Source: a virus. From it: a DNA stretch of 64,000 nucleotides. The DNA lies in IMG/VR virus record IMGVR_UViG_3300032214_001462, positions 1 through 64,000 of that record; one strand, written 5' to 3'. Every line of letters begins with the position of its first letter. The first letter of the stretch is position 1. Below are positions 1 to 64,000 of this stretch, in pieces. The position numbers were made by a program, and so were the translations under genes. Below the pieces are notes generated by a model. The model worked only from the letters and a program-made list of their open reading frames with translations, made no database searches and was not told where the DNA came from.

Positions 1-629
1 CCAAGCCATTCAATATCAAACCAAAGGATCTGAGCCTTGGTGATGTCAAGCGTAAAACCAGATGGACCGTTGCCATCCAGTTTGTCAATGTTCCAATTAG
101 CTTGTGCAACCCGTGTTTCAGCAAGGCTTCCACTCACTGAACTGCGTTCGACCAGTGCCGGACCTGTTGTACCACTAACCTCTAGGTACATACCATTGGC
201 AGCACCGTAGTAACCAATGCGTTGCCGCAGGTTGGCCTTTGCAGGATTCATTACAAAGGTCGACATAAACAACAGGGATTTCCCTGGTTGGTATGAACAA
301 ACCTTGTTGGTTTCCCTGATGATTTCAGAGCCAGATGCCGTAGTTACATTCAGATCAACAAGCCCTTCGTTTGCATTAAATGCAAAGGTAGCACCTGTGC
401 CACTGGAAGTAGACCACAAACCATTGTCGTTATAGCGATGGCTTGAATCAAAGAGAGTTAGAGGTGCTGATACACGCGTACGCCCAAAGGCATCACCTGC
501 CATGCCAGCAGGTTGAACGTAAGTATTAGAACCGCTTGCTGTAGTTACTTCTAATGGTTGTCCACTACATGTCTTTACTTTTATTACTTCATATAAAAGT
601 GGTTCACCTGCTTCTCTATAAATCGGCAT
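1..629 (-). CDS. Conserved phage protein with DAFGRxRVS motif (partial, runs off window)
   Basis: Manual translation from ATG at 629: MPIYREAGEP...GDAFGRTRVSAPLTLFDSSHRY; absent from the ORF track because no stop lies in the window. Confidence 0.7.
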   Translation of the reverse strand, partial: MPIYREAGEPLLYEVIKVKTCSGQPLEVTTASGSNTYVQPAGMAGDAFGRTRVSAPLTLFDSSHRYNDNGLWSTSSGTGATFAFNANEGLVDLNVTTASGSEIIRETNKVCSYQPGKSLLFMSTFVMNPAKANLRQRIGYYGAANGMYLEVSGTTGPALVERSSVSGSLAETRVAQANWNIDKLDGNGPSGFTLDITKAQILWFDIEWL

Positions 630-633
630 TTGA

Positions 634-873
634 CTAATTACTATTTCCTTTCCTTATTATGTCAGCCCTCCACTTTGCATGTAGATGCCCATATTGTTTT
701 GGCTCTGTGACCAGAACATTATTTGCCCCACAAACTTGGCATTCGCCTTGACGATAAGTTGGATAGTTATAAGGCGGCCCAACGTAAGAACCTTTTTTAT
801 ACCAGGTTCCATAGTTTTCACCACAGGATTCACAAATCCATTTTGGATATTCAGGATCACTTTCTCTCAACAT
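634..873 (-). CDS. Hypothetical Zn-finger protein
   Basis: Two CxxC pairs (CESC, CQVC); in operon orientation. Confidence 0.6.
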   Translation of the reverse strand: MLRESDPEYPKWICESCGENYGTWYKKGSYVGPPYNYPTYRQGECQVCGANNVLVTEPKQYGHLHAKWRADIIRKGNSN

Positions 874-875
874 AT

Positions 876-1223
876 TTATGTAGCTGTGTGATAACGCAAC
901 AAATCAACAAGTTCCCTGGAGCGCTGATATTCTTTTTCAGCTCCTTTCATTTGTTCAGCTGCTGCTTGATAGAAAGCTTTATAAAGGTCTTTACCAGATA
1001 GTTCGTATTGATACTCTGCAAGTGTGTCAGAGAAATGTTCTTTTGCTTTTTCAATCCACATTTCTTTTGCTTTTTGTTCGTCAAACATTTTTGTTGTTTC
1101 ATGCATGTTTTCTCTGGATTCTTTTGTGACCAATGGCTCATCCATGGAAGCAACGACTCTGTTTTTTCTGTACCAATCCTGCCATTCCTTGATTGCGTGA
1201 ACAGGTTCGTGAGTTGTATCCAT
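876..1223 (-). CDS. Hypothetical protein
   Basis: 115-aa ORF tightly packed in the leftward operon. Confidence 0.65.
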   Translation of the reverse strand: MDTTHEPVHAIKEWQDWYRKNRVVASMDEPLVTKESRENMHETTKMFDEQKAKEMWIEKAKEHFSDTLAEYQYELSGKDLYKAFYQAAAEQMKGAEKEYQRSRELVDLLRYHTAT

Positions 1224-1227
1224 GATT

Positions 1228-1259
1228 AAAAAAGACGTACCACTAGTGTGGCACGTCTA
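1228..1259 (-). terminator. Rho-independent terminator
   Basis: Minus strand AGACGTGCCAC-acta-GTGGTACGTCT followed by a T-run. Confidence 0.6.
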
Positions 1260-1286
1260 AACATAAAAGTGTGTTCAATGTAAACC

Positions 1287-1535
1287 TTAAGAAACAGGCT
1301 CGAGTTTGCCTTCTTCGTAAAGACGGACTGCATCCATCATTTCGAAGTAACGATCACGCATAACGGGACCAGCTTCTCGAACGCAGAACTCTTGCCAAAG
1401 ATTGGTATAGAGACCAACTACACCGGGCCCACCCTTGGCACGACCCGAGCACTGATACATGTGCTCCATGAAATCAGCCTTGCGCTGTTCTGCTTTTGCA
1501 TCCCAGTCAGCAAGGTATTCAGTATTCATTGTCAT
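1287..1535 (-). CDS. Hypothetical protein
   Basis: ORF track; ATGA-type overlap with upstream gene. Confidence 0.6.
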   Translation of the reverse strand: MTMNTEYLADWDAKAEQRKADFMEHMYQCSGRAKGGPGVVGLYTNLWQEFCVREAGPVMRDRYFEMMDAVRLYEEGKLEPVS

Positions 1536-1729
1536 GAGTCTTCAGTGTCGAGTGAAGTGCATTTAGAGCAGACGCCTTGGACTTGCTCTAGCTCAAATAA
1601 CATATCATGGATCTCATCTTGTAATGAGTCTGCAATTTCATTGGCAGTTTTACCGCCAAATGAATTATATGCAACTTCGACATCAACCTCAAAAGAGAGG
1701 GTTAATTTCGGAACTGCTACTGTTTTCAT
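1532..1729 (-). CDS. Small acidic hypothetical protein
   Basis: ORF track; 4-nt overlap with next gene. Confidence 0.6.
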   Translation of the reverse strand: MKTVAVPKLTLSFEVDVEVAYNSFGGKTANEIADSLQDEIHDMLFELEQVQGVCSKCTSLDTEDS

Positions 1730-1764
1730 CTAAAGGATTTATAACTTGCTTATATTAACAGCAA

Positions 1765-2109
1765 TTAGAAGAAACCTAAGTATTTACCGGCAATTGCATT
1801 TTCTAAATTTGTGCCGTTATAGTTTCCAAACGATTGTGCCAAAGTACCAAGTGCGCCATCCAGAACCTTCTGGCTTAGGTTTGATTCTTGTGGGGCACCA
1901 AAAGAATTACGGACGTTTTGATAATCTTGAATTGCTTCAGATAATGCATCTATATCAAACGCCCCTGTCCTTGAAGGTATTGGACCAGCTTGTTCAGAAA
2001 TGTTTTCAAATGCTCTCCGATACTTAGCTTGAGAGCTTTGGTCGTAGGCACTTCCACTATTACCCAGGAAGTTCCAGCCAGTTTCCGCGTTGTAACCTAA
2101 GCTATTCAT
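1765..2109 (-). CDS. Hypothetical protein
   Basis: ORF track, operon packing. Confidence 0.6.
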   Translation of the reverse strand: MNSLGYNAETGWNFLGNSGSAYDQSSQAKYRRAFENISEQAGPIPSRTGAFDIDALSEAIQDYQNVRNSFGAPQESNLSQKVLDGALGTLAQSFGNYNGTNLENAIAGKYLGFF

Positions 2110-2116
2110 TTGCCTA

Positions 2117-2374
2117 TCACAGTAAACGTTCTAAGGAATGCGCTTGATGGCTCTGGTAATAACCAAGACGTTGTTGAATGATGTTGTAGTAATTAATTGC
2201 AGCATCTACCATTTCTTCTGCATCCATTGACGCAGAAAGATTTTCATTAGCAAGCATTGCTGCTGTCAAGATGACAACACCATGCTCCATCTTGGAACCA
2301 ATGGTTGCAGAAAGAGGAGTTCCATCGTTGGTAAATCCAGCGATTAATTTATTAAGGACTGAATCGCCGCCCAT
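2117..2374 (-). CDS. Hypothetical protein
   Basis: ORF track; upstream AGGAG and TACAAT on minus strand. Confidence 0.65.
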   Translation of the reverse strand: MGGDSVLNKLIAGFTNDGTPLSATIGSKMEHGVVILTAAMLANENLSASMDAEEMVDAAINYYNIIQQRLGYYQSHQAHSLERLL

Positions 2375-2408
2375 GGAACTCCTAATGCTTTAACTATTGT
2401 ACTAGCAC

Positions 2409-2757
2409 TTACTTACTAGCCTTCTCGCGTTGCAGGTAATACCAGTAGGCATTAGATGCATTCTGGTGAAAGCGTTTACCTACCAAAAGCTTAAGCTTTT
2501 TTTCTTCAAGATCACCGTGCTCATCGAGGTGGTAAGGAATAACCTCACCATTTTCTTTAAGCATCTCCAGCTGTAGACCATTCATCTCCAGCTGTAGATC
2601 AAAGTCTTTGATGGCATGATCATGGCAGCTCATCTTGATGCGTGCATCATCTGTATCAGTTGGAGCTGGAATCTTCTCGTAAAAGCTCGCTTGGATACTC
2701 GGATGGTACCACTTCCATCCTTGGCTCTCCAAAGATTCGCTTGGAGCGGACTGCATA
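2409..2757 (-). CDS. Hypothetical protein (start uncertain, overlaps Gp157 3' end)
   Basis: C-terminal part of ORF 2409..3014 fills the gap; an internal Met near 2757 is the likely start. Confidence 0.5.
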
Positions 2758-3369
2758 TTCTTGGACGACTTTGACACCGCTAGGGAGTTGTCGACCTTCT
2801 TGATAGGCGTTGCGTATGGCATCGAGGTTAGGGAGGACTTTAGTGGTTGTTTTTGGTTCAGTTCTTTCGTCAAGAACTTCTCCTGACATTGATCGTAATA
2901 CAACTCGCTTGGTTGTGGTTGTTGTTTCTTCAACGCAATAAAGTTCTCTTTCTTTAGTGTGCCAAAACTCTGGGTCCGTGGCGATCTCGACGGTGAGTTC
3001 TTTCTTTTTAACAAGGGTAAACTGGTAATTACGGCCTGTGATTTTATTCGAATCCAAAGGCAGGACTCGACGTAAATAATTTAGCAAGCCTTTTAGTGAT
3101 CTGAGCTGCGCTTCGTGATGACGTTTTGCTTGCGTTACAAGCTCCGTTTCTTTTTTGATGCGCTCCAAAGCATCCTCGTGGGACGCCATTGCGTAATAAA
3201 TTGCATCGACTTTTTCAGATCTAAGATTTGCACATGCTTCCAGCTCTGCTTTAACCAATTCCTCAGATTGAGGAGTGAGAAAAGGCAATGATTTTTCAAG
3301 AGCATTGTAGTGCTCGTAAAGTTTCAGAACATTTAAGCTTTTAAGTTTAACTTGAGTTACTTGGTTCAT
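2656..3369 (-). CDS. Siphovirus Gp157-like protein
   Basis: Coiled coil with EKVDAIYY...RSLKGLLNYL and C-terminal PNLDAIRNAYQEGRQLPSGV pattern. Confidence 0.7.
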   Translation of the reverse strand: MNQVTQVKLKSLNVLKLYEHYNALEKSLPFLTPQSEELVKAELEACANLRSEKVDAIYYAMASHEDALERIKKETELVTQAKRHHEAQLRSLKGLLNYLRRVLPLDSNKITGRNYQFTLVKKKELTVEIATDPEFWHTKERELYCVEETTTTTKRVVLRSMSGEVLDERTEPKTTTKVLPNLDAIRNAYQEGRQLPSGVKVVQEYAVRSKRIFGEPRMEVVPSEYPSELLREDSSSN

Positions 3370-3371
3370 GA

Positions 3372-3485
3372 TCAGTTGAATTTTGATTGAAGTTTGTTAA
3401 ACAAATAAGTAAGGGCTATGCCTGCGGCAGCCCACAAAAAGTCTTTAACAATGGGAAGTACGGCAGCAAACAAAGATTCAAACAT
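3372..3485 (-). CDS. Small membrane peptide (37 aa)
   Basis: Manual translation MFESLFAAVLPIVKDFLWAAAGIALTYLFNKLQSKFN; preceded by CTCAACTC leader and motif A1. Confidence 0.65.
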   Translation of the reverse strand: MFESLFAAVLPIVKDFLWAAAGIALTYLFNKLQSKFN

Positions 3486-3504
3486 GAGTTGAGATGAGAT
3501 GGAT

Positions 3505-3532
3505 TGGTCAGTTTTACGTCGTGACCAGGACG
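3505..3532 (-). ncRNA. Pseudoknot motif A, copy 1
   Basis: CGUC-C-UGGUCA-C-GACG-UAAAAC-UGACCA. Confidence 0.75.
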
Positions 3533-3569
3533 CCCACACCCCCGTGGAACAGCAAGTCTACCAGCTCTG

Positions 3570-3926
3570 TCAAGCCTTGGCTGTCGGCTTGGTCAACTCA
3601 GAAATGTAGTTGGTAAGAGCTTCGACCTTAGCGTTCACGGATTGAATCTCAGCCATCAGCTCCTCCCTGGAAGGGGTCAAGCCAAAGATGTCATTGTCTT
3701 TGATGGCTTCAGGGTTGTTGCTCTTTTGGTACCGGCGGCAATCATCGTTGGTTGCATAGACAGTCTCTTGATACAAGTCAAGAACTGTTTTGAAATCAAC
3801 GCTACCCGCACCTTCGGCACTAAGTATGTTGCAAGTTTTCAAATAAAGCTGGGCAGCAAAACGAATGTTGTCTTCAAAGAACTCCTCGTACTGTTCAGAA
3901 GGAAGGCCGTAGGTGTCAATCGACAT
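3570..3926 (-). CDS. Hypothetical protein
   Basis: ORF track; ATG start at MSIDTY. Confidence 0.65.
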   Translation of the reverse strand: MSIDTYGLPSEQYEEFFEDNIRFAAQLYLKTCNILSAEGAGSVDFKTVLDLYQETVYATNDDCRRYQKSNNPEAIKDNDIFGLTPSREELMAEIQSVNAKVEALTNYISELTKPTAKA

Positions 3927-4101
3927 AACAATCCAAAGCTTTTCGGAGTGAATCAATAATAAAGGTTTCTTGAGCTTGTGGACCTAAGTCGGTCCACCAC
4001 TGGAGATCAGGATCTGTTTCATCCCAATCTATTTGGATTAATGGGCTACCATCTTCTTCTTCAATAAAATTAATTTTTAATTTGTAAAAAGAATCCTGCA
4101 T
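3916..4101 (-). CDS. Small acidic hypothetical protein
   Basis: ORF track. Confidence 0.55.
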   Translation of the reverse strand: MQDSFYKLKINFIEEEDGSPLIQIDWDETDPDLQWWTDLGPQAQETFIIDSLRKALDCYVD

Positions 4102-4110
4102 CTGAAGTAA

Positions 4111-5049
4111 TTACTTTTTAATAGCAGCTTTCAACTGAGGCAATGCTGTACCAGGGAATGGGACGTAGCCAGCCTCCATCATGTTGAAGAAGAGATCCCA
4201 TGCATCATGCTGTGTAAAGATCTCCCTTGGTTTGTAAGTACGCCAATGACTCAAAGGTGCTTGTGCACCTGAGTTTGTGTATAGCAATACAAAGCGCCCA
4301 TCGCTGATGTGATCAGACGGTGGTGCATACCACCAGGCAACACACTTTTCAGGTGTGCCACTGGGACTGGAGTTACGTGCTTCTGTCCGCTTACAAAGCA
4401 ATTCCCTGTACTTATTGAACCAAGTCAAGTGGATGCACCATGGCCGGAAGCCTTGGATCTCGGACGCAAAGTCAGATAGGTTGCTGAGCTGACGCTGATA
4501 CGACCCACACGAACACCAAGGGTCACCCATGACAGGTGCTTCTTCCTCAGTCCCCATGTCGCTGTCAAGATCAATGGGCCGATTCGGAAGACGCAAACCG
4601 TCTGGTGCAATGAGATGACCAAGATCTGTTTGATCCGACTGCAGAAGTGCTGTGACTTTTACTGGATCTGACAGATGTATGAATTTGTCAGCCCAATGAG
4701 CCTGAAGCTGGGCATTAGAAGTCAGGTGTCCGAGTGCGTGCGTGTAGTTCCAGCCCTTAAAAAGAATGTAAGCATTGTTATGCCATACACTAGGGCCACG
4801 ATAATTAGGGCCAAGGTAAGAAAAGAAATCTTTGAGACGGTTTGTGTAACTACTATAAGCAGCTTTGATTAACTGCCTGTTGTAAGTCTGCTCGCTACCA
4901 TCAGAACGCACCACAAGGCAATTGTCATCTCGCAGATAAATGCCAGTGATTGAGGTGTCATCAAAATCCTGGAACGCACGACGGATATTAGTCCGTGTGT
5001 AAATCGAGGCTTGAGCTTGGTTGAGTTCGAGTTGAGTTTGGAGTGACAT
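4111..5049 (-). CDS. SWIM-type zinc-finger protein
   Basis: CSC...CIH (CxC-xn-CxH) signature. Confidence 0.65.
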   Translation of the reverse strand: MSLQTQLELNQAQASIYTRTNIRRAFQDFDDTSITGIYLRDDNCLVVRSDGSEQTYNRQLIKAAYSSYTNRLKDFFSYLGPNYRGPSVWHNNAYILFKGWNYTHALGHLTSNAQLQAHWADKFIHLSDPVKVTALLQSDQTDLGHLIAPDGLRLPNRPIDLDSDMGTEEEAPVMGDPWCSCGSYQRQLSNLSDFASEIQGFRPWCIHLTWFNKYRELLCKRTEARNSSPSGTPEKCVAWWYAPPSDHISDGRFVLLYTNSGAQAPLSHWRTYKPREIFTQHDAWDLFFNMMEAGYVPFPGTALPQLKAAIKK

Positions 5050-5067
5050 GATTGGAGTTGAGTTGAG

Positions 5068-5259
5068 TTAGCGGTTGAGCCAGTAGTCCTGTTGGGCCTT
5101 TTCCTCCTTTGCTTTTTGGTAAGCACCCTTAGCCATCCTATACGATCCATAGATCACGGCAGCCCATGCGGCTGGAGAAGGAAGCAGTAACGCAGCAGCT
5201 GCTGTGACCAGTGCTGTTGCGCCACCTACTTTAAGCGCAGCTTTTTTCTCAGGTTTCAT
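5068..5259 (-). CDS. Small membrane protein
   Basis: Hydrophobic Ala-rich helix; start at MKPEKK. Confidence 0.55.
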   Translation of the reverse strand: MKPEKKAALKVGGATALVTAAAALLLPSPAAWAAVIYGSYRMAKGAYQKAKEEKAQQDYWLNR

Positions 5260-5339
5260 GTTAGAAATCCTTAACACAAATGGAAACTTTTAATCAAGTT
5301 TAGTAACAGTCTTAGAATAATTTGAAATACTTGGAACTC

Positions 5340-5546
5340 ATGTTGCAATTTGAAATGAGTCCAGAGGAAGCATTCTGGCAGGAGAAGATGATACGTTCAA
5401 TTAATGATTGCAATTCAATGAGTGAGTTAAAGGAAATGGCAATCCTCTTAGCGAAGATTGCCACGATGCGTCAAGTTGCAATCAAAGGATTAGTCAAAGA
5501 TGCTATGGATCTGATGGGTAAACAAGTCCATAGCATCTCAGATTAA
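5340..5546 (+). CDS. NblA-like phycobilisome degradation protein (divergent)
   Basis: Two-helix pattern MSPEEAF...INDCNSMSELKEMAILL...RQVAIKGL; own TAGAAT box at 5313. Confidence 0.45.
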   Translation: MLQFEMSPEEAFWQEKMIRSINDCNSMSELKEMAILLAKIATMRQVAIKGLVKDAMDLMGKQVHSISD

Positions 5547-5547
5547 A

Positions 5548-6648
5548 TCACAGACTGCTGTCTTCACCCGTGAGTTCATCACGTGCAGGCAATGCTTTCA
5601 CATCAACTGCATCTGTGGTACGGGATACGGGAAGAATCTGTACACCATCTTTGATTCCATAAGCACCACCAAGACGTTGTGCGTCTTGACGAGAATGTTG
5701 ATTGATGTAATCTTCAAACATCTCTTGGTACTTCCAAGTCGACTCACGATCTTCATCAGGAATCGAAAGACGATTCAGTGATTCGACCGCATCCTCTTGG
5801 CTGCTGTAAGCAGGAATCTCAAAGGATTCAATTGCACAGATCTCAACGTTGTTTGCACCGCGCATCTCATTAGCAAGCACTGGCACAAATACCGTGGTTG
5901 CATAGAACTTTTCGTTAAAGGCAAGCGGTACTTCGGAATCCAGTGCTTTGCTCAGGCACTTAGACATTTCCTTTTCATACAGCTTAACTTTATCTGAAAC
6001 ATCTGTACCATTAAGACCCTTAAGTGTAAGCACCATCGGGATCTTATGTGCACGCTTGTTATCTTCCGTGAGAATATAAACAAGGTACTTGGTACGTACG
6101 CTGTACTTACGCTTGTACATCTCACCTTTGCTGTTGGCAAGATCAGATGCAATCTTGTCGTTCTCAAACATTGCCTTCACCTCTGGATCTTCAAAGGTGC
6201 CAATCGTTTGACGCATACCAGTTGTTTCTTCCACCATCAGTGGAGAACGCAGCAGGATTTGCACACGAGGCTCAGTGAAATTCAAGCCTTCTTCAATGGA
6301 AGTATTAGGTGCCATACCAAAGGTTTGCTTGTAATCCCAGATGACAGAGCCTTTGGTGAACTGATCTTCAGTTGCATTCCAACCGCAAGTATCTAGATCA
6401 GATTTACGAACAAACCAACCACGTACCTTTGATTTATTTAAAGGCTGGATGGTAACAAGATTCTGGTAGCCAGAGACAAACTCTTTGGCTTGGAAAAGTT
6501 TGAAGGAATCAAGCCCACGAGTTGCAAGGGCAGACGTTTTTTTGGCAGTCATTTTGTTAGATGCTTTCAGAGGAGATGCGGAAGTTAGTTCAGATTCGAG
6601 TTCATCCATCCAGGAATCACTCATCATGTCAGTCGGAGTTGCTGTCAT
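5548..6648 (-). CDS. DUF5895-like protein (cyanobacterial family, SSB-associated)
   Basis: RSPL, RTKYLVYIL and HKIPMVLTLKG motifs. Confidence 0.55.
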   Translation of the reverse strand: MTATPTDMMSDSWMDELESELTSASPLKASNKMTAKKTSALATRGLDSFKLFQAKEFVSGYQNLVTIQPLNKSKVRGWFVRKSDLDTCGWNATEDQFTKGSVIWDYKQTFGMAPNTSIEEGLNFTEPRVQILLRSPLMVEETTGMRQTIGTFEDPEVKAMFENDKIASDLANSKGEMYKRKYSVRTKYLVYILTEDNKRAHKIPMVLTLKGLNGTDVSDKVKLYEKEMSKCLSKALDSEVPLAFNEKFYATTVFVPVLANEMRGANNVEICAIESFEIPAYSSQEDAVESLNRLSIPDEDRESTWKYQEMFEDYINQHSRQDAQRLGGAYGIKDGVQILPVSRTTDAVDVKALPARDELTGEDSSL

Positions 6649-6667
6649 GGTTTTTTCTTAGCAAAGA

Positions 6668-6695
6668 TGGACAGTTTAACGTCATATCCAGGACG
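6668..6695 (-). ncRNA. Pseudoknot motif A, copy 2
   Basis: CGUC-C-UGGAUA-U-GACG-UUAAAC-UGUCCA. Confidence 0.75.
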
Positions 6696-6715
6696 ATCTA
6701 TTTAATTGTTTTATT

Positions 6716-6937
6716 TCATTCAATTTCCAACTTTGTTTTTTGTAACGAATCAAAGTAAGAATCAGATGATTCTCGCATTGCTTCAAAGATAGTGCTTTCG
6801 ATATAGCCACAACCCTTGAGGAAATAAACAAGGCGTTGGACTACATCATCAGCAACTACAGCTTTGAACTCATGCAGTACTTTGTTGTTTTCATCTTCAT
6901 AAAGAAGAGTGAATTGATCGTGAGTTGGGAGTGACAT
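6716..6937 (-). CDS. Hypothetical protein
   Basis: Common phage pattern HEFKAVV...VQRLVYFLKGCGY. Confidence 0.65.
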   Translation of the reverse strand: MSLPTHDQFTLLYEDENNKVLHEFKAVVADDVVQRLVYFLKGCGYIESTIFEAMRESSDSYFDSLQKTKLEIE

Positions 6938-7755
6938 CAGAATGGAGGTTCATCAGAGTCAAAGTTGGGAGCACTACCGTATTGACCAGGGAGGTCAGGC
7001 AGGCCACCACCTGAGGTTTGTGTCCAAGGATCCGTTGATTCCTCAACGCTCTTGCCACCCCAAAGGCTAGCAACGCTATCTGTTGATGCCACTGTTGTTT
7101 GCGGTGCCACAGATTTCGTTTGAGACTCAGTGTTCTTTGGTGCCAATGTCATCTGCACCAACTGAATCTTTGTAATACTGCGCCGCTGCTGGGACTCCTT
7201 ATCAGTCCATGCATCAGTAACAAGACGCCCACGAATGGTGATGCCTGTTCCTTTGCGTGTGAAATTAAGAAGAAGTTCAGCTTGATTTAATTTATCTTGT
7301 GCACTATTGATCGCATAGAAGTTAAACAGATCTGCTTGATTGCGACCTGTGTTAACACAGATAGTTTGGTTTGTAATCATCAAACCATCTGCTGTTGTTT
7401 TGAATGCGCGTGAATCAGTTTGGTCAATATCTTTAATGCAACGACCCGTCAAGATCACGTCGTTGAGGACAGGGAATGCTTCAGTAACTTGAGCAATAAC
7501 TCCTCCATGGAGCGAGTACGCTTTTGATTCGAGATCAAACCGTAGCTTGGCGCCGTGAATGTAGACACGGTTTCCTTTGTCAAACTCTTTGAATTTGTCG
7601 CAGGCTTTCCCGTAAACATGGAAGGTCAGAACAGTCGGAGCTTTGTTGCCAACAGGCGGAAGCATAACTTCCGCACAGAGATTAGATGATGTTGCACTGG
7701 TGTATACCTCACGAGGCTTCTCGTTAAGGATGGCGCAAACGTCAACGTAATTCAT
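6937..7755 (-). CDS. ssb: Single-stranded DNA-binding protein with tandem OB folds
   Basis: VILTGR, KGTGITIRGRLVTDAWTDKE and acidic C-terminal DEPPF. Confidence 0.8.
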   Translation of the reverse strand: MNYVDVCAILNEKPREVYTSATSSNLCAEVMLPPVGNKAPTVLTFHVYGKACDKFKEFDKGNRVYIHGAKLRFDLESKAYSLHGGVIAQVTEAFPVLNDVILTGRCIKDIDQTDSRAFKTTADGLMITNQTICVNTGRNQADLFNFYAINSAQDKLNQAELLLNFTRKGTGITIRGRLVTDAWTDKESQQRRSITKIQLVQMTLAPKNTESQTKSVAPQTTVASTDSVASLWGGKSVEESTDPWTQTSGGGLPDLPGQYGSAPNFDSDEPPF

Positions 7756-7775
7756 GAGATCAAATGTGAAGTGTT

Positions 7776-7803
7776 AAAGCAGTTTAACGTCATGCTTAGG
7801 ACG
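7776..7803 (-). ncRNA. Pseudoknot motif A, copy 3
   Basis: CGUC-C-UAAGCA-U-GACG-UUAAAC-UGCUUU. Confidence 0.75.
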
Positions 7804-7808
7804 TTTCA

Positions 7809-9671
7809 TTAGTGGGTTTGTGACCAGTTGGATCCTACACGAGAATCGCCTTCAATCTCGCATTGAAACCCAAAGAATTTCTGGGCTTGCGGAAAGGCAA
7901 GCATAGCTTGATCACGAATCGCCTCAGTGTATTGAGGCTTACAAACTAGTTGAACTTCGTCATGAACCATCAACACTTGTTCCCAGTTTTGGCCATGGGG
8001 CAGCTTGAGTGCTGATTCAATATTGTTATGAATGTTAATAACAACTTGCTTCATAAGGATTGCACCTGCTGATTGCAACAATACATTCAATCCTTTGAAA
8101 GAAGATCTGCAATGCAAGATACGTTTATCTAAGCCAATTAAATAACCTCTATGCGAAATATTATTTTCAATTTGTTCTTTTAATTTCTTCAATGCAGGCA
8201 CTCCCTTCATGAATGAATTAATTGCAGTTCTTCCTAGCTGTCTAAGAACTTCTTCATCCTTTTCATTTGGATCAACAATTGTGCCGGCTTTTAAATGGCC
8301 AGCACCGTAGAGGACTGCATAAAGTAAACGCTTGCTAATATCCCTGGTCTCAACACCAAAACGTTCTTGGTTATACACGTGGATATCAATCTCTGGATCT
8401 GTAACAACACTTGCGTATTCACCTCGATCCCAGAAAGCCAAGTAACCAGCAAGGCAACGCAACTCTAGTGCTTTGGCATCAATGCCAATCATCTCCCATC
8501 CTTGTGGTGCATGAAACAACGAGCGGCATTCTTTGCCATAAGGTGAATAGCCTGCTGGAACCTGGCCCATATTTGGGTACTTGTGAGCACAACGACCAGT
8601 GATGCAGCCAGAAGTAACAACGTCACCGTGCATTCGACCAGTATCATTGTTAACCAACTTGAGCCAAGAGTTGTTTCCATCTGCGATTTGGCCAAGACGT
8701 TTTTTGATTAGCATGTATTCTGCCAGAGGTTTTGCCTCAGGGAAAGGCAGTTGCTCTAGTACTTCATCATTAAGAATTGGATTTCCTTTCTCAGTTGTTT
8801 TTTCTGGTTGCCATCCGTACTTAACCTTAAGTCGATCAACAATTTGGTCACGAGATCCAGGATTGAATTCTTCGTATCGTACTTTTTCAAATGGTACTCC
8901 TTTGATGTAGCCACGATTTTTATTGTTGACTCTTGGTACAAACCAGGTGCGATGTTCAATTGGTGGAAATATTTCTTTTAGATGTGCTTCAAGTCCTGTT
9001 TGTTTTGTTCGTAGATCATCCACGAGATCAAGACATGCATCCACATCAAAAGGAATACCTGCCCTAATTTGTTTGTTAATCGCAAGAGCAAAGTCGTGTT
9101 CAAGTTTAAGAGCTGATTCGGAATAGTTTTGATTGACGATATGTTCCCAAAGCTTTTTTGTAACTGCAACGTCTTGCTTGCAGTAGTCAAGCATCTCTTG
9201 AGAATATTCTGAGAAGTCCTTGAAGTCGATCTTATGGTCGGCCAATCTCCATCCCCACGCCTTAAGCGATGCGGATCCACGCAGGTTCGGTGGAACCTCC
9301 GGATATTGTTCGATGTCAAGGTCATAGAGTTTTTCCTTAGGCCAAATCAATCGTGTGCAGATGAGTGTGTCAATGATGCGTGTTTTGCAGTCAAATGAAT
9401 GCAGCTTTTGCAGAACAGGACAGTCATAGAAACAAATGTTATGGCCAATCAAAACATCAGCGGTTGCCAGATGAGCAATAGCGTTAGCAATGCTGTCAGG
9501 CCCATAGCTAAAAGTTTGATTGGCTGTGATGTCATGGATGACTAGGCAATGGATTTTAGTGACCTTGTCATAGAGACCATCTGATTCAAGGTCAAATACT
9601 AGGTACCGATCATTTACGGAACCTGGCTTCAGTTTGAATTGAGAGTTCTTTACAGGCAAGGTCTTCGTCAT
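7809..9671 (-). CDS. polA: DNA polymerase family A, T7-like (3'-5' exonuclease plus polymerase; Tyr at the 762-equivalent site)
   Basis: ExoI FDLESDG, ExoII GHN, ExoIII YCKQDV, motif A DAKALELR, motif B KRLLYAVLYG, motif C VHDE. Confidence 0.95.
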   Translation of the reverse strand: MTKTLPVKNSQFKLKPGSVNDRYLVFDLESDGLYDKVTKIHCLVIHDITANQTFSYGPDSIANAIAHLATADVLIGHNICFYDCPVLQKLHSFDCKTRIIDTLICTRLIWPKEKLYDLDIEQYPEVPPNLRGSASLKAWGWRLADHKIDFKDFSEYSQEMLDYCKQDVAVTKKLWEHIVNQNYSESALKLEHDFALAINKQIRAGIPFDVDACLDLVDDLRTKQTGLEAHLKEIFPPIEHRTWFVPRVNNKNRGYIKGVPFEKVRYEEFNPGSRDQIVDRLKVKYGWQPEKTTEKGNPILNDEVLEQLPFPEAKPLAEYMLIKKRLGQIADGNNSWLKLVNNDTGRMHGDVVTSGCITGRCAHKYPNMGQVPAGYSPYGKECRSLFHAPQGWEMIGIDAKALELRCLAGYLAFWDRGEYASVVTDPEIDIHVYNQERFGVETRDISKRLLYAVLYGAGHLKAGTIVDPNEKDEEVLRQLGRTAINSFMKGVPALKKLKEQIENNISHRGYLIGLDKRILHCRSSFKGLNVLLQSAGAILMKQVVINIHNNIESALKLPHGQNWEQVLMVHDEVQLVCKPQYTEAIRDQAMLAFPQAQKFFGFQCEIEGDSRVGSNWSQTH

Positions 9672-9843
9672 TGTTGTTAATCCAAGTCAATATCTGCTGC
9701 GCACCCGCTCGATAGGGATGAGAGAAGATCTTGTTTAAAGCTACATCTGAATCTAGCGGAATCAATTCGAATTTATTAGTCTCGCTGTTTGCAGTAATGG
9801 CATGTGGTCGGCCCCACTGCCAGCAGGAAATGATGTAACTCAT
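9610..9843 (-). CDS. Hypothetical protein
   Basis: ORF track; overlaps polA start. Confidence 0.55.
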   Translation of the reverse strand: MSYIISCWQWGRPHAITANSETNKFELIPLDSDVALNKIFSHPYRAGAQQILTWINNNDEDLACKELSIQTEARFRK

Positions 9844-9905
9844 TGATCAAATAAAAGACGGATGCATATTATCCGATTTGATTTGATCGTCAAGCAGCTA
9901 CAGAT

Positions 9906-10667
9906 TTATTTTCTGTTCTTGATGTTGTATCCAACAAATTTTCCTTCCTTCTTCCGTTGAGTAATGGCTTTCATGGCATCCGACCCAGCACGCTGGGAGC
10001 CATGGACCAAGAGTGCGAAGGGCTTATCACCTAAGCAATGGCTGTCGTCGTGATCTATTTGGAGACCACGCTCTGCCGCTTCCTCTTCTGTGTAAACAAC
10101 ATATGCCACACGCTGGAACACATCAGGATACTTGGGGATCAAGTAGTCGAGTGTGCCGCCTTGTGATGCAGTGAGATAGAAGTTAGGTGGCATGATGTCC
10201 TTAAGGTTTAGCCACATGCCAAGGGACTTGGTGTAGCTGTAGAACTTTTGATCAGGCCTACCTTGAGCGACCATGATCCAAGCACGCATGTAGTTTTCAG
10301 TCCAATAGTCACCAGACTCATGGATGCGCACAAGTTTTTTAGGTGCTTGCATCAAGAGTGATAGATCGATTAGATCACGGAGAAGCATAGCTTGGCTGCC
10401 ATTCATATGAATGGTTTCACGTAGTAGATCCCAGTTATGCCAACGAGCTTCTCTTACTGTTGGCCTGGTCTCGGCCATTGCAGCAAAGCAACGGTATTCA
10501 TCTGCGACTGTGCCAGTGAACTGAGGCAAGTCACGGATTTGACCAGTGACACGATCAGCCATGGTCTTACATACACCAGCGTGCGGACATGAATAACCAG
10601 CTGGGATATTAAAGATCAAACGATTTTTGAGTTTGCCGTTACCAGTGGAAAACTTGAGGAGTTTCAT
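9906..10667 (-). CDS. GP88-like protein (Cys-rich)
   Basis: GNGKLK...FNIPAGYSCPHAGVC...CFA, VRIHESGDY, FYSYTK. Confidence 0.7.
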   Translation of the reverse strand: MKLLKFSTGNGKLKNRLIFNIPAGYSCPHAGVCKTMADRVTGQIRDLPQFTGTVADEYRCFAAMAETRPTVREARWHNWDLLRETIHMNGSQAMLLRDLIDLSLLMQAPKKLVRIHESGDYWTENYMRAWIMVAQGRPDQKFYSYTKSLGMWLNLKDIMPPNFYLTASQGGTLDYLIPKYPDVFQRVAYVVYTEEEAAERGLQIDHDDSHCLGDKPFALLVHGSQRAGSDAMKAITQRKKEGKFVGYNIKNRK

Positions 10668-10702
10668 GGTGTTGAGTTGAGTTGAATGATAAAAAAAACT
10701 GA

Positions 10703-10730
10703 TGAGTAGTTTAGGGACATGCTCAGGTCC
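10703..10730 (-). ncRNA. Pseudoknot motif A, copy 4
   Basis: GGAC-C-UGAGCA-U-GUCC-CUAAAC-UACUCA; stem 1 shows compensatory changes. Confidence 0.7.
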
Positions 10731-10762
10731 ATCTTCCCGTTCGGGAATGCTAGTGGGTCTGA

Positions 10763-11233
10763 CTACTGGGCTTCAAGCTCATCAGCAATAGCGAGCAAGC
10801 GGTTCTTAACACCAAGCAGCGCCCAGTGCTCTTCTGGCGTCTGAGCTTTAATTGGTACTGGCACCACCTGATCCGCAGCGGCGCGAAGGGCGGCGGCGGC
10901 TATCTGTCGAGCTTCGTTGAGGCAATCTTCTGGGCCATAGGCGCTGCTGTTGTTGGCGGCATCCAGCACCGCCTGCGCGGCGGGGGAGAGGGGTGCGGTC
11001 ATTGGTGGCCCCCAGCGGGTCAAGGCTTCCGCAATCGCGTTCTCAAAACCAACTTCAGATCCTTCGCCCATGTGGCGATAGAACAACTCGGTCACATCAC
11101 TGTCCCTCGGCCTCTCCCCCGTCTCGGCCAGCAGTGCGCGGGCACGTTCCAGTAAGTCATGGTGCTTCATATCCACTGCGTAGGTGTTAAAGGCAGCGTG
11201 AAGCTCAGCGCACAGTGCTCGGAAGTCAGTCAT
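10763..11233 (-). CDS. Modular hypothetical protein (GC-rich block)
   Basis: MTDFRALCAEL...LSPAAQAVLDA...LLAIADELE. Confidence 0.7.
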   Translation of the reverse strand: MTDFRALCAELHAAFNTYAVDMKHHDLLERARALLAETGERPRDSDVTELFYRHMGEGSEVGFENAIAEALTRWGPPMTAPLSPAAQAVLDAANNSSAYGPEDCLNEARQIAAAALRAAADQVVPVPIKAQTPEEHWALLGVKNRLLAIADELEAQ

Positions 11234-11753
11234 CGAGTTGCTCCAGTGCGCGGCGGATGGTGTCGGAGTTGCAAGTTCCCATGTTCTCCAATGCGTCTAA
11301 TTCACTGAGTGCACGCTCCTTCAAGCTCGGCGGCTTGGGGCGGCGGACTTCCTCCTCCCAGTTGATAACCTCATCGTCTCGGCCAATAGCGCGGGCTACC
11401 TGATCCACCAGCGAACTATCAACTTGGTTTGAAGTAGAAGTTAGCGTCATACCAACCCTGAAGTTGGGCGTCAGCAATGCCTGTAACTCCGCCTGTTGCT
11501 TTGCAGTAAGTTTCAAAGGCTTGCTGATCTGGTAGATCTTTGATGTTTGGCGTTCAGCAGCTTCCAGAGATTCAACCCGACTACACAAAGCCAAAATGTT
11601 TGCATGGGTTTCGACGATGTGCTTGTGAGCTGCATCTTCTAGCACCTTTACCCTGGCGCGGAGTTCAAGGATGCAGGCTTGAGCGTGGCCGTCCCGACGA
11701 GCCCAATGCTCCGTGTCGGCCCATTGCTCGGGCGTTGCTGTGTGGTCAGTCAT
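11226..11753 (-). CDS. Modular hypothetical protein (GC-rich block)
   Basis: RRPKPPSLKE...RRALEQLDD; ATGACTGA junction. Confidence 0.7.
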   Translation of the reverse strand: MTDHTATPEQWADTEHWARRDGHAQACILELRARVKVLEDAAHKHIVETHANILALCSRVESLEAAERQTSKIYQISKPLKLTAKQQAELQALLTPNFRVGMTLTSTSNQVDSSLVDQVARAIGRDDEVINWEEEVRRPKPPSLKERALSELDALENMGTCNSDTIRRALEQLDD

Positions 11754-11872
11754 CGAGGGCCTCCAGTGCGCGGCGGAGAAGGGTCAGATCGCATTGCAGA
11801 TCCCAACGCTTTTCCAAACCAGTTACTACTTCTAGCGCCTGCTCCTTCAAGCTCGGCGGCTTGGGGCGGCGG
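11315..11872. repeat. 32-bp exact direct repeat (11315-11346 and 11841-11872)
   Basis: gctccttcaagctcggcggcttggggcggcgg occurs twice. Confidence 0.9.
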
Positions 11873-12072
11873 GCGGCGGTAAGAAACTCTCTGGCGTTGG
11901 AGTCACTCAACTCCAAGAGTTTGCAGCAAGCCTCCAGCTCCTGATCAGATCCCCAGCGGGCGGCTTGGGTGGCGATGTAGTCGTAGTAAGGGCCGAGCTG
12001 ATTATCCGCTTCTCTGTACCACTGCTGCACCAGCTCAGGCGGCGGAGTAATCGGGTGGTTGTTGTCAGTCAT
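11746..12072 (-). CDS. Modular hypothetical protein (GC-rich block)
   Basis: ITPPPELVQQW...RRPKPPSLKE...RRALEALDD. Confidence 0.7.
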   Translation of the reverse strand: MTDNNHPITPPPELVQQWYREADNQLGPYYDYIATQAARWGSDQELEACCKLLELSDSNAREFLTAARRPKPPSLKEQALEVVTGLEKRWDLQCDLTLLRRALEALDD

Positions 12073-12175
12073 GAGGAAGAGAAGTGTGTAGAACTAATTG
12101 GTGGTTGTGTTACAGGATGAACGACATCATATACATGAAGCGTCATATACTTTCCGTATAAACCGCTACAGAATA

Positions 12176-12328
12176 ATGACGCTTACATACCGTGGTGTCA
12201 AGTACGAGCAAGAGGATCGTGCTAAGGCAGACAAGGCCTGGTGGAACTTAGCCCATCGTCCATGGCTACGTCTGACGTACCGTAACATCCGCTACAATCC
12301 TTATCTTACTGGAGGTCAAATCAAATGA
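12176..12328 (+). CDS. DUF4278-like small protein
   Basis: MTLTYRGVKY plus a second LTYRNIRY repeat. Confidence 0.65.
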   Translation: MTLTYRGVKYEQEDRAKADKAWWNLAHRPWLRLTYRNIRYNPYLTGGQIK

Positions 12329-12441
12329 ACAAAGCATTGATTGTTTACCTGGTAAACCAGAAAAAGAAAGTGGCACGCAAGGATATGGAATCCAAGCATG
12401 CCATCAAAGAGCTAGAAAAACAAACAACCGCGACCTTCTGA
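12325..12441 (+). CDS. Small basic protein (38 aa)
   Basis: GGAGG at 12311; ATGA overlap; MNKALIVYLVNQKKK... Confidence 0.55.
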   Translation: MNKALIVYLVNQKKKVARKDMESKHAIKELEKQTTATF

Positions 12442-12472
12442 TCGCCATTGTTGAACCTGATCCCCTGGCTTA

Positions 12473-13120
12473 TCAGCTGGGGGATTCTGTTTGGAAGGCA
12501 GCTTCTCCAATGATGGGGAACTGTTCGCAAAAGATTCGTTTGATTTCTCTGGCAATTTGTTGGTGTTCAAGTTGTGTTGATTCATGACAACGTAAGTCTA
12601 GGTAGTGAACCCACGACCTAATTGTACCGTTCATGAAGAGACGAGTTTGTGTCGATAGCGGCAGAATGGAGCGAGCACATTCTTTTGCTACACCATTACT
12701 AACCATCTCACGATAGAGATGCTCAGAGTTTTCATAGAGTTCACTGATTCTCCTGTAGTAATTGCTTACTAAATCAGGAGATAGATCATCAATACTGTTC
12801 TGCCTATTCTTGTGATCCTGCCTACGCAGATGTGGAATTACAGCAGAGCCAAGTTCATTGGTATCTGCATAGCGTTGACTAAACTCTTGGAATGAGAATG
12901 AACGATGGCGAATAATCTGCGCAGATATTGCGCGTGTTGTTTCAATTTCAACACAAAGATTAGCCATCTCGTAAGGGCTCCAGTGTTTGTGCTTAATGAG
13001 ATAACGCAACAACCGTGGAGCAGTGTCCATGTTGTCTTGGTTTTTTGGAGCTGATACACGAGCCATGCGTGTGATCATCTCTTCTGCATTGGGCGTTGCC
13101 CAAACCAACTGGACACTCAT
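12473..13120 (-). CDS. thyX: FAD-dependent thymidylate synthase
   Basis: HWSPYE and RHRSFSFQEFSQRY ThyX motif. Confidence 0.95.
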   Translation of the reverse strand: MSVQLVWATPNAEEMITRMARVSAPKNQDNMDTAPRLLRYLIKHKHWSPYEMANLCVEIETTRAISAQIIRHRSFSFQEFSQRYADTNELGSAVIPHLRRQDHKNRQNSIDDLSPDLVSNYYRRISELYENSEHLYREMVSNGVAKECARSILPLSTQTRLFMNGTIRSWVHYLDLRCHESTQLEHQQIAREIKRIFCEQFPIIGEAAFQTESPS

Positions 13121-13121
13121 C

Positions 13122-13421
13122 TCATTCACCAGGGACAATAAATTCTTTCATCAGACGCTCAAGCTCTGATGCAGGACAGATACGCATCGTAGCGTGTTCT
13201 GTTGGTGAAGACAGATGATCCCACTGGATCACTAAGAACTTTTGCTTACGGCCAAGGCTGTTTGGTTTTTCAACAATGTCTAGTACATTGCCGTATCGCT
13301 GGGTGCGGTATTGCTGAATACGTTCTTTGACTTCATTACGGATAGCAAAGATCCCATGAGTCTTGGGACGTTCAGCAACACGATCACCAACGGTGTAAGT
13401 GAATTGACGTTTAGTTGGCAT
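13122..13421 (-). CDS. Hypothetical protein (possibly SH3-like)
   Basis: YTVGDRVAE...FLVIQWD. Confidence 0.6.
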   Translation of the reverse strand: MPTKRQFTYTVGDRVAERPKTHGIFAIRNEVKERIQQYRTQRYGNVLDIVEKPNSLGRKQKFLVIQWDHLSSPTEHATMRICPASELERLMKEFIVPGE

Positions 13422-13770
13422 AGTGATTGCAGTCGAATGAATCAGCTGTGTGGTACTCAGGGAAATCAAATGAGCAGTTGTCATTGATGTTATGAGAACA
13501 AGTCAAGCACTTGATCTCAGGTAGTCTGTCTTCTATTTGATCAACAACACTAGTGCCCATTAGCTTAGATAGTTGTTGATGCAAATGAAGTAGATGTTCG
13601 TACTGTGCATAGGCTTCGGATGAGATTTCATATGTTGTGAAGCGATGTTTACAGTCTTCACATTCTTTACGGCGCCGCTGTCCATGTTGTGCTTTCTTGG
13701 ATTCAAGCACACGAACAGCGGACTTACCGCATTGAGGACAATCAGGGAGCTTGAGTTTCTGGAACCCCAT
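13411..13770 (-). CDS. NrdR-like Zn-ribbon protein without ATP-cone
   Basis: CPQCG...RVLES...RRRKECEDCKHRFTTYE. Confidence 0.7.
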   Translation of the reverse strand: MGFQKLKLPDCPQCGKSAVRVLESKKAQHGQRRRKECEDCKHRFTTYEISSEAYAQYEHLLHLHQQLSKLMGTSVVDQIEDRLPEIKCLTCSHNINDNCSFDFPEYHTADSFDCNHYAN

Positions 13771-14065
13771 CTTCTTTAGATAAGTTCAATGAGTTGAGTA
13801 GTTCAAGACAATTAACTGAACCCATGATTTTAAATGAATCAATAATTAATTCTTCCTTGAAATCAGGAAGTTCATAGTATGCAAATAAGATGGCTTCTGC
13901 TTTATCGAAGTCATCATAAGAGCCTGTTAGTTTTTCAATAACAGAGCCAGGCATGTTGTCAACAAGACAGGTAATAATTGATTGTCTGACTTGTTCCCAA
14001 CAATGATCAGGAACTAGATAAATTGTTTTAGCAACAAGATCAAGGTCAACGTAGTCTTGTGTCAT
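13742..14065 (-). CDS. Hypothetical protein
   Basis: ORF track. Confidence 0.6.
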   Translation of the reverse strand: MTQDYVDLDLVAKTIYLVPDHCWEQVRQSIITCLVDNMPGSVIEKLTGSYDDFDKAEAILFAYYELPDFKEELIIDSFKIMGSVNCLELLNSLNLSKEDGVPETQAP

Positions 14066-14112
14066 ATAGAAAGACCCCCGCCAATGCAGGGGCCGAACAT
14101 TCCGGTAGTACC

Positions 14113-14475
14113 TTAGACAGCTGTAGCTTCTGTGTCAATGAGCTTGTCATAAAGACCAGCATCCTTGAGCCGCTCAAGCATGCCACACATCATGGTTGCG
14201 TGGGCTTGAGTGGTCTCCATGAAGTGACGTGCACGTTCAGCTGAGATCACATGAACGTTGCCGTTAGGTTCGACATACTTCCATGAGCCATCAGGCTGAG
14301 GATCACCCTGGAGCGCAAGCTTCTCAGAGTTACGGACGTAACGTAGCTCAAGGTTATGATGATCCTTAAGGCCATCACCATCCGTCCATGTAGCACCGAT
14401 GTTGTAGCGCTTCTCATCATCAGAGTATGCATGGAACTCAGGGATGAGAGATTTGAAAGCAGAAAGGAATTGCAT
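14113..14475 (-). CDS. Hypothetical protein
   Basis: ORF track; followed by a terminator-like hairpin at about 14068-14095. Confidence 0.65.
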   Translation of the reverse strand: MQFLSAFKSLIPEFHAYSDDEKRYNIGATWTDGDGLKDHHNLELRYVRNSEKLALQGDPQPDGSWKYVEPNGNVHVISAERARHFMETTQAHATMMCGMLERLKDAGLYDKLIDTEATAV

Positions 14476-14505
14476 TGTTTTGAATTGAGTGTGGGTTGGT
14501 AGCCG

Positions 14506-14535
14506 ACTGGGACTTACACCTTATGGATGCCCAGT
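14506..14535 (-). ncRNA. Bulged-stem motif B, copy 1
   Basis: ACUGGG-CAUCCAUAAGGUG-UAAGU-CCCAGU. Confidence 0.65.
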
Positions 14536-14586
14536 TATGTGTGTCACATATTTATTGCTTGGCTCATAGTTAAGTAAAGAAAAGAC

Positions 14587-14660
14587 TGCCTGCTGACGGA
14601 TTCGAACCGACACTGAACGAGGCTTAAACTCGTCGCCTCTACCAGTTGGGCTAAGCAGGC
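14587..14660 (-). tRNA. trnL: tRNA-Leu(UAA), short variable loop, CCA not encoded
   Basis: Acceptor stem GCCTGCT/AGCAGGC+A; anticodon arm ACGAG-TTTAAGC-CTCGT; T-loop TTCGAAT. Confidence 0.9.
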
Positions 14661-14860
14661 TCGCTTGGACTTACGTCAATTGCATCTGACTGCCAAGTGT
14701 GATCTTGAGGCAGGACTTCCATTCCGTAAGTCCAGCTATCGTAGTCTTCTTCGTTGCGGGGATCGTCTTCAATCAAGATGTACTGTGGTGAATTGTCATG
14801 AATGTAATCGCCGAGATTAGCTAGTGCCATGGCAAGCAACTGCTCATCGGTATGGTCCAT
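14651..14860 (-). CDS. Small acidic protein; 3' end overlaps motif B2 and the tRNA 5' end
   Basis: ORF track; D/E-rich. Confidence 0.55.
   Translation of the reverse strand: MDHTDEQLLAMALANLGDYIHDNSPQYILIEDDPRNEEDYDSWTYGMEVLPQDHTWQSDAIDVSPSEPA
14664..14697 (-). ncRNA. Bulged-stem motif B, copy 2 (3 nt upstream of the tRNA)
   Basis: CUUGG-CAGUCA...UGACG-UAAGU-CCAAG. Confidence 0.6.
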
Positions 14861-14909
14861 GGTTAAAGAGGCATCCCATTTACGAGGATAGGATGCCCCT
14901 GCTGTGGCT

Positions 14910-16619
14910 TCAGCAATTAGATGCTAGCTGCTTTTCACGGGAGTGCAAGGCCAGCTTGAATGCAGCGGAGTACTGCTCTTGCTGGCAGTCATCCAATCGC
15001 TGGTTGCCAACACCAGCAATTTGTTTGACGTTCATCACACCCATGGATACATCCAGTTGGATGGTGAAGGTTGGTTTGCTATCAATCATGCAGAGCACAA
15101 TGAAGTGCTTGCGTTTCTTGATGTTCTCAGCATACTGAGATGCAGAGCCAACACAGTTGCGAACAGCTTGGCCCCATTGGGCTAGCTGATGCGTATCAAT
15201 GGGTTGGAGGAATGTCCATTCTTGTTCACCCATGTTGACCTTGACAGGCATAGGGAACAAGTCCTGGTACAGAGACTCCTTCTTGTTTGTGATCTTCCAC
15301 GCCTCTGCTTGTACATAGTCATGGAAGTCAGGCATACGCCAGCGCTTGGGTGGTTCAAGCGTCTTACCTTCTTCTAGAATGCGCATGATCATTGAGAATG
15401 TATCATTTAATTCATAGAAACTTTTAAGATGATAATCATAATCAGACATTGAACCAATACGTGCGCCAATGTCAAGTTCGTTATATTTACGCAAGATATT
15501 AAAGAATGAAGCAACAGACATATGTTGGCGTAGCCATTCAATTAATTGAGAATCAGTACGTAAATAGTCAAGACGAATTGAACGTAGCTCATCGTAGTAA
15601 GTACGGTAATGATCGAGTGGGCATTCAGGCCAAATCTTATTTACAAAGTGAATTGAATTAGTGATTTGCTCGAATGCTTTATAGCCATACTTAATTGTTT
15701 TACGTGCTGTATTATCTGGATTGTTATATTCTGCAGTGCAGCGATCAAGTTCTATTTGTAATTGTTTCTTGATATATGGAGTAGTAATGATATGACTGAT
15801 TGCTGTAAGTGTTACATAAGTTGAAGACAAAGTACCATGCTCTTTGCGGAATGATTCCGCAGTATCAAGCATGTTATCTACTGTCAACTTAAAGTTAGCT
15901 TTGTCAGAGATATGGCGAGTCAGTGACGCTGGTATGTCTAGCGCATCAAGTACGTTGTTGCACTTGATGCGATCAAAGATACCACGTGAATCAGACCATG
16001 ATGGTATGGTTGACATCAGCTCTTGCTCAAATTGAGTAATTGCTGCTGCCATATCACGTGACTTTTGGTAGTAATTACCAACGCTTGATTTACGCCAATG
16101 ACGAGAATCATTGCCATTAACAATGTCTTGCTTGGTAATTAATTGAGAGTAAGTAAAGATCTGTACGCCCCGACCAGTGGTGTGCTCAGTGCATTGATCT
16201 TTACTATTCCAGATTTGATGCGGCACCATCTTTGCTGCTGCCGATGTGTTCTTGAATCCATAGGCATAGCCATAGATATAGTCTTCACCTCGTTGAGGGA
16301 GCCATGCTGCGTACCAGCATTGTTCGTAGTGATAGAGAATAGCGATAGGTACAGTGCGTGCTTGCGGAGTTGCCACATCCACAAGCTTGGTAAACAATTG
16401 AAAACGGCCTGGTGCTAGCTCGCTATTGATGCGGTCTATCGCATCTTGCTGCAAGCCACTGCGTACGACATCTTCTGGGATCAGATGTGGGATATTACCC
16501 AGTGGGTACTTAGCTTTCTTAGGAGCCTTAGCAGGTTCCTGTTCTCTGACCAAAGCCTTGAGCTTTGGGTCATAGGCAAGCAGTTCTTGTTGGAGATTGG
16601 AGGGTAGAGCAAAATGCAT
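14910..16619 (-). CDS. PcfJ-like domain protein
   Basis: C-terminal FHD...LAQWGQAVRNCVGS...FTIQL...QIAGVGN. Confidence 0.75.
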   Translation of the reverse strand: MHFALPSNLQQELLAYDPKLKALVREQEPAKAPKKAKYPLGNIPHLIPEDVVRSGLQQDAIDRINSELAPGRFQLFTKLVDVATPQARTVPIAILYHYEQCWYAAWLPQRGEDYIYGYAYGFKNTSAAAKMVPHQIWNSKDQCTEHTTGRGVQIFTYSQLITKQDIVNGNDSRHWRKSSVGNYYQKSRDMAAAITQFEQELMSTIPSWSDSRGIFDRIKCNNVLDALDIPASLTRHISDKANFKLTVDNMLDTAESFRKEHGTLSSTYVTLTAISHIITTPYIKKQLQIELDRCTAEYNNPDNTARKTIKYGYKAFEQITNSIHFVNKIWPECPLDHYRTYYDELRSIRLDYLRTDSQLIEWLRQHMSVASFFNILRKYNELDIGARIGSMSDYDYHLKSFYELNDTFSMIMRILEEGKTLEPPKRWRMPDFHDYVQAEAWKITNKKESLYQDLFPMPVKVNMGEQEWTFLQPIDTHQLAQWGQAVRNCVGSASQYAENIKKRKHFIVLCMIDSKPTFTIQLDVSMGVMNVKQIAGVGNQRLDDCQQEQYSAAFKLALHSREKQLASNC

Positions 16620-16648
16620 GAGTTGAGTTCGTAGTTGGTTCGTAGTAT

Positions 16649-16676
16649 TGAGCAGTTTAGCGTCATGCTCAGGACG
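16649..16676 (-). ncRNA. Pseudoknot motif A, copy 5
   Basis: CGUC-C-UGAGCA-U-GACG-CUAAAC-UGCUCA. Confidence 0.75.
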
Positions 16677-16686
16677 TATGACTTAG

Positions 16687-16929
16687 TTAGTCAAGCTCTA
16701 CAAGTTGCCATTGAGGATCGAGGGAATCAAGATAGCTACAGAAGCCGTCTTCATCAAGAGGTATTGGTTCCTCTGGATCCAGTTCAATAGTTGCTTGACA
16801 CAATGCTGGAGCCCACTCTTCAGGTTCGAAGCGAGTCGCCCGATAGAGGAGGCGCATTTCGTCAACAAGAGCTGTAACTGTGACATGAGTATCTGTGAAT
16901 TGAGTATGTTCGATTGCGAGTACAGTCAT
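16687..16929 (-). CDS. Acidic hypothetical protein
   Basis: ORF track. Confidence 0.65.
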   Translation of the reverse strand: MTVLAIEHTQFTDTHVTVTALVDEMRLLYRATRFEPEEWAPALCQATIELDPEEPIPLDEDGFCSYLDSLDPQWQLVELD

Positions 16930-17114
16930 TAGTCAGGTTCCACAAATGAAACTGTGTTTGATATGAAACACTTGTAACGAGTCCACGCCCTTGCAGTTGT
17001 GTGCTCGCCCATGAAACGATTGTTATCAAGGCAATTTTGATGTGCACGTTCCGATGCACAACGTGCAATGTTGATGCGTTCGAACAAGCTGAGGTTTGTG
17101 TCTCTGTTGTACAT
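16929..17114 (-). CDS. Hypothetical protein
   Basis: CTCAACTCAACTC leader; TAATG junction. Confidence 0.6.
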   Translation of the reverse strand: MYNRDTNLSLFERINIARCASERAHQNCLDNNRFMGEHTTARAWTRYKCFISNTVSFVEPD

Positions 17115-17138
17115 GAGTTGAGTTGAGTAATTGGATTT

Positions 17139-17172
17139 GATCTAGGACTTACACCTTACGGATGCCTAGATC
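17139..17172 (-). ncRNA. Bulged-stem motif B, copy 3
   Basis: GAUCUAGG-CAUCCGUAAGGUG-UAAGU-CCUAGAUC. Confidence 0.7.
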
Positions 17173-17173
17173 T

Positions 17174-17371
17174 TTAGATTAATTTAATGTTTGGAATGCT
17201 CAATCCTGTGCCAGGAACACTGAGTGATCCTTTGACACCATTTGGATTGGCATTGAGAGTTAGTTGGAATGGACCAAGCTTAATCGCTTTGGTCATTGAT
17301 TTAATTCCGTGTTCAGTTATGTTGACACCATGGATGGTGCGATCAAAACTGATGAGTGATTTCTTAGTCAT
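17174..17371 (-). CDS. DUF4236-like small protein
   Basis: KAIKLGPFQLTLN...SVPGTGLS. Confidence 0.5.
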   Translation of the reverse strand: MTKKSLISFDRTIHGVNITEHGIKSMTKAIKLGPFQLTLNANPNGVKGSLSVPGTGLSIPNIKLI

Positions 17372-17577
17372 TTGAGGTCTTCAGGTAGGAGTGCATTGGC
17401 ATCATCGTCATCCATATTTGTCATGACGAATTTCTGTCCATCGGGGGATATAAAGCCACCGATGAAACCGATGCCATGTTTATCTGCTGATTCTTTCATC
17501 TTTGCTACAAGCTGCATAGCTTGAAGTCTTTGCATATCCAGAGAGTCTGGTATGCGAGGAGTGTTTGGTGTTGGCAT
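17368..17577 (-). CDS. Hypothetical protein
   Basis: ORF track; CTCAAC leader. Confidence 0.6.
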   Translation of the reverse strand: MPTPNTPRIPDSLDMQRLQAMQLVAKMKESADKHGIGFIGGFISPDGQKFVMTNMDDDDANALLPEDLK

Positions 17578-17739
17578 TGATGTTGAGTTGATTAACTGAT
17601 GAAGTCTATCAGGGTTGTAAAGGGTTGATTGATGTATTAAAAGATATTACTTATAGATAGTACTTATATAAACCATAGATCCCCCCTGGTACTCCACTGG
17701 GGGAGTGTGAGGGGGGGAATACATGTGTACTACCTGATG

Positions 17740-18210
17740 TTACCGATGCATCTCCTGGTGTTCTTTCCATGCAGCTGCATGCATTTCTGCTGCAGTGATG
17801 GGTGGTTCACCAGGTTCGTTAGGTGTTGGATCGTAGTCGATCTCATCTTCCAACATGCCGATGACCTCATCGACAATGTTACGCATGTGCGGATCAAGAT
17901 GCTCGTCCATTTGATGACGCTTATCTTCGCGAGCACAAATGGCTTTAAGTGCATCAACTACTAGCTTTAGTTGATGGTACTCATTCTTGGTCCAATCAAT
18001 TGCTGGATACTTCTTGGTTTGTTCCATGGTTGAGTTAAGGTTGAGGTTGGGTTGTAGATACCAATCGTGTTTGTTTACCATTGCTTCACAGTGGTAACAC
18101 TGAAGTGCTGTCCACTGGAAGTGATAAACAGTTGTCCGATTGTTGCACTGTGGGCAGTAAATAGATTTACCACCTTGCGATGCACGTGTTGAGTCTGTTA
18201 CTTGTGTCAT
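17740..18210 (-). CDS. Zn-ribbon hypothetical protein (possible second start near 18027)
   Basis: CPQC and CYHC pairs; internal CTCAACC-ATG leader. Confidence 0.6.
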   Translation of the reverse strand: MTQVTDSTRASQGGKSIYCPQCNNRTTVYHFQWTALQCYHCEAMVNKHDWYLQPNLNLNSTMEQTKKYPAIDWTKNEYHQLKLVVDALKAICAREDKRHQMDEHLDPHMRNIVDEVIGMLEDEIDYDPTPNEPGEPPITAAEMHAAAWKEHQEMHR

Positions 18211-18228
18211 TGACAGATCACAGTAAAT

Positions 18229-18269
18229 CCTGGGACTTACACACCGTACTTACGTAGGTGAAGCCCAGG
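18229..18269 (-). ncRNA. Bulged-stem motif B, copy 4
   Basis: CCUGGG-CUUCACC...GGUGUG-UAAGU-CCCAGG. Confidence 0.65.
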
Positions 18270-18338
18270 TGTGGACTGATGTATTGGCATGTATTCGCTA
18301 TTTGCGAATAGCAAATATATAACGGAAGTGTTATGGAG

Positions 18339-18593
18339 TCATAGCCCGGTCTTAGGTTCGAGCATGATCCAGCCAGTGTAGTTAGCACTGGTTCGATCAA
18401 CGCGTAGTAATCCGTATTGTTCTAGTTTGATCAATGCGTTGAGATATTGATCAAGCCTTGATATTTGGGTTGAACACCGTGGCACATAGCACGGAGTGTT
18501 CTTATGCTTCTTCTTGTGATTCAAGAAGTAGAGATATAGATTTCGCTGATTGATTGTCAGGCCTGGTGCTAGGCCCAGTACTTCTGTTGTCAT
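18339..18593 (-). CDS. Hypothetical protein (possibly winged-helix)
   Basis: LTINQRNLYLYF...YLNALIKLEQYGLLRV. Confidence 0.6.
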   Translation of the reverse strand: MTTEVLGLAPGLTINQRNLYLYFLNHKKKHKNTPCYVPRCSTQISRLDQYLNALIKLEQYGLLRVDRTSANYTGWIMLEPKTGL

Positions 18594-18961
18594 CAGCAGT
18601 AGTGTGGTTTGATTTCGGGATAGACTTTAGCGTATCCGTTGTCAAAGTTGACTTCGTAGTTCGAGTACGTCGTTGAGAGGCCAAGGCTTGGCTGCTCTTG
18701 GATCTCGTACTCGTCGAAGTATTGGATGAAGGTTTGGACTGCTTGCTTCTTGGAGAAGATGCAGTGGGTAAGGACTGGGTATCCTGCTTGGTAGTACCAA
18801 CCACCTTCCTCTGGACCACCGTAGTTGAGTGTGGTTTCGTGGATGGTGATTGTCGTTGGGGTTTCGTATTCCCATTCAAGGTGTGTGTTGTAGCGCTGGA
18901 GGGCGTAACGCACTTTGTAAGTTCTGGGGTAGAACTTTTGGAGCTCACTGAGATAAGACAT
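18593..18961 (-). CDS. Conserved phage protein (YGGPEEGGWYY)
   Basis: YGGPEEGGWYY motif and C-terminal P..KPHYC. Confidence 0.7.
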   Translation of the reverse strand: MSYLSELQKFYPRTYKVRYALQRYNTHLEWEYETPTTITIHETTLNYGGPEEGGWYYQAGYPVLTHCIFSKKQAVQTFIQYFDEYEIQEQPSLGLSTTYSNYEVNFDNGYAKVYPEIKPHYC

Positions 18962-19036
18962 TGAATTGAATCGATGAGTGTTGTGATGAGAATGGAGATG
19001 AGGGTAATGATGACAATGACGATGTCATCTTCGTGA

Positions 19037-19165
19037 TTACGATTCGTCATCATAGCCCTCCCATTCTTCTTCAGTTGTTTCACGCATAGCTTGCTCTTGT
19101 TGATATGCAATGTCAGCCATTGCATCAAGCAAGTCTGCGTTGAAGTTGTTATCGAGGTTAGTCAT
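19037..19165 (-). CDS. Highly acidic 42-aa peptide
   Basis: Manual translation MTNLDNNFNADLLDAMADIAYQQEQAMRETTEEEWEGYDDES; CTCAACTCAA leader. Confidence 0.6.
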   Translation of the reverse strand: MTNLDNNFNADLLDAMADIAYQQEQAMRETTEEEWEGYDDES

Positions 19166-19197
19166 GGTTTGAGTTGAGGTAAGTGGATAAGTGGACA

Positions 19198-19425
19198 CTA
19201 GCCGTGGGGTACGAAGTCAGAGTCGCTGAGCAATTGGTGGACTGACAGGCAGTCCTCTGCAATCTCATCTCTGGTGCAGCCGTCCCAATCATCAGATTGA
19301 TCTTCGATCACTTCGCAGCCAATGTCTTCGAGTTGATCGACGAATTGATTCCAGGTACGTGCTTGGCCCCAGACGTGGGCATAACGCCCAGTGAGGTCAG
19401 CGACTAGTGCGATGTGGAGTCCCAT
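19198..19425 (-). CDS. Acidic hypothetical protein
   Basis: ORF track; start at MGLHIAL. Confidence 0.55.
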   Translation of the reverse strand: MGLHIALVADLTGRYAHVWGQARTWNQFVDQLEDIGCEVIEDQSDDWDGCTRDEIAEDCLSVHQLLSDSDFVPHG

Positions 19426-19600
19426 TGTTCTGTGGTGTGATGTTGGTGATGTCAACGCCTAACAGTGCAGGCACTGTGAATGAGGCGATGATGATGGCAA
19501 AGGTTGCGACCAGTACATTCCCTAGTCGATTCTCATGAGTCTCACCATAAGAATCAAGGGTGATGTACTTGCCTTTGCCCATGGAGTAAATAGTTCGCAT
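19397..19600 (-). CDS. Small membrane protein
   Basis: One hydrophobic helix; start at MRTIYS. Confidence 0.55.
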   Translation of the reverse strand: MRTIYSMGKGKYITLDSYGETHENRLGNVLVATFAIIIASFTVPALLGVDITNITPQNNGTPHRTSR

Positions 19601-19617
19601 GGTGTTGTGTGCAGTTG

Positions 19618-19691
19618 CTGCAGGAGGTGAGTCCTGCAGTAAACCCACCACCGATACGGATCCGTATCAATGGAAGGGTTAAGAGCAGGAG
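19618..19691 (-). ncRNA. Motif C, copy 1
   Basis: UCCUGC-UCUUA-[hairpin]-UUUACU-GCAGGA-CUCACC-UCCUGC. Confidence 0.7.
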
Positions 19692-19695
19692 TCTG

Positions 19696-20079
19696 TCAGA
19701 AAGGAATTTCTTCCAGTGTAGGTTCTACCTGGAGTGTTGGTTCAACCGTTGCCTTGGGCTTAGGTGCTGAACCAATGGTTGCCCTTACGTTTGTAAGAGC
19801 GATCTCTGGGTAGCGAAGAGGAAGTAGTTGTTCATCCTTGGTGTAGTGCGTACGAATACTTGCGATCCGTACGTCCCACTGGCTAAGGATGAGTTGCTGT
19901 CCGACAACGAATGTACCGTTGCGGTAAGCAGTTAACAATCCGTTGGAATTGTTAAATTTAATCCGACAAGACTTGTCGTATGCATCATTGACTGCAACTG
20001 TGATTGCAAGGAATTCACGTCCTTCATAGGTCGCGACTTCCATGTAAGTAACGTTGCCAATGATGGTGTTAGAGAACAT
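19696..20079 (-). CDS. Second SSB-like OB-fold protein
   Basis: TIIGNV...ITVAVND; acidic C-terminal EEIPF. Confidence 0.5.
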   Translation of the reverse strand: MFSNTIIGNVTYMEVATYEGREFLAITVAVNDAYDKSCRIKFNNSNGLLTAYRNGTFVVGQQLILSQWDVRIASIRTHYTKDEQLLPLRYPEIALTNVRATIGSAPKPKATVEPTLQVEPTLEEIPF

Positions 20080-20101
20080 GGTTGGTATGAAGTTGAGTTG
20101 A

Positions 20102-20177
20102 TGTACAGGATGTTGAGTCCTGCAGTAAACCTACCGTCGTAGTACATACGTACTGACGGCAGGGCTTAGAGCAGGGA
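20102..20177 (-). ncRNA. Motif C, copy 2
   Basis: CCCUGC-UCUAA-[hairpin]-UUUACU-GCAGGA-CUCAACA-UCCUGU. Confidence 0.7.
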
Positions 20178-20381
20178 TCAGTTTAGATACTTTGCATTAA
20201 TGCAGTAGTAGCTATCACCAAGGAAGCTCTTGGTGTAGATCAGGTTATGTCCTGGTCTGTTGTTGCATGTCTTCTTGTAGTGTTGGTTGAGTAGCTTCTG
20301 GCCTCCAGCAGAAAGGAATAAGCCACAACCAACGCCGAGAACAAGAGCAACACAGGAATCGATAAAGTGATTGTTTGTCAT
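20178..20381 (-). CDS. Small membrane-anchored protein
   Basis: N-terminal hydrophobic helix; FLGDSYYC. Confidence 0.55.
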   Translation of the reverse strand: MTNNHFIDSCVALVLGVGCGLFLSAGGQKLLNQHYKKTCNNRPGHNLIYTKSFLGDSYYCINAKYLN

Positions 20382-20407
20382 GGTGTTATGTAGTGTGTTA
20401 AGAACGC

Positions 20408-20680
20408 TCACATCATTTGCATGATGCGTTCTTGTTCCATGTCGATGCTGTACTCGTAGTACTCATGCATCTCCATGAGCATGTCTTTCATTGAGCTTGG
20501 TAATCCACCGCCGAGAGTACGGACATCACGCTCCAACCATTCCTGGTATGTAGCATTGGTATCGGCGTCGAATGTATTCCATAGCTTCTCGAAGTGAAGC
20601 ATGGTTGATTCACCGCCGTACCATGTGATGCGATACTGATGTTCGCCGGATGGTTTGTAGACCAGTGCAGGTGTTGTCAC
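20408..20680 (-). CDS. Hypothetical protein (GTG start)
   Basis: CTCAACTCAAC leader before GTG at 20680. Confidence 0.6.
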   Translation of the reverse strand: MTTPALVYKPSGEHQYRITWYGGESTMLHFEKLWNTFDADTNATYQEWLERDVRTLGGGLPSSMKDMLMEMHEYYEYSIDMEQERIMQMM

Positions 20681-20705
20681 TGTTGAGTTGAGGTAGTGTT
20701 GATGA

Positions 20706-20754
20706 CAGGATGTTGAGTCCTGCAGTAAAGGCCCGTAGGCCCTTAGTGCAGAAG
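20706..20754 (-). ncRNA. Motif C, copy 3
   Basis: UUCUGC-ACUAA-GGGCC-UACG-GGCC-UUUACU-GCAGGA-CUCAACA-UCCUGU. Confidence 0.7.
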
Positions 20755-20928
20755 TCAAAGTTCAGTCTTGGGAGTAATGACAAATGCCATATCGTTAGGC
20801 ATCAGCAGGGCTGCTGCACGTATACGGTATTCATTTAGCTTGGTGCTGACATACTCCTTAGATTTGTCACTCTCCAGCATTGCTGCTGTTGAGATAAGTG
20901 CATTGGCTAGTCCTTTGCGGATACCCAT
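20755..20928 (-). CDS. Small hypothetical protein
   Basis: Start at MGIRKG, downstream of motif D1. Confidence 0.55.
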   Translation of the reverse strand: MGIRKGLANALISTAAMLESDKSKEYVSTKLNEYRIRAAALLMPNDMAFVITPKTEL

Positions 20929-20943
20929 ATTGTGTAGTGTAGA

Positions 20944-21011
20944 TGCCACGGGATTGTGGCAATAACTGGGCAGGGGTTTGCACCCTGCCACCCGCTTTAA
21001 CGGATCAGCTA
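20944..21011 (-). ncRNA. Motif D (tRNA-like three-way junction plus hairpin), copy 1
   Basis: UAGCUG-AU-CCGU UAAA GCGG-GU-GGCAGGG UGCAAAC CCCUGCC-CAGUUA-U-UGCCAC...GUGGCA. Confidence 0.7.
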
Positions 21012-21208
21012 GTTTGGAAGGCTGACCTGAACATTGAGTCATACACCTTATGTGTAACCTCGCGGTTCGGATCGTTAATCGCAACAAAGCGATCAACCAT
21101 TTCAGCTAGGCAGACTTCATAGTCAACCATTCTCTGACAACAATCTTCAATTGCTGCCTCACGAAGTGAGATCAGCACTTCAAGAGTGTGAGCAAGAGCT
21201 TGGTCCAC
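21005..21208 (-). CDS. Small hypothetical protein (GTG start)
   Basis: AGGAG Shine-Dalgarno before GTG. Confidence 0.55.
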   Translation of the reverse strand: MDQALAHTLEVLISLREAAIEDCCQRMVDYEVCLAEMVDRFVAINDPNREVTHKVYDSMFRSAFQTS

Positions 21209-21230
21209 AGGAATCTCCTGTTGTGTGCGG

Positions 21231-21303
21231 TGCCTATCTCCGCTGGAGGCAATGACCAGAGCCAGGCATTGCACCTGGCTTGGGAGCTATAACTCACCTG
21301 GCC
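21231..21303 (-). ncRNA. Motif D, copy 2
   Basis: GGCCAG-GU-GAGU UAUA GCUC-CCA-AGCCAGG UGCAAUG CCUGGCU-CUGGUC-AU-UGCCU...AGGCA. Confidence 0.7.
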
Positions 21304-21473
21304 TGAAGCTGACGTACGAACTTACGTGCGTTGTTAACTGACATCGTGGTGCTGCAGTCGTAACCCTTCTGGCTCTTACGAACCAGCTTGGTGATACGAG
21401 CTAAGCCCACTTGCTTGTTAACCACGAAGTGATACGTTGCTTGCTTGGTTGAGATTGTGAAGAAGATGTCCAT
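21294..21473 (-). CDS. Small basic protein (59 aa), first gene of the leftward arm
   Basis: Manual translation MDIFFTISTKQATYHFVVNKQ...RQLQAR. Confidence 0.55.
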   Translation of the reverse strand: MDIFFTISTKQATYHFVVNKQVGLARITKLVRKSQKGYDCSTTMSVNNARKFVRQLQAR

Positions 21474-21496
21474 TGATTTGAGATGGATTGAAGGTT

Positions 21497-21521
21497 GCTG
21501 CGTTTAACGTCCAGCTCGACG
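21497..21521 (-). ncRNA. Pseudoknot motif A, variant copy 6
   Basis: CGUC-GAGCUG-GACG-UUAAAC-GCAGC; loop GCUG pairs with CAGC. Confidence 0.55.
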
Positions 21522-21940
21522 TAGCTATCAAAGTAGATAGATAAGAATCAAGTGCTGAACTGCGTTCTCACCCTTGGTCCTCCCTTGAAAGCTACTGTCT
21601 TATATGGACGAGAGCGGGGCGGGGCGCAGATTATACCCATGTGCGATACGGATTCGTATCAAAATCAAGGTAAATGTATCAAATTATACAGTTCTAAGGG
21701 TGTTTAGTGAGCGCAGCGAGCGCTCCCTTCGTGAACGAAGTGAACTCTACATGCTTCTAAGCATTTATACTCACTTCCTCACAGGTAACACCCTATCCTT
21801 TCTTTTTTTCTATACGTAATCCACTACGCGTAGGGTATATAAGAAGCGTCAGCAAATTTTTTATCCTTTTTTGACCTCTATAGGAGCCGATTTTTGTAAA
21901 GAATGTAAGGTTATACTTGCTTTTGCCCAAGAAAACACAC

Positions 21941-21966
21941 AAAAAAGCCGGGTTTTTACCCCGGCG
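21941..21966 (-). terminator. Terminator hairpin
   Basis: aaaaa-GCCGGG-tttttac-CCCGGC, read as a hairpin plus T-run on the minus strand. Confidence 0.6.
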
Positions 21967-21994
21967 TTACCAAAATTTATTTTTAATTTTTTAT

Positions 21995-22204
21995 TCAGAG
22001 GTTTTGTTTACCCCATTTTGCTGCAGCTGAAGAAGCCTTTGCGTAAGCTTCGGGATCTGGACGCTCTGAAGAGAGTTTATTCCGTGCCCCAATAATAAAT
22101 TGCTGGACTTCTGTATCGCTAGTCCCTTCTTTTTTTAATTTATCCGCTGCATCAGCAATTGCATTGAGTGCAATCGCTTTTTCAATGCGATTTTTTGGGT
22201 TCAT
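21995..22204 (-). CDS. Hypothetical protein
   Basis: ORF track; followed by terminator. Confidence 0.6.
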   Translation of the reverse strand: MNPKNRIEKAIALNAIADAADKLKKEGTSDTEVQQFIIGARNKLSSERPDPEAYAKASSAAAKWGKQNL

Positions 22205-22322
22205 AAGCCCAATTCCCGTTTTCTTGACTTATTTTCTTGTCAATAGTCTAGCGTATTCGCATTTTTCTTAAATTCTTCGAAGTAAAATACACATAACAAA
22301 GATACAAAAAAATAAATTAACC

Positions 22323-24020
22323 ATGGCGCTAGCACCTGCTGATTTTTACGCCTACAGCCAGGCCACTGGTACGCCATACCCAGAAGATCCGGAAGAACGT
22401 GCAGCTCTAGCCCCACAGGTCGCTGCTTTCCGCCGTAGTCAGCTTCAGCCTGCCCAGGAGCAGTCCAACCTTCCAGGCATTCTTGGCGCCGCAGCCCTTG
22501 GCTTAGGTGCCTTAGCCGGTGGTGCAGTACTTGCTAGACGTTTCGCCGGAAAGAAACCTACTTCTACTGTTGGGCTGACAGCTGAAGGAGCACAGAACGT
22601 ACAAAATATTGGAACAATGGCACGGCAAGCAGCAAATGAAGCTGCTGTAATCCAAGCTCGCGCAGAACGTCCACAAGGAATTCAACAAGTTGACCTGTCT
22701 GCTGTCAATAAACTTTTAAATGACAAATCTTTGTTAGCTGCCGTTGAAGCACAAGAAGCTGTTGAGTCTTTAACGCCGCAACAACTATCTGAATTCCGTG
22801 GTGCTGAGTCACGTGCACGTAATGAATATCGTGGTGCAATCACCGCAATAGGTGATGAGATCATTGCACAAGAAAGAGCAGCTGCAAAGATTCCTGTTGT
22901 CAACCAAACGTTAGGTGCATTGGAATCTGGTGAAGACCAGGTGACTGGTCGTATCTTGCGTGGTGTACAGAGAAATGAAGATCTTGATTCTTCCGTTGTT
23001 AACGCAGTTGCTAAACAAACTGGTAATGCAGAAGTTGCAGCATCTTTAACACCTGATGGTGTACCTAAAGATCAGCTGGAACTTAATCAACCCTACACAG
23101 CTCAAGAACTTGTTGAGGTAGCAAAGCAAGAAATGCTTTCGCGTCGCCAGTCTTTAGAGCAAGCTGGGATGCGTCCAGGAACCGTAAGGTTTGAAAGGGC
23201 ACTCGCTCAGCCTTTCCGCACATCACAAAACGCTGTTGTCACTGGTACAGCACCCGTTGGTCTTGCCTTACCGGCAGGAGCAATTCGTCAGACCGTTGAA
23301 TCAGTTGGTGCCGGTGAACCGTTAATTGAAAAGGCTGTTCTTAACATTGGCCCACAAGCAGTTTTAACATCTACAGCGGCAGGCACCGCAATCCGTGGTG
23401 CATCACCCAGCTATTACGAGGCGCTTCCCAAACAAGAGCTTCGTCAGCTTTACGGAGCGGCTGATCCCTTGGTGCCAGGTGCACCTGATGAATTAGTGCC
23501 AGATCTTCCTGCTTCCTTGCGCATCCGCGGAGGTGTCGCACCAGATGTGGAGCCAGAACTTCTTTCCAAACAAGAAATTCAATATAGTGTTTTAGATAGG
23601 CCCCAAGTTGCTGGCCCTGCGGGTGGCTCTGCAGGCATCGGCATTTACGGTATCGAACCAGGCTTCGTACCCGGAGCAGTTACAAAATCAACTGGCGAGT
23701 ACAGTGAAGCGTCTTCTCGTAAGCCAAGCTATGTTCCAGGTTGGCTGCAACGCAAAGCAGGACGTACCGGTTTTGAGAATCTAAATACTGCACAGCTTGC
23801 GACCGCTGCCGAGAACGCAAAGGCACCTAAGATTCAAGCTGCGTTAGAGAACGAACTAGGCAAAAGAAAAGCCGCTCAAGAGAGTATAGAATTATCAGAA
23901 GAAATGCGTCGAACTAGAATGGAAAGACCAGATGCACAAAATTTCTTGGCAGAAAAAATGCAGCAATTAGGCATTTCTGCCATTGGTGAGTATTCACCCT
24001 TACCTCGCCGCTATCGTTGA
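22323..24020 (+). CDS. Hypothetical virion-associated protein
   Basis: 565-aa Ala-rich ORF with one hydrophobic helix. Confidence 0.7.
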   Translation: MALAPADFYAYSQATGTPYPEDPEERAALAPQVAAFRRSQLQPAQEQSNLPGILGAAALGLGALAGGAVLARRFAGKKPTSTVGLTAEGAQNVQNIGTMARQAANEAAVIQARAERPQGIQQVDLSAVNKLLNDKSLLAAVEAQEAVESLTPQQLSEFRGAESRARNEYRGAITAIGDEIIAQERAAAKIPVVNQTLGALESGEDQVTGRILRGVQRNEDLDSSVVNAVAKQTGNAEVAASLTPDGVPKDQLELNQPYTAQELVEVAKQEMLSRRQSLEQAGMRPGTVRFERALAQPFRTSQNAVVTGTAPVGLALPAGAIRQTVESVGAGEPLIEKAVLNIGPQAVLTSTAAGTAIRGASPSYYEALPKQELRQLYGAADPLVPGAPDELVPDLPASLRIRGGVAPDVEPELLSKQEIQYSVLDRPQVAGPAGGSAGIGIYGIEPGFVPGAVTKSTGEYSEASSRKPSYVPGWLQRKAGRTGFENLNTAQLATAAENAKAPKIQAALENELGKRKAAQESIELSEEMRRTRMERPDAQNFLAEKMQQLGISAIGEYSPLPRRYR

Positions 24021-24022
24021 TC

Positions 24023-24247
24023 ATGGCTGAAGAAAAGAAAGACAAAAAATGGATTCAAGGCATGGAGATGAAGGAAGGCGCCTTTACACGTAAGGCAAAA
24101 CGTAAGGGCATTACCTCTGCTCAGCTTCAGCAGAACGTTCTTGCAAATCCTGACAATTATGATGAAAAAACAGTAAAGCAAGCGCAGCTGCGTAAAACTC
24201 TTGTAGGGTTAAAAAAGGATAAAGACAAAAAGAAAGCTGAAAGCTGA
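24023..24247 (+). CDS. Small basic protein
   Basis: KWIQ...KEGAFT...KQAQLRKTL pattern common in phages. Confidence 0.65.
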   Translation: MAEEKKDKKWIQGMEMKEGAFTRKAKRKGITSAQLQQNVLANPDNYDEKTVKQAQLRKTLVGLKKDKDKKKAES

Positions 24248-24813
24248 TGGCAAAAGATTATCGTCTTGACCTTGGCCGTTATATCGATTACACAGCCGAT
24301 ATCTTTGCCAAAAAAAAGAAACTTAATTTTGATGACTTATTTTCATCAAAGCCATCTTCTGGCACATCTCCATGGATGCCAAGTCGTTTTGAAGGAAATG
24401 ACCTGGTACGTAAACTGCAGACTCGTAAATTACAGCTAAACCCAGGTCTTAACTTTGTTGGCGAACAGCCTGAGGAGTATGAAGTATTTGCTGGGCTTGG
24501 GCGCTTCAAGCGCCAAGAGGATTACGACTTTCAAACAGGTAGGCCAAATACAAAACTTCGTCCAGAAGAACAACCTGGCTACACACCTTTGTGGAAAGAA
24601 GCTTACGAATTAAGTCCTACCCTAAATCCAGGTCAACGCATTTCCAATCCAATGCCACGTGCCACAAACCCAGATCCCAAGGGATACTTGATGTCTATGG
24701 CTGAAAGAAAAGTGGAGAATGAAATGGAAGGAAATATGTCAGTTGCCCAATTGTTGGAAGACAAGAAAACTTCTGACAAAGATAAAGATAAAAAAACAGA
24801 AGAGGCTAAATAA
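24247..24813 (+). CDS. Hypothetical protein
   Basis: ORF track; TGATG junction. Confidence 0.65.
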   Translation: MAKDYRLDLGRYIDYTADIFAKKKKLNFDDLFSSKPSSGTSPWMPSRFEGNDLVRKLQTRKLQLNPGLNFVGEQPEEYEVFAGLGRFKRQEDYDFQTGRPNTKLRPEEQPGYTPLWKEAYELSPTLNPGQRISNPMPRATNPDPKGYLMSMAERKVENEMEGNMSVAQLLEDKKTSDKDKDKKTEEAK

Positions 24814-24850
24814 AAAAAGCTTAGCGTTTATAATAAAAAGAAAAGATACC

Positions 24851-25417
24851 ATGGCAATCGGCGGTGGTGCTTTCCAGGGCATCTTAAATTTAATCAAAAA
24901 AAATCCTGATGTCATTAAAGAAGCAGGGATGAGCGCTGCTTTGACGACAGGCATTGGTGCGTTGACTGGAGATATTCCTGGGGCATTGAAATATGGTCTT
25001 GCCGACTTTGCTCTTTCTTATCCAGCAACACTTGCTGTTAGAGGTTTACGCCCAAAACCAGCTACGCGTGTAATGGATGTTAATACAGGAAAGATAGTTG
25101 AAAAACCTGGTAGAAGCTCTTTAGAAGTACCTGCGAATATTGGTGCATCCGTCTTATCTGGCATTGCGGTTTCTTCTTTAGATTCACCTGCCGTCATGGG
25201 GCAACAGCAACAGATGGCGCAACAGATTGAACAACGTTCAATGATGAATCAACTCCCTTTACCGGAACAAAATTTATCGCCAGGAACACAGTTTCAAATG
25301 ACTGGACTTCCTCCTATTGATGGCTTTCAAAACTTATTAAATAAAAGAAATAATTGGACGCAATACCTAAGCCCGCAAGATCAAGCTTTAATTCAACAAA
25401 CTTTAGGAGCGCAATAA
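24851..25417 (+). CDS. Hypothetical protein (candidate internal virion protein)
   Basis: TATAAT at 24829; start at MAIGGG. Confidence 0.6.
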   Translation: MAIGGGAFQGILNLIKKNPDVIKEAGMSAALTTGIGALTGDIPGALKYGLADFALSYPATLAVRGLRPKPATRVMDVNTGKIVEKPGRSSLEVPANIGASVLSGIAVSSLDSPAVMGQQQQMAQQIEQRSMMNQLPLPEQNLSPGTQFQMTGLPPIDGFQNLLNKRNNWTQYLSPQDQALIQQTLGAQ

Positions 25418-25418
25418 A

Positions 25419-26354
25419 ATGGCATTCCAAGATCTTTTAAATAAAGTAAGTAATGTCAAGGAAAAACTTGCAAGTGGTGCAAGAGCTAGTGCAGAGGCAA
25501 GCAAACGCGCTTCTGGCGTCGAATATTATCCAACTGCTTTAAATCTAAAAGGACGTTATTCAGAAGAACTTCGTTCACTTGGTGTTTCTTTTAAAGAAAC
25601 CCCTGTAGAAGCGTTAGGTGCTCTTGGCACGCGTATCATGACTGATGTAACCAATGATGGAACGCGTGGCATCTACTGGCGCTACAACAGCCCACTTGCA
25701 ATGCTTGAAACAGGTATACAAAAAGCAATTGGTAAAGAAGCATACAAAGAATTAGGTCCAGCAAAAACTGGATTGATCGGTGCCGCAATCAGCATCCCAG
25801 TAACAGCTGCCGCTGGTGCATACAACATTCTTAATCCACAAGAGCAATTCAGGCCAAAAGGCTTTGCACAAAGTTATGCAGAGGAAGGTTCAGAAGATCG
25901 CAGGGAAACATCTCAACCTGGTCCAGAGTTATTTGAACGCTTTTTCTTAGGTAGGACTGGAAGACCTCTTAATTACGAAACAGCAAAACAAGATATTCCT
26001 TCTTTGACGCCAGAACGCTATGGCAATTATTTAAGAGATTATTATCAAGACAAAGGATTCCTGGGAATTGTAAAAGGAACAACTGAAAACTTAGAGGGCG
26101 TGCCAGAAGTCCGCGTTCTTGGCTATCCGGTTACAATTCCTGCTGTTACCGCAGCAGCGGGTGGTATCGCTGGCGCAGCAACCGCAATACGTACAGCACC
26201 AACTGTTAAAAATTCTTTCAGGCGCGGATTAGCCGGCGCTGCGCTGGGATCTGGAGCGGGTGTGATTGTTGGTAACTTAGCAAACGCTGTACTTGCATCG
26301 AAAGCTACAGAGCAAACATTGCCAACTTCAGCTCAATATGAAATGCTGCAATGA
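25419..26354 (+). CDS. Hypothetical protein with Gly/Ala-rich membrane helices
   Basis: ORF track. Confidence 0.65.
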   Translation: MAFQDLLNKVSNVKEKLASGARASAEASKRASGVEYYPTALNLKGRYSEELRSLGVSFKETPVEALGALGTRIMTDVTNDGTRGIYWRYNSPLAMLETGIQKAIGKEAYKELGPAKTGLIGAAISIPVTAAAGAYNILNPQEQFRPKGFAQSYAEEGSEDRRETSQPGPELFERFFLGRTGRPLNYETAKQDIPSLTPERYGNYLRDYYQDKGFLGIVKGTTENLEGVPEVRVLGYPVTIPAVTAAAGGIAGAATAIRTAPTVKNSFRRGLAGAALGSGAGVIVGNLANAVLASKATEQTLPTSAQYEMLQ

Positions 26355-26384
26355 TAGAATTTATTTAAATAAGGTTATTTATAA

Positions 26385-27296
26385 ATGCAACCTCCTATTC
26401 CTGGACTTGAATCTTATTTATCTTCCGGCGCTGGTGGCGGTATGTCCGGAGGAGCAGGCAATTACGACCCCAGGATTAGGGAGTTACTTGCCAAAGGCGT
26501 AGATCCACGTGTCATTCGTACGCTTGGCACTGAAAATGCAGGACGAACCGTCCAAGGTGCAAAGGGCACACAAGAGTTTCTTGGTAATTTTGTAAGTGGT
26601 TTAGGCGCCCTTCCTGTTGGCCGCTTATCGCTTGTTGGCGGCCTTGTTGGTCCTGCAATGACTGCTGTAGAAGAAGCACAGGCTGGACGTCCAACCGGCG
26701 CCGTAGGTGCATTAGGCGGCGGTGCCCTTGGCGCAGCTGGCGGCTTAGCTTTGGGACGAGTTGCCTTAGGTGGTCTTGCAAAAACAGGCGGTTTACCCGG
26801 ACTTATTGGTAAAGTTGGTCAGGCAGCACTTCCTGCTATCGGTGGCCTTTTAGGCGCTCCTGTTGGCGCACAGGCAGCTGAATCTTTCCGTCAGAAAGCA
26901 ACAGGTGAGCCCACAAAAGGAAAAGAAGGTGAGTTCAGTACTCAACTTGCCATGGCAGGGCAGATCAATGAGCTTGGCGCTACACAATACCGTGATCAGC
27001 TTGGCACCTACACAGGAGCAGTGCGTGATCTCCAACGTGATATTTCCAACCAACAGTTTTTAGATCTCCAGCGCAATATTCCTCTTATCGAGAAGATGAA
27101 GAATAATGAGCTGATTCGTCAGCAAGCTCTTCTCAATACCCAAGGTCAGCTGCAAAGCCAGCTTGGTGTTCTTGCAACAGCAGGTGCCCTGGCCCAAGGT
27201 GCACAGGCTGAAACAGGCGCAACGCTGCGTTCTGCTTTAACCTCTGCTCCTTACGCTGGCTCCGTACTTCAGGCTCCCCAAATTCGCTTCGGGTGA
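26385..27296 (+). CDS. Gly-zipper protein (candidate ejection/pilot protein)
   Basis: GxxxG-rich region followed by Gln-rich coiled coil. Confidence 0.6.
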   Translation: MQPPIPGLESYLSSGAGGGMSGGAGNYDPRIRELLAKGVDPRVIRTLGTENAGRTVQGAKGTQEFLGNFVSGLGALPVGRLSLVGGLVGPAMTAVEEAQAGRPTGAVGALGGGALGAAGGLALGRVALGGLAKTGGLPGLIGKVGQAALPAIGGLLGAPVGAQAAESFRQKATGEPTKGKEGEFSTQLAMAGQINELGATQYRDQLGTYTGAVRDLQRDISNQQFLDLQRNIPLIEKMKNNELIRQQALLNTQGQLQSQLGVLATAGALAQGAQAETGATLRSALTSAPYAGSVLQAPQIRFG

Positions 27297-27301
27297 TAGC
27301 A

Positions 27302-27784
27302 ATGCAAAAGTATAATTTTCCGAATTATTCGGCAGCAGCATTTAAGGGCGGCCCAGTCATGGGTACCACTCAGCCCATGCAGGCAATGCAGCCAGTACCC
27401 CTTGCTGGAAGGTACGGGGAAGTGATGCCAGAAAAGACTAAATCCCAAGAAGTAAAAGAACAGCTTTCAGAGCTTGGTATTGATACTTCCACTCCAATCG
27501 GCAGCGCATTAGCTGTCAATCTTTTCCAACGTGCCCAAGAAAACGATATTGGAAAAGTTAAAGAGCAAGGCGAGTACTTTAAAGGTTTAATGAATGAGAT
27601 GGCAGATGCCGCTCAAAAACGTGCGATGGAAGCAAATGTTTTTGCTGGCATCATCAACCTACCTAACCAATTCTCTCGTGCAATGGCAGAGAAATATAGG
27701 TACTTCCCTGAGACAATGGAAGTGGTAGCGCAAGGCATCCGTCCAGGTACCTCGTTTGCTAACCGCCAATACATCAATCTTTAA
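27302..27784 (+). CDS. Hypothetical protein
   Basis: ORF track. Confidence 0.6.
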   Translation: MQKYNFPNYSAAAFKGGPVMGTTQPMQAMQPVPLAGRYGEVMPEKTKSQEVKEQLSELGIDTSTPIGSALAVNLFQRAQENDIGKVKEQGEYFKGLMNEMADAAQKRAMEANVFAGIINLPNQFSRAMAEKYRYFPETMEVVAQGIRPGTSFANRQYINL

Positions 27785-27796
27785 TAGGTAAACGTC

Positions 27797-28198
27797 ATGT
27801 CTTTATTTGGCTTTGATCTTGCTTCTCAAGGAATTAATCTTGCACCTGGTGCAGCAGGCGCATTATCTGGCGGTGGAAGCGGCGGTTTTGGCAGCTTCTT
27901 TAGCGGTGGTAACGGCCTTGGCTTTTTAACTGCTGCTAATTCGGCATTATCTGGTTTAGCGCAAGCGAATGCAAACCAATCTGCCGAAAACCAACTTGCT
28001 GCTGCAAATGCAGTATTTGATGCAAACTTTGGTAAGGATATATTCTCTTCTAACTTAGATTACTTCCGGCAAAAGGAAGCTCCTGCCTGGGCCGCCAAGT
28101 TTGCGGTGAATGATCCTTTCTATCGTCAGCAACGTACGATGCAAGGTCTTCCTGAACTTGCGGGACGTTATGGCCGTTTCGGCGCATTTGTATCGTAA
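27797..28198 (+). CDS. Hypothetical Gly/Ala-rich protein
   Basis: ORF track. Confidence 0.6.
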   Translation: MSLFGFDLASQGINLAPGAAGALSGGGSGGFGSFFSGGNGLGFLTAANSALSGLAQANANQSAENQLAAANAVFDANFGKDIFSSNLDYFRQKEAPAWAAKFAVNDPFYRQQRTMQGLPELAGRYGRFGAFVS

Positions 28199-28247
28199 GT
28201 TCTCTTCCGCTAAAATAAAAAACAAGAGCAATAATAGGTCGTTTTAG

Positions 28248-28877
28248 ATGGCATTTCCTTTAGCTGCTGTTGCGGGAGGCCTTGCAACTAGCCTTGGTGG
28301 ATCCCTGGCAGGATCTCTTTTTGGTGGCGGTGGGACAGAGTTCCAGCCGTCTGAAACGATGCAAGCCCTAAGTGATTACGGCTTGGGACAACTTAAGGCA
28401 AGTAAAGCGCAGAAAAAGAGCCTTAAATCTCAATTTAGAAATCTAATTGAAGAAGGTAATAGAGGTGGCGCAGAAGCATTTCTATCTTCTTATAGGGATC
28501 GCTTTGCTAATCCAAAGTTTATTGATAAAGCATTAGGAAAAAGCTATAAGCAAGATGTTAATTACGACACCAGCCAATTCTTTAATGTGGCTGATCGTGT
28601 GTTTAATCAAGCAGGCGTAGGCTTCTCTGGTGAAGACTATCAAAACTTTGCAGAACAAGCAAAGGCCTTTGGTATCCGCAGCCCCCAAGCTTTCCAAGAC
28701 ATGTTAAAGCAAGACTTGATTGCTTCCGGTAAGATCATGACTCCGGAGCAAGAAAGGCTTTCTTATATGTTTGGCATGCCATCTCGTGATGCATCAGGCA
28801 TGATTACAAACATGTACAAGCCGTTGCGTCGTATTGATGGCAACGCAATTGCACAAGGCGTACCCGGCACCTTTTAA
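28248..28877 (+). CDS. Candidate ejection protein
   Basis: N-terminal MAFPLAAVAGGL...GSLFGGGG, typical of pilot proteins. Confidence 0.55.
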   Translation: MAFPLAAVAGGLATSLGGSLAGSLFGGGGTEFQPSETMQALSDYGLGQLKASKAQKKSLKSQFRNLIEEGNRGGAEAFLSSYRDRFANPKFIDKALGKSYKQDVNYDTSQFFNVADRVFNQAGVGFSGEDYQNFAEQAKAFGIRSPQAFQDMLKQDLIASGKIMTPEQERLSYMFGMPSRDASGMITNMYKPLRRIDGNAIAQGVPGTF

Positions 28878-28908
28878 TATTTAAATAGTATTTAATGAGA
28901 GCGTAAAA

Positions 28909-29964
28909 ATGGCTAAAGACAATAAGAAAAATAATCAAGCAGTTAATCCTTTGATTGCCTACGCTCAGCAAATGGCTGGCGGCGGTGGCAATAAAGGAGG
29001 CGGTGGCGGTGGCGGCAATAAAGGCGGTGGCGGTGGCAATAAGAATAATGGTGGCGGTGGCAATAAGAATAATGGTGGCGGTGGCGGTAACAAAGGAGGC
29101 GGTGGCGGCAATAAAGGCGGTGGCGGTGGCGGCAATAAAGGAGGTGGAGGAGGCAATAAAAACAACGAACAGACAAAAGCAGAGTCACGAGAAAGAATCA
29201 AACAGAAAGCTGCAGCTGGTATCTCTTTAGCTCAGATTAAACAAAGTAAAGCAGGACAAAACGTTAATCCTGGCAAAGTAAAGGAGCTTTTTAATGCGTT
29301 CACTACCATCGAAGGTGGTGGCGGTGGCGGTGGCGGTGGCGGTGGAGGAGGAAACAGAGGCGGCGGTGGCGGAAACAGAGGTGGTGGCGGCGGTCGCAAT
29401 AATGGCGGTGGCGGCGGCGGTGGTGGCGGTGGTGGTACCCCTGTTGACACCTCAGGTGGTGGCGGCGCAACAGGTGGCGGTGGAGCTGCAGGAACTGATT
29501 TTGCGACCATCTTTGAAAACTTAAGTACAGCTCAAGAAAACCTTGCTAATATTCAAGGTGGCTTTAGTGTTCAAGCCGCACAGATTGGCGCTGATGCTAC
29601 CGTTGCATCTGCTGGTTTAAGAGCTGATGCTGATAAAGAAGTAGCTAAAGCGTACGCTGATGCTCAGAAGTTTTCCGCTGACCGTGGCCTGGAAGGCACC
29701 AAATATGTTGCCGACCGTGAGTCTGAGTGGCGCCAAGCAGTCGCTAACATTGAAGTAAAAGGTCGCCTGGATCTCCAACCAATCATTAATGCGGGTATCC
29801 AACGAGTGGCCGAGATTGAAGGCGCTACTCAGCGTGATGTCGCTGATATCACTGGTAAATTCAACCTGGCATCTACAAAGGCTCGTACTGATGCGGATGA
29901 AAGAATCAGCAAGGTACAGCTTGCCGGTAACTTATATGGCCTGATTAATTCCGTATTTGGATAA
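28909..29964 (+). CDS. Poly-glycine repeat protein
   Basis: GGGG(N)K and GGGGNR repeats in two tracts; helical C-terminus. Confidence 0.7.
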   Translation: MAKDNKKNNQAVNPLIAYAQQMAGGGGNKGGGGGGGNKGGGGGNKNNGGGGNKNNGGGGGNKGGGGGNKGGGGGGNKGGGGGNKNNEQTKAESRERIKQKAAAGISLAQIKQSKAGQNVNPGKVKELFNAFTTIEGGGGGGGGGGGGGNRGGGGGNRGGGGGRNNGGGGGGGGGGGTPVDTSGGGGATGGGGAAGTDFATIFENLSTAQENLANIQGGFSVQAAQIGADATVASAGLRADADKEVAKAYADAQKFSADRGLEGTKYVADRESEWRQAVANIEVKGRLDLQPIINAGIQRVAEIEGATQRDVADITGKFNLASTKARTDADERISKVQLAGNLYGLINSVFG

Positions 29965-30001
29965 TATTGTTTAAAATATAAGGAGACGGATTGATCTAAC
30001 T

Positions 30002-30181
30002 ATGACTAGTAGCGTACCCACTGGCCAAAGCGGTGCTGATGACTTTTTTGACATCGATAAGTTTCAGCAGCTTCTCGATCGATTAGAAGGCTCTAAAGGC
30101 CGTCAGCGTCGTCAAGAAGGCCTTGAGGGCCGGCGTAATATCTTTACGCAGGGTCTCGCCAGCATGATGAGCAACTTCTGA
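30002..30181 (+). CDS. MTSSVP paralog 1 (59 aa)
   Basis: Manual translation; tandem duplicate of 30202-30381. Confidence 0.75.
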   Translation: MTSSVPTGQSGADDFFDIDKFQQLLDRLEGSKGRQRRQEGLEGRRNIFTQGLASMMSNF

Positions 30182-30201
30182 TCTTTTAAAAGGTTTTAAC
30201 A

Positions 30202-30381
30202 ATGACTAGTAGCGTACCCGCCGGACAAAGCGGCGCAGATGACTTTTTTGATATCAACAAGTTCCAGCAGCTTCTTGATCGTCTCGAGGGATCAAAAGGT
30301 CGTCAGCGTCGTCAAGAAGGTCTTGAGAGCCGCCGTGACATTTTTGCTCAAGGCCTTTCAAGCATGATGAGCAACTTCTGA
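30202..30381 (+). CDS. MTSSVP paralog 2 (59 aa)
   Basis: Differences from paralog 1 are mostly synonymous. Confidence 0.75.
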   Translation: MTSSVPAGQSGADDFFDINKFQQLLDRLEGSKGRQRRQEGLESRRDIFAQGLSSMMSNF

Positions 30382-30405
30382 TTTACTATTGGAGAATAAA
30401 AAGCC

Positions 30406-30654
30406 ATGACTAGCAGCGTACCTGCAGGTCAATCTGATCTAGACGATTATTTTGACCTAGACAAATACAAACAAGCTGCTGAAGTGGCTTATAGTTTTTC
30501 CAAGAAAAAAATCGAAGATGCTGGAACCCAAGAACGTGAAACTATCGGCAAAGGGGCCCAAGAACAAAGGACCTCTGCCGAGCAAGCACAGCGGTTCCGA
30601 GATACAGACGAAGCAAGGGATTCAGCTCAGGCCCAACGAGCGTATCGATATTGA
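30406..30654 (+). CDS. MTSSVP paralog 3 (shared N-terminus only)
   Basis: MTSSVPAGQSDLDDYFDLDKY. Confidence 0.7.
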   Translation: MTSSVPAGQSDLDDYFDLDKYKQAAEVAYSFSKKKIEDAGTQERETIGKGAQEQRTSAEQAQRFRDTDEARDSAQAQRAYRY

Positions 30655-31144
30655 GATATTTGACCAGTGGGTCGATAACTTAACATCTGCAGAACAAGAA
30701 GCATTCAATATTTTTGCCGAAGAAAATTATTCGGTAATTGAGTGCTTCTTATATGCGCGTTTCCTTGGTTACAACGGAAGTATTATCCCATGTGAACTAT
30801 GGGTTAAACAGCTGTACCCAAAGCCAGATCATCGCAAAACACTTCTATATGAAGTGGAAGAGATGCAAGAAGATATCCGTAAGTTACGTGAAGACGTTGA
30901 TAACGGTGTTGTAAAAAGAGATGCGGGCGTTGCACGTATTGCCTCTATGCAGAAAGAGCTACGTGGAACGATTGCTCAGATAGAACAGGCGACAGCTGGT
31001 CGTGATCGCAAAGGCTTGTTAATGGCTGGTGCAGATAGAGCCATACGTGAATTAATGTCTGTCTTTAAGGATGATCCCATTGAACTCCCCCTTGAAGAAG
31101 CGTCAATGAGTGTCTGGGCTAAAATGCAGTTTGAAGAAGGTTAG
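30518..31144 (+). CDS. Putative terminase small subunit (start uncertain)
   Basis: Helical coiled-coil protein upstream of TerL; positional inference. Confidence 0.4.
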   Translation: MLEPKNVKLSAKGPKNKGPLPSKHSGSEIQTKQGIQLRPNERIDIEIFDQWVDNLTSAEQEAFNIFAEENYSVIECFLYARFLGYNGSIIPCELWVKQLYPKPDHRKTLLYEVEEMQEDIRKLREDVDNGVVKRDAGVARIASMQKELRGTIAQIEQATAGRDRKGLLMAGADRAIRELMSVFKDDPIELPLEEASMSVWAKMQFEEG

Positions 31145-31154
31145 TTAATTAAAA

Positions 31155-31508
31155 ATGGATTTAAATCAACAAGCTATTCCCGCAGGTGATGAGCGTCTCG
31201 CTGGTAGCTTGATGAATGTTGTTTTAACATTACAAAAAAACCGTCGACGTGGTATTGATAGTTCAACGCCAAGTCTTAAAGGATCGCCGCAAGAAGGCGC
31301 AGAAGTATTAGGCGCTGTGCGCGATCAAAAACAAAATGAACAAAAAGAAAATGCCACCGGAACTCCTGGAGCACTTCCGCAAGAACGAGGCCAAGAGGGA
31401 GGACGGCAGCGAGATGTCGGACAAGGAGAAGAGGAAAGCGGCATTGGACAAAGCTCGCAAGTACAAGGAGCAGACAAAATGAGGCAATATGGAAGAAAAA
31501 TGATGTAG
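31155..31508 (+). CDS. Hypothetical protein
   Basis: ORF track. Confidence 0.5.
   Translation: MDLNQQAIPAGDERLAGSLMNVVLTLQKNRRRGIDSSTPSLKGSPQEGAEVLGAVRDQKQNEQKENATGTPGALPQERGQEGGRQRDVGQGEEESGIGQSSQVQGADKMRQYGRKMM
31336..31482 (+). CDS. Nested small charged protein (48 aa)
   Basis: Manual translation MNKKKMPPELLEHFRKNEAKREDG...KYKEQTK. Confidence 0.5.
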   Translation: MNKKKMPPELLEHFRKNEAKREDGSEMSDKEKRKAALDKARKYKEQTK

Positions 31509-31538
31509 CATTCAGTAACTAATTAGATAGTTAATCAA

Positions 31539-33065
31539 GTGCCGTCTTATCAACACCTTGCTTACCGTCGTAACGCTAGGGCAGCGGCACAAAAACAACA
31601 GTTACGTCCCCCCAAGAATGCTGCGAGTATTCAGAAAGCTCGCGATGATTTTGGTTTCTTTTGTGAGTATGTAGCCGATAAGCCACCTGCTGAACACCAT
31701 CAACATTGGCATCGCCATTTCATTACAGATCAAGATAGTACTTGCCTCATAAAAATTGCAGGTCCCAATGTTGACTTGCTTGCTCCACGGGGTTCTGCAA
31801 AATCTACAGTCCTTGGACTTTTAACTGCATGGGCAATTGGAGTTCATACACATGCCAGGATGCCACTGCAGATCCTGTATCTCTCCTATACCGTTGACAT
31901 TGCTCGATCAAAGTCCGCAACAATTAAAAGGATCATTGAAAGCAAGCGCTATCAAGAAGTTTTCCCAAAAGTAAGGCTTTTGAAAAATGTCACCAGTAAT
32001 GAGTACTGGTCCATTGATCACAAGTTTGCTGGTATTGATACTACAGGTGAAGAGCAGTTCACCCTTTGCGCTGCTGGTCTAAAAGGATCTGTGACTTCGA
32101 AGCGTTCTCATCTTGTCATGATCGATGACGCCATTAAGTCTGCAGCTGATATTGCTAATCCTGATATCAGGAAGCAGATGCAAGAAAACTGGAATGCAGT
32201 GATTGCACCAACAATGTTTGAAGGGGCCAGGGCCATCTGCCTTGGTACGCGCTTTAGACATGATGATATTCATGCAACAACTTTTAACGAGCAAAATAAT
32301 TGGCAGCAGATCGTTCTTTCTGCAATCCTTAATGATCCAAAAACAGGAGATGAAAAATCATACTGGCCCGAGATGTGGTCACTTGATTACCTAAAAGAAA
32401 AGAAGAGGCAAGCACCTATTGCTTTTTCTTTCCAATATATGAATCAAGTGATTAGGCAAAATGAGCTGTCACTTGCACCTGAACTAATTGTTAAAGCTGA
32501 AATTGCAACTGAGTTTGACACGCTTGGAATAGGTGTTGACTTGTCTGCTGGCACCAAGGAGAAGAATGACTATACGGTGATGATTCTTGGCGGACGCATC
32601 GGAGATCAGATTCATATTATTGATTACCGACGTATACGCGTCATGGGAAATCTAGAAAAACTTGATCAATTAAAAGAACTTCTCAATGATTGGTCAATTC
32701 TTGGAAAGGATGAAAACGGTCTTTACTACCCAACACACTCAACGTGTGACATTTGGAGTGAAGCAGTCCAATACCAAGCATCTCTGGAAGCCGACTTTAA
32801 GAGAGTGTGTCTTAACGGAGAGGGACTCTGGAATTTGATCTGGCACCCTGTCAAAGGATTCCGTGCGGATAAGCTTGCACGTTTTCGTGGTTGCATGGGC
32901 TTATTTGAAGAAAGAAAAATTATTTTTAATCGTTATCGCAATTTCACAGCCATGTTTGAAGAGCTGACTAACTTTGGAGTCAGTAGTCATGATGACACGG
33001 TGGATGCTTTGGTTTGGTTAATTACAGGTCTAATGAGAAAAGGACAGCTTCACATTGATTACTAA
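31539..33065 (+). CDS. terL: Terminase large subunit
   Basis: Walker A APRGSAKST, Walker B MIDD, LGTRF, nuclease GVDL and HDDTVDA. Confidence 0.93.
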   Translation: MPSYQHLAYRRNARAAAQKQQLRPPKNAASIQKARDDFGFFCEYVADKPPAEHHQHWHRHFITDQDSTCLIKIAGPNVDLLAPRGSAKSTVLGLLTAWAIGVHTHARMPLQILYLSYTVDIARSKSATIKRIIESKRYQEVFPKVRLLKNVTSNEYWSIDHKFAGIDTTGEEQFTLCAAGLKGSVTSKRSHLVMIDDAIKSAADIANPDIRKQMQENWNAVIAPTMFEGARAICLGTRFRHDDIHATTFNEQNNWQQIVLSAILNDPKTGDEKSYWPEMWSLDYLKEKKRQAPIAFSFQYMNQVIRQNELSLAPELIVKAEIATEFDTLGIGVDLSAGTKEKNDYTVMILGGRIGDQIHIIDYRRIRVMGNLEKLDQLKELLNDWSILGKDENGLYYPTHSTCDIWSEAVQYQASLEADFKRVCLNGEGLWNLIWHPVKGFRADKLARFRGCMGLFEERKIIFNRYRNFTAMFEELTNFGVSSHDDTVDALVWLITGLMRKGQLHIDY

Positions 33066-33096
33066 CTTTTAGAATTAGGAAAAGCATTTTTTTCTG

Positions 33097-33393
33097 GTGG
33101 GACCTGAATACGTTGCCATTGGCTTAACAGCTATTATTTCATCTATTACCGGCGGCGGTTGGGCCGCCTCAAAAATACTTAGCCGCTACAACGATCAAGT
33201 ACAACAAGCCTTCAGCTATATTGGATCACAGAAACGAAGGATTGATGTTTTGGAAGAAGATCTTAAGCGCCTCCCAATGGACTATGTACTTAAGGTTGAT
33301 TTCTTAAGAGAAATTCAAGACATGCACAATAATTTTCGTGAGATCAACAATAAACTTGATAAACTAATCGAAAAGATGTTATCAAGCAAATGA
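33097..33393 (+). CDS. Membrane-anchored coiled-coil protein
   Basis: N-terminal TM helix; YVLKVDF...NKLDKL. Confidence 0.6.
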   Translation: MGPEYVAIGLTAIISSITGGGWAASKILSRYNDQVQQAFSYIGSQKRRIDVLEEDLKRLPMDYVLKVDFLREIQDMHNNFREINNKLDKLIEKMLSSK

Positions 33394-33572
33394 GTTACGT
33401 TCTCGAAGTCCAAGAAGATACGAACGGAGATCAGTACATTATTTTGCCAGACGAGATAACCGAAGATCTTGGTTGGCAAGAAGGTGACCTATTGAACTGG
33501 GATGTTCGAAGCAATGGAATTATCCTGAGTAAAGTTAACGACATCTCTGGTTACGAAGTTATAGAAGATTAG
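33390..33572 (+). CDS. AbrB/MazE-like small protein
   Basis: IILPDEITEDLGWQEGDLLNW. Confidence 0.7.
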   Translation: MSYVLEVQEDTNGDQYIILPDEITEDLGWQEGDLLNWDVRSNGIILSKVNDISGYEVIED

Positions 33573-33596
33573 AATAAACAAATTGAAGTAAGTGAA

Positions 33597-34025
33597 ATGA
33601 CTCAAGGTTTTTACGGTGGTTACATGGGTAACGCAGGTGCCATTGATGATTTGGTATACCGAGGAGAGCCTAGGCAGATGATGCCAATGCCGTATTACGG
33701 TGGTGGTATGAATATGCAGCAACTCGCTGGCTTTTATGGGCCAGGGCAGATGTCGACTGATGTGATTAAGGCGAACATCCCAATGGGCCAAATGGCTGGC
33801 GCACCAAGCTTTGATATCAACCGTCGTCCCGGCGCTCTTGGCGAACGCTCTGGTGAACAGCTCAAAAGGATTTATGAAGGCGGCACGCAAGATAATCGGA
33901 AACTAAACGAGGAGTTAATGCGTCGTGGCATTATGCCCGGTGGCCCTAGCTTGCCTATGGCGATGGGTTCACAAATGGGAATGCAGAGCATGCCTGCAGG
34001 TTTCCAAAATAAAATGGTTTATTGA
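33597..34025 (+). CDS. Met/Gly-rich hypothetical protein
   Basis: ORF track; TAGAAT at 33570. Confidence 0.6.
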   Translation: MTQGFYGGYMGNAGAIDDLVYRGEPRQMMPMPYYGGGMNMQQLAGFYGPGQMSTDVIKANIPMGQMAGAPSFDINRRPGALGERSGEQLKRIYEGGTQDNRKLNEELMRRGIMPGGPSLPMAMGSQMGMQSMPAGFQNKMVY

Positions 34026-34041
34026 TTACTAGTTAACTAAA

Positions 34042-34221
34042 ATGGAACCGGAAATCGCAGGCCGCTTTATGTCTGACCTAGAAGCTTTGCAGGCTGTAAG
34101 AGCTCCTCAGTTTCCATTGGAACCTTTTACTACACAAGGAGACATCACTTCTCGACGTCCCTCACGTGTTCCATCGCCAGCAGTATTCGTATCACCTGGA
34201 CCCAAGGGCCCCGGCTTCTAA
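34042..34221 (+). CDS. Small hypothetical protein (59 aa)
   Basis: Manual translation MEPEIAGRFMSDL...; fills the gap before the portal. Confidence 0.45.
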   Translation: MEPEIAGRFMSDLEALQAVRAPQFPLEPFTTQGDITSRRPSRVPSPAVFVSPGPKGPGF

Positions 34222-34265
34222 ATAGTAAAAACTGCTAACATAATTAAAAGTATCAAAGGGGATAG

Positions 34266-36545
34266 ATGTCTGACGCAAAGGCCCGCTTAAAGGAAATAAT
34301 CAATTCCTATCTCGACAAAGATAGTGACATTGTTGTTGACACAGGCGTTGTTGCGTCACATATTGCACAGATGAAATTATTTGGCATCCGTCAGGGTGTT
34401 GAATTTTTCCCTTCTCAAGACAACTTCGGTGCGCAGCGCAAGGATTTTCTTGATCGCGTATTGAAATACAACAAGATGGATACGCGCCTGGATTCTATCT
34501 GGGAGTATTTTCTTTGTGATGGTAAAGGGCTTTTCTATATTCGTCCCACTAAGCAAAGCTATCGTCTTTACTATTTTCGTGAACACGAATACAGAAGCTA
34601 TTACAACGTAGATGGTGAGCTCGACGAAGTTGTGATCATCTATAGCTATAAAGTGCGTCGTGGCAACGGGTTTGGTGATCAAATAAATGTCGCTAATTTA
34701 AGCGGCATGAAAAATAGTTACGGCCCAGGTGCTAAACGCTATATCCGTTTATCTATCAAGAATAGTCAAATCGAAGAGACTCATTCTGATAGTGACATGT
34801 CCTTCGACATGCCCAGTTATTCCTATGGAACTAACACCAAAAAATTCAAGAACACTTTAGGCTTCATTCCTTGTGTTGAGATCGTCAATAATCCACAAGG
34901 CTTTTCAACAGAAGGCAGTGGTGAATTTGATGCGATGGCAAATCATATTTGCACGCACGATGATTTGATGCGTACGATTCGTAAAAATATTAATTTCTTT
35001 GGTAACCCCACACTCCTTTCTTCCAGGCCTAAAACAGACTTGATGGAAGCAGGTGGGGATATGTCCATCCAGCGTCCTTCCATCGCGGCCAACTCAGGTT
35101 TCACAAGCGCTTCTCCCTTGAGCCGTTCCATGTTCAAGGCTGATCCCGTCAGTCGCGGCATGGATGGCCAGCTGCGAGTACCAAGGGTTATTGCAAACCT
35201 GGAGCCTAATGACCGAGTTGGTTACATTGTTCCCGATGCAATCACAGGCGACCAAAACTCTTTTGCTCGTCAGTATCGCGAAGAGATTCGCACTGCTCTT
35301 GGTGGTGTAGATGAACTTTCGATTTCAGCTGGTGTTACTGCGACTGAATATAAGTCTTTGTTTGGACGAGTATCTGCAACTTCAAAGAAAAAAGCAAATG
35401 CTATCTATACACATGGCATTTCTCGTTGCTTGGAATTGATCATTTACCAAGAAGAACAGCTATTTAAATCAACACTTGCAGCTGCTGCTGGCATCGAAAA
35501 GCCAGTAGATTTGGGACCTAACGCCCCTCCGGAAGAAGAGCAGGCCTATAAGCAAGCACTTGATCAATACAACGAAAAGATCAAGAGCATCATGATGGCC
35601 TGTATCGAAACACAGATGATTCCACCTGGAGTAATGGGACTTATTCCAGATGGAGACATCACTGTGCTTTGGCGCTGGATGGGCCCTGTTTATGAAGATT
35701 CCACTCAAGATATCTTGAATAACTCAATTGTGGTTAGGAATCTTCAAGAATTAGGTGTTGATAGCATTGAAGCACTGAAGTACCTCTTTCCGTCCAAAAC
35801 GGATGAGGAAAGAGCCGAGATGTTATCTGGGTTCCCGTTCAGGATGGTTAACGAATTGCAGGGTGCTTATTCTGCATTCGCTAAACTAGTGGGGGGAATG
35901 ATGCAGACTCCCCACCCGCAAGCACCGGATCTTCCGATGGCTGCGGATCCAAGATTGGATTTAACGCCATATCTGTATCGAACTTTAGAAGCTCTACAAA
36001 AGGAGATGAGTTATGCAGGACGCTACCGTCCAATCGATCCCACAGACGAGCCAAGTTCCGGCAGCGGTGGCTCCGAGCAGCTACGTGGCACCGGCACCCA
36101 GCAATTACCAGGCGGCTCCGGGTCCAGTGGCGTATCAAGTGGGTACCAACTACCCTCAAGCAGTTCCACAGGCGGTCCCCAATTACCAATCCGCCCCTAC
36201 TCAGTACGCCCCCCAATCCCCATCGGAGGCGACGAGCAGCCCATGGGAATCGGCGTTCAACAAGGTGGTGAATCTGCTGAGCGCACCAGTTCAATCCCCG
36301 TTCCAGGGTCAGTCCTCAGCGACGACGACTCAGTACGCCCCGGCGAACTACGGCCAGCAAGTAAACCCAGCTACGCAACAATCGGCTCAGCAGACCTGGT
36401 CTCCCAACCAGATCTCGTCGCCCAGCTCTTCCCAAACCTTCTCGGTTCAATCCTTGGGGGACGTGGCGGATCTGCTCCAGTGGAGTCCGGAGACGCGCCA
36501 CGTGGTAAGCGCGTACGGAGTAGAGGCTCCCGCAATCCTAAATAA
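34266..36545 (+). CDS. Portal protein (putative) with disordered C-terminal extension
   Basis: Position between TerL and scaffold; LGFIPCVEIVNN and GSGEFD portal-like segment. Confidence 0.7.
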   Translation: MSDAKARLKEIINSYLDKDSDIVVDTGVVASHIAQMKLFGIRQGVEFFPSQDNFGAQRKDFLDRVLKYNKMDTRLDSIWEYFLCDGKGLFYIRPTKQSYRLYYFREHEYRSYYNVDGELDEVVIIYSYKVRRGNGFGDQINVANLSGMKNSYGPGAKRYIRLSIKNSQIEETHSDSDMSFDMPSYSYGTNTKKFKNTLGFIPCVEIVNNPQGFSTEGSGEFDAMANHICTHDDLMRTIRKNINFFGNPTLLSSRPKTDLMEAGGDMSIQRPSIAANSGFTSASPLSRSMFKADPVSRGMDGQLRVPRVIANLEPNDRVGYIVPDAITGDQNSFARQYREEIRTALGGVDELSISAGVTATEYKSLFGRVSATSKKKANAIYTHGISRCLELIIYQEEQLFKSTLAAAAGIEKPVDLGPNAPPEEEQAYKQALDQYNEKIKSIMMACIETQMIPPGVMGLIPDGDITVLWRWMGPVYEDSTQDILNNSIVVRNLQELGVDSIEALKYLFPSKTDEERAEMLSGFPFRMVNELQGAYSAFAKLVGGMMQTPHPQAPDLPMAADPRLDLTPYLYRTLEALQKEMSYAGRYRPIDPTDEPSSGSGGSEQLRGTGTQQLPGGSGSSGVSSGYQLPSSSSTGGPQLPIRPYSVRPPIPIGGDEQPMGIGVQQGGESAERTSSIPVPGSVLSDDDSVRPGELRPASKPSYATIGSADLVSQPDLVAQLFPNLLGSILGGRGGSAPVESGDAPRGKRVRSRGSRNPK

Positions 36546-36969
36546 TTATGCTCTCCAGCTTGAGAATATGCTGGATAGCGCAGTTGCTTGGGGAAGCCAG
36601 GCCAAAGGTTTGATCGAAGGATACGCAACGTTTGCTGTTAACGAGCATTCCGAGAATCTTTCCTATAACGAGATTCTGACGAATCCTGATGTACTGAGCG
36701 ATTACACGCTTAAGTTCTTTGGTCCTGAAGGTCCTTATCCTGTTTACGAAAGTGAGCAGGAACTTGATAACTACGGTTATCGCACTGAGGCTGTTGATCC
36801 TTACATGGGTCAGTTCCCTGCCCCTCCTGTTGCTGAAGCACCTCAACAGCCTGAGAACTTCTGGGGTTCCTTCAAGCAGCAAATGGATCTCGATCCCGCT
36901 AACGCTTGGCGCCTTTTAAATCAGGCTCAACCTCAAGTTGTTGCTAACAAACTGTTAGTCATGGAGTGA
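36013..36969 (+). CDS. Capsid scaffolding protein (putative)
   Basis: AGGAG SD; P/Q/A-rich disordered N-terminus; located upstream of MCP. Confidence 0.6.
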   Translation: MQDATVQSIPQTSQVPAAVAPSSYVAPAPSNYQAAPGPVAYQVGTNYPQAVPQAVPNYQSAPTQYAPQSPSEATSSPWESAFNKVVNLLSAPVQSPFQGQSSATTTQYAPANYGQQVNPATQQSAQQTWSPNQISSPSSSQTFSVQSLGDVADLLQWSPETRHVVSAYGVEAPAILNNYALQLENMLDSAVAWGSQAKGLIEGYATFAVNEHSENLSYNEILTNPDVLSDYTLKFFGPEGPYPVYESEQELDNYGYRTEAVDPYMGQFPAPPVAEAPQQPENFWGSFKQQMDLDPANAWRLLNQAQPQVVANKLLVME

Positions 36970-36973
36970 TGCC

Positions 36974-37516
36974 ATGCGTGGCGCTCTTAAATACGGCGTA
37001 CCCATCGCTGCCGGCTTAGGCACTGGTGCGTACGCCCTTTCTCAAGGTGAAGATATTGGCTCTGCTGCTCTTGCGGCAGGTGCCGGTGCATTAGGCGGTG
37101 CAGGTGGTTTGCTTGCAGGTCGTTTGGCTGGCAAGTATTCCCCGCAGCTTCTTGAAGTGATTCAAGAAAAGGCAGTAGTTCCCGTTGGCAATATTGTCGG
37201 TGATATTGGCCGCAATATTCCACAGGGATCTACAAAGCGTGCTGGCGTCGTTGGTAAAGCAGCTGATATTCTTGCCGCCGCAGAAGGTGCTGCAATGAAT
37301 CCGGCCGCACAACGTACAGTCGGCAAAGCAGCTGCTGGCCTAGGTGTTCCACTTGGAGCATTAACTGCCGGACTTGGTGGAGTTGCTCTTGGAGCTATTC
37401 CAGGCTCATTGGGCGTACCTGGCTTTGTTCAGGATCCTTCCATTGATCCCGAGTCTTACGGCTCCAGCAACTCAATGGGTGCTCGCTATAAAGAGCCCAC
37501 TATGCAGTACATGTGA
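36974..37516 (+). CDS. Gly/Ala-rich membrane protein
   Basis: ORF track. Confidence 0.6.
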   Translation: MRGALKYGVPIAAGLGTGAYALSQGEDIGSAALAAGAGALGGAGGLLAGRLAGKYSPQLLEVIQEKAVVPVGNIVGDIGRNIPQGSTKRAGVVGKAADILAAAEGAAMNPAAQRTVGKAAAGLGVPLGALTAGLGGVALGAIPGSLGVPGFVQDPSIDPESYGSSNSMGARYKEPTMQYM

Positions 37517-37615
37517 ACATATAAGTTCACTACCTGCTAAAATTTGTGTTAGATAAGACACGTGTGTCTTTATCTTTCACCCGATAAAAACACTGACACT
37601 GGAGGATAAACCAAG

Positions 37616-39600
37616 GTGTTTATTGATAGCTAGTTCAGATCCTGGTAGGTATGACCCTTCAAGATTTGGTAAATAGCTCCGTGATTGCAATCAAATTTTT
37701 CGGCAATTTTTCTATAAGAAAGACCAGCCTCTTTTAAAGATTTGATTTGATTCACGTCACCCGAAGAAAACTTTCTCAAAGACTTCTTCGGTTTTCCTTT
37801 ACTGGCAAAGCCATTGTTTTTATAACAACCACTTTCCCAGGCTCTTGTTAAATTCTCTTGTTTGGTAACAATCTCAAGATTGTCAAGATAATTATTTCTC
37901 TTGTCATTATCTTTGTGATCAACTTGCAAGGAAAAGTTACTGGTTCCATGAGAACGCAGATCTAATCCTAAAAATGCAACTGCCATCAAGACATGAAGAT
38001 GAAAACGCTTTCTCTTCCCGTCAACAAGAACTGAGATGCGGTCGTAAACACTGGTTGAACTGATTGGAATCTCTAAAAAATATTCTTGATTATCGGGATC
38101 AAGTTGTTTTTCAAAAGCTTTTCCTTCTTCAGTTAAGTAAAGATTACCAAATCCTGGAACAAGTTTTGGATTCATGTTGTTCATAAACAAGTTTCCAAAT
38201 AGTAACATGCCTCAACTGAACGCTCAACGTTGTCACCTCACCGAGCAATCGATGAGTGCAAACCGGATGAATTCAGGGAAGCCCTAACGTAAAGACGAGG
38301 GTAATCCTGAGCCAAGCCAATCAAGCGTGATTGGAAGGTGCAGAGACTAGGCGGCTGGTGACGCTTCACCTGTAATACGCCATTAGCGTCCGGCATCCCA
38401 CAGGGATGAAGAGATAGTCCACCCCTCTAAGAAACTAGAGACCAGGAGAACGATTTTCCAAAAATCTTGGGTGCGGAACTTTATCGCCCCCACCCTGCTT
38501 ACATCGCAGAAATGGCAGTCGAGCCTGTGGTCGTTCACGACTTCACTCGTCAGCCCGGTCAAACTGTTCAGTTAGATCGCTATAAGTTCTGGGGTACCCC
38601 TGGTACTAAGGACAGCCGTGAGCGTATTGCCGATCAAACCATCGGTACCGCTAACAGCCGCAACATCACGAAGGAGAAAGTCCTTGTGGTGCTGAAGGAG
38701 TACACTGGCCCTGCAGACCCGGGTGATCCGACTCAGCCTTCTACCTTCAAGATTGCACGTGAAACTCTGATTACCGCCCAGCGTCTTCTGCTGGACACCG
38801 GTAACCTGAATATGTTCCACCAGTCGATCGGTAGCCTGACGCTGCTTGACGACTATCGCCGTTGGCGTGATCGCGTGTTCATTGATGAACTCGCCAAAGC
38901 AGAAGCCAATGGTGCTGCCTCTACTACCCAAGGCGGTTACTACTTCCCTGGTGCTAAGACCAAGAACGCTTCTGGTCAGATCACCTATACCTCTGATGAG
39001 TACACCGCAGAAACTCAGCAGTTCCAAGTGCGCACCGATCTTCTGACTGTGGTCAAGGATCTCCGTAAGCGCAACACTCCTACCTTCGCTGATGGTCTGT
39101 ATCGCTGTATTTGCGATCCAACCTTCATGATGCACCTGCGTCGTGATCCTGACTTCCGCGAAATCGCACGTTACTCCGGTAACCCTGGCCAAGGCATGTA
39201 CATGGGCAACCCCATGATGCCTAACAACGCCAGCTTCTACATGGGTCCCCAGGCTGGTCAAGGTTACTTCCTGGCTGGCGAACCTGTAATGCCTACTGGC
39301 GTGCAGTTCGAAGGTGTTAAGTTCTTCGAGTCGACCAACTTCCCGACCAAGAACGTCAGCGCTTCGTTCAACAACGGTTCTACCTACACCTCCCAGGAAG
39401 TTGCACAAGGCTACTTCTTTGGTCCTCAGTCCATCGGTGTTGGCATCGGCGGCCCTAATGCCCAGGTGCTCATCAACAACAACGATGACTTCAGCCGTTT
39501 CATCATCCTGATCTGGCAACTGTATGCAGGCTTCGAGATCCTGAACAAGGACTTCGTGACCACCGCATTCAGCTTCGTTCAAGACGACGGCAACATCTGA
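37616..39600 (+). CDS. Major capsid protein, spliced (exon 1 37616-37627, exon 2 38449-39600; about 387 aa)
   Basis: GGAGG at 37601; GTG-TTT-ATT-GAT joins in frame to AAC-GAT-TTT-CCA-AAA-ATC-TTG giving MFIDNDFPKILGAELYRPHP; strongly biased codons; position after scaffold. Confidence 0.85.
37628..38448 (+). mobile_element. Group I self-splicing intron (821 nt)
   Basis: 5' exon ends in U; intron ends in G; IGS CGUU-G-UCA at 38228-35; P3 CCGGAUG/CGUCCGG; P AAUUCAGGGAA, Q AAUCCUGAGC, R CAGAGACUA, S AAGAGAUAGUCC. Confidence 0.92.
37630..38184 (-). CDS. HNH homing endonuclease, antisense inside the intron
   Basis: HVLMAVAF...VDHKDNDKRNNYLDNLE...EN plus C-terminal HTH; extended -10 TGtTACTAT about 15 nt upstream. 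Confidence 0.88.
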   Translation of the reverse strand: MNNMNPKLVPGFGNLYLTEEGKAFEKQLDPDNQEYFLEIPISSTSVYDRISVLVDGKRKRFHLHVLMAVAFLGLDLRSHGTSNFSLQVDHKDNDKRNNYLDNLEIVTKQENLTRAWESGCYKNNGFASKGKPKKSLRKFSSGDVNQIKSLKEAGLSYRKIAEKFDCNHGAIYQILKGHTYQDLN

Positions 39601-39636
39601 TAACTATTAATAGTTCCAAAACATAAGGAAAGATAA

Positions 39637-40428
39637 ATGACCTATTTGTCCTCTAAGAAGATCTATCCAGGTAACTGGGCAGAGCCTCTGAATGGTTGGT
39701 ACAAGAATATTGATACCAACTATGATTCCACTAACAATGGTTCCAAGGGCGGCCCCACTTCTGTGCTGGCTGTCCCTGGCTATCGTTACTTCCAGCAGCG
39801 TGGTTACGTAGCTGTTACCACCGCCTCTGGCGCAGGTGCAGTTGCTTCTGGCAGCGTGATCGTTCCTTCCCCTTATCGGAATGACGACACTCGTACTGAT
39901 ATCACCGGCATGGTGATCTCTGGCAGCACCACCCTGCCTGCCTATGTGTATCGCGCAGCAGTTTCTGTCGCTTCTGGTTGGGGCGACGGCCGTGTTGCTT
40001 CTGGTATCTACGCTGCTACCGGCAACGTGATCACCTTTGGTCCTGGCCTCACCTCCACCGGCAACGCTGGTGAAGCTGTGGCACAAGCCAACCTGACCTC
40101 CACTACTTCTGGTTCTCAGCCTGGTGAAATCTTATTCACCGCTGGTACCGCCGCCTATAGCGCTAACGCTTTCCTCACCGCTACTGGTGCTGCTGGTGTA
40201 AGCGTCAATAAGGTTTACAAGGAAGTCACTACGGCTACTACCTATACCGTCCAGGCTCGTGAGTCGCAAACCGCTACCTCCACCTCTGGTGGCTGGTACA
40301 TCTCCAGCGGTGATGCAACTGCCGGCCGTATTGGTTACTTTGTGGTTGAAGTGTGCTACATCCAACCTGATGAAGCACCTGGCTACGAAGATATCGATGG
40401 CTATCTTCTTGGCCGCACTGTTAGCTGA
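39637..40428 (+). CDS. Minor capsid/decoration-like structural protein
   Basis: Directly after MCP; highly expressed codon bias; T/S/G-rich. Confidence 0.6.
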   Translation: MTYLSSKKIYPGNWAEPLNGWYKNIDTNYDSTNNGSKGGPTSVLAVPGYRYFQQRGYVAVTTASGAGAVASGSVIVPSPYRNDDTRTDITGMVISGSTTLPAYVYRAAVSVASGWGDGRVASGIYAATGNVITFGPGLTSTGNAGEAVAQANLTSTTSGSQPGEILFTAGTAAYSANAFLTATGAAGVSVNKVYKEVTTATTYTVQARESQTATSTSGGWYISSGDATAGRIGYFVVEVCYIQPDEAPGYEDIDGYLLGRTVS

Positions 40429-40463
40429 ATAAGTTAAACTAGGACCAGACAACATCTGGTTCT

Positions 40464-40892
40464 ATGACATTTACTCCAGCAATGCTTTATCAGCATAAAA
40501 AAACCGGCGCAAGAGTAAAGGTTGTAAGCGAATGGGATAATGGCGATTGGTTCATGGTCGAAGATCAGGACGGTCGCCTTTACACCGCTTATAAAACCGA
40601 GCTTTGCCCTGATGAAGCTGCTACTAAAACAGTAAAAACTCTTCAGGTAAAAGATAAAGCAGCCAAAGAAGAGCCCCGTACTTTTCCCCCGGACCATCGT
40701 TTAAATATCAATTCAGCTACCGCACAAATGATCGCTGATCATATTAAAGGTATTGGATTGAAGACAGCCCGAGAGATTAAAGATCTTCAGATGTCCTTAT
40801 CGGGTGAAAGGTTCAACAATCTCGAACAGTTAAAACAGATTAAACGTGTGGATTGGGAAGCGGTTCTAGCGGCTGACCTTATCCGAGTTTGA
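40464..40892 (+). CDS. Helix-hairpin-helix (ComEA-like) domain protein
   Basis: LNINSATAQ...IKGIGLKTAREI...FNNLEQLKQI. Confidence 0.7.
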   Translation: MTFTPAMLYQHKKTGARVKVVSEWDNGDWFMVEDQDGRLYTAYKTELCPDEAATKTVKTLQVKDKAAKEEPRTFPPDHRLNINSATAQMIADHIKGIGLKTAREIKDLQMSLSGERFNNLEQLKQIKRVDWEAVLAADLIRV

Positions 40893-40908
40893 TAGATAAC
40901 ATAAATAC

Positions 40909-40933
40909 ACCCCTGGGAAACCAGGGGTTTTTT
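40909..40933 (+). terminator. Rho-independent terminator of the capsid operon
   Basis: ACCCCTGG-gaaa-CCAGGGGT followed by a T-run. Confidence 0.85.
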
Positions 40934-40961
40934 AGTCCTAAAATTAAAAATAAAACATAAG

Positions 40962-41600
40962 ATGGCGGAAAGATCTATTGTTGATGTGGGCAAATACCTA
41001 CAACGCGTTGGTTTGCGTGTAGGAGAAAACCCTGCGTTTGGTGGTGTAGGTGGCGGCCATTCCCCCACTGGCTACCACCCAAAAGGCATGGCAATCGACG
41101 TGACGGACTGGCGTCCTGATGTCGCACCAGCATATGCAGGAGGTAAAGCAATTCCCTGGCAACAACGCACAGGTGAATTGAGCTGGCGTGCAAAGCAGTT
41201 AGGACTGTTCAATGAAGCTTTAGGGCCTGGCGACCCAGGTCACCCTACACACGTACACCTGGCACTAGGGGGCAAAAAATTTATTACAGACCCACAGCTC
41301 GAATGGCTCGCCACCGGACGCTATAAAACTCCTGATGGCAAATTGACTGATGTCATGCCGACTGCAAGCATGCCCATGGGTGGTATGGTAGCCAATAATA
41401 TGCAGCAAGATATTGTTCAGCCAGAGGTAAAGAAAGATGCAGATAAATTCTTGAATGATTACATGAATGAGTATGCGCAATCTGCGATTATTGCAAGTGC
41501 ATTAAGCCCTTCGTCGCCAGCGGCAAATCCAATGGCCCAGTTCCAGCAGATGTATCAGCAGATGGCACAAACAAATATTCCAAATCCATTGCTTGGTTGA
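40962..41600 (+). CDS. Zn-dependent D,D-peptidase-like (M15 fold) virion protein
   Basis: YHPKGMAID (H-x6-D) and HPTHVH motifs. Confidence 0.6.
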   Translation: MAERSIVDVGKYLQRVGLRVGENPAFGGVGGGHSPTGYHPKGMAIDVTDWRPDVAPAYAGGKAIPWQQRTGELSWRAKQLGLFNEALGPGDPGHPTHVHLALGGKKFITDPQLEWLATGRYKTPDGKLTDVMPTASMPMGGMVANNMQQDIVQPEVKKDADKFLNDYMNEYAQSAIIASALSPSSPAANPMAQFQQMYQQMAQTNIPNPLLG

Positions 41601-41635
41601 GTTCATTTATAATGAAAAACATACGGAAATAAGCT

Positions 41636-42097
41636 GTGCAACTCAGCGACTTTGATAAAAGTAGAGTCCGGTATCACCTGGGCTACTTCACGGTTTCCGT
41701 GCCGGCAGGTGATTACGCTCGTCTTGAAGAGAGTATGAATACCATTCCGGATTCATACTTCTACGACAAGATCTCTATTCAGATTGGTCGCTGTGACACT
41801 GCTGAAAAGAAGACAGAGGTTGCTACCTCTCCTTCTACTCGGCTAGAAAGCATCGCTGGTGATGTCGACCGTACGATCCGGTCTAGCAACGCCAAAGAAG
41901 CTCTCAAGGTTTGGGATGAGATTTATCTCTACGAAACCAACCGTCTGGCTCAAATCCTTTACGTTCCCAACTATAAGGATCCTTTCCAAGCTCGTTATCG
42001 TTACGAGCGTTCAGGCGCTGAGTTTATTCAGGCGCTTCCAGGACCCGCTGATGTTTCAGTGGGCACACGCATTTATCTGAATATTAATTGGAGGTAG
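41636..42097 (+). CDS. Putative head-tail connector
   Basis: DKSRVRYHLGY N-terminus; position. Confidence 0.5.
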   Translation: MQLSDFDKSRVRYHLGYFTVSVPAGDYARLEESMNTIPDSYFYDKISIQIGRCDTAEKKTEVATSPSTRLESIAGDVDRTIRSSNAKEALKVWDEIYLYETNRLAQILYVPNYKDPFQARYRYERSGAEFIQALPGPADVSVGTRIYLNINWR

Positions 42098-42099
42098 TT

Positions 42100-42816
42100 A
42101 TGCCAACAGGACCCTTTTCTCGTCAGACTTGGCAAACAATTGAGGCGCTGCCCGGCAGACTGCTGGGTGGTCTTGGAAGGCTAGGTAATTATCTCGGTTC
42201 AGAAAGAGCTGCTCAAGACTATGCCAACATGCTATCTGGCACCAGACCAGCCAATGCCGCAGGCTTACCGAAACGAGGTGTGCCCTTAACTCCAGCAGAG
42301 CGGCAATCTCAGATGAATGCAATCAGAGCTTTTGAAGCTGCTCCAGGTATGCAAACAGGAGTTTCCTACGCCATGGGCTCTGGTTCGCCTGCCGTAGAAC
42401 GTGCCTACCAACAAGAAAAAGCACGTGTTGCACAGATGACGGCACAGGATCCCGAGCTTCAGCGTTATGAAAAAGCCCGTATTGGAGCTAAGACACAAGA
42501 TGAAATGAACGCAGCACGTGATATTGGCATGGAGATTTGGGCTAAAGCAAATCCTCAATTAGCCGCAAAAGTAAGTGCTGGTCAGTCAGGCTACGACACT
42601 ATTCAAGGTGTGTTAGCTGGGCAAGCTGTTAATCAAGGCTATGGTTATCAGATGCCGCAGCAAATTATCGGCACACCAGCTATGGGGATGAATGCCCCAC
42701 AAGGACTCCCAGCTGTGCAGTCAATGGGAGCGGCAGATACCTATGGACCACAAGGCATCGAATTTGATCCGGAAATGGTGAACAAGTTCCAGGCCTTACT
42801 GAACCTTAAAAAATAA
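42100..42816 (+). CDS. Hypothetical protein
   Basis: GGAGG SD; ORF track. Confidence 0.65.
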   Translation: MPTGPFSRQTWQTIEALPGRLLGGLGRLGNYLGSERAAQDYANMLSGTRPANAAGLPKRGVPLTPAERQSQMNAIRAFEAAPGMQTGVSYAMGSGSPAVERAYQQEKARVAQMTAQDPELQRYEKARIGAKTQDEMNAARDIGMEIWAKANPQLAAKVSAGQSGYDTIQGVLAGQAVNQGYGYQMPQQIIGTPAMGMNAPQGLPAVQSMGAADTYGPQGIEFDPEMVNKFQALLNLKK

Positions 42817-42821
42817 ATACC

Positions 42822-42848
42822 TTGGCGTTGCTGAGCATGTAAGTCCAA
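42822..42848 (+). ncRNA. Bulged-stem motif B, copy 5 (late arm)
   Basis: UUGG-CGUUGCUGAGCAUG-UAAGU-CCAA. Confidence 0.5.
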
Positions 42849-42903
42849 CCAACTGGATACGAATCTTTTGATTCATGGAGGCCAGTGTAGTTGCTTTAAA
42901 CCA

Positions 42904-43020
42904 ATGATTCTCTGCCCTAAGTACGTCAAGCGAACTCTGCTGTCTTTGTCGACACTCCTCGCATTACAAACAGTCTTCGTTCCTGGTCTTAGGGCAAGTT
43001 CAAATTGGGTAGGAGAATAA
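42904..43020 (+). CDS. Small hydrophobic peptide (38 aa)
   Basis: Manual translation MILCPKYVKRTLLSLSTLLALQTVFVPGLRASSNWVGE. Confidence 0.45.
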   Translation: MILCPKYVKRTLLSLSTLLALQTVFVPGLRASSNWVGE

Positions 43021-43033
43021 AGAGAATAAAGAA

Positions 43034-43684
43034 ATGTCTCTAAATCCAAATGCTATCGCTGTAGCAAAACGCTTACAGGGCCTTGGTTTATCCACTGCAC
43101 AAATTGCCGGTGTTCTTGGTAATTTTCAGTTGGAATCAGGGTTCAATCCACGCATCAATGAAGGCGGTAAAGTAGGCGCTCCTGCAGGCGCAGGTGGCTT
43201 TGGATTGGCACAATGGACGGGAGGCAGACAGAATGCACTCGTTAATTTTGCTAAGAAAAAAAAGCTTGATCCCGGCTCCATAGAAGCCCAAGCTGACTTC
43301 TTGGCTTATGAATTGCAGGGCCCTGAGAAACGTGCATTTGAATCCCTGAAAGGAGCTGTGTCTCCAGAGGAATCGGCAAGGCGTTTCTTGGTTGATTTTG
43401 AACGTGCTGGTGTTCCCAAAACGGATCAACGCCAGAAAGCAGCACGTTCTATTTACGAAAAGCTTGGGCAATTAGACCTTAATGCACAAGGTCAACAGCA
43501 GCAAAATCCACCCGCTGGGGCCGCACAAAAACCACAGAACACGCAACTTGCTGGCGAAAAAGACCCCGTTCTTTTGATGATGGCACAACAGTTGGCTGCA
43601 CCATTGATACAATCTTTGGTTCAGCCACAGCAAGCATCTCCGTTCAGTAAGTTCATGAACATATTTGGAATGGTGGGCCAATAA
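43034..43684 (+). CDS. Phage tail lysozyme (Phage_lysozyme2-like)
   Basis: AGVLGNFQLESGFNP...GFGLAQWTGGR...FER. Confidence 0.85.
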   Translation: MSLNPNAIAVAKRLQGLGLSTAQIAGVLGNFQLESGFNPRINEGGKVGAPAGAGGFGLAQWTGGRQNALVNFAKKKKLDPGSIEAQADFLAYELQGPEKRAFESLKGAVSPEESARRFLVDFERAGVPKTDQRQKAARSIYEKLGQLDLNAQGQQQQNPPAGAAQKPQNTQLAGEKDPVLLMMAQQLAAPLIQSLVQPQQASPFSKFMNIFGMVGQ

Positions 43685-43717
43685 GTTCTATAATGTAAAC
43701 AAATAGGAAGTAGAAAA

Positions 43718-44497
43718 TTGTCCTCCACCAGCTCGAACAAGCAGCCACTGTTAATTGATCGCCCGTTATTTGACTCTGTTCGAGTAACGACGCAGACGGT
43801 TGGTAGCGCTAGCGCAAGCACTATCTTTGTGCAAGGCGGACAAGCTCCATCAATCCTGGTGGACATGGACGCTGATTTAAGTGAAGACAACAATAGTGGT
43901 GGCATTGTAGATTCCATTACGATTACTCGTAACGATTTCTATCGTGCTGCTGACTACACGGTGAATAGCGGCACATCTGGAACCGTTATTTCTCTCACCA
44001 GTGGTCAAATTGTTTTTGTTCAGCAGCCAGGCGTTGTTTCTCCTACACCAGCAAACGGTTACGGTTATTACATCTACACAGGTGTTACAACACTGACAGG
44101 TGTTAATACTGCATTTAACTACAGCGGTGGCACTGCAACAGGCTTCCTCTACAACGGTTCTAATTACGGCACTCAACCAGCAGTGACCTTTGTGTTTTAC
44201 CACACCCGTGGCAAGACCGTACCTATTCCTGCATCTGGTGATTACCGCGTACTGTTCGCAAAAACAGTTCCAGCAAATAGTGGTACTGTCGATTGTTCCG
44301 ACTTGATGCCGCAACTTGCAGCACCTGTTGCACAAGCAGGTAATACAAATGGCTTAGGTCCTACTGCTCCGCTGCGTAATAAAGGCATCTACTTGGAGCG
44401 GGGCGACCGCATTTACGTTGGTGTATTCCCAGATGGTCCAAACGTCTCTGGCTATACACCAGGTGCTCACGTCATTGCACAAGGCGGCTTCTTCTAA
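43718..44497 (+). CDS. Structural protein (TTG start)
   Basis: NKQPLLIDRP...GIYLERGD...AQGGFF; beta-rich. Confidence 0.65.
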   Translation: MSSTSSNKQPLLIDRPLFDSVRVTTQTVGSASASTIFVQGGQAPSILVDMDADLSEDNNSGGIVDSITITRNDFYRAADYTVNSGTSGTVISLTSGQIVFVQQPGVVSPTPANGYGYYIYTGVTTLTGVNTAFNYSGGTATGFLYNGSNYGTQPAVTFVFYHTRGKTVPIPASGDYRVLFAKTVPANSGTVDCSDLMPQLAAPVAQAGNTNGLGPTAPLRNKGIYLERGDRIYVGVFPDGPNVSGYTPGAHVIAQGGFF

Positions 44498-44499
44498 AA

Positions 44500-46017
44500 A
44501 TGGCACCAAAAAGAGGAAGCTCTTTTGGTAATTTTGTTCAGTCGCCTGTAAATCCTCCTAATGGAGTGAAGCCAATCACGACTGAATTCTCTAAGGGTTC
44601 AGTACCTGATTCGATCTATTCTGCAAATAGAGAATCAGCCTGGTCCCGGTGGCGACGTGGTTACGAAATAGCAACAGCTACGTTTTACGACAACAGTTAC
44701 GAATATCCTTTTCAATATGAGCTTCCAGCTAATTTTGGAAGCGGTGATGGAATGCCAGTGGTTTCTGGTACTTTTGTTGGGTTTCCGACAAAGAATAAAG
44801 AGATGGGAATGCACTGGGCAGGCTGGCGTTTTGCCGGTGCAATGCGCAGTGATCAATTGGTAGATCCAATCACTTCCGAAAGACTTTATATTGAATCCGT
44901 AACAGAAGATAAAGATAATTGGTATGTAAAGCTTGCTGGATCCTGGAGCGAATCAAATCCATTGCCACCTTTGTTTTATGTGGAAGATCCGAACGTACCT
45001 GGTGGATTAACTCCGTTAAATTCTGAAATACTGGAAGATCGGGTTATCACACCTGGCGGTGAGATCATTGATAAAGATACGCTTAATCCAGAGACACAAA
45101 GAAGATATGGATACGTACAAGCTGTTCTCACTAACACAAATCAAACAACTGGCGTTTTAACTTTAATAAAAGCAGGCTCAATTCAAGTTACGCCTGACCA
45201 AGAGTATTTAACACCGTCACCAATAGGCTTTACACCAGGTCGTTATCTTATTACCGGCTCCAGGTTTTGCTGTTCTTGCCAGGACTTCACTCATCGTGAT
45301 TACGCATTTATGCGTGACATCTCGAAAGGCAATAGAAAAATATTCCCTAGGAATAAAGTCTCCTACATAAAACCAGGTCGTTTTGAGTTAACACGTCGTG
45401 ATGGCATATTAGATAACAATGCAATGACACCTGGGGATGTCAATAGAACTATGGAGGTTTATGCACCCCCTGGCTACCAACTTCCACCAAATACTGCTAA
45501 TAGTTTTGTAAAAGACAACATAGCAAGAGATAGCCCTGGCATCTATGCAGACTTTGGTGCAACTTATATTAGGAGCACAACCGACCCTGGAACGCTTGGA
45601 GCAAAAGCAGAAGGCATGCCCAAGTTTGGCGACTACTCTTCTAATCAAGGAGAGATTACAGCATTGACAGATAACTGGGAACCACTTCTTGATGAGTTGC
45701 GATACTGCAAACACATCTATGCACTTAAATTTGCAGATAATACATTCCCTCCTGAGCCTTCCGATTTCCCAGTTGGAAGAGATAGTATGGCTGATTGGGA
45801 GCAACGACTAGTAGATCAAACTGAAAATGAACAGCAATCACTTAAGGCAGCAAACTTAAATAGATTTTCTTTGTCCCAAATGGATGTGCCTCCATATAAC
45901 TGCCAGACACCAATGATGATGCCAATGATGCAAAAACTGTTTAATGTTCCAACTGATTTAATTCAGATGCAAGGTTTTACAATGTTTGACAAAGAAGGAA
46001 GACCTTACAAACCATAA
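44500..46017 (+). CDS. Protein with a split SWIM-like Zn finger
   Basis: CSCQDF...YCKHIYA separated by a long insertion. Confidence 0.6.
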   Translation: MAPKRGSSFGNFVQSPVNPPNGVKPITTEFSKGSVPDSIYSANRESAWSRWRRGYEIATATFYDNSYEYPFQYELPANFGSGDGMPVVSGTFVGFPTKNKEMGMHWAGWRFAGAMRSDQLVDPITSERLYIESVTEDKDNWYVKLAGSWSESNPLPPLFYVEDPNVPGGLTPLNSEILEDRVITPGGEIIDKDTLNPETQRRYGYVQAVLTNTNQTTGVLTLIKAGSIQVTPDQEYLTPSPIGFTPGRYLITGSRFCCSCQDFTHRDYAFMRDISKGNRKIFPRNKVSYIKPGRFELTRRDGILDNNAMTPGDVNRTMEVYAPPGYQLPPNTANSFVKDNIARDSPGIYADFGATYIRSTTDPGTLGAKAEGMPKFGDYSSNQGEITALTDNWEPLLDELRYCKHIYALKFADNTFPPEPSDFPVGRDSMADWEQRLVDQTENEQQSLKAANLNRFSLSQMDVPPYNCQTPMMMPMMQKLFNVPTDLIQMQGFTMFDKEGRPYKP

Positions 46018-46128
46018 CAATTACTGTATACTTATATTAAGTCTCACGAGACTTATTAAGCTTTCCTTTACCCCTTGCGAGCAGAACCCACCGTTGGATA
46101 TGGTGCGGTTACTTAGCTCATACCAAAC

Positions 46129-46551
46129 ATGAACCACCAACCGCCCCTGGATCAGCGGATTGTGGATGAGTATTTCCGCTTGGCATCTAGCAGAAAAACA
46201 AAAGACATTGCATGGCTTTATGCAATGGTAGCCACCTACGGCTTGACCCCAGAAGAATTGTCATCTTTCGAATGGAGTGCCGAATACTCCATTTCAGTCC
46301 CAACTAAAAAAAGAGCAGTGCGCCCACTACATCCACAGTGGGTATTTTTGTTTAGCCTAAAAGAAAAGCAGCCCCGCGACCTGCAGAGCTGCTATGTACC
46401 CCTTTGTTCACACCTTTATGAAGCAATGGCTTTTCAGAATGTTGAACTCAACATTACTGATTTAATCCTTGCTCATAAGCTCCGGAAAAAGCACTACAAG
46501 CAAATCAAGCAGCCATCGGAATCATGCCTTGTTTTTGCAGGTGCTTTTTAA
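46129..46551 (+). CDS. Truncated, catalytically dead tyrosine-recombinase-like protein
   Basis: WLYAMVATYGLTPEEL and PLHPQWV resemble cyanobacterial integrase W.YGM.ATYGLRP.E and P..PEWV. Confidence 0.6.
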   Translation: MNHQPPLDQRIVDEYFRLASSRKTKDIAWLYAMVATYGLTPEELSSFEWSAEYSISVPTKKRAVRPLHPQWVFLFSLKEKQPRDLQSCYVPLCSHLYEAMAFQNVELNITDLILAHKLRKKHYKQIKQPSESCLVFAGAF

Positions 46552-46723
46552 CAGCTGCTACATTCCACTTGTAGCTGTCCCTGGACATGGTCCCAGGAAA
46601 TGCCGCGAAATGGGGTCCAAGCTTTAAAGTGCCGTCATCACGGTACTTAAAGAGCGTTTTGCGTTCAATGCCAAGAAGTTCTTCTGCTTGCTGAGCAGAG
46701 ACCCAGCCTGGATGCTTAGCCAT
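46505..46723 (-). CDS. Excisionase/MerR-like HTH protein
   Basis: WVSAQQAEELLGIERKTLFKYRDDGTLKLGPHF. Confidence 0.7.
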   Translation of the reverse strand: MAKHPGWVSAQQAEELLGIERKTLFKYRDDGTLKLGPHFAAFPGTMSRDSYKWNVAAVKKHLQKQGMIPMAA

Positions 46724-46859
46724 TGGAGTGGCGTTGATTACTCATACAACCTAACGCGAGTCAAGGCCCTGTCAATAGGTTTAATAAAGTTTTTATCTCT
46801 TTACTATGATCTTGTAGATATGTGGGGAAATTAGAATAAATTAACGGCAATCGAAGAGT

Positions 46860-47198
46860 ATGTTTTGCAACGAGCACGAGCCTCTCGCCCTGCTAGTTGA
46901 ATTAACTCCAAAGCTTGCCAAGAAACGTTTTAGAGAAAGTATATATCAATCCTGGAACAATAAGTGTGGTTATTGTGGAGACAACGCAACAAGCCTTGAT
47001 CACATCATTCCACGCTTTAAGTCGGGCTCATCTAATCGACATAATCTAATCCCTTGTTGCAGGAGGTGCAACGCACATAAGGGATCAGAAGAAATGCGGA
47101 GTTGGTTTGAAAAACAACCCTTCTTTTCTTCTGAAAACCTTGATAGGATTGAAGCCTGGATAAAGCAAGAATCCTTTTTTATTTTTGGTGAGTGTTAA
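46860..47198 (+). CDS. HNH endonuclease (McrA-like)
   Basis: CGYCG...LDHIIP...NLIPCCRRCNAHKG. Confidence 0.9.
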   Translation: MFCNEHEPLALLVELTPKLAKKRFRESIYQSWNNKCGYCGDNATSLDHIIPRFKSGSSNRHNLIPCCRRCNAHKGSEEMRSWFEKQPFFSSENLDRIEAWIKQESFFIFGEC

Positions 47199-47204
47199 AG
47201 AAAA

Positions 47205-50200
47205 ATGGCATTTTGGAATCCTCAGCAAGGCTGGCAAACTTACAACCTACCCGCCAACTTTAGGGTTGATTTTACGCCCGCTGAATTTGCTGGTGAGTTT
47301 CCTGCTAACTTCCCAACAAACTTTAAAGTCAATTTTACTCCTGGCGAATTTGCATCTGAGTTCCCTGCAGACTTAGCGACCAATTTAAAAACAAATTTTG
47401 TAGCTAATGATTTTGTTGCTCAGTTTCCAGCGGATAAACCAGATAAGCAAGTCGTTTACGTAACTTTTACTGATAATGGTAATTCGGCAAGTATTAGCAA
47501 AGATAGCAGCCCTGGTTCAAAGGCAGTCACAATCAACGGTAACGCCCTTAATGCCGAACAAGCAATTGGCTCTGATACCTTTAAAAAATTAAAGGGATCC
47601 AACCCATTCATATTGCAGGGTATTTTTAATACAGTACAAAAGGCTGCAATTTCAAACCAGCAAGATATTGTTAAAAGATCAACAGAAGCAACTAAACAAA
47701 ATAATACAAACAAAAAAACAAACGAGGACAACAAAGCGCTGAATGATCAAAACATTCAGAAAAGACAAGATAAAGCAAATCAATTAAATACTGAGAACCA
47801 GCAAAAGAACGAAGAGAACCAATTTAAAAACCAAGAAGCAACAAAGTTACAACAGCAAAAAGTTGATGAATTAAATGCAGAAGGAAGAGAGTTAAATGAA
47901 AAGAATACTGCAATTAATAGGTGGAGTCAGAACACTGTCAATCGCTTATCCATAGCACAAGACGGCACTTATAAAAACAACGCAAATGCAATTGAGTCTG
48001 AAGAGCTAAGAGAGATTTTATCTCCAGAAGAATATTCAACTTATATCAATACTGCAAGTGATTCATTTGATGGTTTTTATACTGCAAAAGTAATTACCAA
48101 GTGGGACCCAAAAACACAAGGTGCTCAGCCACCTGTTGGTGGTTTTGATCCGACTTATTATCGGACACAAACGCAAGGTGGTACTATTGCAGATGAGCAA
48201 TGGAATGAAGCTTTAACAGCGGTCTCAATTAACGGTAGAGATAAACCAGATCTTGACATTGTAGGCAAATACGGAAATACAGATAACTATGCTTTCTTCT
48301 ATTACACAACACAGGGCAAAGCCGCAGGTGATCGAGGCAATGCAGCGCAAAGGGCTGGTATTGCAGAGGACTACAGCGAAGCCCTAACCGATGCCGATTT
48401 CCAGCTTTATAGAGATAAAGTCCTCGGTTTATCGGATCGCTTTGATGACCTTCAAGATTGGATCGACGCACAGGATCCGACAATCCTGGCAGAGTGGGTA
48501 AATAGCTTACCAGCGGATCAAAGGAGAGCTTTTAATGATGGAACTTTGCCCGTTCCAACCTTAGATAGCGTACCCGATCGTTTAAGAGGAAGAATTGTAC
48601 TTGAGAAAGAAAAAACAATTTTAGAAGGAGAACTTGGCGCTGTTATTAACGCAAAAGATAAGCAACAGCAGCAGACTTTTGGCTCTTTAACCAGTGATTC
48701 GCTTAAGCAAGCGGCAGCTGAATTACAACGCGTACAAGCAAGCCAAACTCAGTTTGATTTCCTCAGTGGTCTTGAAGGCTTTAACGAAGTATTTTCAATC
48801 AATGAAAGTATTTCTAATTCAATCCTTGGTGATTCGGGAATCGGCGGCGTTCTCGGATTTGTAGCAAATACTGAACGTACCTCAGAAGGCTTAGAAAAAT
48901 CCCTGGGAAACGTTACAGGCATTCCCAGTAGAAGCAATGCTGTTTATAACTGGCAGAAATGGTTCGATGATCAGCTATTAACACGTTACGGTGAAGGTGC
49001 TACTTTTCAAGATCCAACAGATCCCAACAACAAATTTACATTAGATGCGGAATTTGCTAAAGATTATATTGAGCGTTATTTAAAGCCGCGTTTTGATAAC
49101 TCAAAATCATTAACTGAGTTCATCAGCTATCTAGATGTAAAGCAAAACGAACAAAACATTTTCCAAACTCAAAGTGCATTGGATTCTTTGAGAGATATTG
49201 CAGACTTACGTGCACGTGCATTCCTTGATGGCGTTCGTGGACAAGATCCTTTAAACTTTGACACAAAGTTTTATTTTGATCCCACAGGCAACTTCTCGGC
49301 TGATGATCCTAAATTTGCAAGGTACGCAGAACAAAAATCTGAAGTCGCTAAAGATTGGGAAGACGCCAGAACAAGAGGGGATACTGTAAAAGTTGACGGG
49401 CTTACCTGGAACCAATGGGCATACTTTTACGGACTTGACGTAAATGATCCAGATCAATTTGCAAAGCTTAATTACCAAGTCAAAGGTGCAGCAAAAGGTT
49501 TTGACCCTGCAAAAGATTTGATTACATTAAAAGACGCAGAGGACTATATTCAGAACACAATTATTCCTGAAATTGCCAATGAAAAATTAAACATTGGCGA
49601 TATTAGTTTTTTAAACTTTGTCACACCTGAAGAGTTTGCCGACAATCTACTCGAAGGTATTGACCCAGAGAAACAAAAAGAAGAGTTCGATAAAGTACTT
49701 GAATCTCTGGGCTTAGGCGGTCAACAGTTAGGCATCGACGAAGTTAAGCAGTATATTGTTGAGGCATTTAGAACAGGTGCTGCAGAAAAGATCAGAGAAT
49801 CAATCAAGTTCTTAAATGAAAAAAAACTAAAACCTACACAAGAAAGGCTTGGCGTTGATTACATTGAACGACCAGAAGATTTCAAACCAACCTCATCTCC
49901 GAACGAGACAGAGCTCTATAAGATATTCAGAAACGCTGGTTATCAAGGTAGCGAGGATGAGTTCTTTGATTCTTTCTTAACAGATGTAGATAGAGGTGAA
50001 GTTCAGTTATTAACACAAGGTCAAAAGGGTTTACAGCTTGGCGGAGCCTTTGCTGGGCTAACAAGCAGAGATCCTTTTAAAGCCTTGTCTTCTATTGAAA
50101 CTCTATTTCCAGATGACAAGCCGACAGGATTAAGTAGTAGAAGAGAAGCTGCTGCGCCTAGTTATTTTAGTATATTTACAGACAACAATAGAGCAGAAGA

Positions 50201-50267
50201 CTTCAAGAGTGAAAGCGGCAAAAAGATACTTGGTGAATTCACTGCATTATTTAAAGGTGTTGACTAA
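47205..50267 (+). CDS. Large virion protein (1020 aa)
   Basis: Long ORF; N-terminal 20-aa repeats and a coiled coil. Confidence 0.7.
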   Translation: MAFWNPQQGWQTYNLPANFRVDFTPAEFAGEFPANFPTNFKVNFTPGEFASEFPADLATNLKTNFVANDFVAQFPADKPDKQVVYVTFTDNGNSASISKDSSPGSKAVTINGNALNAEQAIGSDTFKKLKGSNPFILQGIFNTVQKAAISNQQDIVKRSTEATKQNNTNKKTNEDNKALNDQNIQKRQDKANQLNTENQQKNEENQFKNQEATKLQQQKVDELNAEGRELNEKNTAINRWSQNTVNRLSIAQDGTYKNNANAIESEELREILSPEEYSTYINTASDSFDGFYTAKVITKWDPKTQGAQPPVGGFDPTYYRTQTQGGTIADEQWNEALTAVSINGRDKPDLDIVGKYGNTDNYAFFYYTTQGKAAGDRGNAAQRAGIAEDYSEALTDADFQLYRDKVLGLSDRFDDLQDWIDAQDPTILAEWVNSLPADQRRAFNDGTLPVPTLDSVPDRLRGRIVLEKEKTILEGELGAVINAKDKQQQQTFGSLTSDSLKQAAAELQRVQASQTQFDFLSGLEGFNEVFSINESISNSILGDSGIGGVLGFVANTERTSEGLEKSLGNVTGIPSRSNAVYNWQKWFDDQLLTRYGEGATFQDPTDPNNKFTLDAEFAKDYIERYLKPRFDNSKSLTEFISYLDVKQNEQNIFQTQSALDSLRDIADLRARAFLDGVRGQDPLNFDTKFYFDPTGNFSADDPKFARYAEQKSEVAKDWEDARTRGDTVKVDGLTWNQWAYFYGLDVNDPDQFAKLNYQVKGAAKGFDPAKDLITLKDAEDYIQNTIIPEIANEKLNIGDISFLNFVTPEEFADNLLEGIDPEKQKEEFDKVLESLGLGGQQLGIDEVKQYIVEAFRTGAAEKIRESIKFLNEKKLKPTQERLGVDYIERPEDFKPTSSPNETELYKIFRNAGYQGSEDEFFDSFLTDVDRGEVQLLTQGQKGLQLGGAFAGLTSRDPFKALSSIETLFPDDKPTGLSSRREAAAPSYFSIFTDNNRAEDFKSESGKKILGEFTALFKGVD

Positions 50268-50566
50268 TGTCTGATAAAAGAAAGAAAGCTGTAAAAGCAT
50301 CAAAGATTGCCAAGGACTCAATGCAATGCAATAAACCCCGCCGTACTCCCGGTCATCCAACAAAGAGCCATGTCGTGAAGGCTTGCGAAGGTGGTAAAGA
50401 AAAGATTATTCGTTTTGGCCAGCAAGGTGTAGAAGGTGCTGGTAAAAACCCAACAACAGCCAAGGACAAAGCACGCAAGAAGTCATACTACGCGCGACAC
50501 AATGCTCAAGATGCTAATCCTGACAAGATGTCGGCAAGATACTGGTCCCATAAAGTAAAATGGTAG
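50267..50566 (+). CDS. Basic conserved phage protein
   Basis: KIIRFGQQG...RKKSYYARH...SARYWS..KW. Confidence 0.75.
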   Translation: MSDKRKKAVKASKIAKDSMQCNKPRRTPGHPTKSHVVKACEGGKEKIIRFGQQGVEGAGKNPTTAKDKARKKSYYARHNAQDANPDKMSARYWSHKVKW

Positions 50567-50582
50567 ATAAAACCAAACAGTA

Positions 50583-50834
50583 ATGGAATTAGCCGGAAAG
50601 TACACAGATTTAAAAAAATGGTCCGAAACGCCAGAAGCAACTGGAGGCGAGTACCCAACGTTAAAACAAGAATTGAATCGGCAATTAAACATTTTAAAAA
50701 CATCGATTCCCGGATCAAAAGAAGCAGCACAAGCCATGATCACAATCAGTGAACTTCAAAACACAATTGCAATCGTTAAACAAAACACAAGTGCAATCCT
50801 TAAATCTGAAAACGGACTAAAAAATTATCTCTAA
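50583..50834 (+). CDS. Hypothetical protein
   Basis: ORF track. Confidence 0.5.
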   Translation: MELAGKYTDLKKWSETPEATGGEYPTLKQELNRQLNILKTSIPGSKEAAQAMITISELQNTIAIVKQNTSAILKSENGLKNYL

Positions 50835-50877
50835 GCCCGATAGGCTGCTAGACTGCGTGGGCTGATTTCTTACCAGA

Positions 50878-51000
50878 ATGGCAAAAACCAAAGCAACAGC
50901 TCTTCTAATCGAATCGAAGCCCAAAAAGACACGTCAAGGAGATGGCAAGCATTCACGTCCTAATCACGGACGCAAACTATCTCGCGGTCAAGGTAAGTAA
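50878..51000 (+). CDS. Small basic peptide (40 aa)
   Basis: Manual translation ...KPKKTRQGDGKHSRPNHGRKLSRGQGK. Confidence 0.65.
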   Translation: MAKTKATALLIESKPKKTRQGDGKHSRPNHGRKLSRGQGK

Positions 51001-51037
51001 TTTTTATGTATGATTGGGGGTAATAATATTTGCCCCC

Positions 51038-51703
51038 ATGTCAGATTTTTCTGCCGCAATCAATATCATTAGAAAATACGAAGGCTTTAGCGAAAAGGCA
51101 TACCCAGATCCTTGCACTGGAGGAGAACCTTATACGATCGGGTATGGCAGTCAATACTATCCAGACGGTGCGCCAGTACGTAAAGGACAGCTTTGCAGCA
51201 AACAAAAAGCATTGGAATATTTATTTCATGAAGTTAACGTCATTGATACTCAACTCGCAAAATTAAATCTGGGCATTGACCACTCTATGCACCAGGCACT
51301 GATCTCATTCATTCATTCGATTGGGTGGGAGCCGTTCCTTTACAGCAACATTGTTGATTGTTTGGAAAGAGAAGACTTTTGCAGTGCCACAGAAGAGATG
51401 GGACGCTGGATCTTTGATGAAGACCATAAAGCTATTGGTGGCCTCCTGGATCGCAGGCGGGAAGAGATCACCTTATTCTTGCTGGATGTTGACGCAAACC
51501 CTTGGTCTTCTACAGAAGTCCTTCTGAAGGCTTTCCGGAACTACACTGCAGCACCCCATCAGGTACGTGCAATCCGGGCACTGGAAGAAAACATCAATCC
51601 CTATGTTCTTTCCGAATTTGCAAACAGTTTTTTAATTGGCCAAGAAACATGGGATTCTTTTTGGGATAACGAAGCAGAGTGTTTGTTTGATAGCTACGAT
51701 TAG
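51038..51703 (+). CDS. Lysozyme (GH24/RrrD-like)
   Basis: YEGFSEKAYPD...YTIGYG...GLLDRRREE. Confidence 0.85.
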   Translation: MSDFSAAINIIRKYEGFSEKAYPDPCTGGEPYTIGYGSQYYPDGAPVRKGQLCSKQKALEYLFHEVNVIDTQLAKLNLGIDHSMHQALISFIHSIGWEPFLYSNIVDCLEREDFCSATEEMGRWIFDEDHKAIGGLLDRRREEITLFLLDVDANPWSSTEVLLKAFRNYTAAPHQVRAIRALEENINPYVLSEFANSFLIGQETWDSFWDNEAECLFDSYD

Positions 51704-51733
51704 AATAATTTCATCGAAAACATGCAAAGCGGA

Positions 51734-52021
51734 ATGGAACGATCTGTCGAACCAAGGGAATTTGAGCTCCCACTTGAGCTTCAGTTTTCTATGCGCAAAG
51801 CAGAGCTTGCAGCCAAAGAGCTAACATGGGACGAACTCTATTGTGCACTTCTTAACCTGTACCACCAGCGATTGATGGAGTGGTACGCAGTGAAAGCTTT
51901 GATGGAAGAGGAGAATGTTTCTATTGACTTTGATATGCCAACAGATTTGGAGCTAGCAGAACTCGCCGCCGCATGTGCATACGACGACGAGGATGAGGAA
52001 GACGATCTTCAGCCGTTCTGA
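51734..52021 (+). CDS. nblA: NblA-like phycobilisome degradation protein with acidic tail
   Basis: LPLELQFSMR...LTWDELYCALLNLYHQRLM matches the NblA pattern LSLEQQF..R...L..LY.Q. Confidence 0.65.
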   Translation: MERSVEPREFELPLELQFSMRKAELAAKELTWDELYCALLNLYHQRLMEWYAVKALMEEENVSIDFDMPTDLELAELAAACAYDDEDEEDDLQPF

Positions 52022-52104
52022 GCCTCGTCTAATTCAATAAGGCGGTTCAGATACCACTGTGCTTTCTTCAGTGATTCTGTGCCGCCTTTGTGGCGTTCAC
52101 GCCA
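52009..52104 (-). pseudogene. Displaced original 3' end of the DUF3310 gene
   Basis: Reads WRERHKGGTESLKKAQWYLNRLIELDEAQNG* without a start codon. Confidence 0.75.
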
Positions 52105-52135
52105 ATTTAAGCAGACCAAGTTTCCTTGGATACTG

Positions 52136-52633
52136 TTAGTACGTTTGAATCAGCCTCTTTAGGTACCATTCGCATTTTTGCAAGTCCTCTTTCGAGTTTC
52201 CTTTGAGATTACAACGCCAGAGGTACTTAATGCAATTTCCTTTGCAGTAACCACGAAATTCTTCGTTTGTTAAAGCTGCCTCAATAGCTTCAATGCACTC
52301 AATACTTCCATCTGCGTAGTGAGAAGGGCGATTGACAGCATCCCCCTGGATCACAGGAATTTGTTCTTTAGTGGCCCAGGGAACCGGGCACACGCCTCCA
52401 GGGCAATCACTGATTACTTCGTCAGTCACAGATAGATCTATCGGATCAAACCACGACGTTTTGCTGACAGCATCATCTCCTCCTCGTCCGGCTCTTCCAG
52501 TTCGATCACTAAGTTCTTCGGTCGCGGAGACGCTCCCATCGACAAGCCCTGCTCCATCGAAGGAATGTAACCCGTCGCTCCAAGTCGTGAGCCCTCGAGA
52601 TTCAGTGGATTCCGCTCCAGCCCTTGTTCGCAT
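52136..52633 (-). CDS. DUF3310 (SaV-like) protein (start uncertain)
   Basis: DAVNRPSHY...IECIEAI...GYCKGNCIKYLWR...EDLQKCEWYL. Confidence 0.8.
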   Translation of the reverse strand: MRTRAGAESTESRGLTTWSDGLHSFDGAGLVDGSVSATEELSDRTGRAGRGGDDAVSKTSWFDPIDLSVTDEVISDCPGGVCPVPWATKEQIPVIQGDAVNRPSHYADGSIECIEAIEAALTNEEFRGYCKGNCIKYLWRCNLKGNSKEDLQKCEWYLKRLIQTY

Positions 52634-52824
52634 GCAACTAAGCCTCTGTTATACAGGTCATATAAGGGTACATCATTTTCTTGATTTGCGAGAGGTTGAC
52701 CAAAGTCTTCCTCATCAAGACAACGACACTTAAGCTCATCTTGAACAAAGCTATCTAAGAAACCAGCTGCTGAGTGCATCACGTTTTTGATCGATTTACT
52801 ACTTCTACAATAATAAGATGGCAA
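52438..52824 (-). CDS. Hypothetical protein (start probably near 52780)
   Basis: ORF track. Confidence 0.5.
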   Translation of the reverse strand: MPSYYCRSSKSIKNVMHSAAGFLDSFVQDELKCRCLDEEDFGQPLANQENDVPLYDLYNRGLVACEQGLERNPLNLEGSRLGATGYIPSMEQGLSMGASPRPKNLVIELEEPDEEEMMLSAKRRGLIR

Positions 52825-53189
52825 ATATCTTTACACCTACATACGATCCAAGGCAAGATTCTGGTACTTCAGGAGCAGAAGTATCTGATCTAAACCCCGA
52901 ACAGGCGTACGACACTGACTTACGTCGTCTTAGTCAAGATGAAAGGGGTTCAGCGCAATCAGTTAATAATTTACAAAACCGTGTTGCTAAGTTTATGCGA
53001 GCGGCAAAGAGTGCTGGTGCCTACCAACAAAGGGCTGGCATCGATGAGCCAACAATTCGTGGAAAGACTCCACGCACTCAAGCTGTGATTGCAGGTACTG
53101 AACTACCATCAACTGGTGATTCCGGAGGGCGTACCGGTGCTGTTGGCTACGCCCGCAAACCAGGAGCTCAGTTCGGTAAAGGTTTCTAG
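52818..53189 (+). CDS. Hypothetical protein
   Basis: TACAAT at 52806; ORF track. Confidence 0.6.
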   Translation: MANIFTPTYDPRQDSGTSGAEVSDLNPEQAYDTDLRRLSQDERGSAQSVNNLQNRVAKFMRAAKSAGAYQQRAGIDEPTIRGKTPRTQAVIAGTELPSTGDSGGRTGAVGYARKPGAQFGKGF

Positions 53190-53773
53190 ACCTGAGAGAA
53201 GACAACGTTATTTGGTTGGTCTTGATACTTACCTTTCCTATCCTGGTAAGTTGTTTTACAAGGATTACCGCGATAGAAAAGAAGTTGCGTAATTCCTTCG
53301 TTCGCATAGATGCGATTGAAGAGACCAGTGCAATTACTAATCTCAAGTGTTAGATAGCCTTCCCACCCACTTTCTGCTGGTGTAATATTGACCAAAATTC
53401 CAGAACGTGCATAAGTAGATTTCCCCACCGCAACAACAGTGACATCTCTGGGGAGCTTCAGACGTTCTTGCGCAACACCAAGGCAATAACCATACGGAGG
53501 AAGAAGGAAATATTCACCGCGCTCATCTTCTAGTAAGTCTGCGGGCTTCAGGATATCAGGATCAAAGTCCTTTGGATCGCAATCCCCTGCTTGCACTTTA
53601 CCAAAAATCAAGCACTGACTTGGTGACAAACGAATGTCATAACCATAAGAACTAAGTCCATAGCTGAGCAACTTGCGTTTTCCTTCTTTACTGACCAAGT
53701 GGTCAACAAAAGGAGAAATCATCTCCTCCTTTTCGGCAAGCTCTTTGATTTCCCAGTCGGCCAGAACGCTCAT
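53186..53773 (-). CDS. dcd: dCTP deaminase
   Basis: SYGLSSYGYDIRL, GKSTYARSG, GWEGYLTLE, KYQDQ. Confidence 0.95.
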   Translation of the reverse strand: MSVLADWEIKELAEKEEMISPFVDHLVSKEGKRKLLSYGLSSYGYDIRLSPSQCLIFGKVQAGDCDPKDFDPDILKPADLLEDERGEYFLLPPYGYCLGVAQERLKLPRDVTVVAVGKSTYARSGILVNITPAESGWEGYLTLEISNCTGLFNRIYANEGITQLLFYRGNPCKTTYQDRKGKYQDQPNNVVFSQV

Positions 53774-53806
53774 GGACCCTTTTAATCGTTCTTCAGTATA
53801 CAGAAT

Positions 53807-54394
53807 TCAACAAAGAACACGCCCTTTTTCTGAGTAAATAGCAATAAAGTTTTCAATAGCTTTCTCGGTATTGTGCTTGGGAGGCAGATAGACCAAAAAA
53901 GAAGTACAGGTTTTATGTGTCTTTACTTCGTTTTCTACCCTGCGCAATAAAAAGGGTGCGGTTTTTAAAATGCACATGGGGAAATCAAATATCTTTTGTT
54001 CGTAACGAATCATGTCAGGGCAGTTGCTGAAATAAAGACCTTGCTCTACTTCTCCTGCTAGCCATTCACGATACAAACGACGAAACCAAACTGCATGCGA
54101 TGAGGTCAACGTAATAGCAGATGAACGTGTCATCTTCCATCGTTCAGTTTTTTTGTCCCAGAAATAACATCCACTGGGAGGAAAAAGATAAACTTTCCCA
54201 AACCAAGGTTGGCAGTTCAAGCCGTCATCAGAAGGTGTATAGAAATTTTCGGCGCCGACGTACTCGTTTGCAAGCTTTGAACTGGCAACATCAAGATCAA
54301 TGCCACCAAGCAATTCGTTTGCAGCAGTTGCAAGGTCAGTACTGGTGATCATTTCAGTGTCTTCTCGCCTGGCACCAACGGCAAAGACTGTCAT
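53807..54394 (-). CDS. Phage Dam-like adenine methyltransferase homolog with degenerate motif IV
   Basis: IDLDVASS...FYTPSDDGL..PWFGKVYLFPPS (NPPY expected). Confidence 0.65.
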   Translation of the reverse strand: MTVFAVGARREDTEMITSTDLATAANELLGGIDLDVASSKLANEYVGAENFYTPSDDGLNCQPWFGKVYLFPPSGCYFWDKKTERWKMTRSSAITLTSSHAVWFRRLYREWLAGEVEQGLYFSNCPDMIRYEQKIFDFPMCILKTAPFLLRRVENEVKTHKTCTSFLVYLPPKHNTEKAIENFIAIYSEKGRVLC

Positions 54395-54780
54395 TTGTTT
54401 TCGGCTACCTTGTTGTAATCGACTTCAAAATAACGCATACCCGCTTCGTCGTTAATAAGGTATCCCGCTTTTTCTTGCGGATCTATTTTTTGAGCGGCAG
54501 ACAAGATGCGACGAAAGCTTTCAGCCATATCACCGTCTCTATTGCGTTCGCACTCTTCCTGTGCTGAGTGCATCTCCTTCAATGTCATAAAAAACATTGA
54601 ACGTTCTTTGTTCTCCGGCTGAAACACAAGTACACCAGGGCCCTCTGCTTGCCAAAACTTGGAATATTGCTGCCCCATGTCGCCAAGAATTAGGCGCACG
54701 GTGGCATCAAGCATCTTCGCTTTCGTCTTGTCCATCTCTGGACCGATCACCGAAGCAATTAGTTTTTCCCGCCTGTCCAT
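54391..54780 (-). CDS. Hypothetical protein
   Basis: ORF track. Confidence 0.65.
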   Translation of the reverse strand: MDRREKLIASVIGPEMDKTKAKMLDATVRLILGDMGQQYSKFWQAEGPGVLVFQPENKERSMFFMTLKEMHSAQEECERNRDGDMAESFRRILSAAQKIDPQEKAGYLINDEAGMRYFEVDYNKVAENK

Positions 54781-55234
54781 TTTCTAGTAATCCTTGACGT
54801 TTAAGTGATTCTAAAAGCTTTGGCATAGGTTTGTATAGTACAACAAGCTTGCCAAGGACTCCTCGTTTTTTTACTAACTTACCTTTATCGTCCCTTACCT
54901 TATCGAATTCACCTGATCGAATCAGATATTCGGCCACACACCTAAGCCTTCTTTTAAGGGGAAGCTCTGCCTGAGGAAATTTACCACAAATTGTGTCCTG
55001 ACTCATGTCTTTGAAGGCCAATCGCAATCTATTGGCCAAAGTCATGCCAGAATTTGCGTCTTCTTCCTCGTAATTTTTTACGTTCTCTAGATAGCGACGC
55101 AGGCAAGCATCATCAAAAGAGCCTTCGGGAGGCAAAAAGAATAGGACCTGCTTACTTAAAGATTCAGGCAAAAATTCTTTGTAGTTTTCGATCGTGATGA
55201 TTTCTATATTCACCCCCTTAAAACGATGTGACAT
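54707..55234 (-). CDS. Hypothetical protein
   Basis: ORF track; TAATG junction. Confidence 0.65.
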   Translation of the reverse strand: MSHRFKGVNIEIITIENYKEFLPESLSKQVLFFLPPEGSFDDACLRRYLENVKNYEEEDANSGMTLANRLRLAFKDMSQDTICGKFPQAELPLKRRLRCVAEYLIRSGEFDKVRDDKGKLVKKRGVLGKLVVLYKPMPKLLESLKRQGLLENGQAGKTNCFGDRSRDGQDESEDA

Positions 55235-55659
55235 TATCCAATCCTTCCAAAGGTGCGGTTTTTATACATCTTGTCGACAACACCTTCTTTGCCCCTGGTA
55301 TCGGTCTGATCGATCTCCTTGTTTTTTGCAAAAGATTGCACTAATTGATTCCAGGGAATCCTCAAAACTGCTTTCTTTTTGTGATCTGGGGAAATGTTGA
55401 CGTAATGGATACCCTCTACCCAGCCCTTTTCTGGATTTTTACGCCCAATTGCAATCCAATTACGCACGGTTTGATCCGAGACACCTAAACGTCTACCACA
55501 TTCTTCTGTCGAAATGTACTCGTCGCAGTAAGCCTCAGGATTTAATACGTCAGTCTCACCGCTTGAATAGCGACTATGCCACATAGAGGCAAGGATGTTC
55601 TTGATACCCTTCAATTCGTGGGCAACATCTTCAAATCCTTTTCTTATCCCGTAATTCAT
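55234..55659 (-). CDS. HTH DNA-binding protein
   Basis: ISTEECGRRLGVSDQTVRNWI...EGIHY. Confidence 0.75.
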   Translation of the reverse strand: MNYGIRKGFEDVAHELKGIKNILASMWHSRYSSGETDVLNPEAYCDEYISTEECGRRLGVSDQTVRNWIAIGRKNPEKGWVEGIHYVNISPDHKKKAVLRIPWNQLVQSFAKNKEIDQTDTRGKEGVVDKMYKNRTFGRIG

Positions 55660-55707
55660 AGCAGAACAGTTTTTTAAATGCTAGTGTGTGAGAAAGTTTT
55701 TTGCGTT

Positions 55708-56019
55708 ATGGAAGAGCAAATCCCACCCAGCCAAGCAATACCTAGCTTTGAAGGTAAGATCACGCCGGAGCAGCTGGCAGAAATGAAGGCAAGAGCACGT
55801 GAGCTTGCAATTCAACAAACCTTGGCGCAACAGGCGGCACTACAGGCAAGCCAGCCACAGCAACCACAACAACCACAGTTTGTTTACGTAAGGCGCAACT
55901 TAACAGTTGCTGAAATTCTGTTGGTATTCCTCATTTCTTTGGGAATTGTAACAGGAATTCAATGGTCTTGGAACATGCTTTCAAATGTATTGCCAAGGAT
56001 TGAAGTAAAGGTTCGTTAA
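55708..56019 (+). CDS. Membrane protein
   Basis: C-terminal TM helix. Confidence 0.6.
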   Translation: MEEQIPPSQAIPSFEGKITPEQLAEMKARARELAIQQTLAQQAALQASQPQQPQQPQFVYVRRNLTVAEILLVFLISLGIVTGIQWSWNMLSNVLPRIEVKVR

Positions 56020-56064
56020 ATAAGACGAACTATAATTAGGAGAAAGAGTTGCGCAGTAAAGTAG

Positions 56065-57369
56065 GTGTCAAACAGGAGAATTTCTGAATTTCCGTCAATT
56101 AACGGAATTCAAATTGTTGATCAGGATCTTCTGACCTTGGTTGACGTTTTCGAAGCGGACCCTACGCTGCGCAATAAAAAAATTACGTTTACTGAATTTA
56201 GAAATTACCTAGATCAATACTATACAAATACATCAGGAACAACTTTCAATGGTAATGTCGTCATCAATGGCGACCTTACGGTAACAGGTACTACCTCTAT
56301 TGGTGATATCACCTTTACGGATCTTGTAACCTTTAGTGGCGTTATTGTACAAAACAGTTTATACGCCTCTGGTACCGTAGGTGCATCTAGCGTTACAGGC
56401 GACAGTGCAATCTTTACAAACTTTGTTGCTGGTACCGGGCGCTTTTTAAACGAGGTATCAGGACAAGTCATAACAGGCAATACGATCAGGGCAACAAACA
56501 TAACAGGAGTATCTGGGGTATTTACCACTTCTGTTACAAGCTCACTCGTTAATGCCACAACAGTTCAGGCGAACGTTGTTAACAGCGTCTCCGGCATTTT
56601 CACATCACAAATCTCTGGCGCCACCGTTACAGGAGATACGGTCAGAGCAACTAGCATAACTGGCGTATCAGGCGTCTTTACTCAAAACCTATTCGGTGCC
56701 ACAGTAACCGGAAATACGGTTGCTGCTACAACCGGTACATTTAGGAACGTAACCACCAGTGGTCAAGTAGTACAAGATACATTAACAGTATCAGGGTTTC
56801 TTAATGTACCAGGCTCGGGTCAGTTTAATACACTCACAGGCACTAGCGCAGGCTTTGCAACTGTTACTGGTCAAGTAGTAACAGGAATAACTGCAAACTT
56901 TGTTTCAGGTATTTTTACAAATTCTTTATCTGGCACAACTGTAACTGGAAACGTAATCAATGCAGCGACATTAAACGCAGTTAGCGGTGTATTTACCACG
57001 CGTGTTTCAGGAACAACTGTCACTGGTAATCAACTGTACTTCACTTCTGGAACGTTCCAGAATCTTAATGCCACCAACATGACGTTCGGTGGGGACCAAA
57101 CAATTAGCGGTTCTTTTACAGTTCTTGGAGCCGGCTCTTATGGATCTGGGCTTTTAATTACGGGTGGCATCAGTGGAGATTCAGCTAGTTTTACAACGGT
57201 ATCCGGACAGACAGTAACCGGAGAGACTGGTTTATTTACAAATATAACTGGAAGTACAGTCACAATTACAACTCCATCTGGAGCAACGCCAGCACTTATC
57301 TGCTCAGGTGTGGTATCAGGAAGCACAAGTGGTTTTGTAATTAAAGGCCCACTAATTGTTCTTCCTTGA
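56065..57369 (+). CDS. Tail fibre-like protein
   Basis: SNRRISEF N-terminus; SGxFT...SGxTVTG repeats. Confidence 0.75.
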   Translation: MSNRRISEFPSINGIQIVDQDLLTLVDVFEADPTLRNKKITFTEFRNYLDQYYTNTSGTTFNGNVVINGDLTVTGTTSIGDITFTDLVTFSGVIVQNSLYASGTVGASSVTGDSAIFTNFVAGTGRFLNEVSGQVITGNTIRATNITGVSGVFTTSVTSSLVNATTVQANVVNSVSGIFTSQISGATVTGDTVRATSITGVSGVFTQNLFGATVTGNTVAATTGTFRNVTTSGQVVQDTLTVSGFLNVPGSGQFNTLTGTSAGFATVTGQVVTGITANFVSGIFTNSLSGTTVTGNVINAATLNAVSGVFTTRVSGTTVTGNQLYFTSGTFQNLNATNMTFGGDQTISGSFTVLGAGSYGSGLLITGGISGDSASFTTVSGQTVTGETGLFTNITGSTVTITTPSGATPALICSGVVSGSTSGFVIKGPLIVLP

Positions 57370-57409
57370 GTTAATGGAATCCATTTAAAATAATAAAAAG
57401 GGTAACAAA

Positions 57410-59425
57410 ATGAATTACGGTACCATCAAAGTTGATCAAATTACATTTACTAATGCTGGCGTCGACGATACGTTGACTGTTTCTGGCATCATGCAGTCGA
57501 TGTCAGGCAGCATGACTGTAACTGGCACCGTTCAAGGCGAGACAATTATTGGTACGAGTACTGTTTCAGGTGCAACTGTAACTGGAAATATAGGTCAGTT
57601 TACTGTAATTACGGGAGGCTCTGCTGGCTTTACCACAATTACAGGTACTACCGTAACGGGAACGACTGCTAATTTTGTTAGTGGTGTTTTTTCAGCTGAG
57701 GTATCTGGATTAACAGTAAGGGGAACAACTGTTTCTGGTGCAACAGTCACAGGCGATGTAGGAAGTTTTGCCACCCTTACTGGTGGCGTCGTAACGTTAA
57801 CTTCTGGCGTTTTTGGTGCAGGCACTGCAGCCCTGCCAAGTATCTCATTTAGTGGTGATCCCAACACTGGAATCTATAGCCCTGGTGCAGACCAAGTAGC
57901 CATCAGCACTGCTGGGTCTGGCAGGTTTTTTGTCAGCGACACAAAAGTTCAAGTCAGTAATCCGGGTAATACTGCTGAGTTTGATGTAGGTGCTGGTGCA
58001 ACTGGAAATAACTTTGCGGTTGTCAACCTAATTGGAGATACAACCTATCCAACCTTTGGTTTACGAATAATACGTATTAACGCAGGAGCAAATGCAGATA
58101 GTCAAATCAACCATAGGGGAACTGGCCCGCTTGCGCTAAATGCAATAGACGCTGGAAATATCCAATTCAAGACAACCAACACCGAACGCCTGCGCATCAC
58201 CTCGGCAGGGCTTGTAGGCATAGGGACCAGTTCGCCTGATAACCTACTATCCGTTCGGTCTACATCTGAAGTCATTAATTACACAGCCGCAGACTTTAGA
58301 AGCAACGCTGCGGGAACCGGACTATCCAACACTTATATAAAACTAGAAAAGGGGAGCGGCTTTGGCGGAGCAATCGGCGGTTTTATTGAGCAAGGTGTTG
58401 GCTCCGGCCTAAAACTTTCGACATTAAACTCTGGAACGATTTCAGATGTAGTTGTTATACGAGATACAGGCCGTGTAGGGATTGGCACTACGAGCCCTGG
58501 CAATACACTAGACATCTCGCCCGGCTCAGCAGGAGATGTACTGCGCATCCGTGGTGGTACTGGCGGTACATCTATTGTTCAATTTACTGATAATACGGCA
58601 TCGGCTCAATGGGGTACTATTGCTACTACCTCTAGCTCTGCTGATTTAACGCATAGTTCTGTCGTTCGATTTTTAACGGCATCCTCCGAACGCGCCCGCA
58701 TCGACAGCTCCGGCAGGCTCTTAGTTGGTACGTCTACTAGCACCAACGTTATCGGTGTTGAGTCTGGACTACAGGTTCAAGGAACAGGAGCAGGCTCTTT
58801 TATCACCTCAGCAAGGTGGGCAAACAGCGCAGATAACCCAGGCTTCTTATTCGCAAAATCCCGTGGAGCTTCGGTCGGCACAAGAGGCGTTGTATCAAAT
58901 GGAGACGCTCTTGGCATTCTTTATTTCACTGGTGACGATGGTACAAACTTTGTCCAAGCAGCAACTATTCAAGCCAGTGTAGACGGCACCCCTGGCGCTA
59001 ATGACATGCCAGGCCGACTAGTGTTCTCCACTACTGCGGATGGGGCGAGTTCTCCGACGGAGCGGATGCGCATTGCACAAAATGGTGTTATCACGATTCA
59101 AAATGGTGCTGTTGCTGTTATCGGTACACTTACAGATGCAGCTACAATCACACCAGACCTAGCAGCAGATTGTAATTTTACAGTCACACTCGGTGGTAGT
59201 CGTACCATTGCTAACCCCACTAATATCACAGCTGGTCAAAGTGGTTCTATCTTCATTGTGCAAGATGCCACTGGATCACGTACACTGAGCTGGGGTAGCT
59301 ATTGGGATTTCCCTGGTGGTACAGCTCCTACACTATCAACAGCTGCTAATGCTATTGATCGTGTGGATTATATTGTTCGCAGTGCTACATCAATTCACAC
59401 TGTCTTTACTGCTAATTATTCCTGA
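57410..59425 (+). CDS. Tail fibre protein
   Basis: PSISFSGDPNTGIY; ERLRITSAG.VGIGT repeats; C-terminal QDATGSRTL. Confidence 0.85.
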   Translation: MNYGTIKVDQITFTNAGVDDTLTVSGIMQSMSGSMTVTGTVQGETIIGTSTVSGATVTGNIGQFTVITGGSAGFTTITGTTVTGTTANFVSGVFSAEVSGLTVRGTTVSGATVTGDVGSFATLTGGVVTLTSGVFGAGTAALPSISFSGDPNTGIYSPGADQVAISTAGSGRFFVSDTKVQVSNPGNTAEFDVGAGATGNNFAVVNLIGDTTYPTFGLRIIRINAGANADSQINHRGTGPLALNAIDAGNIQFKTTNTERLRITSAGLVGIGTSSPDNLLSVRSTSEVINYTAADFRSNAAGTGLSNTYIKLEKGSGFGGAIGGFIEQGVGSGLKLSTLNSGTISDVVVIRDTGRVGIGTTSPGNTLDISPGSAGDVLRIRGGTGGTSIVQFTDNTASAQWGTIATTSSSADLTHSSVVRFLTASSERARIDSSGRLLVGTSTSTNVIGVESGLQVQGTGAGSFITSARWANSADNPGFLFAKSRGASVGTRGVVSNGDALGILYFTGDDGTNFVQAATIQASVDGTPGANDMPGRLVFSTTADGASSPTERMRIAQNGVITIQNGAVAVIGTLTDAATITPDLAADCNFTVTLGGSRTIANPTNITAGQSGSIFIVQDATGSRTLSWGSYWDFPGGTAPTLSTAANAIDRVDYIVRSATSIHTVFTANYS

Positions 59426-59440
59426 TTAGAGAGAAATATC

Positions 59441-61864
59441 ATGGCCCTTTTTCACGACAGTGCAATCGTTGGTGCAAGCGGACAAGCTGGTGGTGCACAA
59501 TATAAAATTGAGCGCAGCCTGAGGTTTAACTCAGCGGACTCGGCGTACCTCAACCGCACACCAGCATCAGCGGGCAACAGGAAGACGTGGACTTGGAGTG
59601 GGTGGGTCAAAAGAAGTGCGGTTGGCTCCGGCGACCAAATGCTTTTTTCGACTGGCACTACTGGGGCTACCACATCGGCCGTCATCTTTTTTAGAAACGA
59701 TGCTTTTGTATTCTCTACTCTTTCCGCCGACATCTTAGCCACATCTGCTCTGTTTCGTGACCCTTCCGCTTGGTATCACTTCGTTGTCTTATTTGATTCT
59801 ACGCAAGCTGCTGCCTCGGCTCGGCTTCGCTTTTTTGTGAACGGATCAGAAATTAGCCAGTTCTCCATCGATGCTCGGTTGACGCAAATCTCTCAAAATA
59901 CGGATTACGGGTTTAATCTTAATCAAGTGCACGAGATAGGTCGTTTTACATTTGATAGCTCTCGCTATTTGAACGGTTACCTCGCGGACGTTCACTTCAT
60001 CGACGGCCAAGCCCTAACTCCCACGAGCTTCGGCGAGTTTGATACCAATAACATCTGGCAGCCCAAGGCATACACCGGCACCTACGGCACTAACGGGTTC
60101 CAACTTAAGTTTGCTGATAACAGCAACAACACTGCCACCACACTCGGTAAAGACACCAGCGGCAACGGCAATAACTGGACACCAAATAACCTCAGCGTGA
60201 CGGCTGGTGCTGGTAACGATTCGCTGGTAGATAGCCCGACGAACTACGGCACCGACACAGCCGCTGGCGGTGAGGTGAGGGGGAATTATTGCACTCTGAA
60301 TCCGCTTGCAAAAGGTTCTGCACTGACGCTATCAAATGGCAATCTAGACTTAAGTGATAGCGGCAGCGCGTCTCCAGTAGTAGGCAGTACGTTTGCTGTA
60401 AACTCCGGCAAATGGTATTATGAAGTCACGCTTGGAAACCAATTTTCATATATTGGTTTATCTGCGCCTACAGTTTTATCTACCTCTGTAAGTTTTCTTG
60501 GTGCTATATCTGGTCAGATAGTATTTAACACTGGCACAACCTCATTTAGTTGGATAGATGGGGTTGTGTATAACTACTCAACTGCATCATCATGTACTAC
60601 AGGTGATGTAATAGGTGTGGCGTTAAACTTTGATACCGGCGTACTTACATTTTACAAGAACGGTGTAAGTCAAGGACAATTTGGAACAAATGTATTAACT
60701 GGTCGGACATTAACTCCAGCATTTAAATCGAATACGTCTACATCCGCGTCATTTAATTTCGGCCAACGCACCTTCGCCTACCCGCTAAGCGGATTCAAAG
60801 CACTCTGCACACAAAACCTGCCCACACCCACCATCACCAATGGTGCCACCGTCTTTGACGCCAAGCTCTACACCGGAAACGGCAGCACGCAAACCATTAG
60901 TGGGCTAGGGTTCTCGCCGGATTTTGTATGGCTAAAAGCACGAAATAACAGTTTTGTTCACGGCTTATTTGACACGGTGAGAGGGGCTTCAAGGTTCCTT
61001 GTTTCAAACAGTACAGTCGCAGAGCTTGTTAACGAGGTAGATGGATTCCTGTCTGCTTTTAACTCTGACGGATTCACTCTTTCTGCGGGCACCAACTCTT
61101 CAAATACGTTCAACTCAAATGCAGGCACACAAGTTGCCTGGTGCTGGGACGCGGGCAGCTCTACCGTCACCAACACACAAGGCAGCATCACTAGTCAGGT
61201 GAGGGCAAATGCTAGTGCGGGGTTTTCGATTGCTACTTTTACAGGACCAACATCAGGCACAAGCACTGTTGGGCATGGATTAAATATTGCTCCAGGGCTG
61301 ATCATTACCAAAGTAAGAAACTTAACCGGAGGTGGTTGGGTTGTCTACCACTCAAGCATCGGAGCAACCGGCTCGTTGGCATTAAATTCAACAGCTGCAA
61401 CTGACACAAACATTGGTTATTACAACAACACTGCGCCCACGTCTTCTGTTTTCAGTCTTGGAAGTTTCTACGCAATTTCTCCTACTCCTTATGACTTTCT
61501 TGCCTACTGCTTCGCCCCAGTAGCCGGGTACTCTAGTTTCGGCAGCTACACCGGCAACGGCAGCACAGATGGGCCGTTTGTTTATACCGGATTTAGGCCG
61601 AAGTTTGTGCTCGTGAAAGGCAGCTCTACTGTTTCTGAATGGTGGATAAACGACTCAGTGAGGAGTGCCTACAACCAAACCGCAAACAATCTGGTGCCCA
61701 ATAGCTCTGCGGCAGAATACACGGCAAATGATTTTAATTCCATTGATATCCTGTCAAACGGATTCAAGATGCGAAATACCAACAACAGTTCAAATGCCAA
61801 TGGCAATACCTACATCTACGCCGCCTTCGCCGAATCACCCTTCCAGTTTTCTAGGGCGCGCTAG
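59441..61864 (+). CDS. Tail/receptor-binding protein with LamG/ConA and SPRY-like domains
   Basis: RSLRFN, FRDPSAWYH, SGKWYYEV, YTGNGS repeats. Confidence 0.85.
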   Translation: MALFHDSAIVGASGQAGGAQYKIERSLRFNSADSAYLNRTPASAGNRKTWTWSGWVKRSAVGSGDQMLFSTGTTGATTSAVIFFRNDAFVFSTLSADILATSALFRDPSAWYHFVVLFDSTQAAASARLRFFVNGSEISQFSIDARLTQISQNTDYGFNLNQVHEIGRFTFDSSRYLNGYLADVHFIDGQALTPTSFGEFDTNNIWQPKAYTGTYGTNGFQLKFADNSNNTATTLGKDTSGNGNNWTPNNLSVTAGAGNDSLVDSPTNYGTDTAAGGEVRGNYCTLNPLAKGSALTLSNGNLDLSDSGSASPVVGSTFAVNSGKWYYEVTLGNQFSYIGLSAPTVLSTSVSFLGAISGQIVFNTGTTSFSWIDGVVYNYSTASSCTTGDVIGVALNFDTGVLTFYKNGVSQGQFGTNVLTGRTLTPAFKSNTSTSASFNFGQRTFAYPLSGFKALCTQNLPTPTITNGATVFDAKLYTGNGSTQTISGLGFSPDFVWLKARNNSFVHGLFDTVRGASRFLVSNSTVAELVNEVDGFLSAFNSDGFTLSAGTNSSNTFNSNAGTQVAWCWDAGSSTVTNTQGSITSQVRANASAGFSIATFTGPTSGTSTVGHGLNIAPGLIITKVRNLTGGGWVVYHSSIGATGSLALNSTAATDTNIGYYNNTAPTSSVFSLGSFYAISPTPYDFLAYCFAPVAGYSSFGSYTGNGSTDGPFVYTGFRPKFVLVKGSSTVSEWWINDSVRSAYNQTANNLVPNSSAAEYTANDFNSIDILSNGFKMRNTNNSSNANGNTYIYAAFAESPFQFSRAR

Positions 61865-61928
61865 TAGTGACCACCTCTTCTCTTGCTTAAAAGGGATAAG
61901 TTAAAATAAAGAAAATAGTCCTATAAAT

Positions 61929-62426
61929 ATGTTCATCCTGGATGGAAAGCCACTCTCTCCTGATGTGGCTTTTACACATGACGATATACAATATCCCGCT
62001 AATTGGTTACGTTTAAGTACACCAGAAGAGCGGGAAGCCATTGGCATCACAGAAGTTCCTGATCCCGCTCCCTACGATCAGCGTTTCTACTGGGGCTATG
62101 ACAGTGATGGGAACCTCATCCCTAAGGACCACACCCAGCTGGTGGAGCAGTGGACGCAACAAACACGCCAAACTGCTAATACACTTCTGTTCCCAAGTGA
62201 TTGGATGATCATTCGAGAAGCTGATAACGGCATCGCTGTTGATCCAAACTGGCGCACCTGGCGGGAAAACGTACGTTTAGCAGCAGGCAGCAAGAATTTT
62301 GAAATTGAAGCAACAACTGCAACAGATGAGTTGGCTGCTTACATTACGGGCGTTGATTATCCCACCTGGCCGCCAAGTCCAGATGCACCTGTTGTAGAAG
62401 AACCTACCGTCACGACAGAGAACTAA
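61929..62426 (+). CDS. Tail fibre assembly chaperone
   Basis: YPANWL...EEREAIGI...SDWMIIR...WRENVR. Confidence 0.75.
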   Translation: MFILDGKPLSPDVAFTHDDIQYPANWLRLSTPEEREAIGITEVPDPAPYDQRFYWGYDSDGNLIPKDHTQLVEQWTQQTRQTANTLLFPSDWMIIREADNGIAVDPNWRTWRENVRLAAGSKNFEIEATTATDELAAYITGVDYPTWPPSPDAPVVEEPTVTTEN

Positions 62427-62471
62427 AAACACTTATTGAATATTGTCGTAAAATAATAAAAAACATTAGCC

Positions 62472-62795
62472 ATGGCTAACACACTTTGGGATATTGCTCA
62501 GCTTGAGCGTCATCTTCCTGATGGTGATACCTGTCCAGATGGTGCTGTCTACACTGCACACTGGACGGCATCCCTGGAAGAAAACGGTGAATCAGCCAGT
62601 TGTTATGGCTCCGTTGGTTTTAGTGCTCCTGATCCGGATACCTTTGTACCTTTCAGCCAGCTCACCAAAGAAGAAGTCATCAACTGGGTATTTGAAGCCT
62701 TGGGACCAGATCAAATTGTTACCATTGAAGAAGGTCTTTACAACCAAATCCAACAAAAGATCAACCCAACTTCAGAAACTGGTGTACCTTGGTAA
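62472..62795 (+). CDS. Tail fibre-associated small protein
   Basis: WDIAQLER...FVPFSQLTKEEVINWV...GVPW. Confidence 0.75.
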   Translation: MANTLWDIAQLERHLPDGDTCPDGAVYTAHWTASLEENGESASCYGSVGFSAPDPDTFVPFSQLTKEEVINWVFEALGPDQIVTIEEGLYNQIQQKINPTSETGVPW

Positions 62796-62829
62796 TTTTT
62801 GTTATACTTTTTGAAGTTATTTGTTCGTT

Positions 62830-63015
62830 ATGGCTTGCAAAAAGTCTGAGTTAGTGAGCGCCATCAATTCATTTGGCTCTGCACGTGCTACCGGTGACGG
62901 TAACCTCATTGCTTTCTCTGCTAATCTCATCGGTCAATTGATTGATACGATTGAGTTTGCCCCAGAAGAGGAAGCAGTAGAAGACGCAGAAGTCAAAGAA
63001 GCCGTACCTGCTTGA
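62830..63015 (+). CDS. Small hypothetical protein
   Basis: ORF track. Confidence 0.6.
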   Translation: MACKKSELVSAINSFGSARATGDGNLIAFSANLIGQLIDTIEFAPEEEAVEDAEVKEAVPA

Positions 63016-63057
63016 TTATTTAGTTGACCTAGAGTAATACAAAGGCTCTAGGTCGAT

Positions 63058-64000
63058 ATGGCAATCAAACTTAAGGATGCTGCTAAGTTTTTTGTAGAAG
63101 AAACACATCAAATCGCAGCATGGGATTGGCTCCAGTCTCGGGTTTCCACCGAAGACCTGGAGCTTTTTGCTGACAAATATCGCAATAAAGAAAAACCAAA
63201 CGCAGAATTAGCTAATACATGGGAAGGAGTTGTTGCAGCTGCTAAACAAGCAGGTAGCAAATGGCCCGAATGTGTTGCTGCCCAATGGGCACTTGAATCA
63301 GGGTGGGGTAAACACACCTCAGGTAAAAATAACTACTTTGGTTTGAAAGGATCAGGATCAGAAGTCAGTACACAAGAATTTATTAATGGCAAGTGGGTAA
63401 CAATCAAAGCTGGCTTCCTTGATTTTCCCGACTTACAAACCTGTGTTTGCTACTTAGTTGATCGCTGGTATAAAGATTTTGGTCGATTTAAAGGTGTCAA
63501 TCGCGCAACCAGTAGGAATGAATGCGCTCAGTTATTGGTCAAGGAAGGCTACGCCACTGATCCAGCTTATAGTACAAAATTAATACAGATCCTTGACAAT
63601 AAACTAGGCACACCTGGTGCCAACAGCAATGATGTAATCAATGAAAAAATACTTTCAGTTCCATATGAATATCAATTAGACAATAAATCTGGCAAGGGAT
63701 ACAGAGAGTGTTTTTCATCTACTTGCGCAATGATTGCTAAATATTATGGAAAAGTTAAATCAGACGATGAATACAATCAAATTCGCTCCAAGTATGGAGA
63801 CACAACTTCAAAAGATGCACAGCTAGCTGCACTGAGATCCTTGGGACTGAATGCAAAATTTATTACGAATGGCAATCCCGCGTTACTTGAAAATGAAATT
63901 AGGAACGGTAGACCAGTTGCAGTTGGTTGGTTACATCAAGGAGTAGTATCAAAACCAATTGGCGGTGGTCACTGGACTTGCTGCATTGGCTTTACGCCAA
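63058..64000 (+). CDS. Endolysin: GH73 glucosaminidase plus C39-like peptidase (partial)
   Basis: Manual translation: AAQWALESGWG, NNYFGLKG, YATDP; VPYEYQLDN...ECFSSTCAM...GGGHW. Confidence 0.85.
   Translation, partial: MAIKLKDAAKFFVEETHQIAAWDWLQSRVSTEDLELFADKYRNKEKPNAELANTWEGVVAAAKQAGSKWPECVAAQWALESGWGKHTSGKNNYFGLKGSGSEVSTQEFINGKWVTIKAGFLDFPDLQTCVCYLVDRWYKDFGRFKGVNRATSRNECAQLLVKEGYATDPAYSTKLIQILDNKLGTPGANSNDVINEKILSVPYEYQLDNKSGKGYRECFSSTCAMIAKYYGKVKSDDEYNQIRSKYGDTTSKDAQLAALRSLGLNAKFITNGNPALLENEIRNGRPVAVGWLHQGVVSKPIGGGHWTCCIGFTP

What the first reader, a model, noticed from the sequence alone, without database searches (positions are those of the whole stretch)
3505..21521. Ordered set of four structured-RNA families punctuating the whole leftward (early/middle) arm
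Seen: 15 elements, all on the coding strand. In transcription order they run A6, D2, D1, C3, C2, C1, B4, B3, A5, B2, B1, A4, A3, A2, A1. Most start at or just after the upstream stop codon and end about 15-35 nt before the next start. Within each family the stems covary while loops and bulges stay fixed, which points to RNA structure rather than DNA operators. None has a U-tail. Inference: a phage-wide post-transcriptional code in which D and C mark the earliest genes, B intermediate genes and A the replication genes. Possible roles are processing sites, 5'-exonuclease (RNase J) roadblocks, antitermination elements or binding sites for phage proteins. They could also serve as recombination joints for gene-cassette shuffling. 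I do not recognise a described system like this.
Basis: partly seen in the sequence, partly recalled or inferred. Interest (0 to 1): 0.88.

Follow-up and report, generated by a model that had tools for sequence, protein, structure and literature searches.

The report
Folded RNA punctuation between cyanophage genes
The gaps between the early and replication genes of this lake cyanophage hold four families of small folded RNAs, including a knot that copies a plant-virus RNA known to stop an RNA-degrading enzyme and a tRNA look-alike; they probably mark where the long message is cut and shield the pieces, but this is untested.

Summary
None matches Rfam, even at E up to 10.

- **A** is an H-type pseudoknot, not a plain hairpin. 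In 122 copies, 96% of cells pair against 80% in shuffles. Its stem, first loop base and spacer match the plant-virus coremin xrRNA, which stalls Xrn1.
- **D** is a tRNA-like three-way junction, followed by AUUGCC and a hairpin or second knot.
- **C** has three segments forming two mutually exclusive helices; both covary.
- **B** is a hairpin with a fixed UAAGU bulge. One copy abuts the 5' end of the phage tRNA-Leu in nearly every relative.

The order D, C, B/A, A holds, with a few exceptions, in 19 related genomes, including the cultured phage S-EIVl.

The A knot also lies between genes of unrelated phages of Firmicutes, Actinobacteria, cyanobacteria and alphaproteobacteria. It is absent from 5,426 E. 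coli genomes. D also occurs in T7-like cyanopodoviruses.

My best reading is RNA punctuation that directs and blocks host RNases. No cut or protected end has been observed.

This scan already noted the same knot and punctuation on other genomes (57 notes in 51 genomes).

The parts
21497..21522 (-). A6: variant A pseudoknot. S1 is ACGUC/GACGU, the loop is 6 nt, and S2 is GCUG/CAGC after UAAACG. It is the first element after the early promoter region; the ATG is at 21473.
   Evidence: Sequence read. It is not in the A alignment because of its shorter loop.
21227..21303 (-). D2: tRNA-like three-way junction (21303-21254), then AUUGCC, then a class-K pseudoknot (21250-21227). The upstream gene's UGA stop (21296-21294) lies inside the junction. 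GGAG and a GTG start follow.
   Evidence: Alignment A2 and pair counts; coordinates; fold.
20945..21011 (-). D1: tRNA-like three-way junction (21011-20963), then AUUGCC, then a class-H hairpin (20960-20945). The upstream UGA is at 21007-21005.
   Evidence: The MFE reproduces the junction with z = -3.4.
20705..20753 (-). C3: short-form two-state element. Segment 1, a P2 hairpin with a UACG loop, segment 2, a CUCAACA loop, segment 3.
   Evidence: Fold energy is -22.7 kcal/mol, against -18.5 with segment 1 blocked.
20105..20176 (-). C2: long-form two-state element.
   Evidence: Fold energy is -32.5 kcal/mol, against -27.5 with segment 1 blocked.
19618..19690 (-). C1: long-form two-state element. 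Its P2 carries the palindrome GATACGGATCCGTATC (19668-19653).
   Evidence: The MFE is the segment 2:segment 3 state, -35.0 kcal/mol.
18229..18269 (-). B4: hairpin with a 5-6 bp P1, an extended P2 and the UAAGU bulge.
   Evidence: z = -4.0.
17141..17170 (-). B3: short-form B hairpin. P1 is CUAGG/CCUAG, covarying with the other copies.
16649..16676 (-). A5: pseudoknot upstream of the 569-aa PcfJ-like gene.
14664..14697 (-). B2: B hairpin with P1 CUUGG/CCAAG. It lies inside the 3' end of a 69-aa ORF and ends 3 nt before the tRNA.
   Evidence: The same junction occurs in nearly every relative.
14587..14660 (-). tRNA-Leu(UAA) gene, flanked by B2 on its 5' side and B1 about 50 nt from its 3' end.
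   Evidence: Rfam tRNA hit at 53 bits. ARAGORN finds tRNA-Leu(UAA) in the relatives.
14507..14534 (-). B1: short-form B hairpin.
10703..10730 (-). A4: pseudoknot with a compensated S1 (GGAC/GUCC) and the spacer CUAAACUAC, upstream of the GP88-family gene. A run of eight U follows at 10698-10691.
7776..7803 (-). A3: pseudoknot between the DNA polymerase and SSB genes.
   Evidence: As a BLAST query it finds the knot in unrelated phages.
6668..6695 (-). A2: pseudoknot upstream of the DUF5895 gene.
3505..3532 (-). A1: pseudoknot with the spacer UAAAACU, upstream of a small membrane-protein gene.

Best explanation
The leftward arm is read as long multi-gene transcripts. The four element families are RNA 'punctuation' on those transcripts. 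They tell host ribonucleases where to cut and where to stop, so each gene or cassette gets defined and protected ends.

**Shown:** the folds, their conservation and their placement.

**Inferred, family by family:**
- **A** is a compact coremin-like pseudoknot. It blocks a 5'-to-3' exonuclease (RNase J in cyanobacteria) and leaves the downstream cistron with a knotted 5' end about 21 nt ahead of its start codon.
- **D** imitates the acceptor/T-arm half of a tRNA. RNase P cuts at its 5' side and RNase Z cuts after the discriminator. The downstream RNA then begins 2 nt before a stable hairpin or knot.
- **B** is a bulged hairpin. At the tRNA-Leu junction, RNase P cleavage would leave it as the 3' cap of the upstream message.
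- **C** flips between a long hairpin and a short downstream hairpin when a ribosome terminating 1 nt upstream, or a cut, frees its first segment.
For: **RNA folding**
- A pseudoknot: 96.4% of cells pair against 80.3% shuffled and at most 52% slid; 178 double-change cells against 56.
- D junction: 93.3% against 74.7%; 13 of 16 pairs show compensatory change.
- D class-K knot: all 8 pairs formed in 19 of 19 copies.
- C: both helices track 9 segment-2 variants.
- B: the three outer pairs of P1 all form in 78 of 122 anchor-selected sequences against 30 expected.
- G.U pairs far exceed A.C.
- Strand bias: 154 A copies on the coding strand against 3 on the other.

**A resembles coremin**
- It has the same S1 (CGUC/GACG), the same L1 base (C) and the same spacer UUAAACU(A/G)C as BNYVV coremin. 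I rebuilt these positions from PMC6546385 and PMC10321173.
- Coremin stalls Xrn1 in vitro.

**D resembles a tRNA**
- P0 (5 bp) plus P2 (7 bp) gives a 12-bp stack.
- The G-C closing pair and the 7-nt loop UGCAAAC match 6 of 7 T-loop positions.
- Two relatives carry UUCGAUU or AUCAAAU in that loop.
- P3 starts 3 nt after P0.
- Plant mitochondrial t-elements are a precedent for mRNA end formation by RNase P and RNase Z (PMC1920247).

**Link to tRNA processing**
- B2 abuts tRNA-Leu in nearly every relative.
- The A knot lies 3 nt after tRNA-Tyr in phage S-CRM01 and 4 nt before a tRNA in Nostoc phage NMeng1.

**Transcript context**
- Sigma-70-like promoters are depleted in the arm (11 against 31 expected) and none lies at an element.

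**Host range of the knot**
- Full-length intergenic matches occur in phages of Firmicutes, Actinobacteria, cyanobacteria and Rhodobacterales.
- There is no match in 28 Gb of E. coli genomes. E. coli lacks RNase J (established knowledge).
Against: - No RNA end, cleavage or half-life has been observed, and no RNA run could be listed.
- A lacks the downstream hairpin hp2 that coremin needs to resist Xrn1. Its loop is 8 nt with U, not G, at the second position.
- Xrn1 and RNase J are unrelated enzymes.
- The tight A-to-ATG spacing (IQR 20-27) and the G-poor leaders without a Shine-Dalgarno motif (0 of 128) fit a translational role equally well.
- D lacks a D-loop/T-loop elbow and a CCA end.
- B has no known analogue.
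- The BLAST host survey used only three loop variants, and I did not tabulate RNase J presence in the hosts.
- Copies in related genomes are not independent, so the shuffle controls overstate significance.
Confidence: 0.5

Rival explanations
1. The elements are translational control devices. They would act as binding sites for a phage or host RNA-binding regulator, as ribosome standby platforms, or as insulators that stop terminating ribosomes from sliding into the next gene. This would matter because the leaders lack Shine-Dalgarno motifs.
For: - A ends 20-27 nt before the ATG and D ends about 17 nt before it, just outside a ribosome footprint. Leaders are 6% G with 0 of 128 SD-like motifs.
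- C begins 1 nt after the stop codon and D contains the stop codon, so terminating ribosomes must open them.
- Coremin blocks scanning ribosomes and promotes frameshifting (PMC10520033; PMC10321173).
Against: - In unrelated phages the knot keeps its place just after a stop codon or tRNA, not its distance to the next start (52-80 nt in phiETA3, GR1 and Javan407).
- No RNA-binding protein was recognised in the arm.
- Only about a third of the genes carry an element.
Confidence: 0.25
2. The elements act at the DNA level, as promoters, operators or recombination joints for shuffling gene cassettes. The RNA folds would be incidental.
For: - End-points of homology with relatives cluster within 25 nt of elements: 224 of 936 against 69 expected. 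Early ORFs vary while the elements persist.
- Copy numbers of D, C and B differ among genomes.
- Some Staphylococcus phage records annotate the knot as 'promoter'.
- The P2 of C1 shares a palindrome with the early promoter region.
Against: - Crossing (pseudoknot) covariation has no meaning in duplex DNA.
- G.U pairs are tolerated but A.C are not.
- Strand bias is absolute.
- No sigma-70-like hexamers lie at the elements.
- Stem sequences differ among copies within one genome, so no single protein site is kept.
- Clustering of end-points is expected for any intergenic repeat. Shuffling may be a side effect.
Confidence: 0.1
3. One or more families are ligand-sensing riboswitches or self-cleaving ribozymes. 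For example, A could be a preQ1-I-sized aptamer, C an expression platform, or D plus P3 a new ribozyme.
For: - A has the size and H-type topology of preQ1-I, with an A-rich third loop (my own knowledge).
- C is bistable, with states 4-5 kcal/mol apart.
- An earlier scan note reports a hammerhead in a related phage's early operon (I did not check it).
Against: - No Rfam riboswitch or ribozyme family matches, even at E up to 10.
- Five or six A copies per genome precede unrelated genes.
- The candidate 'pocket' bases of A's S2 vary freely.
- No queuosine or ligand-related genes were seen.
Confidence: 0.07
4. The elements modulate transcription elongation, for example as put-like antitermination RNAs or RNA-polymerase pause sites.
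For: - They lie on the nascent transcript of a long operon.
- A4 is followed by a U8 run.
- In Streptococcus phage Javan407 the knot follows a terminator-like hairpin.
Against: - 14 of 15 have no U tract, and none was called terminator-like.
- Known antitermination RNAs act once per operon, not 15 times.
Confidence: 0.05

Closest known systems
Coremin motif (xrRNA-C) of BNYVV, cucumoviruses and other eukaryotic RNA viruses, and its Watson-Crick variant xrRNA-WCC (Dilweg et al., PMC6546385, PMC10321173, PMC10520033)
   Same: Family A shares the 4-bp hairpin stem CGUC/GACG, the single C as first loop base, the spacer UUAAACU(A/G)C, and a loop-to-spacer pseudoknot. Natural coremin variants with loops of up to 8 nt are reported. 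Both occur between or after ORFs, often in several copies.
   Different: - A has an 8-nt loop with U, not G, at position 2.
- Its Watson-Crick S2 has 5-6 bp and lies after UUAAAC(U), rather than 3 pairs at positions 18-20.
- It has no conserved downstream hairpin hp2.
- It sits on mRNAs of DNA phages of bacteria, where the 5'-3' exonuclease would be RNase J, not Xrn1.
- Nuclease resistance is untested.
t-elements of plant mitochondria and the mitochondrial tRNA punctuation model (Forner et al. 2007, PMC1920247)
   Same: Family D is a partial tRNA mimic (acceptor-like stem plus T-arm-like hairpin) embedded in polycistronic transcripts at gene boundaries. A real tRNA gene in the same arm sits at a gene boundary too.
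   Different: - D lacks an anticodon arm.
- Its T-loop-like sequence is UGCAAAC rather than UUCRANY.
- It contains the upstream stop codon.
- It is always followed by AUUGCC plus a hairpin or knot.
- Cleavage by RNase P or RNase Z has not been shown.
RNase III processing sites of the phage T7 early region (R0.3-R1.3); from established knowledge
   Same: Structured RNAs between the genes of a long early phage transcript that separate and stabilise individual messages.
   Different: T7 sites are about 20-bp duplexes with an internal loop, all of one kind. Here there are four unrelated folds, mostly too short for RNase III.
PeSL (promoter-early stem-loop) cassettes of T4-type phages (Arbiol et al. 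2010; from my own knowledge, not re-read here)
   Same: Repeated intergenic elements flanking small, variable early genes, associated with modular gene shuffling.
   Different: PeSLs are defined by an early promoter plus a stem-loop. No promoter-like hexamers lie at these elements, and the folds are knots and junctions.

Membership tests
Coremin / xrRNA-C | 5' hairpin hp1 with a stem of 3-5 bp | tested here: met
   The 4-bp S1 is paired in all 121 distinct rows of alignment A1. CGUC/GACG occurs in 93 copies and is identical to BNYVV positions 1-4 and 9-12.
Coremin / xrRNA-C | hp1 loop consensus YGAD (4 nt) or YGNNAD (6 nt) | tested here: inconclusive
   The loop is 8 nt. The first base is C in 122 of 122 copies (a Y). 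The second base is U, not G. The seventh base is A in 122 of 122. The eighth is U in 98, C in 13 and A in 11. Natural 8-nt loops are mentioned, but no consensus is given.
Coremin / xrRNA-C | Conserved spacer U13 U14 A15 A16 A17 C18 U19 A20 C21 | tested here: met
   AAACU is invariant. U13 and U14 are mostly kept, and U14A occurs as it does in natural coremin variants. Position 20 is G or A.
Coremin / xrRNA-C | A second hairpin hp2 directly after the spacer, required for Xrn1 resistance | tested here: not met
   The knot is followed by a G-poor, unstructured leader. A 5-6 bp Watson-Crick S2 takes that place.
Coremin / xrRNA-C | Stalls a 5'-3' exoribonuclease | not testable with these tools
   Needs an in vitro RNase J or Xrn1 assay.
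tRNA-like t-element | Acceptor-like stem stacked on a T-arm-like hairpin of about 12 bp with a 7-nt loop | tested here: met
   P0 (5 bp) plus P2 (7 bp), a 7-nt loop, and a G-C closing pair in 38 of 40 copies.
tRNA-like t-element | T-arm motif GGTTCRANYCC | tested here: inconclusive
   The usual loop is UGCAAAC, matching 6 of 7 positions. Two relatives carry UUCGAUU or AUCAAAU. ARAGORN and the Rfam tRNA model do not call these elements.
tRNA-like t-element | mRNA ends coincide with the element's ends (RNase P / RNase Z cleavage) | not testable with these tools
   No RNA run was listed.
Any Rfam 15 family | Covariance-model match | tested here: not met
   In 3000-22500, at E up to 10, only the tRNA gene and chance microRNA/snoRNA hits appear.
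PeSL cassettes of T4-type phages | Sigma-70 early promoter joined to a stem-loop | tested here: not met
   No promoter-like site lies at any of the 15 elements.

The most novel reading that the evidence does not exclude
Phages of bacteria that have RNase J carry an exonuclease-resistant RNA knot of the same design as the coremin xrRNA of plant and fungal RNA viruses. S-EIV1-like cyanophages combine it with tRNA mimics, a bulged hairpin and a ribosome-sensitive two-state hairpin. Together these would form a modular punctuation system that sets the ends, lifetime and perhaps the timing of every cassette on the early transcript. It would be the first xrRNA-type element and the first t-element-type processing signal described in a bacterial virus.
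Probability: 0.35. Interest if true: 0.9.

Novelty: new variant of a known kind. Interest (0 to 1): 0.78.

Why it matters
- Exonuclease-resistant RNAs are known only from eukaryotic RNA viruses. A near-identical core in DNA phages of several bacterial phyla would extend the principle to bacteria and to RNase J. It would also raise the question of convergence against transfer.
- tRNA-like processing signals on phage mRNAs would explain how phages with few promoters and no Shine-Dalgarno motifs give individual genes their own stability.
- The elements are short, portable and covariation-defined, so they could serve as mRNA stabilisers or insulators in cyanobacterial and Gram-positive engineering.
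- They are unannotated in public phage records, and sometimes labelled 'promoter'.
- A cultured phage-host pair that carries all four families (S-EIVl on Synechococcus PCCC-A2c) makes the question directly testable.

Tried and rejected
- **Rfam:** the gathering threshold and E up to 10 gave nothing for any family.
- **Pattern scan of 596 Gb of prokaryote genomes** for CGTC-N4-9-GACGTTAAACT: it returned over 120 hits. Thousands are expected by chance (my own arithmetic), and loop-to-downstream pairing matched shuffles. Only about ten hits with 8-nt loops looked genuine, so I rejected this as a survey method.
- **Real tRNA genes replacing D:** my first reading was that L052:3380 and L007:1022 were tRNA genes. 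ARAGORN calls none there. They are D variants with canonical T-loop sequences.
- **RNase III site reading of C:** the short forms have only about 16 helical steps, so I did not pursue it.
- **preQ1-I reading of A:** no Rfam hit, and there are many copies before unrelated genes.
- **Phage-encoded RNase or RNA-binding protein:** Pfam and PHROGs on 20 or more arm ORFs found none.
- **RNase J family search with control genomes**: the output does not say which controls pass the cut-off, so it was uninformative.
- **BLAST of B and C against named phages:** only chance partial hits inside coding sequences.


Full report
**What the DNA is**

The window is the first 64 kb of an 80,662-bp virus record with direct terminal repeats. 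Its only megablast relative among named phages is Synechococcus phage S-EIVl.

Genes from 3.3 to 21.5 kb run on the minus strand. They include:
- a family-A DNA polymerase
- SSB
- ThyX
- a GP88-family protein
- a PcfJ-like protein
- many small ORFs without family

The structural genes run rightward. I found no RNA polymerase or RNA-processing gene. Sigma-70-like promoters are depleted in the arm (11 against 31 expected). TATAAT-type sites cluster at 21.6-21.8 kb, so long leftward transcripts are likely.

**Checking the observation**

All 15 elements are present on the coding strand in the order given, with coordinates fixed. Strict structural scans of the whole genome find none on the plus strand and two chance hits elsewhere on the minus strand. 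Rfam 15 has no match for any of them, at the gathering threshold or at E up to 10.

I fetched 37 related IMG/VR loci through the polymerase (68-88% identity). For 20 of these I also fetched the upstream early region.

**Family A**

An HMM built from the six window copies finds 152 copies in about 1 Mb of related sequence, almost all on the coding strand.

The 'loop' is not fixed. Its five central bases are the reverse complement of the five bases that follow UUAAACU, which makes an H-type pseudoknot. Examples of the paired variants:
- UGGGC with GCCCA
- UGAGC with GCUCA
- UGGAC with GUCCA
- UGGUC with GACCA
- UAAGC with GCUUA

On 122 sequence-selected copies:
- 96.4% of cells pair, against 80.3% in shuffles and at most 52% when partners are slid.
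- There are 178 double-change cells, against 56 in shuffles.

S1 also covaries: CGUC/GACG, GGAC/GUCC, UGUC/GACA, GGUC/GACC. An invariant A-U pair can extend S2 to 6 bp, and the L1 base C is invariant. Even within this one genome the five canonical copies carry four different compensated S2 versions.

**A and coremin**

Earlier notes of this scan pointed to the plant-virus coremin motif. I checked this against the papers.

The BNYVV element can be rebuilt from the mutants described in PMC6546385 and PMC10321173. It reads C1 G2 U3 C4, loop C5 G6 A7 D8, G9 A10 C11 G12, then U13 U14 A15 A16 A17 C18 U19 A20 C21, followed by a second hairpin.

Family A has the same stem, the same first loop base and the same spacer. 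It differs in three ways:
- an 8-nt loop
- a longer Watson-Crick second stem
- no second hairpin

Coremin stalls Xrn1, blocks scanning ribosomes and promotes frameshifting. So A works like, and may be related to, xrRNA-C, but it fails one defining feature (hp2).

**A outside this lineage**

BLAST of three 34-nt A copies against 50,697 named phage records gave full-length intergenic matches in these phages:
- Staphylococcus phietaviruses (90 records)
- Geobacillus GR1
- Streptococcus Javan phages
- Nostoc NMeng1
- Synechococcus S-CRM01, S-H35 and S-RIM4
- Microcystis Mwe-JY13
- Bacillus Edson
- Paracoccus ParMal1
- Roseobacter SIO1
- Arthrobacter Molivia
- Corynebacterium phi673
- Moorella MTATph1
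- crAss-like phages
- a microvirus

Hits in enterobacterial and Pseudomonas phages were partial and lay inside coding sequence.

I inspected five loci. In each, the knot is co-oriented with the flanking genes. S1 is compensated (CGAC/GUCG, AGUC/GACU, UGUC/GACA). In four of the five the knot follows a stop codon or tRNA closely: it lies 3 nt after tRNA-Tyr in S-CRM01 and 4 nt before a tRNA in NMeng1. In Javan407 it lies about 125 nt after the stop.

The A3 copy has no match in 28 Gb of complete E. coli genomes. This pattern fits hosts that have RNase J, but I did not tabulate RNase J.

**Family D**

Forty copies align as a three-way junction:
- P0, 5 bp
- P1, 3-4 bp with a UNNAAG loop
- P2, 7 bp with the loop UGCAAAC closed by G-C

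Pairing is 93.3% against 74.7% in shuffles, and 13 of 16 pairs show compensatory change.

P0 plus P2 make 12 bp, the length of the acceptor/T-arm stack. The loop matches the T-loop consensus at six of seven positions, and two relatives have UUCGAUU or AUCAAAU there. The upstream gene's UGA lies inside the P0/P1 junction.

After P0 come A-U-U and then P3, which takes one of two forms:
- a GCCAC/GUGGC-type hairpin (21 copies)
- a second pseudoknot whose eight pairs form in 19 of 19 copies, with covariation

If RNase Z cut after the discriminator-like A, the downstream RNA would start 2 nt before a stable structure.

The same element, with the same layout, lies between gp02 and gp03 of the T7-like marine cyanopodovirus S-SBP1. 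It also occurs in S-CBP2 and a Mediterranean fosmid phage. Plant mitochondrial t-elements are the published precedent.

**Family C**

In 35 distinct copies, segment 2 (for example UGCAGGA) pairs with segment 1 upstream and also with segment 3 downstream:
- Segment 2:segment 3 is fully paired in 35 of 35 copies (control 17%).
- Segment 1:segment 2 is fully paired in 26 of 35 copies (control 15%).
- Nine segment-2 variants are each matched on both sides.

Segment 1 starts exactly 1 nt after the upstream stop codon (IQR 1-1), so a terminating ribosome must cover it.

Folding shows two states 4-5 kcal/mol apart for C3 and C2. C1 already prefers the downstream hairpin. This is a genuine bistable design. 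What it switches is unknown.

**Family B**

The design is P1 (5 bp), then C-A, a variable P2, then G-UAAGU-CC.
- With only the anchors required, the three outer pairs of P1 all form in 78 of 122 sequences against 30 expected, with six compensated pair combinations.
- The 78 copies carry 76 different P2 inserts, and the MFE keeps P1 in 67 of them.
- The CUUGG/CCAAG subtype (B2 here) ends 0-3 nt before tRNA-Leu(UAA) in nearly every relative. RNase P cleavage would therefore leave it at the 3' end of the upstream message.

**Order and cassettes**

In most of 19 relatives the order is D, then C, then B and A mixed, then only A after the polymerase, with a few out-of-order copies. Copy numbers vary. 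The cultured phage S-EIVl carries A four times, plus B, D and a C-like element, all unannotated.

Early ORFs are poorly conserved while the elements persist. Homology end-points cluster at elements, 224 of 936 against 69 expected. This is weak support for cassette exchange at these sites. It is also the simplest explanation for the ordered clustering, without any 'code'.

**RNA or DNA?**

Three observations point to folding of the transcript:
- Crossing (pseudoknot) covariation.
- Absolute strand bias.
- G.U pairs far outnumber A.C (A 60:11, D 44:6, C 28:2).

**Mechanism**

I commit, at about 50%, to RNase-directing and RNase-blocking punctuation:
- A is a 5'-3' exonuclease roadblock.
- D is an RNase P/Z site with a built-in 5' cap.
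- B is a 3' cap.
- C is a ribosome- or cleavage-triggered switch.

The main rival, at about 25%, is translational control or insulation. It is favoured by the fixed distance to SD-less starts. All functional steps are inferred; none is shown.

**Prior notes**

This scan has already reported the coremin-like knot and the punctuation layout on other genomes (57 notes in 51 genomes). The searchable literature holds no paper linking exonuclease-resistant RNAs to RNase J or phages.

Noticed in passing
window 38203-38441 (+): Group I intron (Rfam RF00028, 95.5 bits) just upstream of the major-capsid-like ORF at 38467-39600. An antisense ORF lies at 37630-38208. A first-reader note calls this an intron in the capsid gene with an HNH gene.
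   Followed up: no
window 21660-21645 and 19668-19653 (-): The palindrome GATACG-N4-CGTATC occurs next to a TATAAT box in the early promoter region and again as the P2 hairpin of C1. Relatives carry GATACGAATTCGTATC in the same P2 position. It could be an operator for a phage regulator, reused inside an RNA element.
   Followed up: partly
window 10698-10691 (-): A run of eight U lies 4 nt after the A4 knot and is conserved as a U-rich tract in relatives. A4 is the only one of the 15 elements with a U tail.
   Followed up: partly
window 11216-11872 (-): Two adjacent GC-rich paralogous genes (11746-12072 and 11226-11753) share 39-42-nt repeats at their 3' ends (83-92% identity). They are poorly conserved in relatives.
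   Followed up: no
window 12098-12530 and 5312-5546: These stretches interrupt the leftward arm with plus-strand ORFs (12098-12328, 5322-5546) and the best sigma-70-like promoter of the arm (12201-12173, minus strand). They may be inserted or antisense modules.
   Followed up: no
window 17720-17680, 14094-14073, 21965-21947 (-): Hairpins that are not members of the four families. The first is a C7/G6 stem after the 156-aa gene, read by eye. The other two are terminator-like GC hairpins with U tracts. They are candidate real terminators within and before the arm.
   Followed up: no
all leaders in 3.3-21.5 kb (-): Leaders between an element and its start codon are CA-rich (about 6% G), often CAACUCAACUCA, and lack a Shine-Dalgarno motif. 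The exception is leaders after class-K D elements, where GGAG precedes a GTG start.
   Followed up: partly
L186 (Synechococcus phage S-SBP1, record 1327-1404): A T7-like marine cyanopodovirus carries a D-type tRNA mimic with the same layout in its early region. The record annotates it as part of a hypothetical protein.
   Followed up: partly

Follow-up and report, generated by a model that had tools for sequence, protein, structure and literature searches.

The window, i.e., the whole stretch of 64,000 nucleotides of viral DNA that was analysed, holds, among the early genes of a lake cyanophage, a compact H-type RNA pseudoknot in five canonical copies and one variant that is conserved. The fold covaries, and the pattern occurs far beyond chance expectation. 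The element is not confined to this cyanophage: it is also present in unrelated IMG/VR phages and prophages of many bacterial phyla as well as in cultured phages (Staphylococcus, Mycobacterium, Nostoc, crAss-like and Vibrio), where it often stands ahead of head-scaffolding genes, and Rfam has no family that matches it. Judged from its sequence, it is best read as the phage and prophage counterpart of coremin, an exoribonuclease-resistant RNA of eukaryotic RNA viruses.

The element in the window and its covariation

The genes at all six sites run on the minus strand, which is the sense strand of the element (Table 1). On this strand the consensus is CGUC-C-N6-Y-GACG-YWAAAC-N6', where N6 pairs with N6', and each of the canonical copies is 28 nt long with the layout S1a(4)-C-S2a(6)-N-S1b(4)-YWAAAC-S2b(6). 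A preliminary description of this DNA had placed the five copies and the variant at these six sites and had recognised the H-type anatomy, and it was right in both respects. Its loop–tail pairings are as it listed them, with one C.A mismatch in UGAGCA/UACUCA and an S2 of 5 bp in the copy ahead of the SSB gene, and Pfam agrees with the downstream genes it had named (Sipho_Gp157, DUF5895, SSB, GP88 and PcfJ). In the covariance-model search that it had suggested, the five copies scored 36–47 bits and the next best match in the window 11.8 bits. The hexaloop variant, which the model missed, is conserved nearly base for base in three relatives, and its flanks diverge. Other intergenic structures are also present in the early region of this phage.

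Table 1. Pseudoknot copies, the variant and an example leader in the window (anatomy given on the sense strand; scores from the covariance model).
Feature	Position	Strand	Anatomy	Score (bits)	Context
Copy 1	3505..3532	-	CGUC-C-UGGUCA-C-GACG-UAAAAC-UGACCA	40.8	37 nt past stop of ORF 3570-3956; 19 nt on, AUG at 3485 opens a 37-aa ORF, then Gp157-like gene
Copy 2	6668..6695	-	CGUC-C-UGGAUA-U-GACG-UUAAAC-UGUCCA; one U.G pair	46	20 nt past stop of ORF 6716-6937; DUF5895 gene (5548-6648) 19 nt on
Copy 3	7776..7803	-	CGUC-C-UAAGCA-U-GACG-UUAAAC-UGCUUU; S2 of 5 bp	46.4	5 nt past stop of DNA polymerase gene (7809-9671); SSB gene (6937-7755) 20 nt on
Copy 4	10703..10730	-	GGAC-C-UGAGCA-U-GUCC-CUAAAC-UACUCA; S1 swapped to GGAC/GUCC; one C.A mismatch	36.1	32 nt past stop of ORF 10763-11233; GP88-like gene (9906-10667) 35 nt on
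Copy 5	16649..16676	-	CGUC-C-UGAGCA-U-GACG-CUAAAC-UGCUCA	47.1	10 nt past stop of ORF 16687-16929; PcfJ-like gene (14910-16619) 29 nt on
Hexaloop variant	21497..21521	-	CGUC-GAGCUG-GACG-UUAAAC-G-CAGC; 6-nt loop; 4-bp S2, GCUG/CAGC	9.7	Upstream of 21294-21473, first small gene of the leftward early block
Leader after copy 1	3486..3504	-	G-depleted, unstructured, no Shine-Dalgarno		Joins knot to AUG; other copies have equivalents

On the sense strand of polycistronic phage messages the element forms a compact H-type pseudoknot with an S1 of 4 bp and an S2 of 5–6 bp, in which L1, a single invariant C, crosses the deep groove of S2 and the adenines of L3 (YWAAAC) line the minor groove of S1. The leaders between knot and AUG contain 4.6% G against a background of 21.9%, and their mean folding energy is -0.26 kcal/mol.

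Throughout the whole 80.7-kb genome the pattern was matched five times on one strand, and neither the opposite strand nor the reversed control gave a single match. Over 75 related contigs retrieved via the SSB gene (related loci of 1.21 Mb in total), a pattern that ignores pairing gave 211 sense and 0 antisense matches, and in this sample sense-strand G.U pairs outnumbered A.C mismatches by 73 to 24. Genomes carry 4–7 copies, on a single strand only and inside about 20 kb. For both stems together 94% of the cells are paired, a level reached in none of 500 shuffles, whereas slid partner columns gave 16–48%; cells changed on both sides numbered 166 against 49.6 ± 13.9 in the shuffles, again with none of the 500 reaching the observed value. 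The loop-closing pair of S1 is always C-G in the phage copies, L1 is C and AAACU is invariant, while the first two bases of the spacer vary (UU, UA, CU, AA), all of them variants that coremin also shows or tolerates. The second and fourth pairs of S1 covary; the third, which the search pattern used had fixed as G-C, swaps to C-G only in the Vibrio copy.

Likeness to coremin and its Watson-Crick variant

All 17 constrained positions agree with the coremin of the plant virus BNYVV, both as printed (PMC10520033, PMC6546385) and as retrieved from 42 distinct IMG/VR sequences, and the positions that vary among phages are those that tolerate change in coremin mutagenesis. Coremin, described in 2019 (PMC6546385) and 2023 (PMC10520033), likewise has a 4-bp hp1, CGUC/GACG, whose loop-closing pair must be C-G and whose inner pairs can covary, a loop that begins with C and ends with A-N, and a UUAAACU-R spacer in which AAACU is essential or invariant and the first two bases are free, the natural variants UA and CU being common to both elements. 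Tandem copies and untranslated or intergenic positions are also shared. The phage loop, however, has 8 nt (CUGAGCAU type) and that of coremin 4–6 nt, and its second base is U in place of the G of the coremin consensus YGAD/YGNNAD. Bases 2–7 of the phage loop pair with the sequence directly past the spacer into a Watson-Crick stem of 5–6 bp. The short non-canonical loop–spacer contact of coremin and its obligatory hp2 hairpin, which is strictly required for Xrn1 resistance, are replaced in the phage form by a longer second stem; an hp2 hairpin after the phage knot was not found (23% against 21% in controls). The carriers differ too, being DNA phages and prophages in one case and RNA viruses in the other, and the canonical tetraloop form of coremin was met only in contigs of 10.3 kb or less.

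A further comparison is offered by xrRNA-WCC, a Watson-Crick variant of coremin which was selected in vitro and occurs naturally in Sanxia picorna-like virus 5 (PMC10321173). Its loop pairs antiparallel with the end of the spacer, and the register is shared, the pair of loop 7 and spacer 19 corresponding to A10-U22 of the phage element; its L1 is likewise one unchangeable nucleotide. In contrast to the phage element, its S2 is limited to 3 bp and includes the C of AAAC, and its L1 is G rather than C. This knot resists ribosomes without hp2, but its resistance to Xrn1 still needs it (PMC10321173).

Placement and possible function

The distance from the upstream stop codon to the knot peaks at 5–9 nt, in unrelated phages as well, with almost no copies closer than 5 nt. 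The distance from knot to AUG is 19–22 nt in the S-EIVl lineage, to which the window belongs, but other phages do not conserve it (median 53 nt). In the S-EIVl lineage the knot is placed just outside the footprints of both the ribosome terminating upstream and the one initiating downstream, so it can stay folded, and this packing explains the fixed spacing to the AUG. The genes behind the element are ones needed in many copies: of the about 30 downstream genes tested, 11 are head-scaffolding genes, which belong to two different Pfam families, and a major head protein and, in the window, SSB are among the others.

Our best explanation, which we hold tentatively and by analogy with coremin, is that the knot may act as a one-way mechanical roadblock in the 5'-to-3' direction that would stabilise the downstream cistron. 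The long transcript would be cut upstream, and a 5'-to-3' degrading activity, either RNase J in hosts that possess it or RNase E on its scan from a 5'-monophosphate end, would then halt at the knot, leaving the cistron behind it to outlive the remaining transcript. The genes so protected would be those of SSB, GP88, DUF5895 and PcfJ in the window and the scaffolding and capsid genes in other phages. An unrelated xrRNA also halts bacterial RNase J1 (PMC5760640), and most hosts seen have RNase J (cf. PMC3997798). Several points nevertheless count against the roadblock. The phage element has neither the hp2 that coremin needs nor the consensus G at the second loop base, and frameshift pseudoknots of similar size (BWYV, PLRV kind) do not stop Xrn1. 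Vibrio phages carry a bona fide copy in hosts without RNase J (cf. PMC3997798). A hammerhead ribozyme or a tRNA lies 2–7 nt past the knot in some genomes, and a cut at that place would put the knot on the upstream fragment, apart from the RNA that it should be shielding. In long intergenic gaps, finally, the knot is closer to the upstream stop in 43 cases and to the downstream start in 22.

A less probable reading is that the knot acts on ribosomes and not on nucleases. It would block or uncouple them, stopping post-termination 70S or 30S sliding from the upstream cistron, or read-through ribosomes, so that the next gene could be translated, or a tRNA or ribozyme behind the knot could fold, independently of upstream traffic. 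Such a mechanism would work in any host including Vibrio, and it agrees with the knots directly ahead of tRNA and hammerhead ribozymes in some genomes; the 5–9 nt past the stops in unrelated phages is also the spacing of frameshift and read-through stimulators. Coremin, besides Xrn1, blocks scanning ribosomes and stimulates -1 frameshifting, as its Watson-Crick variant does without hp2. But a pure block leaves the preference for highly expressed downstream genes unexplained, scanning is not needed for bacterial initiation, and the stop of the polymerase gene has no slippery site and is followed by a second in-frame stop, which excludes recoding at that site. It is rather unlikely that the knot is instead RNA punctuation, marking a processing site or, after a cut shortly beyond it, guarding the upstream fragment's 3' end against 3'-to-5' exonucleases. 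Outside the S-EIVl lineage the position of the knot is indeed bound more closely to the upstream stop than to the start downstream, signals for cleavage or termination come soon after it in several genomes (hammerhead at 6–7 nt, tRNA at 2 nt, terminators in L188 and L201), and other intergenic structures are at hand in the early region of the window phage. However, a downstream terminator accompanies only about 6% of copies, a CCA-like tail is not conserved, S2, the helix that would be reached first from the 3' side, is short and frequently rich in A/U, and the tertiary signature conserved here is what coremin requires for its block from the 5' side.

The preliminary description had offered an SSB-sensing regulon, a riboswitch and an exonuclease-resistant RNA, and only the last gains support, from the position-by-position match to an Xrn1-resistant motif. 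A protein-binding translational operator, on which phage SSB or host S1 would set downstream translation, or which would serve as a stand-by or enhancer site for initiation without Shine-Dalgarno in cyanobacteria, appears improbable. It draws on the T4 gene 32 precedent (PMC10690425), the copy ahead of the SSB gene and the constant knot–AUG distance of the S-EIVl lineage with its G-free leader lacking a Shine-Dalgarno. This distance is accounted for by footprint packing and is lost in other phages, where the element stands ahead of genes for scaffolding, capsid, polymerase, terminase and tRNA and no SSB is close by; since the same signature recurs in phages that share no proteins and in hosts of many phyla, a sequence-specific partner would have to be universal. 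A riboswitch, that is, a minimal pseudoknot aptamer of the preQ1-I type sensing a small molecule and gating the downstream gene, is very unlikely. The H-type knot, A-rich L3 and invariant junction bases would suit it, tandem copies occur, and some copies abut a Shine-Dalgarno (L181, L130, L197, L214) or precede a terminator, L188 having three knot-plus-terminator units. Yet the expression platforms are inconsistent, a Shine-Dalgarno adjoining only 4–11% of copies, the neighbours are structural and replication genes and not metabolic ones, L2 is 1 nt without an obvious pocket, Rfam gives no hits and the coremin fold fully accounts for the invariant bases. Hardly credible, lastly, is a signal at the DNA level, either hairpins in single-stranded DNA or TAAACU as the -10 box of a promoter cassette. 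TAAACT does retain T-12, A-11 and T-7 of the -10 consensus, with a weakly conserved A about 7 nt downstream, and some copies sit 2–10 nt past a terminator. But no -35 or extended -10 element was found at the knot copies, a double-stranded promoter does not predict covariation of two interleaved stems, the G.U pairs are biased 3 to 1 towards the sense strand, the same motif acts as RNA in RNA viruses, and it is carried in hosts with very different sigma factors.

Other known systems

Pistol ribozymes differ from the phage element, which has no P2, P3 or cleavage site; one pistol sequence has a linker of the UUAAAU type after P1. In the Pistol 5' domain the P1 hairpin loop also forms a 6-bp pseudoknot, and the phage neighbourhoods are similar (PMC4604425); the GP20-a/b motifs are other structured RNAs ahead of the same phage scaffolding genes. 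Neither Rfam Pistol nor GP20 matched any copy tested. The luteovirus -1 frameshift pseudoknots (BWYV, PLRV) resemble our element in their size of about 28 nt, in a short L1 whose key C occupies the S2 deep groove and in an A-rich loop in the minor groove of S1. They lie within a reading frame, 5–8 nt past a slippery heptamer, whereas the phage element lies past stop codons and has no slippery site.

The leader pseudoknot of T4 gene 32, which serves autogenous control of this SSB, is likewise of the H type, has an L1 of 1 nt, lies ahead of a phage SSB gene and is followed by an unstructured leader. It is, however, a single copy confined to gene 32, and our element precedes many unrelated genes, none of which is SSB in other phages. 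The SSB control of the gene 32 kind proposed in the preliminary description is not supported here; the SSB of the window is a PF00436 protein, and gp32 comes from an unrelated family. The bacterial 5' mRNA stabilisers (the 5' stem-loops of ompA and papA; the aprE, ermC and SP82 leaders; cited in PMC3997798) are simple hairpins or ribosome-binding sites at a primary 5' end, with no conserved intra-operon tertiary fold, but their job is the one that we propose for the phage knot: a 5'-proximal structure hinders decay that depends on the 5' end and raises the yield of the downstream gene.

Anatomy and covariation of the pseudoknot

All genes between position 1 and about 22.2 kb of the window lie on the minus strand, which is therefore the RNA sense strand of the pseudoknots. 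The six sites claimed in the preliminary description were all found (see the table), and all five canonical copies have one layout, namely the 5' half of stem S1 (S1a, 4 nt), a single C, S2a (6 nt), one nucleotide, S1b (4 nt), the linker YWAAAC and S2b (6 nt). The pairing of S1a to S1b and of S2a to S2b makes this an H-type pseudoknot. The loop–tail pairings listed earlier also form, with one C.A mismatch in UGAGCA/UACUCA and only five pairs in the SSB-gene copy, and Pfam returned the same downstream genes as had been assigned at first (Sipho_Gp157, DUF5895, SSB, GP88 and PcfJ); the upstream neighbour of the SSB-gene copy is a family A DNA polymerase gene (Pfam). In the source record, an 80.7-kb virus with terminal repeats, the pattern matches five times on one strand, and neither on the other strand nor with the reversed control. 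A covariance-model search, suggested earlier as a check, scored the five canonical copies at 36–47 bits, with the next match in the window at 11.8 bits. Only exact matches are informative here, since the bare string GTTTWRSGWC with one mismatch allowed gave 47 matches against 43 expected, i.e., the chance level. The early block of the window also contains a tRNA gene directly downstream of the PcfJ-like gene (Rfam, 53 bits), and a group I intron is located in the late region (Rfam, 95.5 bits).

Coordinates of the pseudoknots and neighbouring features in the window and in other loci
Feature	Source	Positions	Strand	Remarks
Canonical copy 1	window	3505-3532	-	
Canonical copy 2	window	6668-6695	-	
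Canonical copy 3	window	7776-7803	-	
Canonical copy 4	window	10703-10730	-	
Canonical copy 5	window	16649-16676	-	
Hexaloop variant	window	21497-21521	-	6-nt loop; L1 not C; S2 GCUG/CAGC
Leader	window	3486-3504	-	
Leader	window	16620-16648	-	
Leader	window	10668-10702	-	
tRNA gene	window	14587-14660	-	
Group I intron	window	38203-38441	+	
Knot	L292, Staphylococcus phage SA13	2501-2588		S1 CGAC/GUCG; between SPP1-type head-morphogenesis gene and GP20 scaffolding gene
Knot and hammerhead	L228, Firmicutes bacterium CAG:95 contig	3071-3158	-	
Knot and hammerhead	L228, same contig	2089-2176	-	
Knot and tRNA	L293, Nostoc phage NMeng1	2001-2106		canonical knot; annotated (pseudo) tRNA gene
Knot	L294, Vibrio phage D456	596-630		S1 UCUC/GAGA; small ORFs around annotated on opposite strand; host class without RNase J
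Back-to-back knots	L199, Chloroflexi MAG	1375-1430		
Back-to-back knots	L225, Chloroflexi MAG	2567-2626		
Back-to-back knots	L127, IMG/VR contig	362-420		
Back-to-back knots	L296, crAss-like phage cr7_1	about 1455-1530		

The window phage is akin to Synechococcus phage S-EIVl, in which the element occupies orthologous gaps with compensatory changes in both stems (e.g., UGUC/GACA and AGUC/GACU). Seventy-five related IMG/VR loci were collected via the SSB protein, a sampling blind to the motif, and were searched with a pattern that fixed unpaired or invariant letters only, including C3, G12, the third S1 pair (G-C) and U22. This search yielded 211 sense and 0 antisense matches in 1.21 Mb, with 116 distinct 28-mers. 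Among the distinct copies, the S1 pair (0,15) is CG in 89, GC in 14, UA in eight and AU in two, and the pair (2,13) is UA in 105 and AU in 11, while the loop-closing C3-G12, both bases of which were preset by the search pattern, is found in 116 of 116. Elsewhere S1 takes the forms CGAC/GUCG, UGCC/GGCA and UCUC/GAGA, and the third pair, also preset as G-C, is swapped to C-G in the Vibrio copy only. The inner pairs of S2 are formed in 83–99% of cases with GC, AU and UA freely exchanged, the range for pairs (10,22) to (6,26) being 83–100%. In an alignment of 119 copies, 94% of the cells are paired compared to 81% in shuffles and 16–48% with the partners slid, and both-side changes occupy 166 cells compared to 49.6 ± 13.9 in shuffles, none of the 500 shuffles reaching this value. 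Wobble pairs favour the sense strand 73 to 24.

Outside the helices, the loop has C as its first and A as its penultimate base in every copy, the second base is U in 106 of 115, and the last base is U (76), C (23) or A (16). A pairing-only search without sequence constraint recovered the linkers UUAAAC, UAAAAC, CUAAAC and GUAAAC alone, AAAC being invariant; next comes U, which the pattern search had preset, and then G in 91 or A in 22 copies. Each of five relatives with complete or long sequences has 4–7 copies, which are confined to a single strand and to about 20 kb. The covariation of both stems, the sense-only matches and the wobble bias demonstrate that the knot is a real structure under selection, which acts at the RNA level or at least on the sense strand.

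The covariance model fails to recognise the hexaloop variant at the sixth site of the window (9.7 bits only). The string GUC-RAGCUG-GACGUUAAAC nevertheless reappears in three relatives, each time at the head of their early block and between diverged flanks, and one S2 pair changes from G-C to G.U in two of the three. The variant is a conserved second subtype and not a decayed copy.

Distribution and genomic placement

A scan of IMG/VR with the bare DNA pattern matched at least 114 stretches. Among the matches listed, all four inner S2 pairs form in 128 of 152, where chance would give 2%, and 52 of the 94 loci with a paired copy have no protein in common with the window. A stricter pattern, with about 4 matches expected by chance in 596 Gb, found 50 stretches in bacterial genomes, nearly all of them properly paired, in Firmicutes, Saccharibacteria, Chloroflexi, Alphaproteobacteria, Bacteroidetes and a phytoplasma; none of the 50 belongs to a beta- or gamma-proteobacterial genome. 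By a short BLAST search against cultured phages, copies were found in 85 Staphylococcus phages, in Lactobacillus, Bacillus, Mycobacterium, Arthrobacter, Nostoc, Microcystis, marine Synechococcus, Paracoccus and Vibrio phages and in crAss-like phages, and those of SA13, NMeng1, Labelle, cr7_1 (two in tandem) and Vibrio phage D456 were checked by eye. An Enterococcus prophage locus compared by BLAST with cultured phages gave no useful match.

Some copies are clustered. Knots stand back to back, 0–12 nt apart, in two Chloroflexi MAGs, an IMG/VR contig and cr7_1, and the locus L188 contains three tandem units of knot and terminator that repeat about every 75 nt. A Selenomonadaceae stretch (L201) has seven knot copies in 4 kb. 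In six Alphaproteobacteria MAGs (L208, L216, L217, L233, L237 and L240) the knot has near-identical flanks on both sides and lies on contigs of up to 1 Mb, i.e., in a conserved locus that is either chromosomal or prophage.

Among the relatives of S-EIVl, the distance from the end of the knot to the start codon is 19–22 nt in 131 of 173 distinct cases, and the leader so delimited is poor in G (4.6% compared to the background of 21.9%), lacks a Shine-Dalgarno sequence and is essentially unstructured. In the window, the starts behind the knots lack Shine-Dalgarno sequences, and several of them are preceded by a recurring, G-free CUCAACUC-type stretch. Outside this lineage the 19–22 nt spacing is lost, the median distance from knot to start being 53 nt. 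In both sets, however, the knot starts 5–9 nt past the upstream stop codon far more commonly than at any other distance, and almost never at less than 5 nt. The edges of terminating and initiating ribosomes lie about 5–9 nt past the stop codon and about 20 nt before the AUG, respectively. Since both spacings correspond to these edges, the knot may be packed as tightly as possible between the ribosome footprints while still being folded. The genes flanking the knot are mostly co-oriented with it on both sides; the impression from a crude ORF count that its orientation is tied more to the upstream gene was dropped after a stricter count (44 to 16 upstream, 47 to 12 downstream). A hairpin just upstream of the knot, which seemed common in the window, is not enriched (folding energy −4.5 kcal/mol for the upstream 35 nt and −5.0 kcal/mol in controls).

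In unrelated phages, head-scaffolding genes of two different Pfam families are the most frequent class of downstream genes (11 of about 30 tested), the others including genes of the major head protein, DNA polymerase, terminase, MazG and methyltransferase. In SA13, 10 nt separate the knot from the preceding head-morphogenesis gene and 61 nt from the GP20 scaffolding gene that follows, with the capsid gene beyond, a position matched in 85 S. aureus phage records. In the CAG:95 contig each of four knots is followed after 6–7 nt by a hammerhead-like core; Rfam calls two of these four type III hammerheads (about 50 bits each), and the cores of the other two were read by eye. After hammerhead self-cleavage, the upstream fragment would here carry the knot at its 3' end. 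The NMeng1 knot ends 2 nt before the tRNA gene and would therefore be part of the tRNA precursor's 5' leader. Terminators are present at a minority of copies only, and so are ribozymes and Shine-Dalgarno sequences that abut the knot.

Possible roles of the element

The preliminary description had offered an SSB-sensing regulon and a riboswitch among its readings of the element, and neither is supported by our data. An operator of the T4 gene 32 type is the unique leader knot of its own SSB gene and is bound by that SSB, whereas the phage element is present in 5–7 copies per genome before different genes, and the copies at scaffolding genes have no SSB gene nearby. As to a riboswitch, the copies had no Rfam match at the gathering threshold, and relaxing the limit to an E value of 10 added none (the Rfam calls at other loci concerned adjacent hammerheads and tRNAs only), L2 is 1 nt long, and the downstream genes serve replication and head formation. 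The preQ1-I class would require an Rfam match, a multi-nucleotide L2 with a ligand-pairing C and a queuosine gene context, which the element lacks, and a terminator or an abutting Shine-Dalgarno sequence that could act as a riboswitch platform occurs in a few per cent of copies only. A sigma-70-type promoter would need −35 and −10 hexamers but no base pairing; the lack of a conserved −35 box and of a TG extension and the covariation of two interleaved stems speak against it. The operator, riboswitch and promoter readings are thus all weak. In the Pistol ribozyme the P1/pseudoknot domain is followed by the helices P2 and P3 with a G-U cleavage junction (PMC4604425), while in the phage element S2b comes directly after the linker and there is no Rfam Pistol match. 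A stimulator of −1 frameshifting or read-through requires a slippery heptamer or a leaky stop 5–9 nt upstream and an extended frame downstream. The spacing from the stop codon suits this, but a slippery site is lacking at the polymerase stop, where another in-frame stop comes immediately afterwards.

By analogy with coremin (xrRNA-C), the Xrn1-resistant RNA of plant viruses (PMC6546385, PMC10520033), the knot would most likely act as a one-way 5'-to-3' roadblock; the likeness to coremin and the placement before high-demand genes both speak for this role. In this role it would keep RNase J, or RNase E scanning that depends on the 5' end, away from the downstream cistron. The idea of such scanning comes from the existing literature on RNase E. 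A different class of xrRNA is able to arrest bacterial RNase J1 too (PMC5760640), which argues for a general mechanical block. Most beta- and gamma-proteobacteria possess RNase E/G only (PMC3997798), and the lack of these groups among the bacterial stretches would fit a dependence on RNase J, yet the copy in Vibrio phages is real, so the correlation is only suggestive, and this copy argues against a role restricted to RNase J. The roadblock is also opposed by the hammerhead and tRNA neighbours, which would leave the knot on the upstream fragment, and by the position of the knot, which follows the upstream stop codon and not the downstream start. Together with the Vibrio copy, these observations keep two rivals alive, namely that the knot is a ribosome insulator or that it serves as a 3'-end or punctuation element.

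In its widest form, the roadblock proposal would credit the tailed DNA phages of many bacterial phyla with a true exoribonuclease-resistant RNA on the fold that coremin has in plant and fungal RNA viruses. RNase J, scanning RNase E and ribosomes would all be stopped by this universal roadblock, which would set the relative output of cistrons in long operons; we consider this rather unlikely. Such RNAs have been described only from RNA viruses infecting animals, insects, plants or fungi, bacteria and phages being absent from those accounts, and neither an xrRNA in phages nor a stabiliser upstream of scaffolding genes was found in the literature searched. If the proposal is true, prokaryotic viruses would gain their first natural xrRNA class, and a 28-nt relative in cyanophages, in staphylococcal, mycobacterial and crAss-like phages and in many prophages would extend the xrRNA principle to DNA phages and bacteria. 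It would also offer a simple explanation for raised yields of SSB, scaffolding and capsid proteins within one phage transcript, and a very small portable RNA-stabilising part for bacteria.

Comparison with coremin and its Watson-Crick variant

The coremin sequence, C1GUC4-C5GAA8-G9ACG12-U13UAAACUAC21 followed by the hairpin hp2, agrees with the phage consensus at 17 of the 17 constrained phage positions, and the coremin mutagenesis is mirrored by the natural variation of the phage copies. The coremin hp1 has 3–5 bp, a pyrimidine–purine loop-closing pair (C-G or U-A) and inner pairs that may covary; in the phage S1 the closing pair, as preset, is always C-G, and the second and fourth pairs covary. 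Only C or U is tolerated as the first loop base of coremin, and the phage base is always C. The consensus of the coremin loop lp1 is YGAD, or YGNNAD for 6-nt loops, and natural 8-nt loops ending in C are functional; the phage loop starts with C and has A in the penultimate place, and its second base is mostly U instead of G. In the conserved coremin spacer UUAAACUAC, A15–A20 are essential, including A15–A17, C18 and U19, and the phage element has the invariant AAAC together with U22, the preset counterpart of U19. The replaceable U13 and U14 correspond to phage bases that vary as UU, UA, CU and AA, all of them natural coremin variants.

The main difference concerns hp2, which is strictly required for Xrn1 resistance of coremin. 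A hairpin of this kind within 4 nt after S2b occurs in 23% of the phage copies and in 21% of control positions, i.e., without enrichment, and the leaders in the lineage of the window phage are G-free and unstructured. Coremin arrests Xrn1 in vitro 1 nt ahead of hp1; it is also an obstacle to scanning ribosomes and a frameshift stimulator. The canonical tetraloop coremin 18-mer was found in 46 IMG/VR contigs (L242-L287), presumably of RNA viruses, all of them no longer than 10.3 kb and always with AC and a hairpin next; none was found in phage-sized IMG/VR contigs, the form present in such contigs and in bacterial genomes being that with the 8-nt loop.

No solved three-dimensional structure of coremin was found in the literature searched. 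The coremin authors suspected a loop–spacer pseudoknot and selected a Watson-Crick version of it, xrRNA-WCC, in which loop positions 6–8 pair with spacer positions 20–18 (PMC10321173). The natural covariation in phages is direct comparative evidence for such a pseudoknot, at which coremin mutagenesis merely hinted, and hundreds of covarying phage copies would settle the coremin architecture if the phage element is indeed of the same class. Having no hp2 and U instead of G as the second loop base, the phage element is placed outside strict coremin membership, as a new form whose mode of action is probably that of coremin. With respect to xrRNA-WCC, the phage S2 is likewise Watson-Crick, with swapped pairs and a single C as L1, and it lies in the same register (A10-U22 corresponding to A7-U19), lengthened to 5–6 pairs by means of the 8-nt loop.

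Follow-up and report, generated by a model that had tools for sequence, protein, structure and literature searches.

Motif C, a repeated RNA element with two competing helices behind stop codons in the early region of a probable freshwater cyanophage

The early region and the three Motif C copies

The window, that is, the whole stretch of 64,000 nucleotides analysed here, comes from the start of an IMG/VR phage record of 80,662 bp with a terminal repeat of 123 bp. Genes from position 1 to about 22,300, including those for DNA polymerase A and SSB, lie on the minus strand, and the structural genes follow on the plus strand from 22,323 onward. The 878-aa ORF of the genome is a primase-helicase, and a search for a phage RNA polymerase (PF00940) found none in the genome, the control search likewise giving no match. 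Megablast of window positions 17000-23000 against the phage collection returned zero matches. The nearest cultured relative, Synechococcus phage S-EIV1 (KJ410740.1), was found by tblastn with the portal-like protein of the window, to which its own portal-like protein is 73% identical, and it shares the gene order. Because S-EIV1 is the closest cultured relative and has this gene order in common, the phage very probably infects a freshwater cyanobacterium. The S-EIV1 lineage occurs widely in fresh water, and to our knowledge almost nothing has been mapped of how genes are regulated in cyanophages that are neither T4-like nor T7-like.

Three copies of an RNA element here called Motif C lie some 0.9-2 kb downstream of two TATAAT boxes (~21690 and ~21634), interspersed with the first small genes of the leftward early operon. 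All three are on the minus strand, in the sense orientation of the genes. They carry the 16-mer TTTACTGCAGGACTCA at 19628-19643, 20114-20129 and 20714-20729 (minus strand), which has no other occurrence in the 80.7-kb genome. Pfam and PHROGs assign no function to the flanking small proteins. Each copy proceeds from a stop codon through a long hairpin (P1 and P2), an alternative hairpin (P3) and a leader to a start codon, and P3 reuses the 3' arm of P1 (arm2) and hence competes with the long hairpin. On the sense strand the order is stop codon, arm1 (YCUGC), the variable P2, a near-invariant UUUACUGCAGGACUCA(A/C)C(A)UCCUG, leader and start codon, the leader after P3 being C/A-rich, 18-30 nt long and without a Shine-Dalgarno sequence. 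The parts are listed below with the bit scores of covariance model R1, which was used to collect Motif C copies.

20705-20758, minus strand: copy 3, whole element from the stop codon to the end of arm3 (R1 77.6 bits, E 1.5e-22; folds)
20755-20757, minus strand: copy 3, UGA stop of the upstream ORF (20755-21096), pairing with UCA at 20714-20716 (P1b)
20747-20753, minus strand: copy 3, arm1 UUCUGCA, the 5' strand of P1a, pairing with 20718-20724
20726-20745, minus strand: copy 3, P2 hairpin UAAGGGCC-UACG-GGCCUUUA (fold, covariation)
20718-20724, minus strand: copy 3, arm2 UGCAGGA, common to P1a and P3 (folds)
20705-20710, minus strand: copy 3, arm3 UCCUGU, the 3' strand of P3, whose loop is 20711-20717
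20678-20680, minus strand: copy 3, GUG start of the downstream gene (ATG there in relatives), 24 nt after P3
20104-20180, minus strand: copy 2, whole element (R1 63.6 bits; folds)
20178-20180, minus strand: copy 2, stop codon
20171-20175, minus strand: copy 2, arm1
20126-20168, minus strand: copy 2, P2
20118-20124, minus strand: copy 2, arm2
20111-20117, minus strand: copy 2, P3 loop
20104-20110, minus strand: copy 2, arm3
20077-20079, minus strand: copy 2, ATG of the downstream gene (19696-20079)
19618-19698, minus strand: copy 1, whole element (R1 57.3 bits; folds)
19696-19698, minus strand: copy 1, stop codon
19692-19693, minus strand: copy 1, GA of P1b
19685-19690, minus strand: copy 1, arm1
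19642-19680, minus strand: copy 1, P2
19632-19639, minus strand: copy 1, arm2
19626-19631, minus strand: copy 1, P3 loop
19618-19625, minus strand: copy 1, arm3
19598-19600, minus strand: copy 1, ATG of the downstream gene

Much of this layout had been anticipated by a sequence-only reading of the same DNA. All three copies directly follow a UGA stop (19696-19698, 20178-20180 and 20755-20757, minus strand), as it had claimed, and all three have the outer stem it described as YCUGC/GCAGGA, read here as YCUGC/GCAGG, around an inner hairpin that differs in length and sequence between copies. The alternative pairing of GCAGGA with a downstream UCCUG(Y), across a loop of CUCAACA or CUCACC, was likewise found in all three. 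The "conserved asymmetric internal loop" (WCUWA opposite UUUACU) of that reading has to be given up: it is mostly helix, UAAG pairing with UUUA and covarying to UGGAG/UUCC in relatives, and the unpaired remainder between P1 and P2 is a 1x1 C.C mismatch or a symmetric 2x2 to 4x4 loop. P1 runs on past a second conserved mismatch into the stop codon, where UGA pairs with UCA of the P3 loop to give helix P1b. Predicted folding energies of the long hairpins are -23, -34 and -40 kcal/mol; compared with shuffles, their z-scores lie between -5.4 and -6.0. The P2 apex of copy 1 (19655-19670) is a palindrome of the type GATACGAATCCGTATC (repeat D17, 81% over 31 nt), also present in several relatives.

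Relatives and covariation of the competing helices

A search with the 16-mer matched 33 viral contigs, and about 25 of them had the whole architecture. In this genome model R1 found the three window copies and no others; it also found one copy in S-EIV1 (KJ410740.1, 42654-42715, minus strand) and two to four copies in each of 23 related viral contigs, always clustered within ~1.5 kb; after duplicates and reverse-strand echoes had been dropped, 43 distinct sequences were left. A second model, R2, gave reverse-strand matches, and its alignment A3 was left out. R1 scored 77.6 bits on the sense strand versus 19.9 bits on the reverse strand, and the structure is tied to the sense strand because G.U pairs are frequent. 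A whole-genome scan for the three-arm architecture was unspecific (111 hits versus 42-63 in shuffles) and was dropped.

At the Rfam gathering threshold the window gave zero matches, and at E values up to 10 the segment 19550-20800 gave chance-level microRNA and snoRNA matches only. Motif C was absent from 185,579 bacterial and archaeal genomes, and no description of such an element was found in Rfam or in a full-text literature search. Its recurrence with covariation in 24 related phage genomes is, judged by these alignments, far beyond chance, and Motif C is a real RNA family, previously undescribed.

P2 varies among the relatives. At L042:2290-2400 (plus strand) P3 and the leader are normal, P2 is branched and much longer, and arm1 is displaced (CUUGC and seven extra nucleotides), a copy that illustrates the extent of P2 drift with P3 kept. 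A second recurrent P2 apex in long variants is the palindrome AGTAC-N4-GTACT (L059:1501-1581, L056:1501-1579 and L057:1501-1581). The apex is thus exchangeable, orthologous junctions having either a short tetraloop P2 or a long palindromic P2.

Both helices covary. For P1 and P2 together, 89.3% of cells were paired across the 43 sequences, with changes on both sides in 11 of 14 pairs; this level was reached by 0 of 500 shuffles, and slid controls were 32-57% paired. For P3, an anchored perfect hairpin of at least 6 bp (6-9 bp) occurred in 43/43, with 13 distinct stems, compared with 3.5% in shuffled tails, and the stem began at base 1 or 2 of arm2 in all 43. Compensatory changes were seen at four of six P3 positions, in 13 cells versus 3.0 in shuffles (0/2000). 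The anchored count was used in place of alignments A4 and A5 (MAFFT and covariance model), in which copies with shorter loops were out of register and P3 pairing was undercounted at 86%.

Some substitutions cleanly change all three arms together. In the order arm1/arm2/arm3, CCUGC/GCAGGA/UCCUGC is replaced by GUUUGC/GCAGAC/GUCUGC, and GACUACA/UGUAGUC/GGCUAC is a further variant; at one orthologous junction CUCUGCA/UGCAGGG/CCCUGCA is swapped for AUCUGCA/UGCAGGU/ACCUGCA. Arm1 and arm3 differ from one another where both still pair with arm2 (G.U versus G-C, or A-U versus G.U). Differences confined to places where pairing with arm2 survives indicate that pairing, and not repeat identity or homogenisation, is what selection maintains. 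A mobile element with arm1 and arm3 as its target-site duplication was rejected on similar grounds, as the arms differ exactly where wobble pairing permits. Two mutually exclusive folds had been proposed as conserved, a proposal that would fall if only one fold were populated and homologs lacked the downstream UCCUG; that arm is indeed conserved and covaries, and the three-way compensatory changes extend to both helices. The comparative data thus strongly support the two exclusive folds and show P1 and P3 to be under selection.

The constancy of the sequence itself raises the question of a binding partner. A 25-nt core is identical in the three window copies and most relatives, although the flanking genes differ, and it is nearly identical at many unrelated junctions, beyond what structure alone would need. 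Such constancy may point to a partner that recognises the sequence, or to gene conversion among the copies. One fold might be stabilised by a protein of the phage or the host (a translational repressor, for example, or an antiterminator-like factor or nuclease) that reads the near-invariant core UUUACUGCAGGACUCAACAUCCUG or the boxA-like UGCUCUUAAC; the conserved unpaired C residues would fit, as would YUGCWCUWA followed by a hairpin, which we take to be a loose resemblance to boxA and boxB of nut sites. In divergent copies from the same genomes, however, the arms, the P2 base and the loop of P3 differ and just the scheme of pairing is preserved, and different arm types stand side by side in one genome (for example, in the five copies of L057), which argues against a single protein specificity. 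The loop and length of P2 are free to vary, which does not suit a determinant of boxB type; the small proteins encoded nearby showed no RNA-binding domain; and three to five copies per ~1 kb are unlike the layout of nut or put sites. A protein-read switch, the second option of the sequence-only reading, is weakened by the free variation of sequence and is improbable.

Transcription offers another explanation. The element could be a leaky terminator (P2 and UUUA) or a terminator-promoter unit like the promoter-early stem-loop (PeSL), conserved mainly via recombination of early gene modules. PeSLs of T4-type phages are short repeated stem-loops bordering small early genes, and enterobacterial REP elements are short repeated stem-loops just after stop codons; both are possible substrates for recombination or mRNA stabilisation. 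Motif C likewise lies between small, variable early ORFs, its P2 apices are swapped at orthologous junctions (for example, long in window copy 1 versus short in L062:1501-1556), the identity between copies suggests gene conversion, and P2 is GC-rich and followed by UUUA or UUUU. The U-run is just 3-4 nt, however, short of the five or so expected after the GC-rich hairpin of an intrinsic terminator; it is itself paired, and divergent copies (UUCCCACC, CCCCUCAAC) have lost it. None of the copies is called as a promoter or terminator by the consensus scans, which do call the terminator at 21965-21947 in the same region; TATAAT boxes are present there at ~21690 and ~21634. Nothing is conserved at -10 distance past the core, no copy has the host-type -35/-10 early promoter that follows the stem-loop in a PeSL, and variation of P2 length by 25 nt rules out a fixed -35/-10 geometry. 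No phage RNA polymerase was found either, and the three-way covariation would be left unexplained. Motif C further lacks the BIME organisation and high copy number of REP elements, and two competing covarying helices belong to neither family. A transcription cassette, for which each defining feature is lacking, is accordingly very improbable.

The stop codon and a possible ribosome-driven exchange

Read outward, P1 follows one pattern almost throughout the 43 sequences: a helix of 6-7 bp, a mismatch that is usually C.C, and three further pairs. These last pairs are P1b, whose 5' strand is normally the UGA stop codon itself and whose 3' strand is UCA of the P3 loop; at L053:1023-1082 UCA lies on the 5' side and UGA in the loop, a compensatory swap. 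The conservation of the P3 loop is explained by this pairing of its UCA with the stop codon. The gap between stop codon and arm1 is 0-7 nt, and exactly 2 nt in 31/43. The upstream frames are all genuine, with 67-178 codons, and belong to different genes at different copies. P2 starts ~10 nt past the stop codon. The 3' edge of the ribosome footprint lies ~9 nt past the A-site codon, and from these established data P2 would begin at about the leading edge of a ribosome with the stop codon in its A site. On the other side, P3 ends 18-30 nt before the start codon in 42/43, and stop-to-start spacing in the window copies is 74-98 nt. Readthrough, a SECIS function and frameshifting were rejected: the stop codon can also be UAA, a slippery site is missing, and in most short forms an in-frame UAA follows three codons later.

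Two states can be compared on this basis. In state A, the long hairpin, the basal P1 would consist of P1b (3 bp), the C.C mismatch and P1a (6-7 bp), stacked on P2; in state B, P2 would be kept and arm2 would pair with the downstream arm3 to form P3. When the stop codon is counted in, the predicted advantage of state A has a median of 3.5 kcal/mol (range -1.1 to +10.3) and is 7.6, 5.4 and 0.1 kcal/mol for the window copies; without P1b its mean is 1.3 kcal/mol. P3 is worth a predicted -6.5 to -12.4 kcal/mol. During transcription arm3 is the last part to be made, so state A is also the first to form. The folding model thus shows state A as the default on naked RNA. Since state A is both favoured and formed first, P3 should appear only with arm1 occupied or removed, and since P3 is the most strictly conserved helix despite the dominance of state A, a condition that occupies or removes arm1 must occur in vivo. 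It might be thought that arm3 hides the start site in state A; this was rejected, the predicted accessibility of the downstream start region being 0.615 in state A versus 0.614 in state B.

It is proposed here that a terminating ribosome drives the exchange of P1 for P3, with a probability of roughly 0.45 on the comparative and spacing data. The ribosome is favoured as the agent because it is the simplest one that would occupy exactly arm1 and the stop codon. The 5' strand of P1 comprises the stop codon and the next 8-9 nt, so a ribosome decoding that stop codon would hold the strand in its mRNA channel, probably leaving P2 intact at its leading edge. Freed arm2 would then be captured by arm3, presumably repaying 6.5-12 kcal/mol of the cost of opening P1. 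Once the ribosome departs, P1 could displace P3 again, and the module would toggle with ribosome traffic on the upstream gene. A stop codon 6-7 nt upstream of arm1, as in seven of the 43 distinct sequences, window copy 1 included, means that a terminating ribosome would open P1 only partly.

The most likely purpose would be a junction that is always structured, so protected and insulated, whether translated or not. Such structure would not block termination, and it would give the downstream gene, which has no Shine-Dalgarno sequence, a set and structured 5' boundary 18-30 nt before its start. Several outputs may be envisaged: by repaying the opening of P1, P3 could allow a protective hairpin near the stop codon while avoiding stalled termination; the exchange could shorten the single-stranded leader from ~45 nt to ~24 nt; it could bring the downstream start near the terminating ribosome; or it could gate nucleases. 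The suggestion of the sequence-only reading that the switch is translation-coupled stands in so far as the stop codon lies inside P1 or 0-7 nt from it and P2 would meet the leading edge; as regards the downstream gene it fares less well, since equal start accessibility in both states (see above) does not support classical coupling by RNA unfolding.

A broader claim is more doubtful, namely that Motif C represents a new class of ribosome-actuated RNA device, in which strand exchange at almost no net cost would signal upstream translation to a downstream cistron without Shine-Dalgarno, or buffer that cistron against it. Its effects might run through the length of a single-stranded standby leader, through nuclease gating, or through approach of the downstream cistron to the terminating ribosome across two compact hairpins, as a bacterial analogue of ribosome shunting.

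The condition that removes arm1 could also be cleavage. The sequence-only reading had listed an RNase III-type processing site as between T7 early genes, for which state A would be the double-stranded substrate. If the 3' strand were cut at the C.C mismatch that separates P2 from P1a, the upstream mRNA would end in P2, a 3' stabiliser, and the downstream mRNA would begin with arm2, so that P3 would form a 5'-terminal stabiliser ~24 nt before the start. This would account for selection on P3 despite the dominance of state A on intact RNA, and P3, the most strictly conserved helix, does begin 1-2 nt past P2, its steady 18-30 nt distance to the start resembling a 5' hairpin with leader. The T7 sites (R0.3-R1.3) are repeated, conserved, irregular hairpins of ~20 bp after stops between early cistrons of a lytic phage, and Motif C is likewise repeated between consecutive small early genes; the hairpin would stay on the upstream message in both. 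The short form with its tetraloop (3, mismatch 1, 7, mismatch 1 and P2 of 8) comes to ~20 bp-equivalents or ~two helical turns, the long forms being longer, and the conserved pyrimidine mismatches beside P1a could direct a single-strand cut, although mismatches on both sides of P1a could equally be a nuclease or a protein determinant.

Where the T7 sites have an asymmetric internal loop with the scissile bond, however, Motif C is base-paired, with 1x1 C.C or small symmetric mismatches. A cut ~11 bp from the tetraloop would fall inside arm2 and shorten P3, and cleavage of the 5' strand would detach the stop codon. Neither the pairing of that codon nor the continued covariation of arm1 would be explained. 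Motif C, which is known from sequence, also differs from the T7 sites in its third arm with a competing hairpin, its stop codon in a helix and its cyanobacterial host. On balance RNase III processing, the main rival of the ribosome-driven exchange, is rather unlikely.

Known systems and the surrounding early region

The logic of Motif C resembles that of ribosome-sensing and intercistronic elements, and it has the defining features of none of them. As in the trp leader and ermC attenuators, consecutive segments pair 1:2 or 2:3, here arm1 with arm2 or arm2 with arm3, both pairings being mutually exclusive and covarying, and in the attenuators the choice is set by the position of a ribosome in the upstream frame. 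The upstream frames of Motif C, in contrast, are ordinary genes of 67-178 codons rather than short leader peptides in which codons have a regulatory role. A fourth segment is missing, and P3, with no U-run after it, is no terminator; nor does it sequester the start codon or a Shine-Dalgarno sequence.

Translational coupling by RNA unfolding is known for the MS2 coat and lysis genes and for genes VII-IX of f1 (PMC12548453). There too the ribosome that ends the upstream gene melts a junction helix, as the proposed exchange would require. The 74-98 nt spacing of the window copies is far beyond that of typical coupled pairs, however, and the helix of Motif C excludes the downstream initiation region, its strand being handed to a dedicated alternative partner.

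Motif C is a compact natural element of three-strand exchange in which each conformation is backed by unusually clean comparative data, and its proposed trigger, a ribosome positioned at a given stop codon, is defined to the nucleotide. Should the ribosome-driven switch be true, it would provide a tractable system for the remodelling of downstream mRNA by terminating ribosomes, bear on the coordination and insulation of cyanobacterial cistrons without Shine-Dalgarno, and supply candidate parts for synthetic operons. The proposal is directly testable, since S-EIV1, which infects Synechococcus PCCC-A2c, is in culture and has one copy.

Other early genes of the window have comparable upstream regions. 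Many follow C/A-rich repeats of the ACUCAAC type without Shine-Dalgarno (for example, at 5050-5077, 10664-10691, 17113-17137 and 20088-20112, plus-strand coordinates), and at least one has AGGAG, at the GUG near 21206. A repeat family, D1/D8 (CGUCCUGAGCAUGACG-YUAAACUG, "Motif A"), occurs on the minus strand within 3505-16683 and at 21497-21522, and its members end ~20-36 nt upstream of the starts at 6648, 7755, 10667, 16619 and 21473, in the same geometry as P3 to start. A structured element with a ~24-nt C/A-rich leader seems to be a general design of the early genes of this phage, with Motif C as its two-state form linked to a stop codon.

Further features lie close to the start of the operon. 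At 21625-21695 (minus strand) the two TATAAT boxes occupy ~21690-21685 and 21634-21629, and the palindrome GATACGAATCCGTATC lies between TTGATA and the second box; palindromes of this type could be an operator or a protein-bound hairpin used in two contexts. At 21947-21965 (minus strand) an intrinsic terminator of canonical form, GCCGGG-loop-CCCGGC and then six U, follows a small AT-rich ORF (21995-22204) whose composition is unlike that of the rest of the early region. The early region also has a tRNA gene at 14587-14660 (minus strand), and a group I intron (Rfam RF00028, 95.5 bits) is found at 38203-38441 (plus strand) in the structural region.
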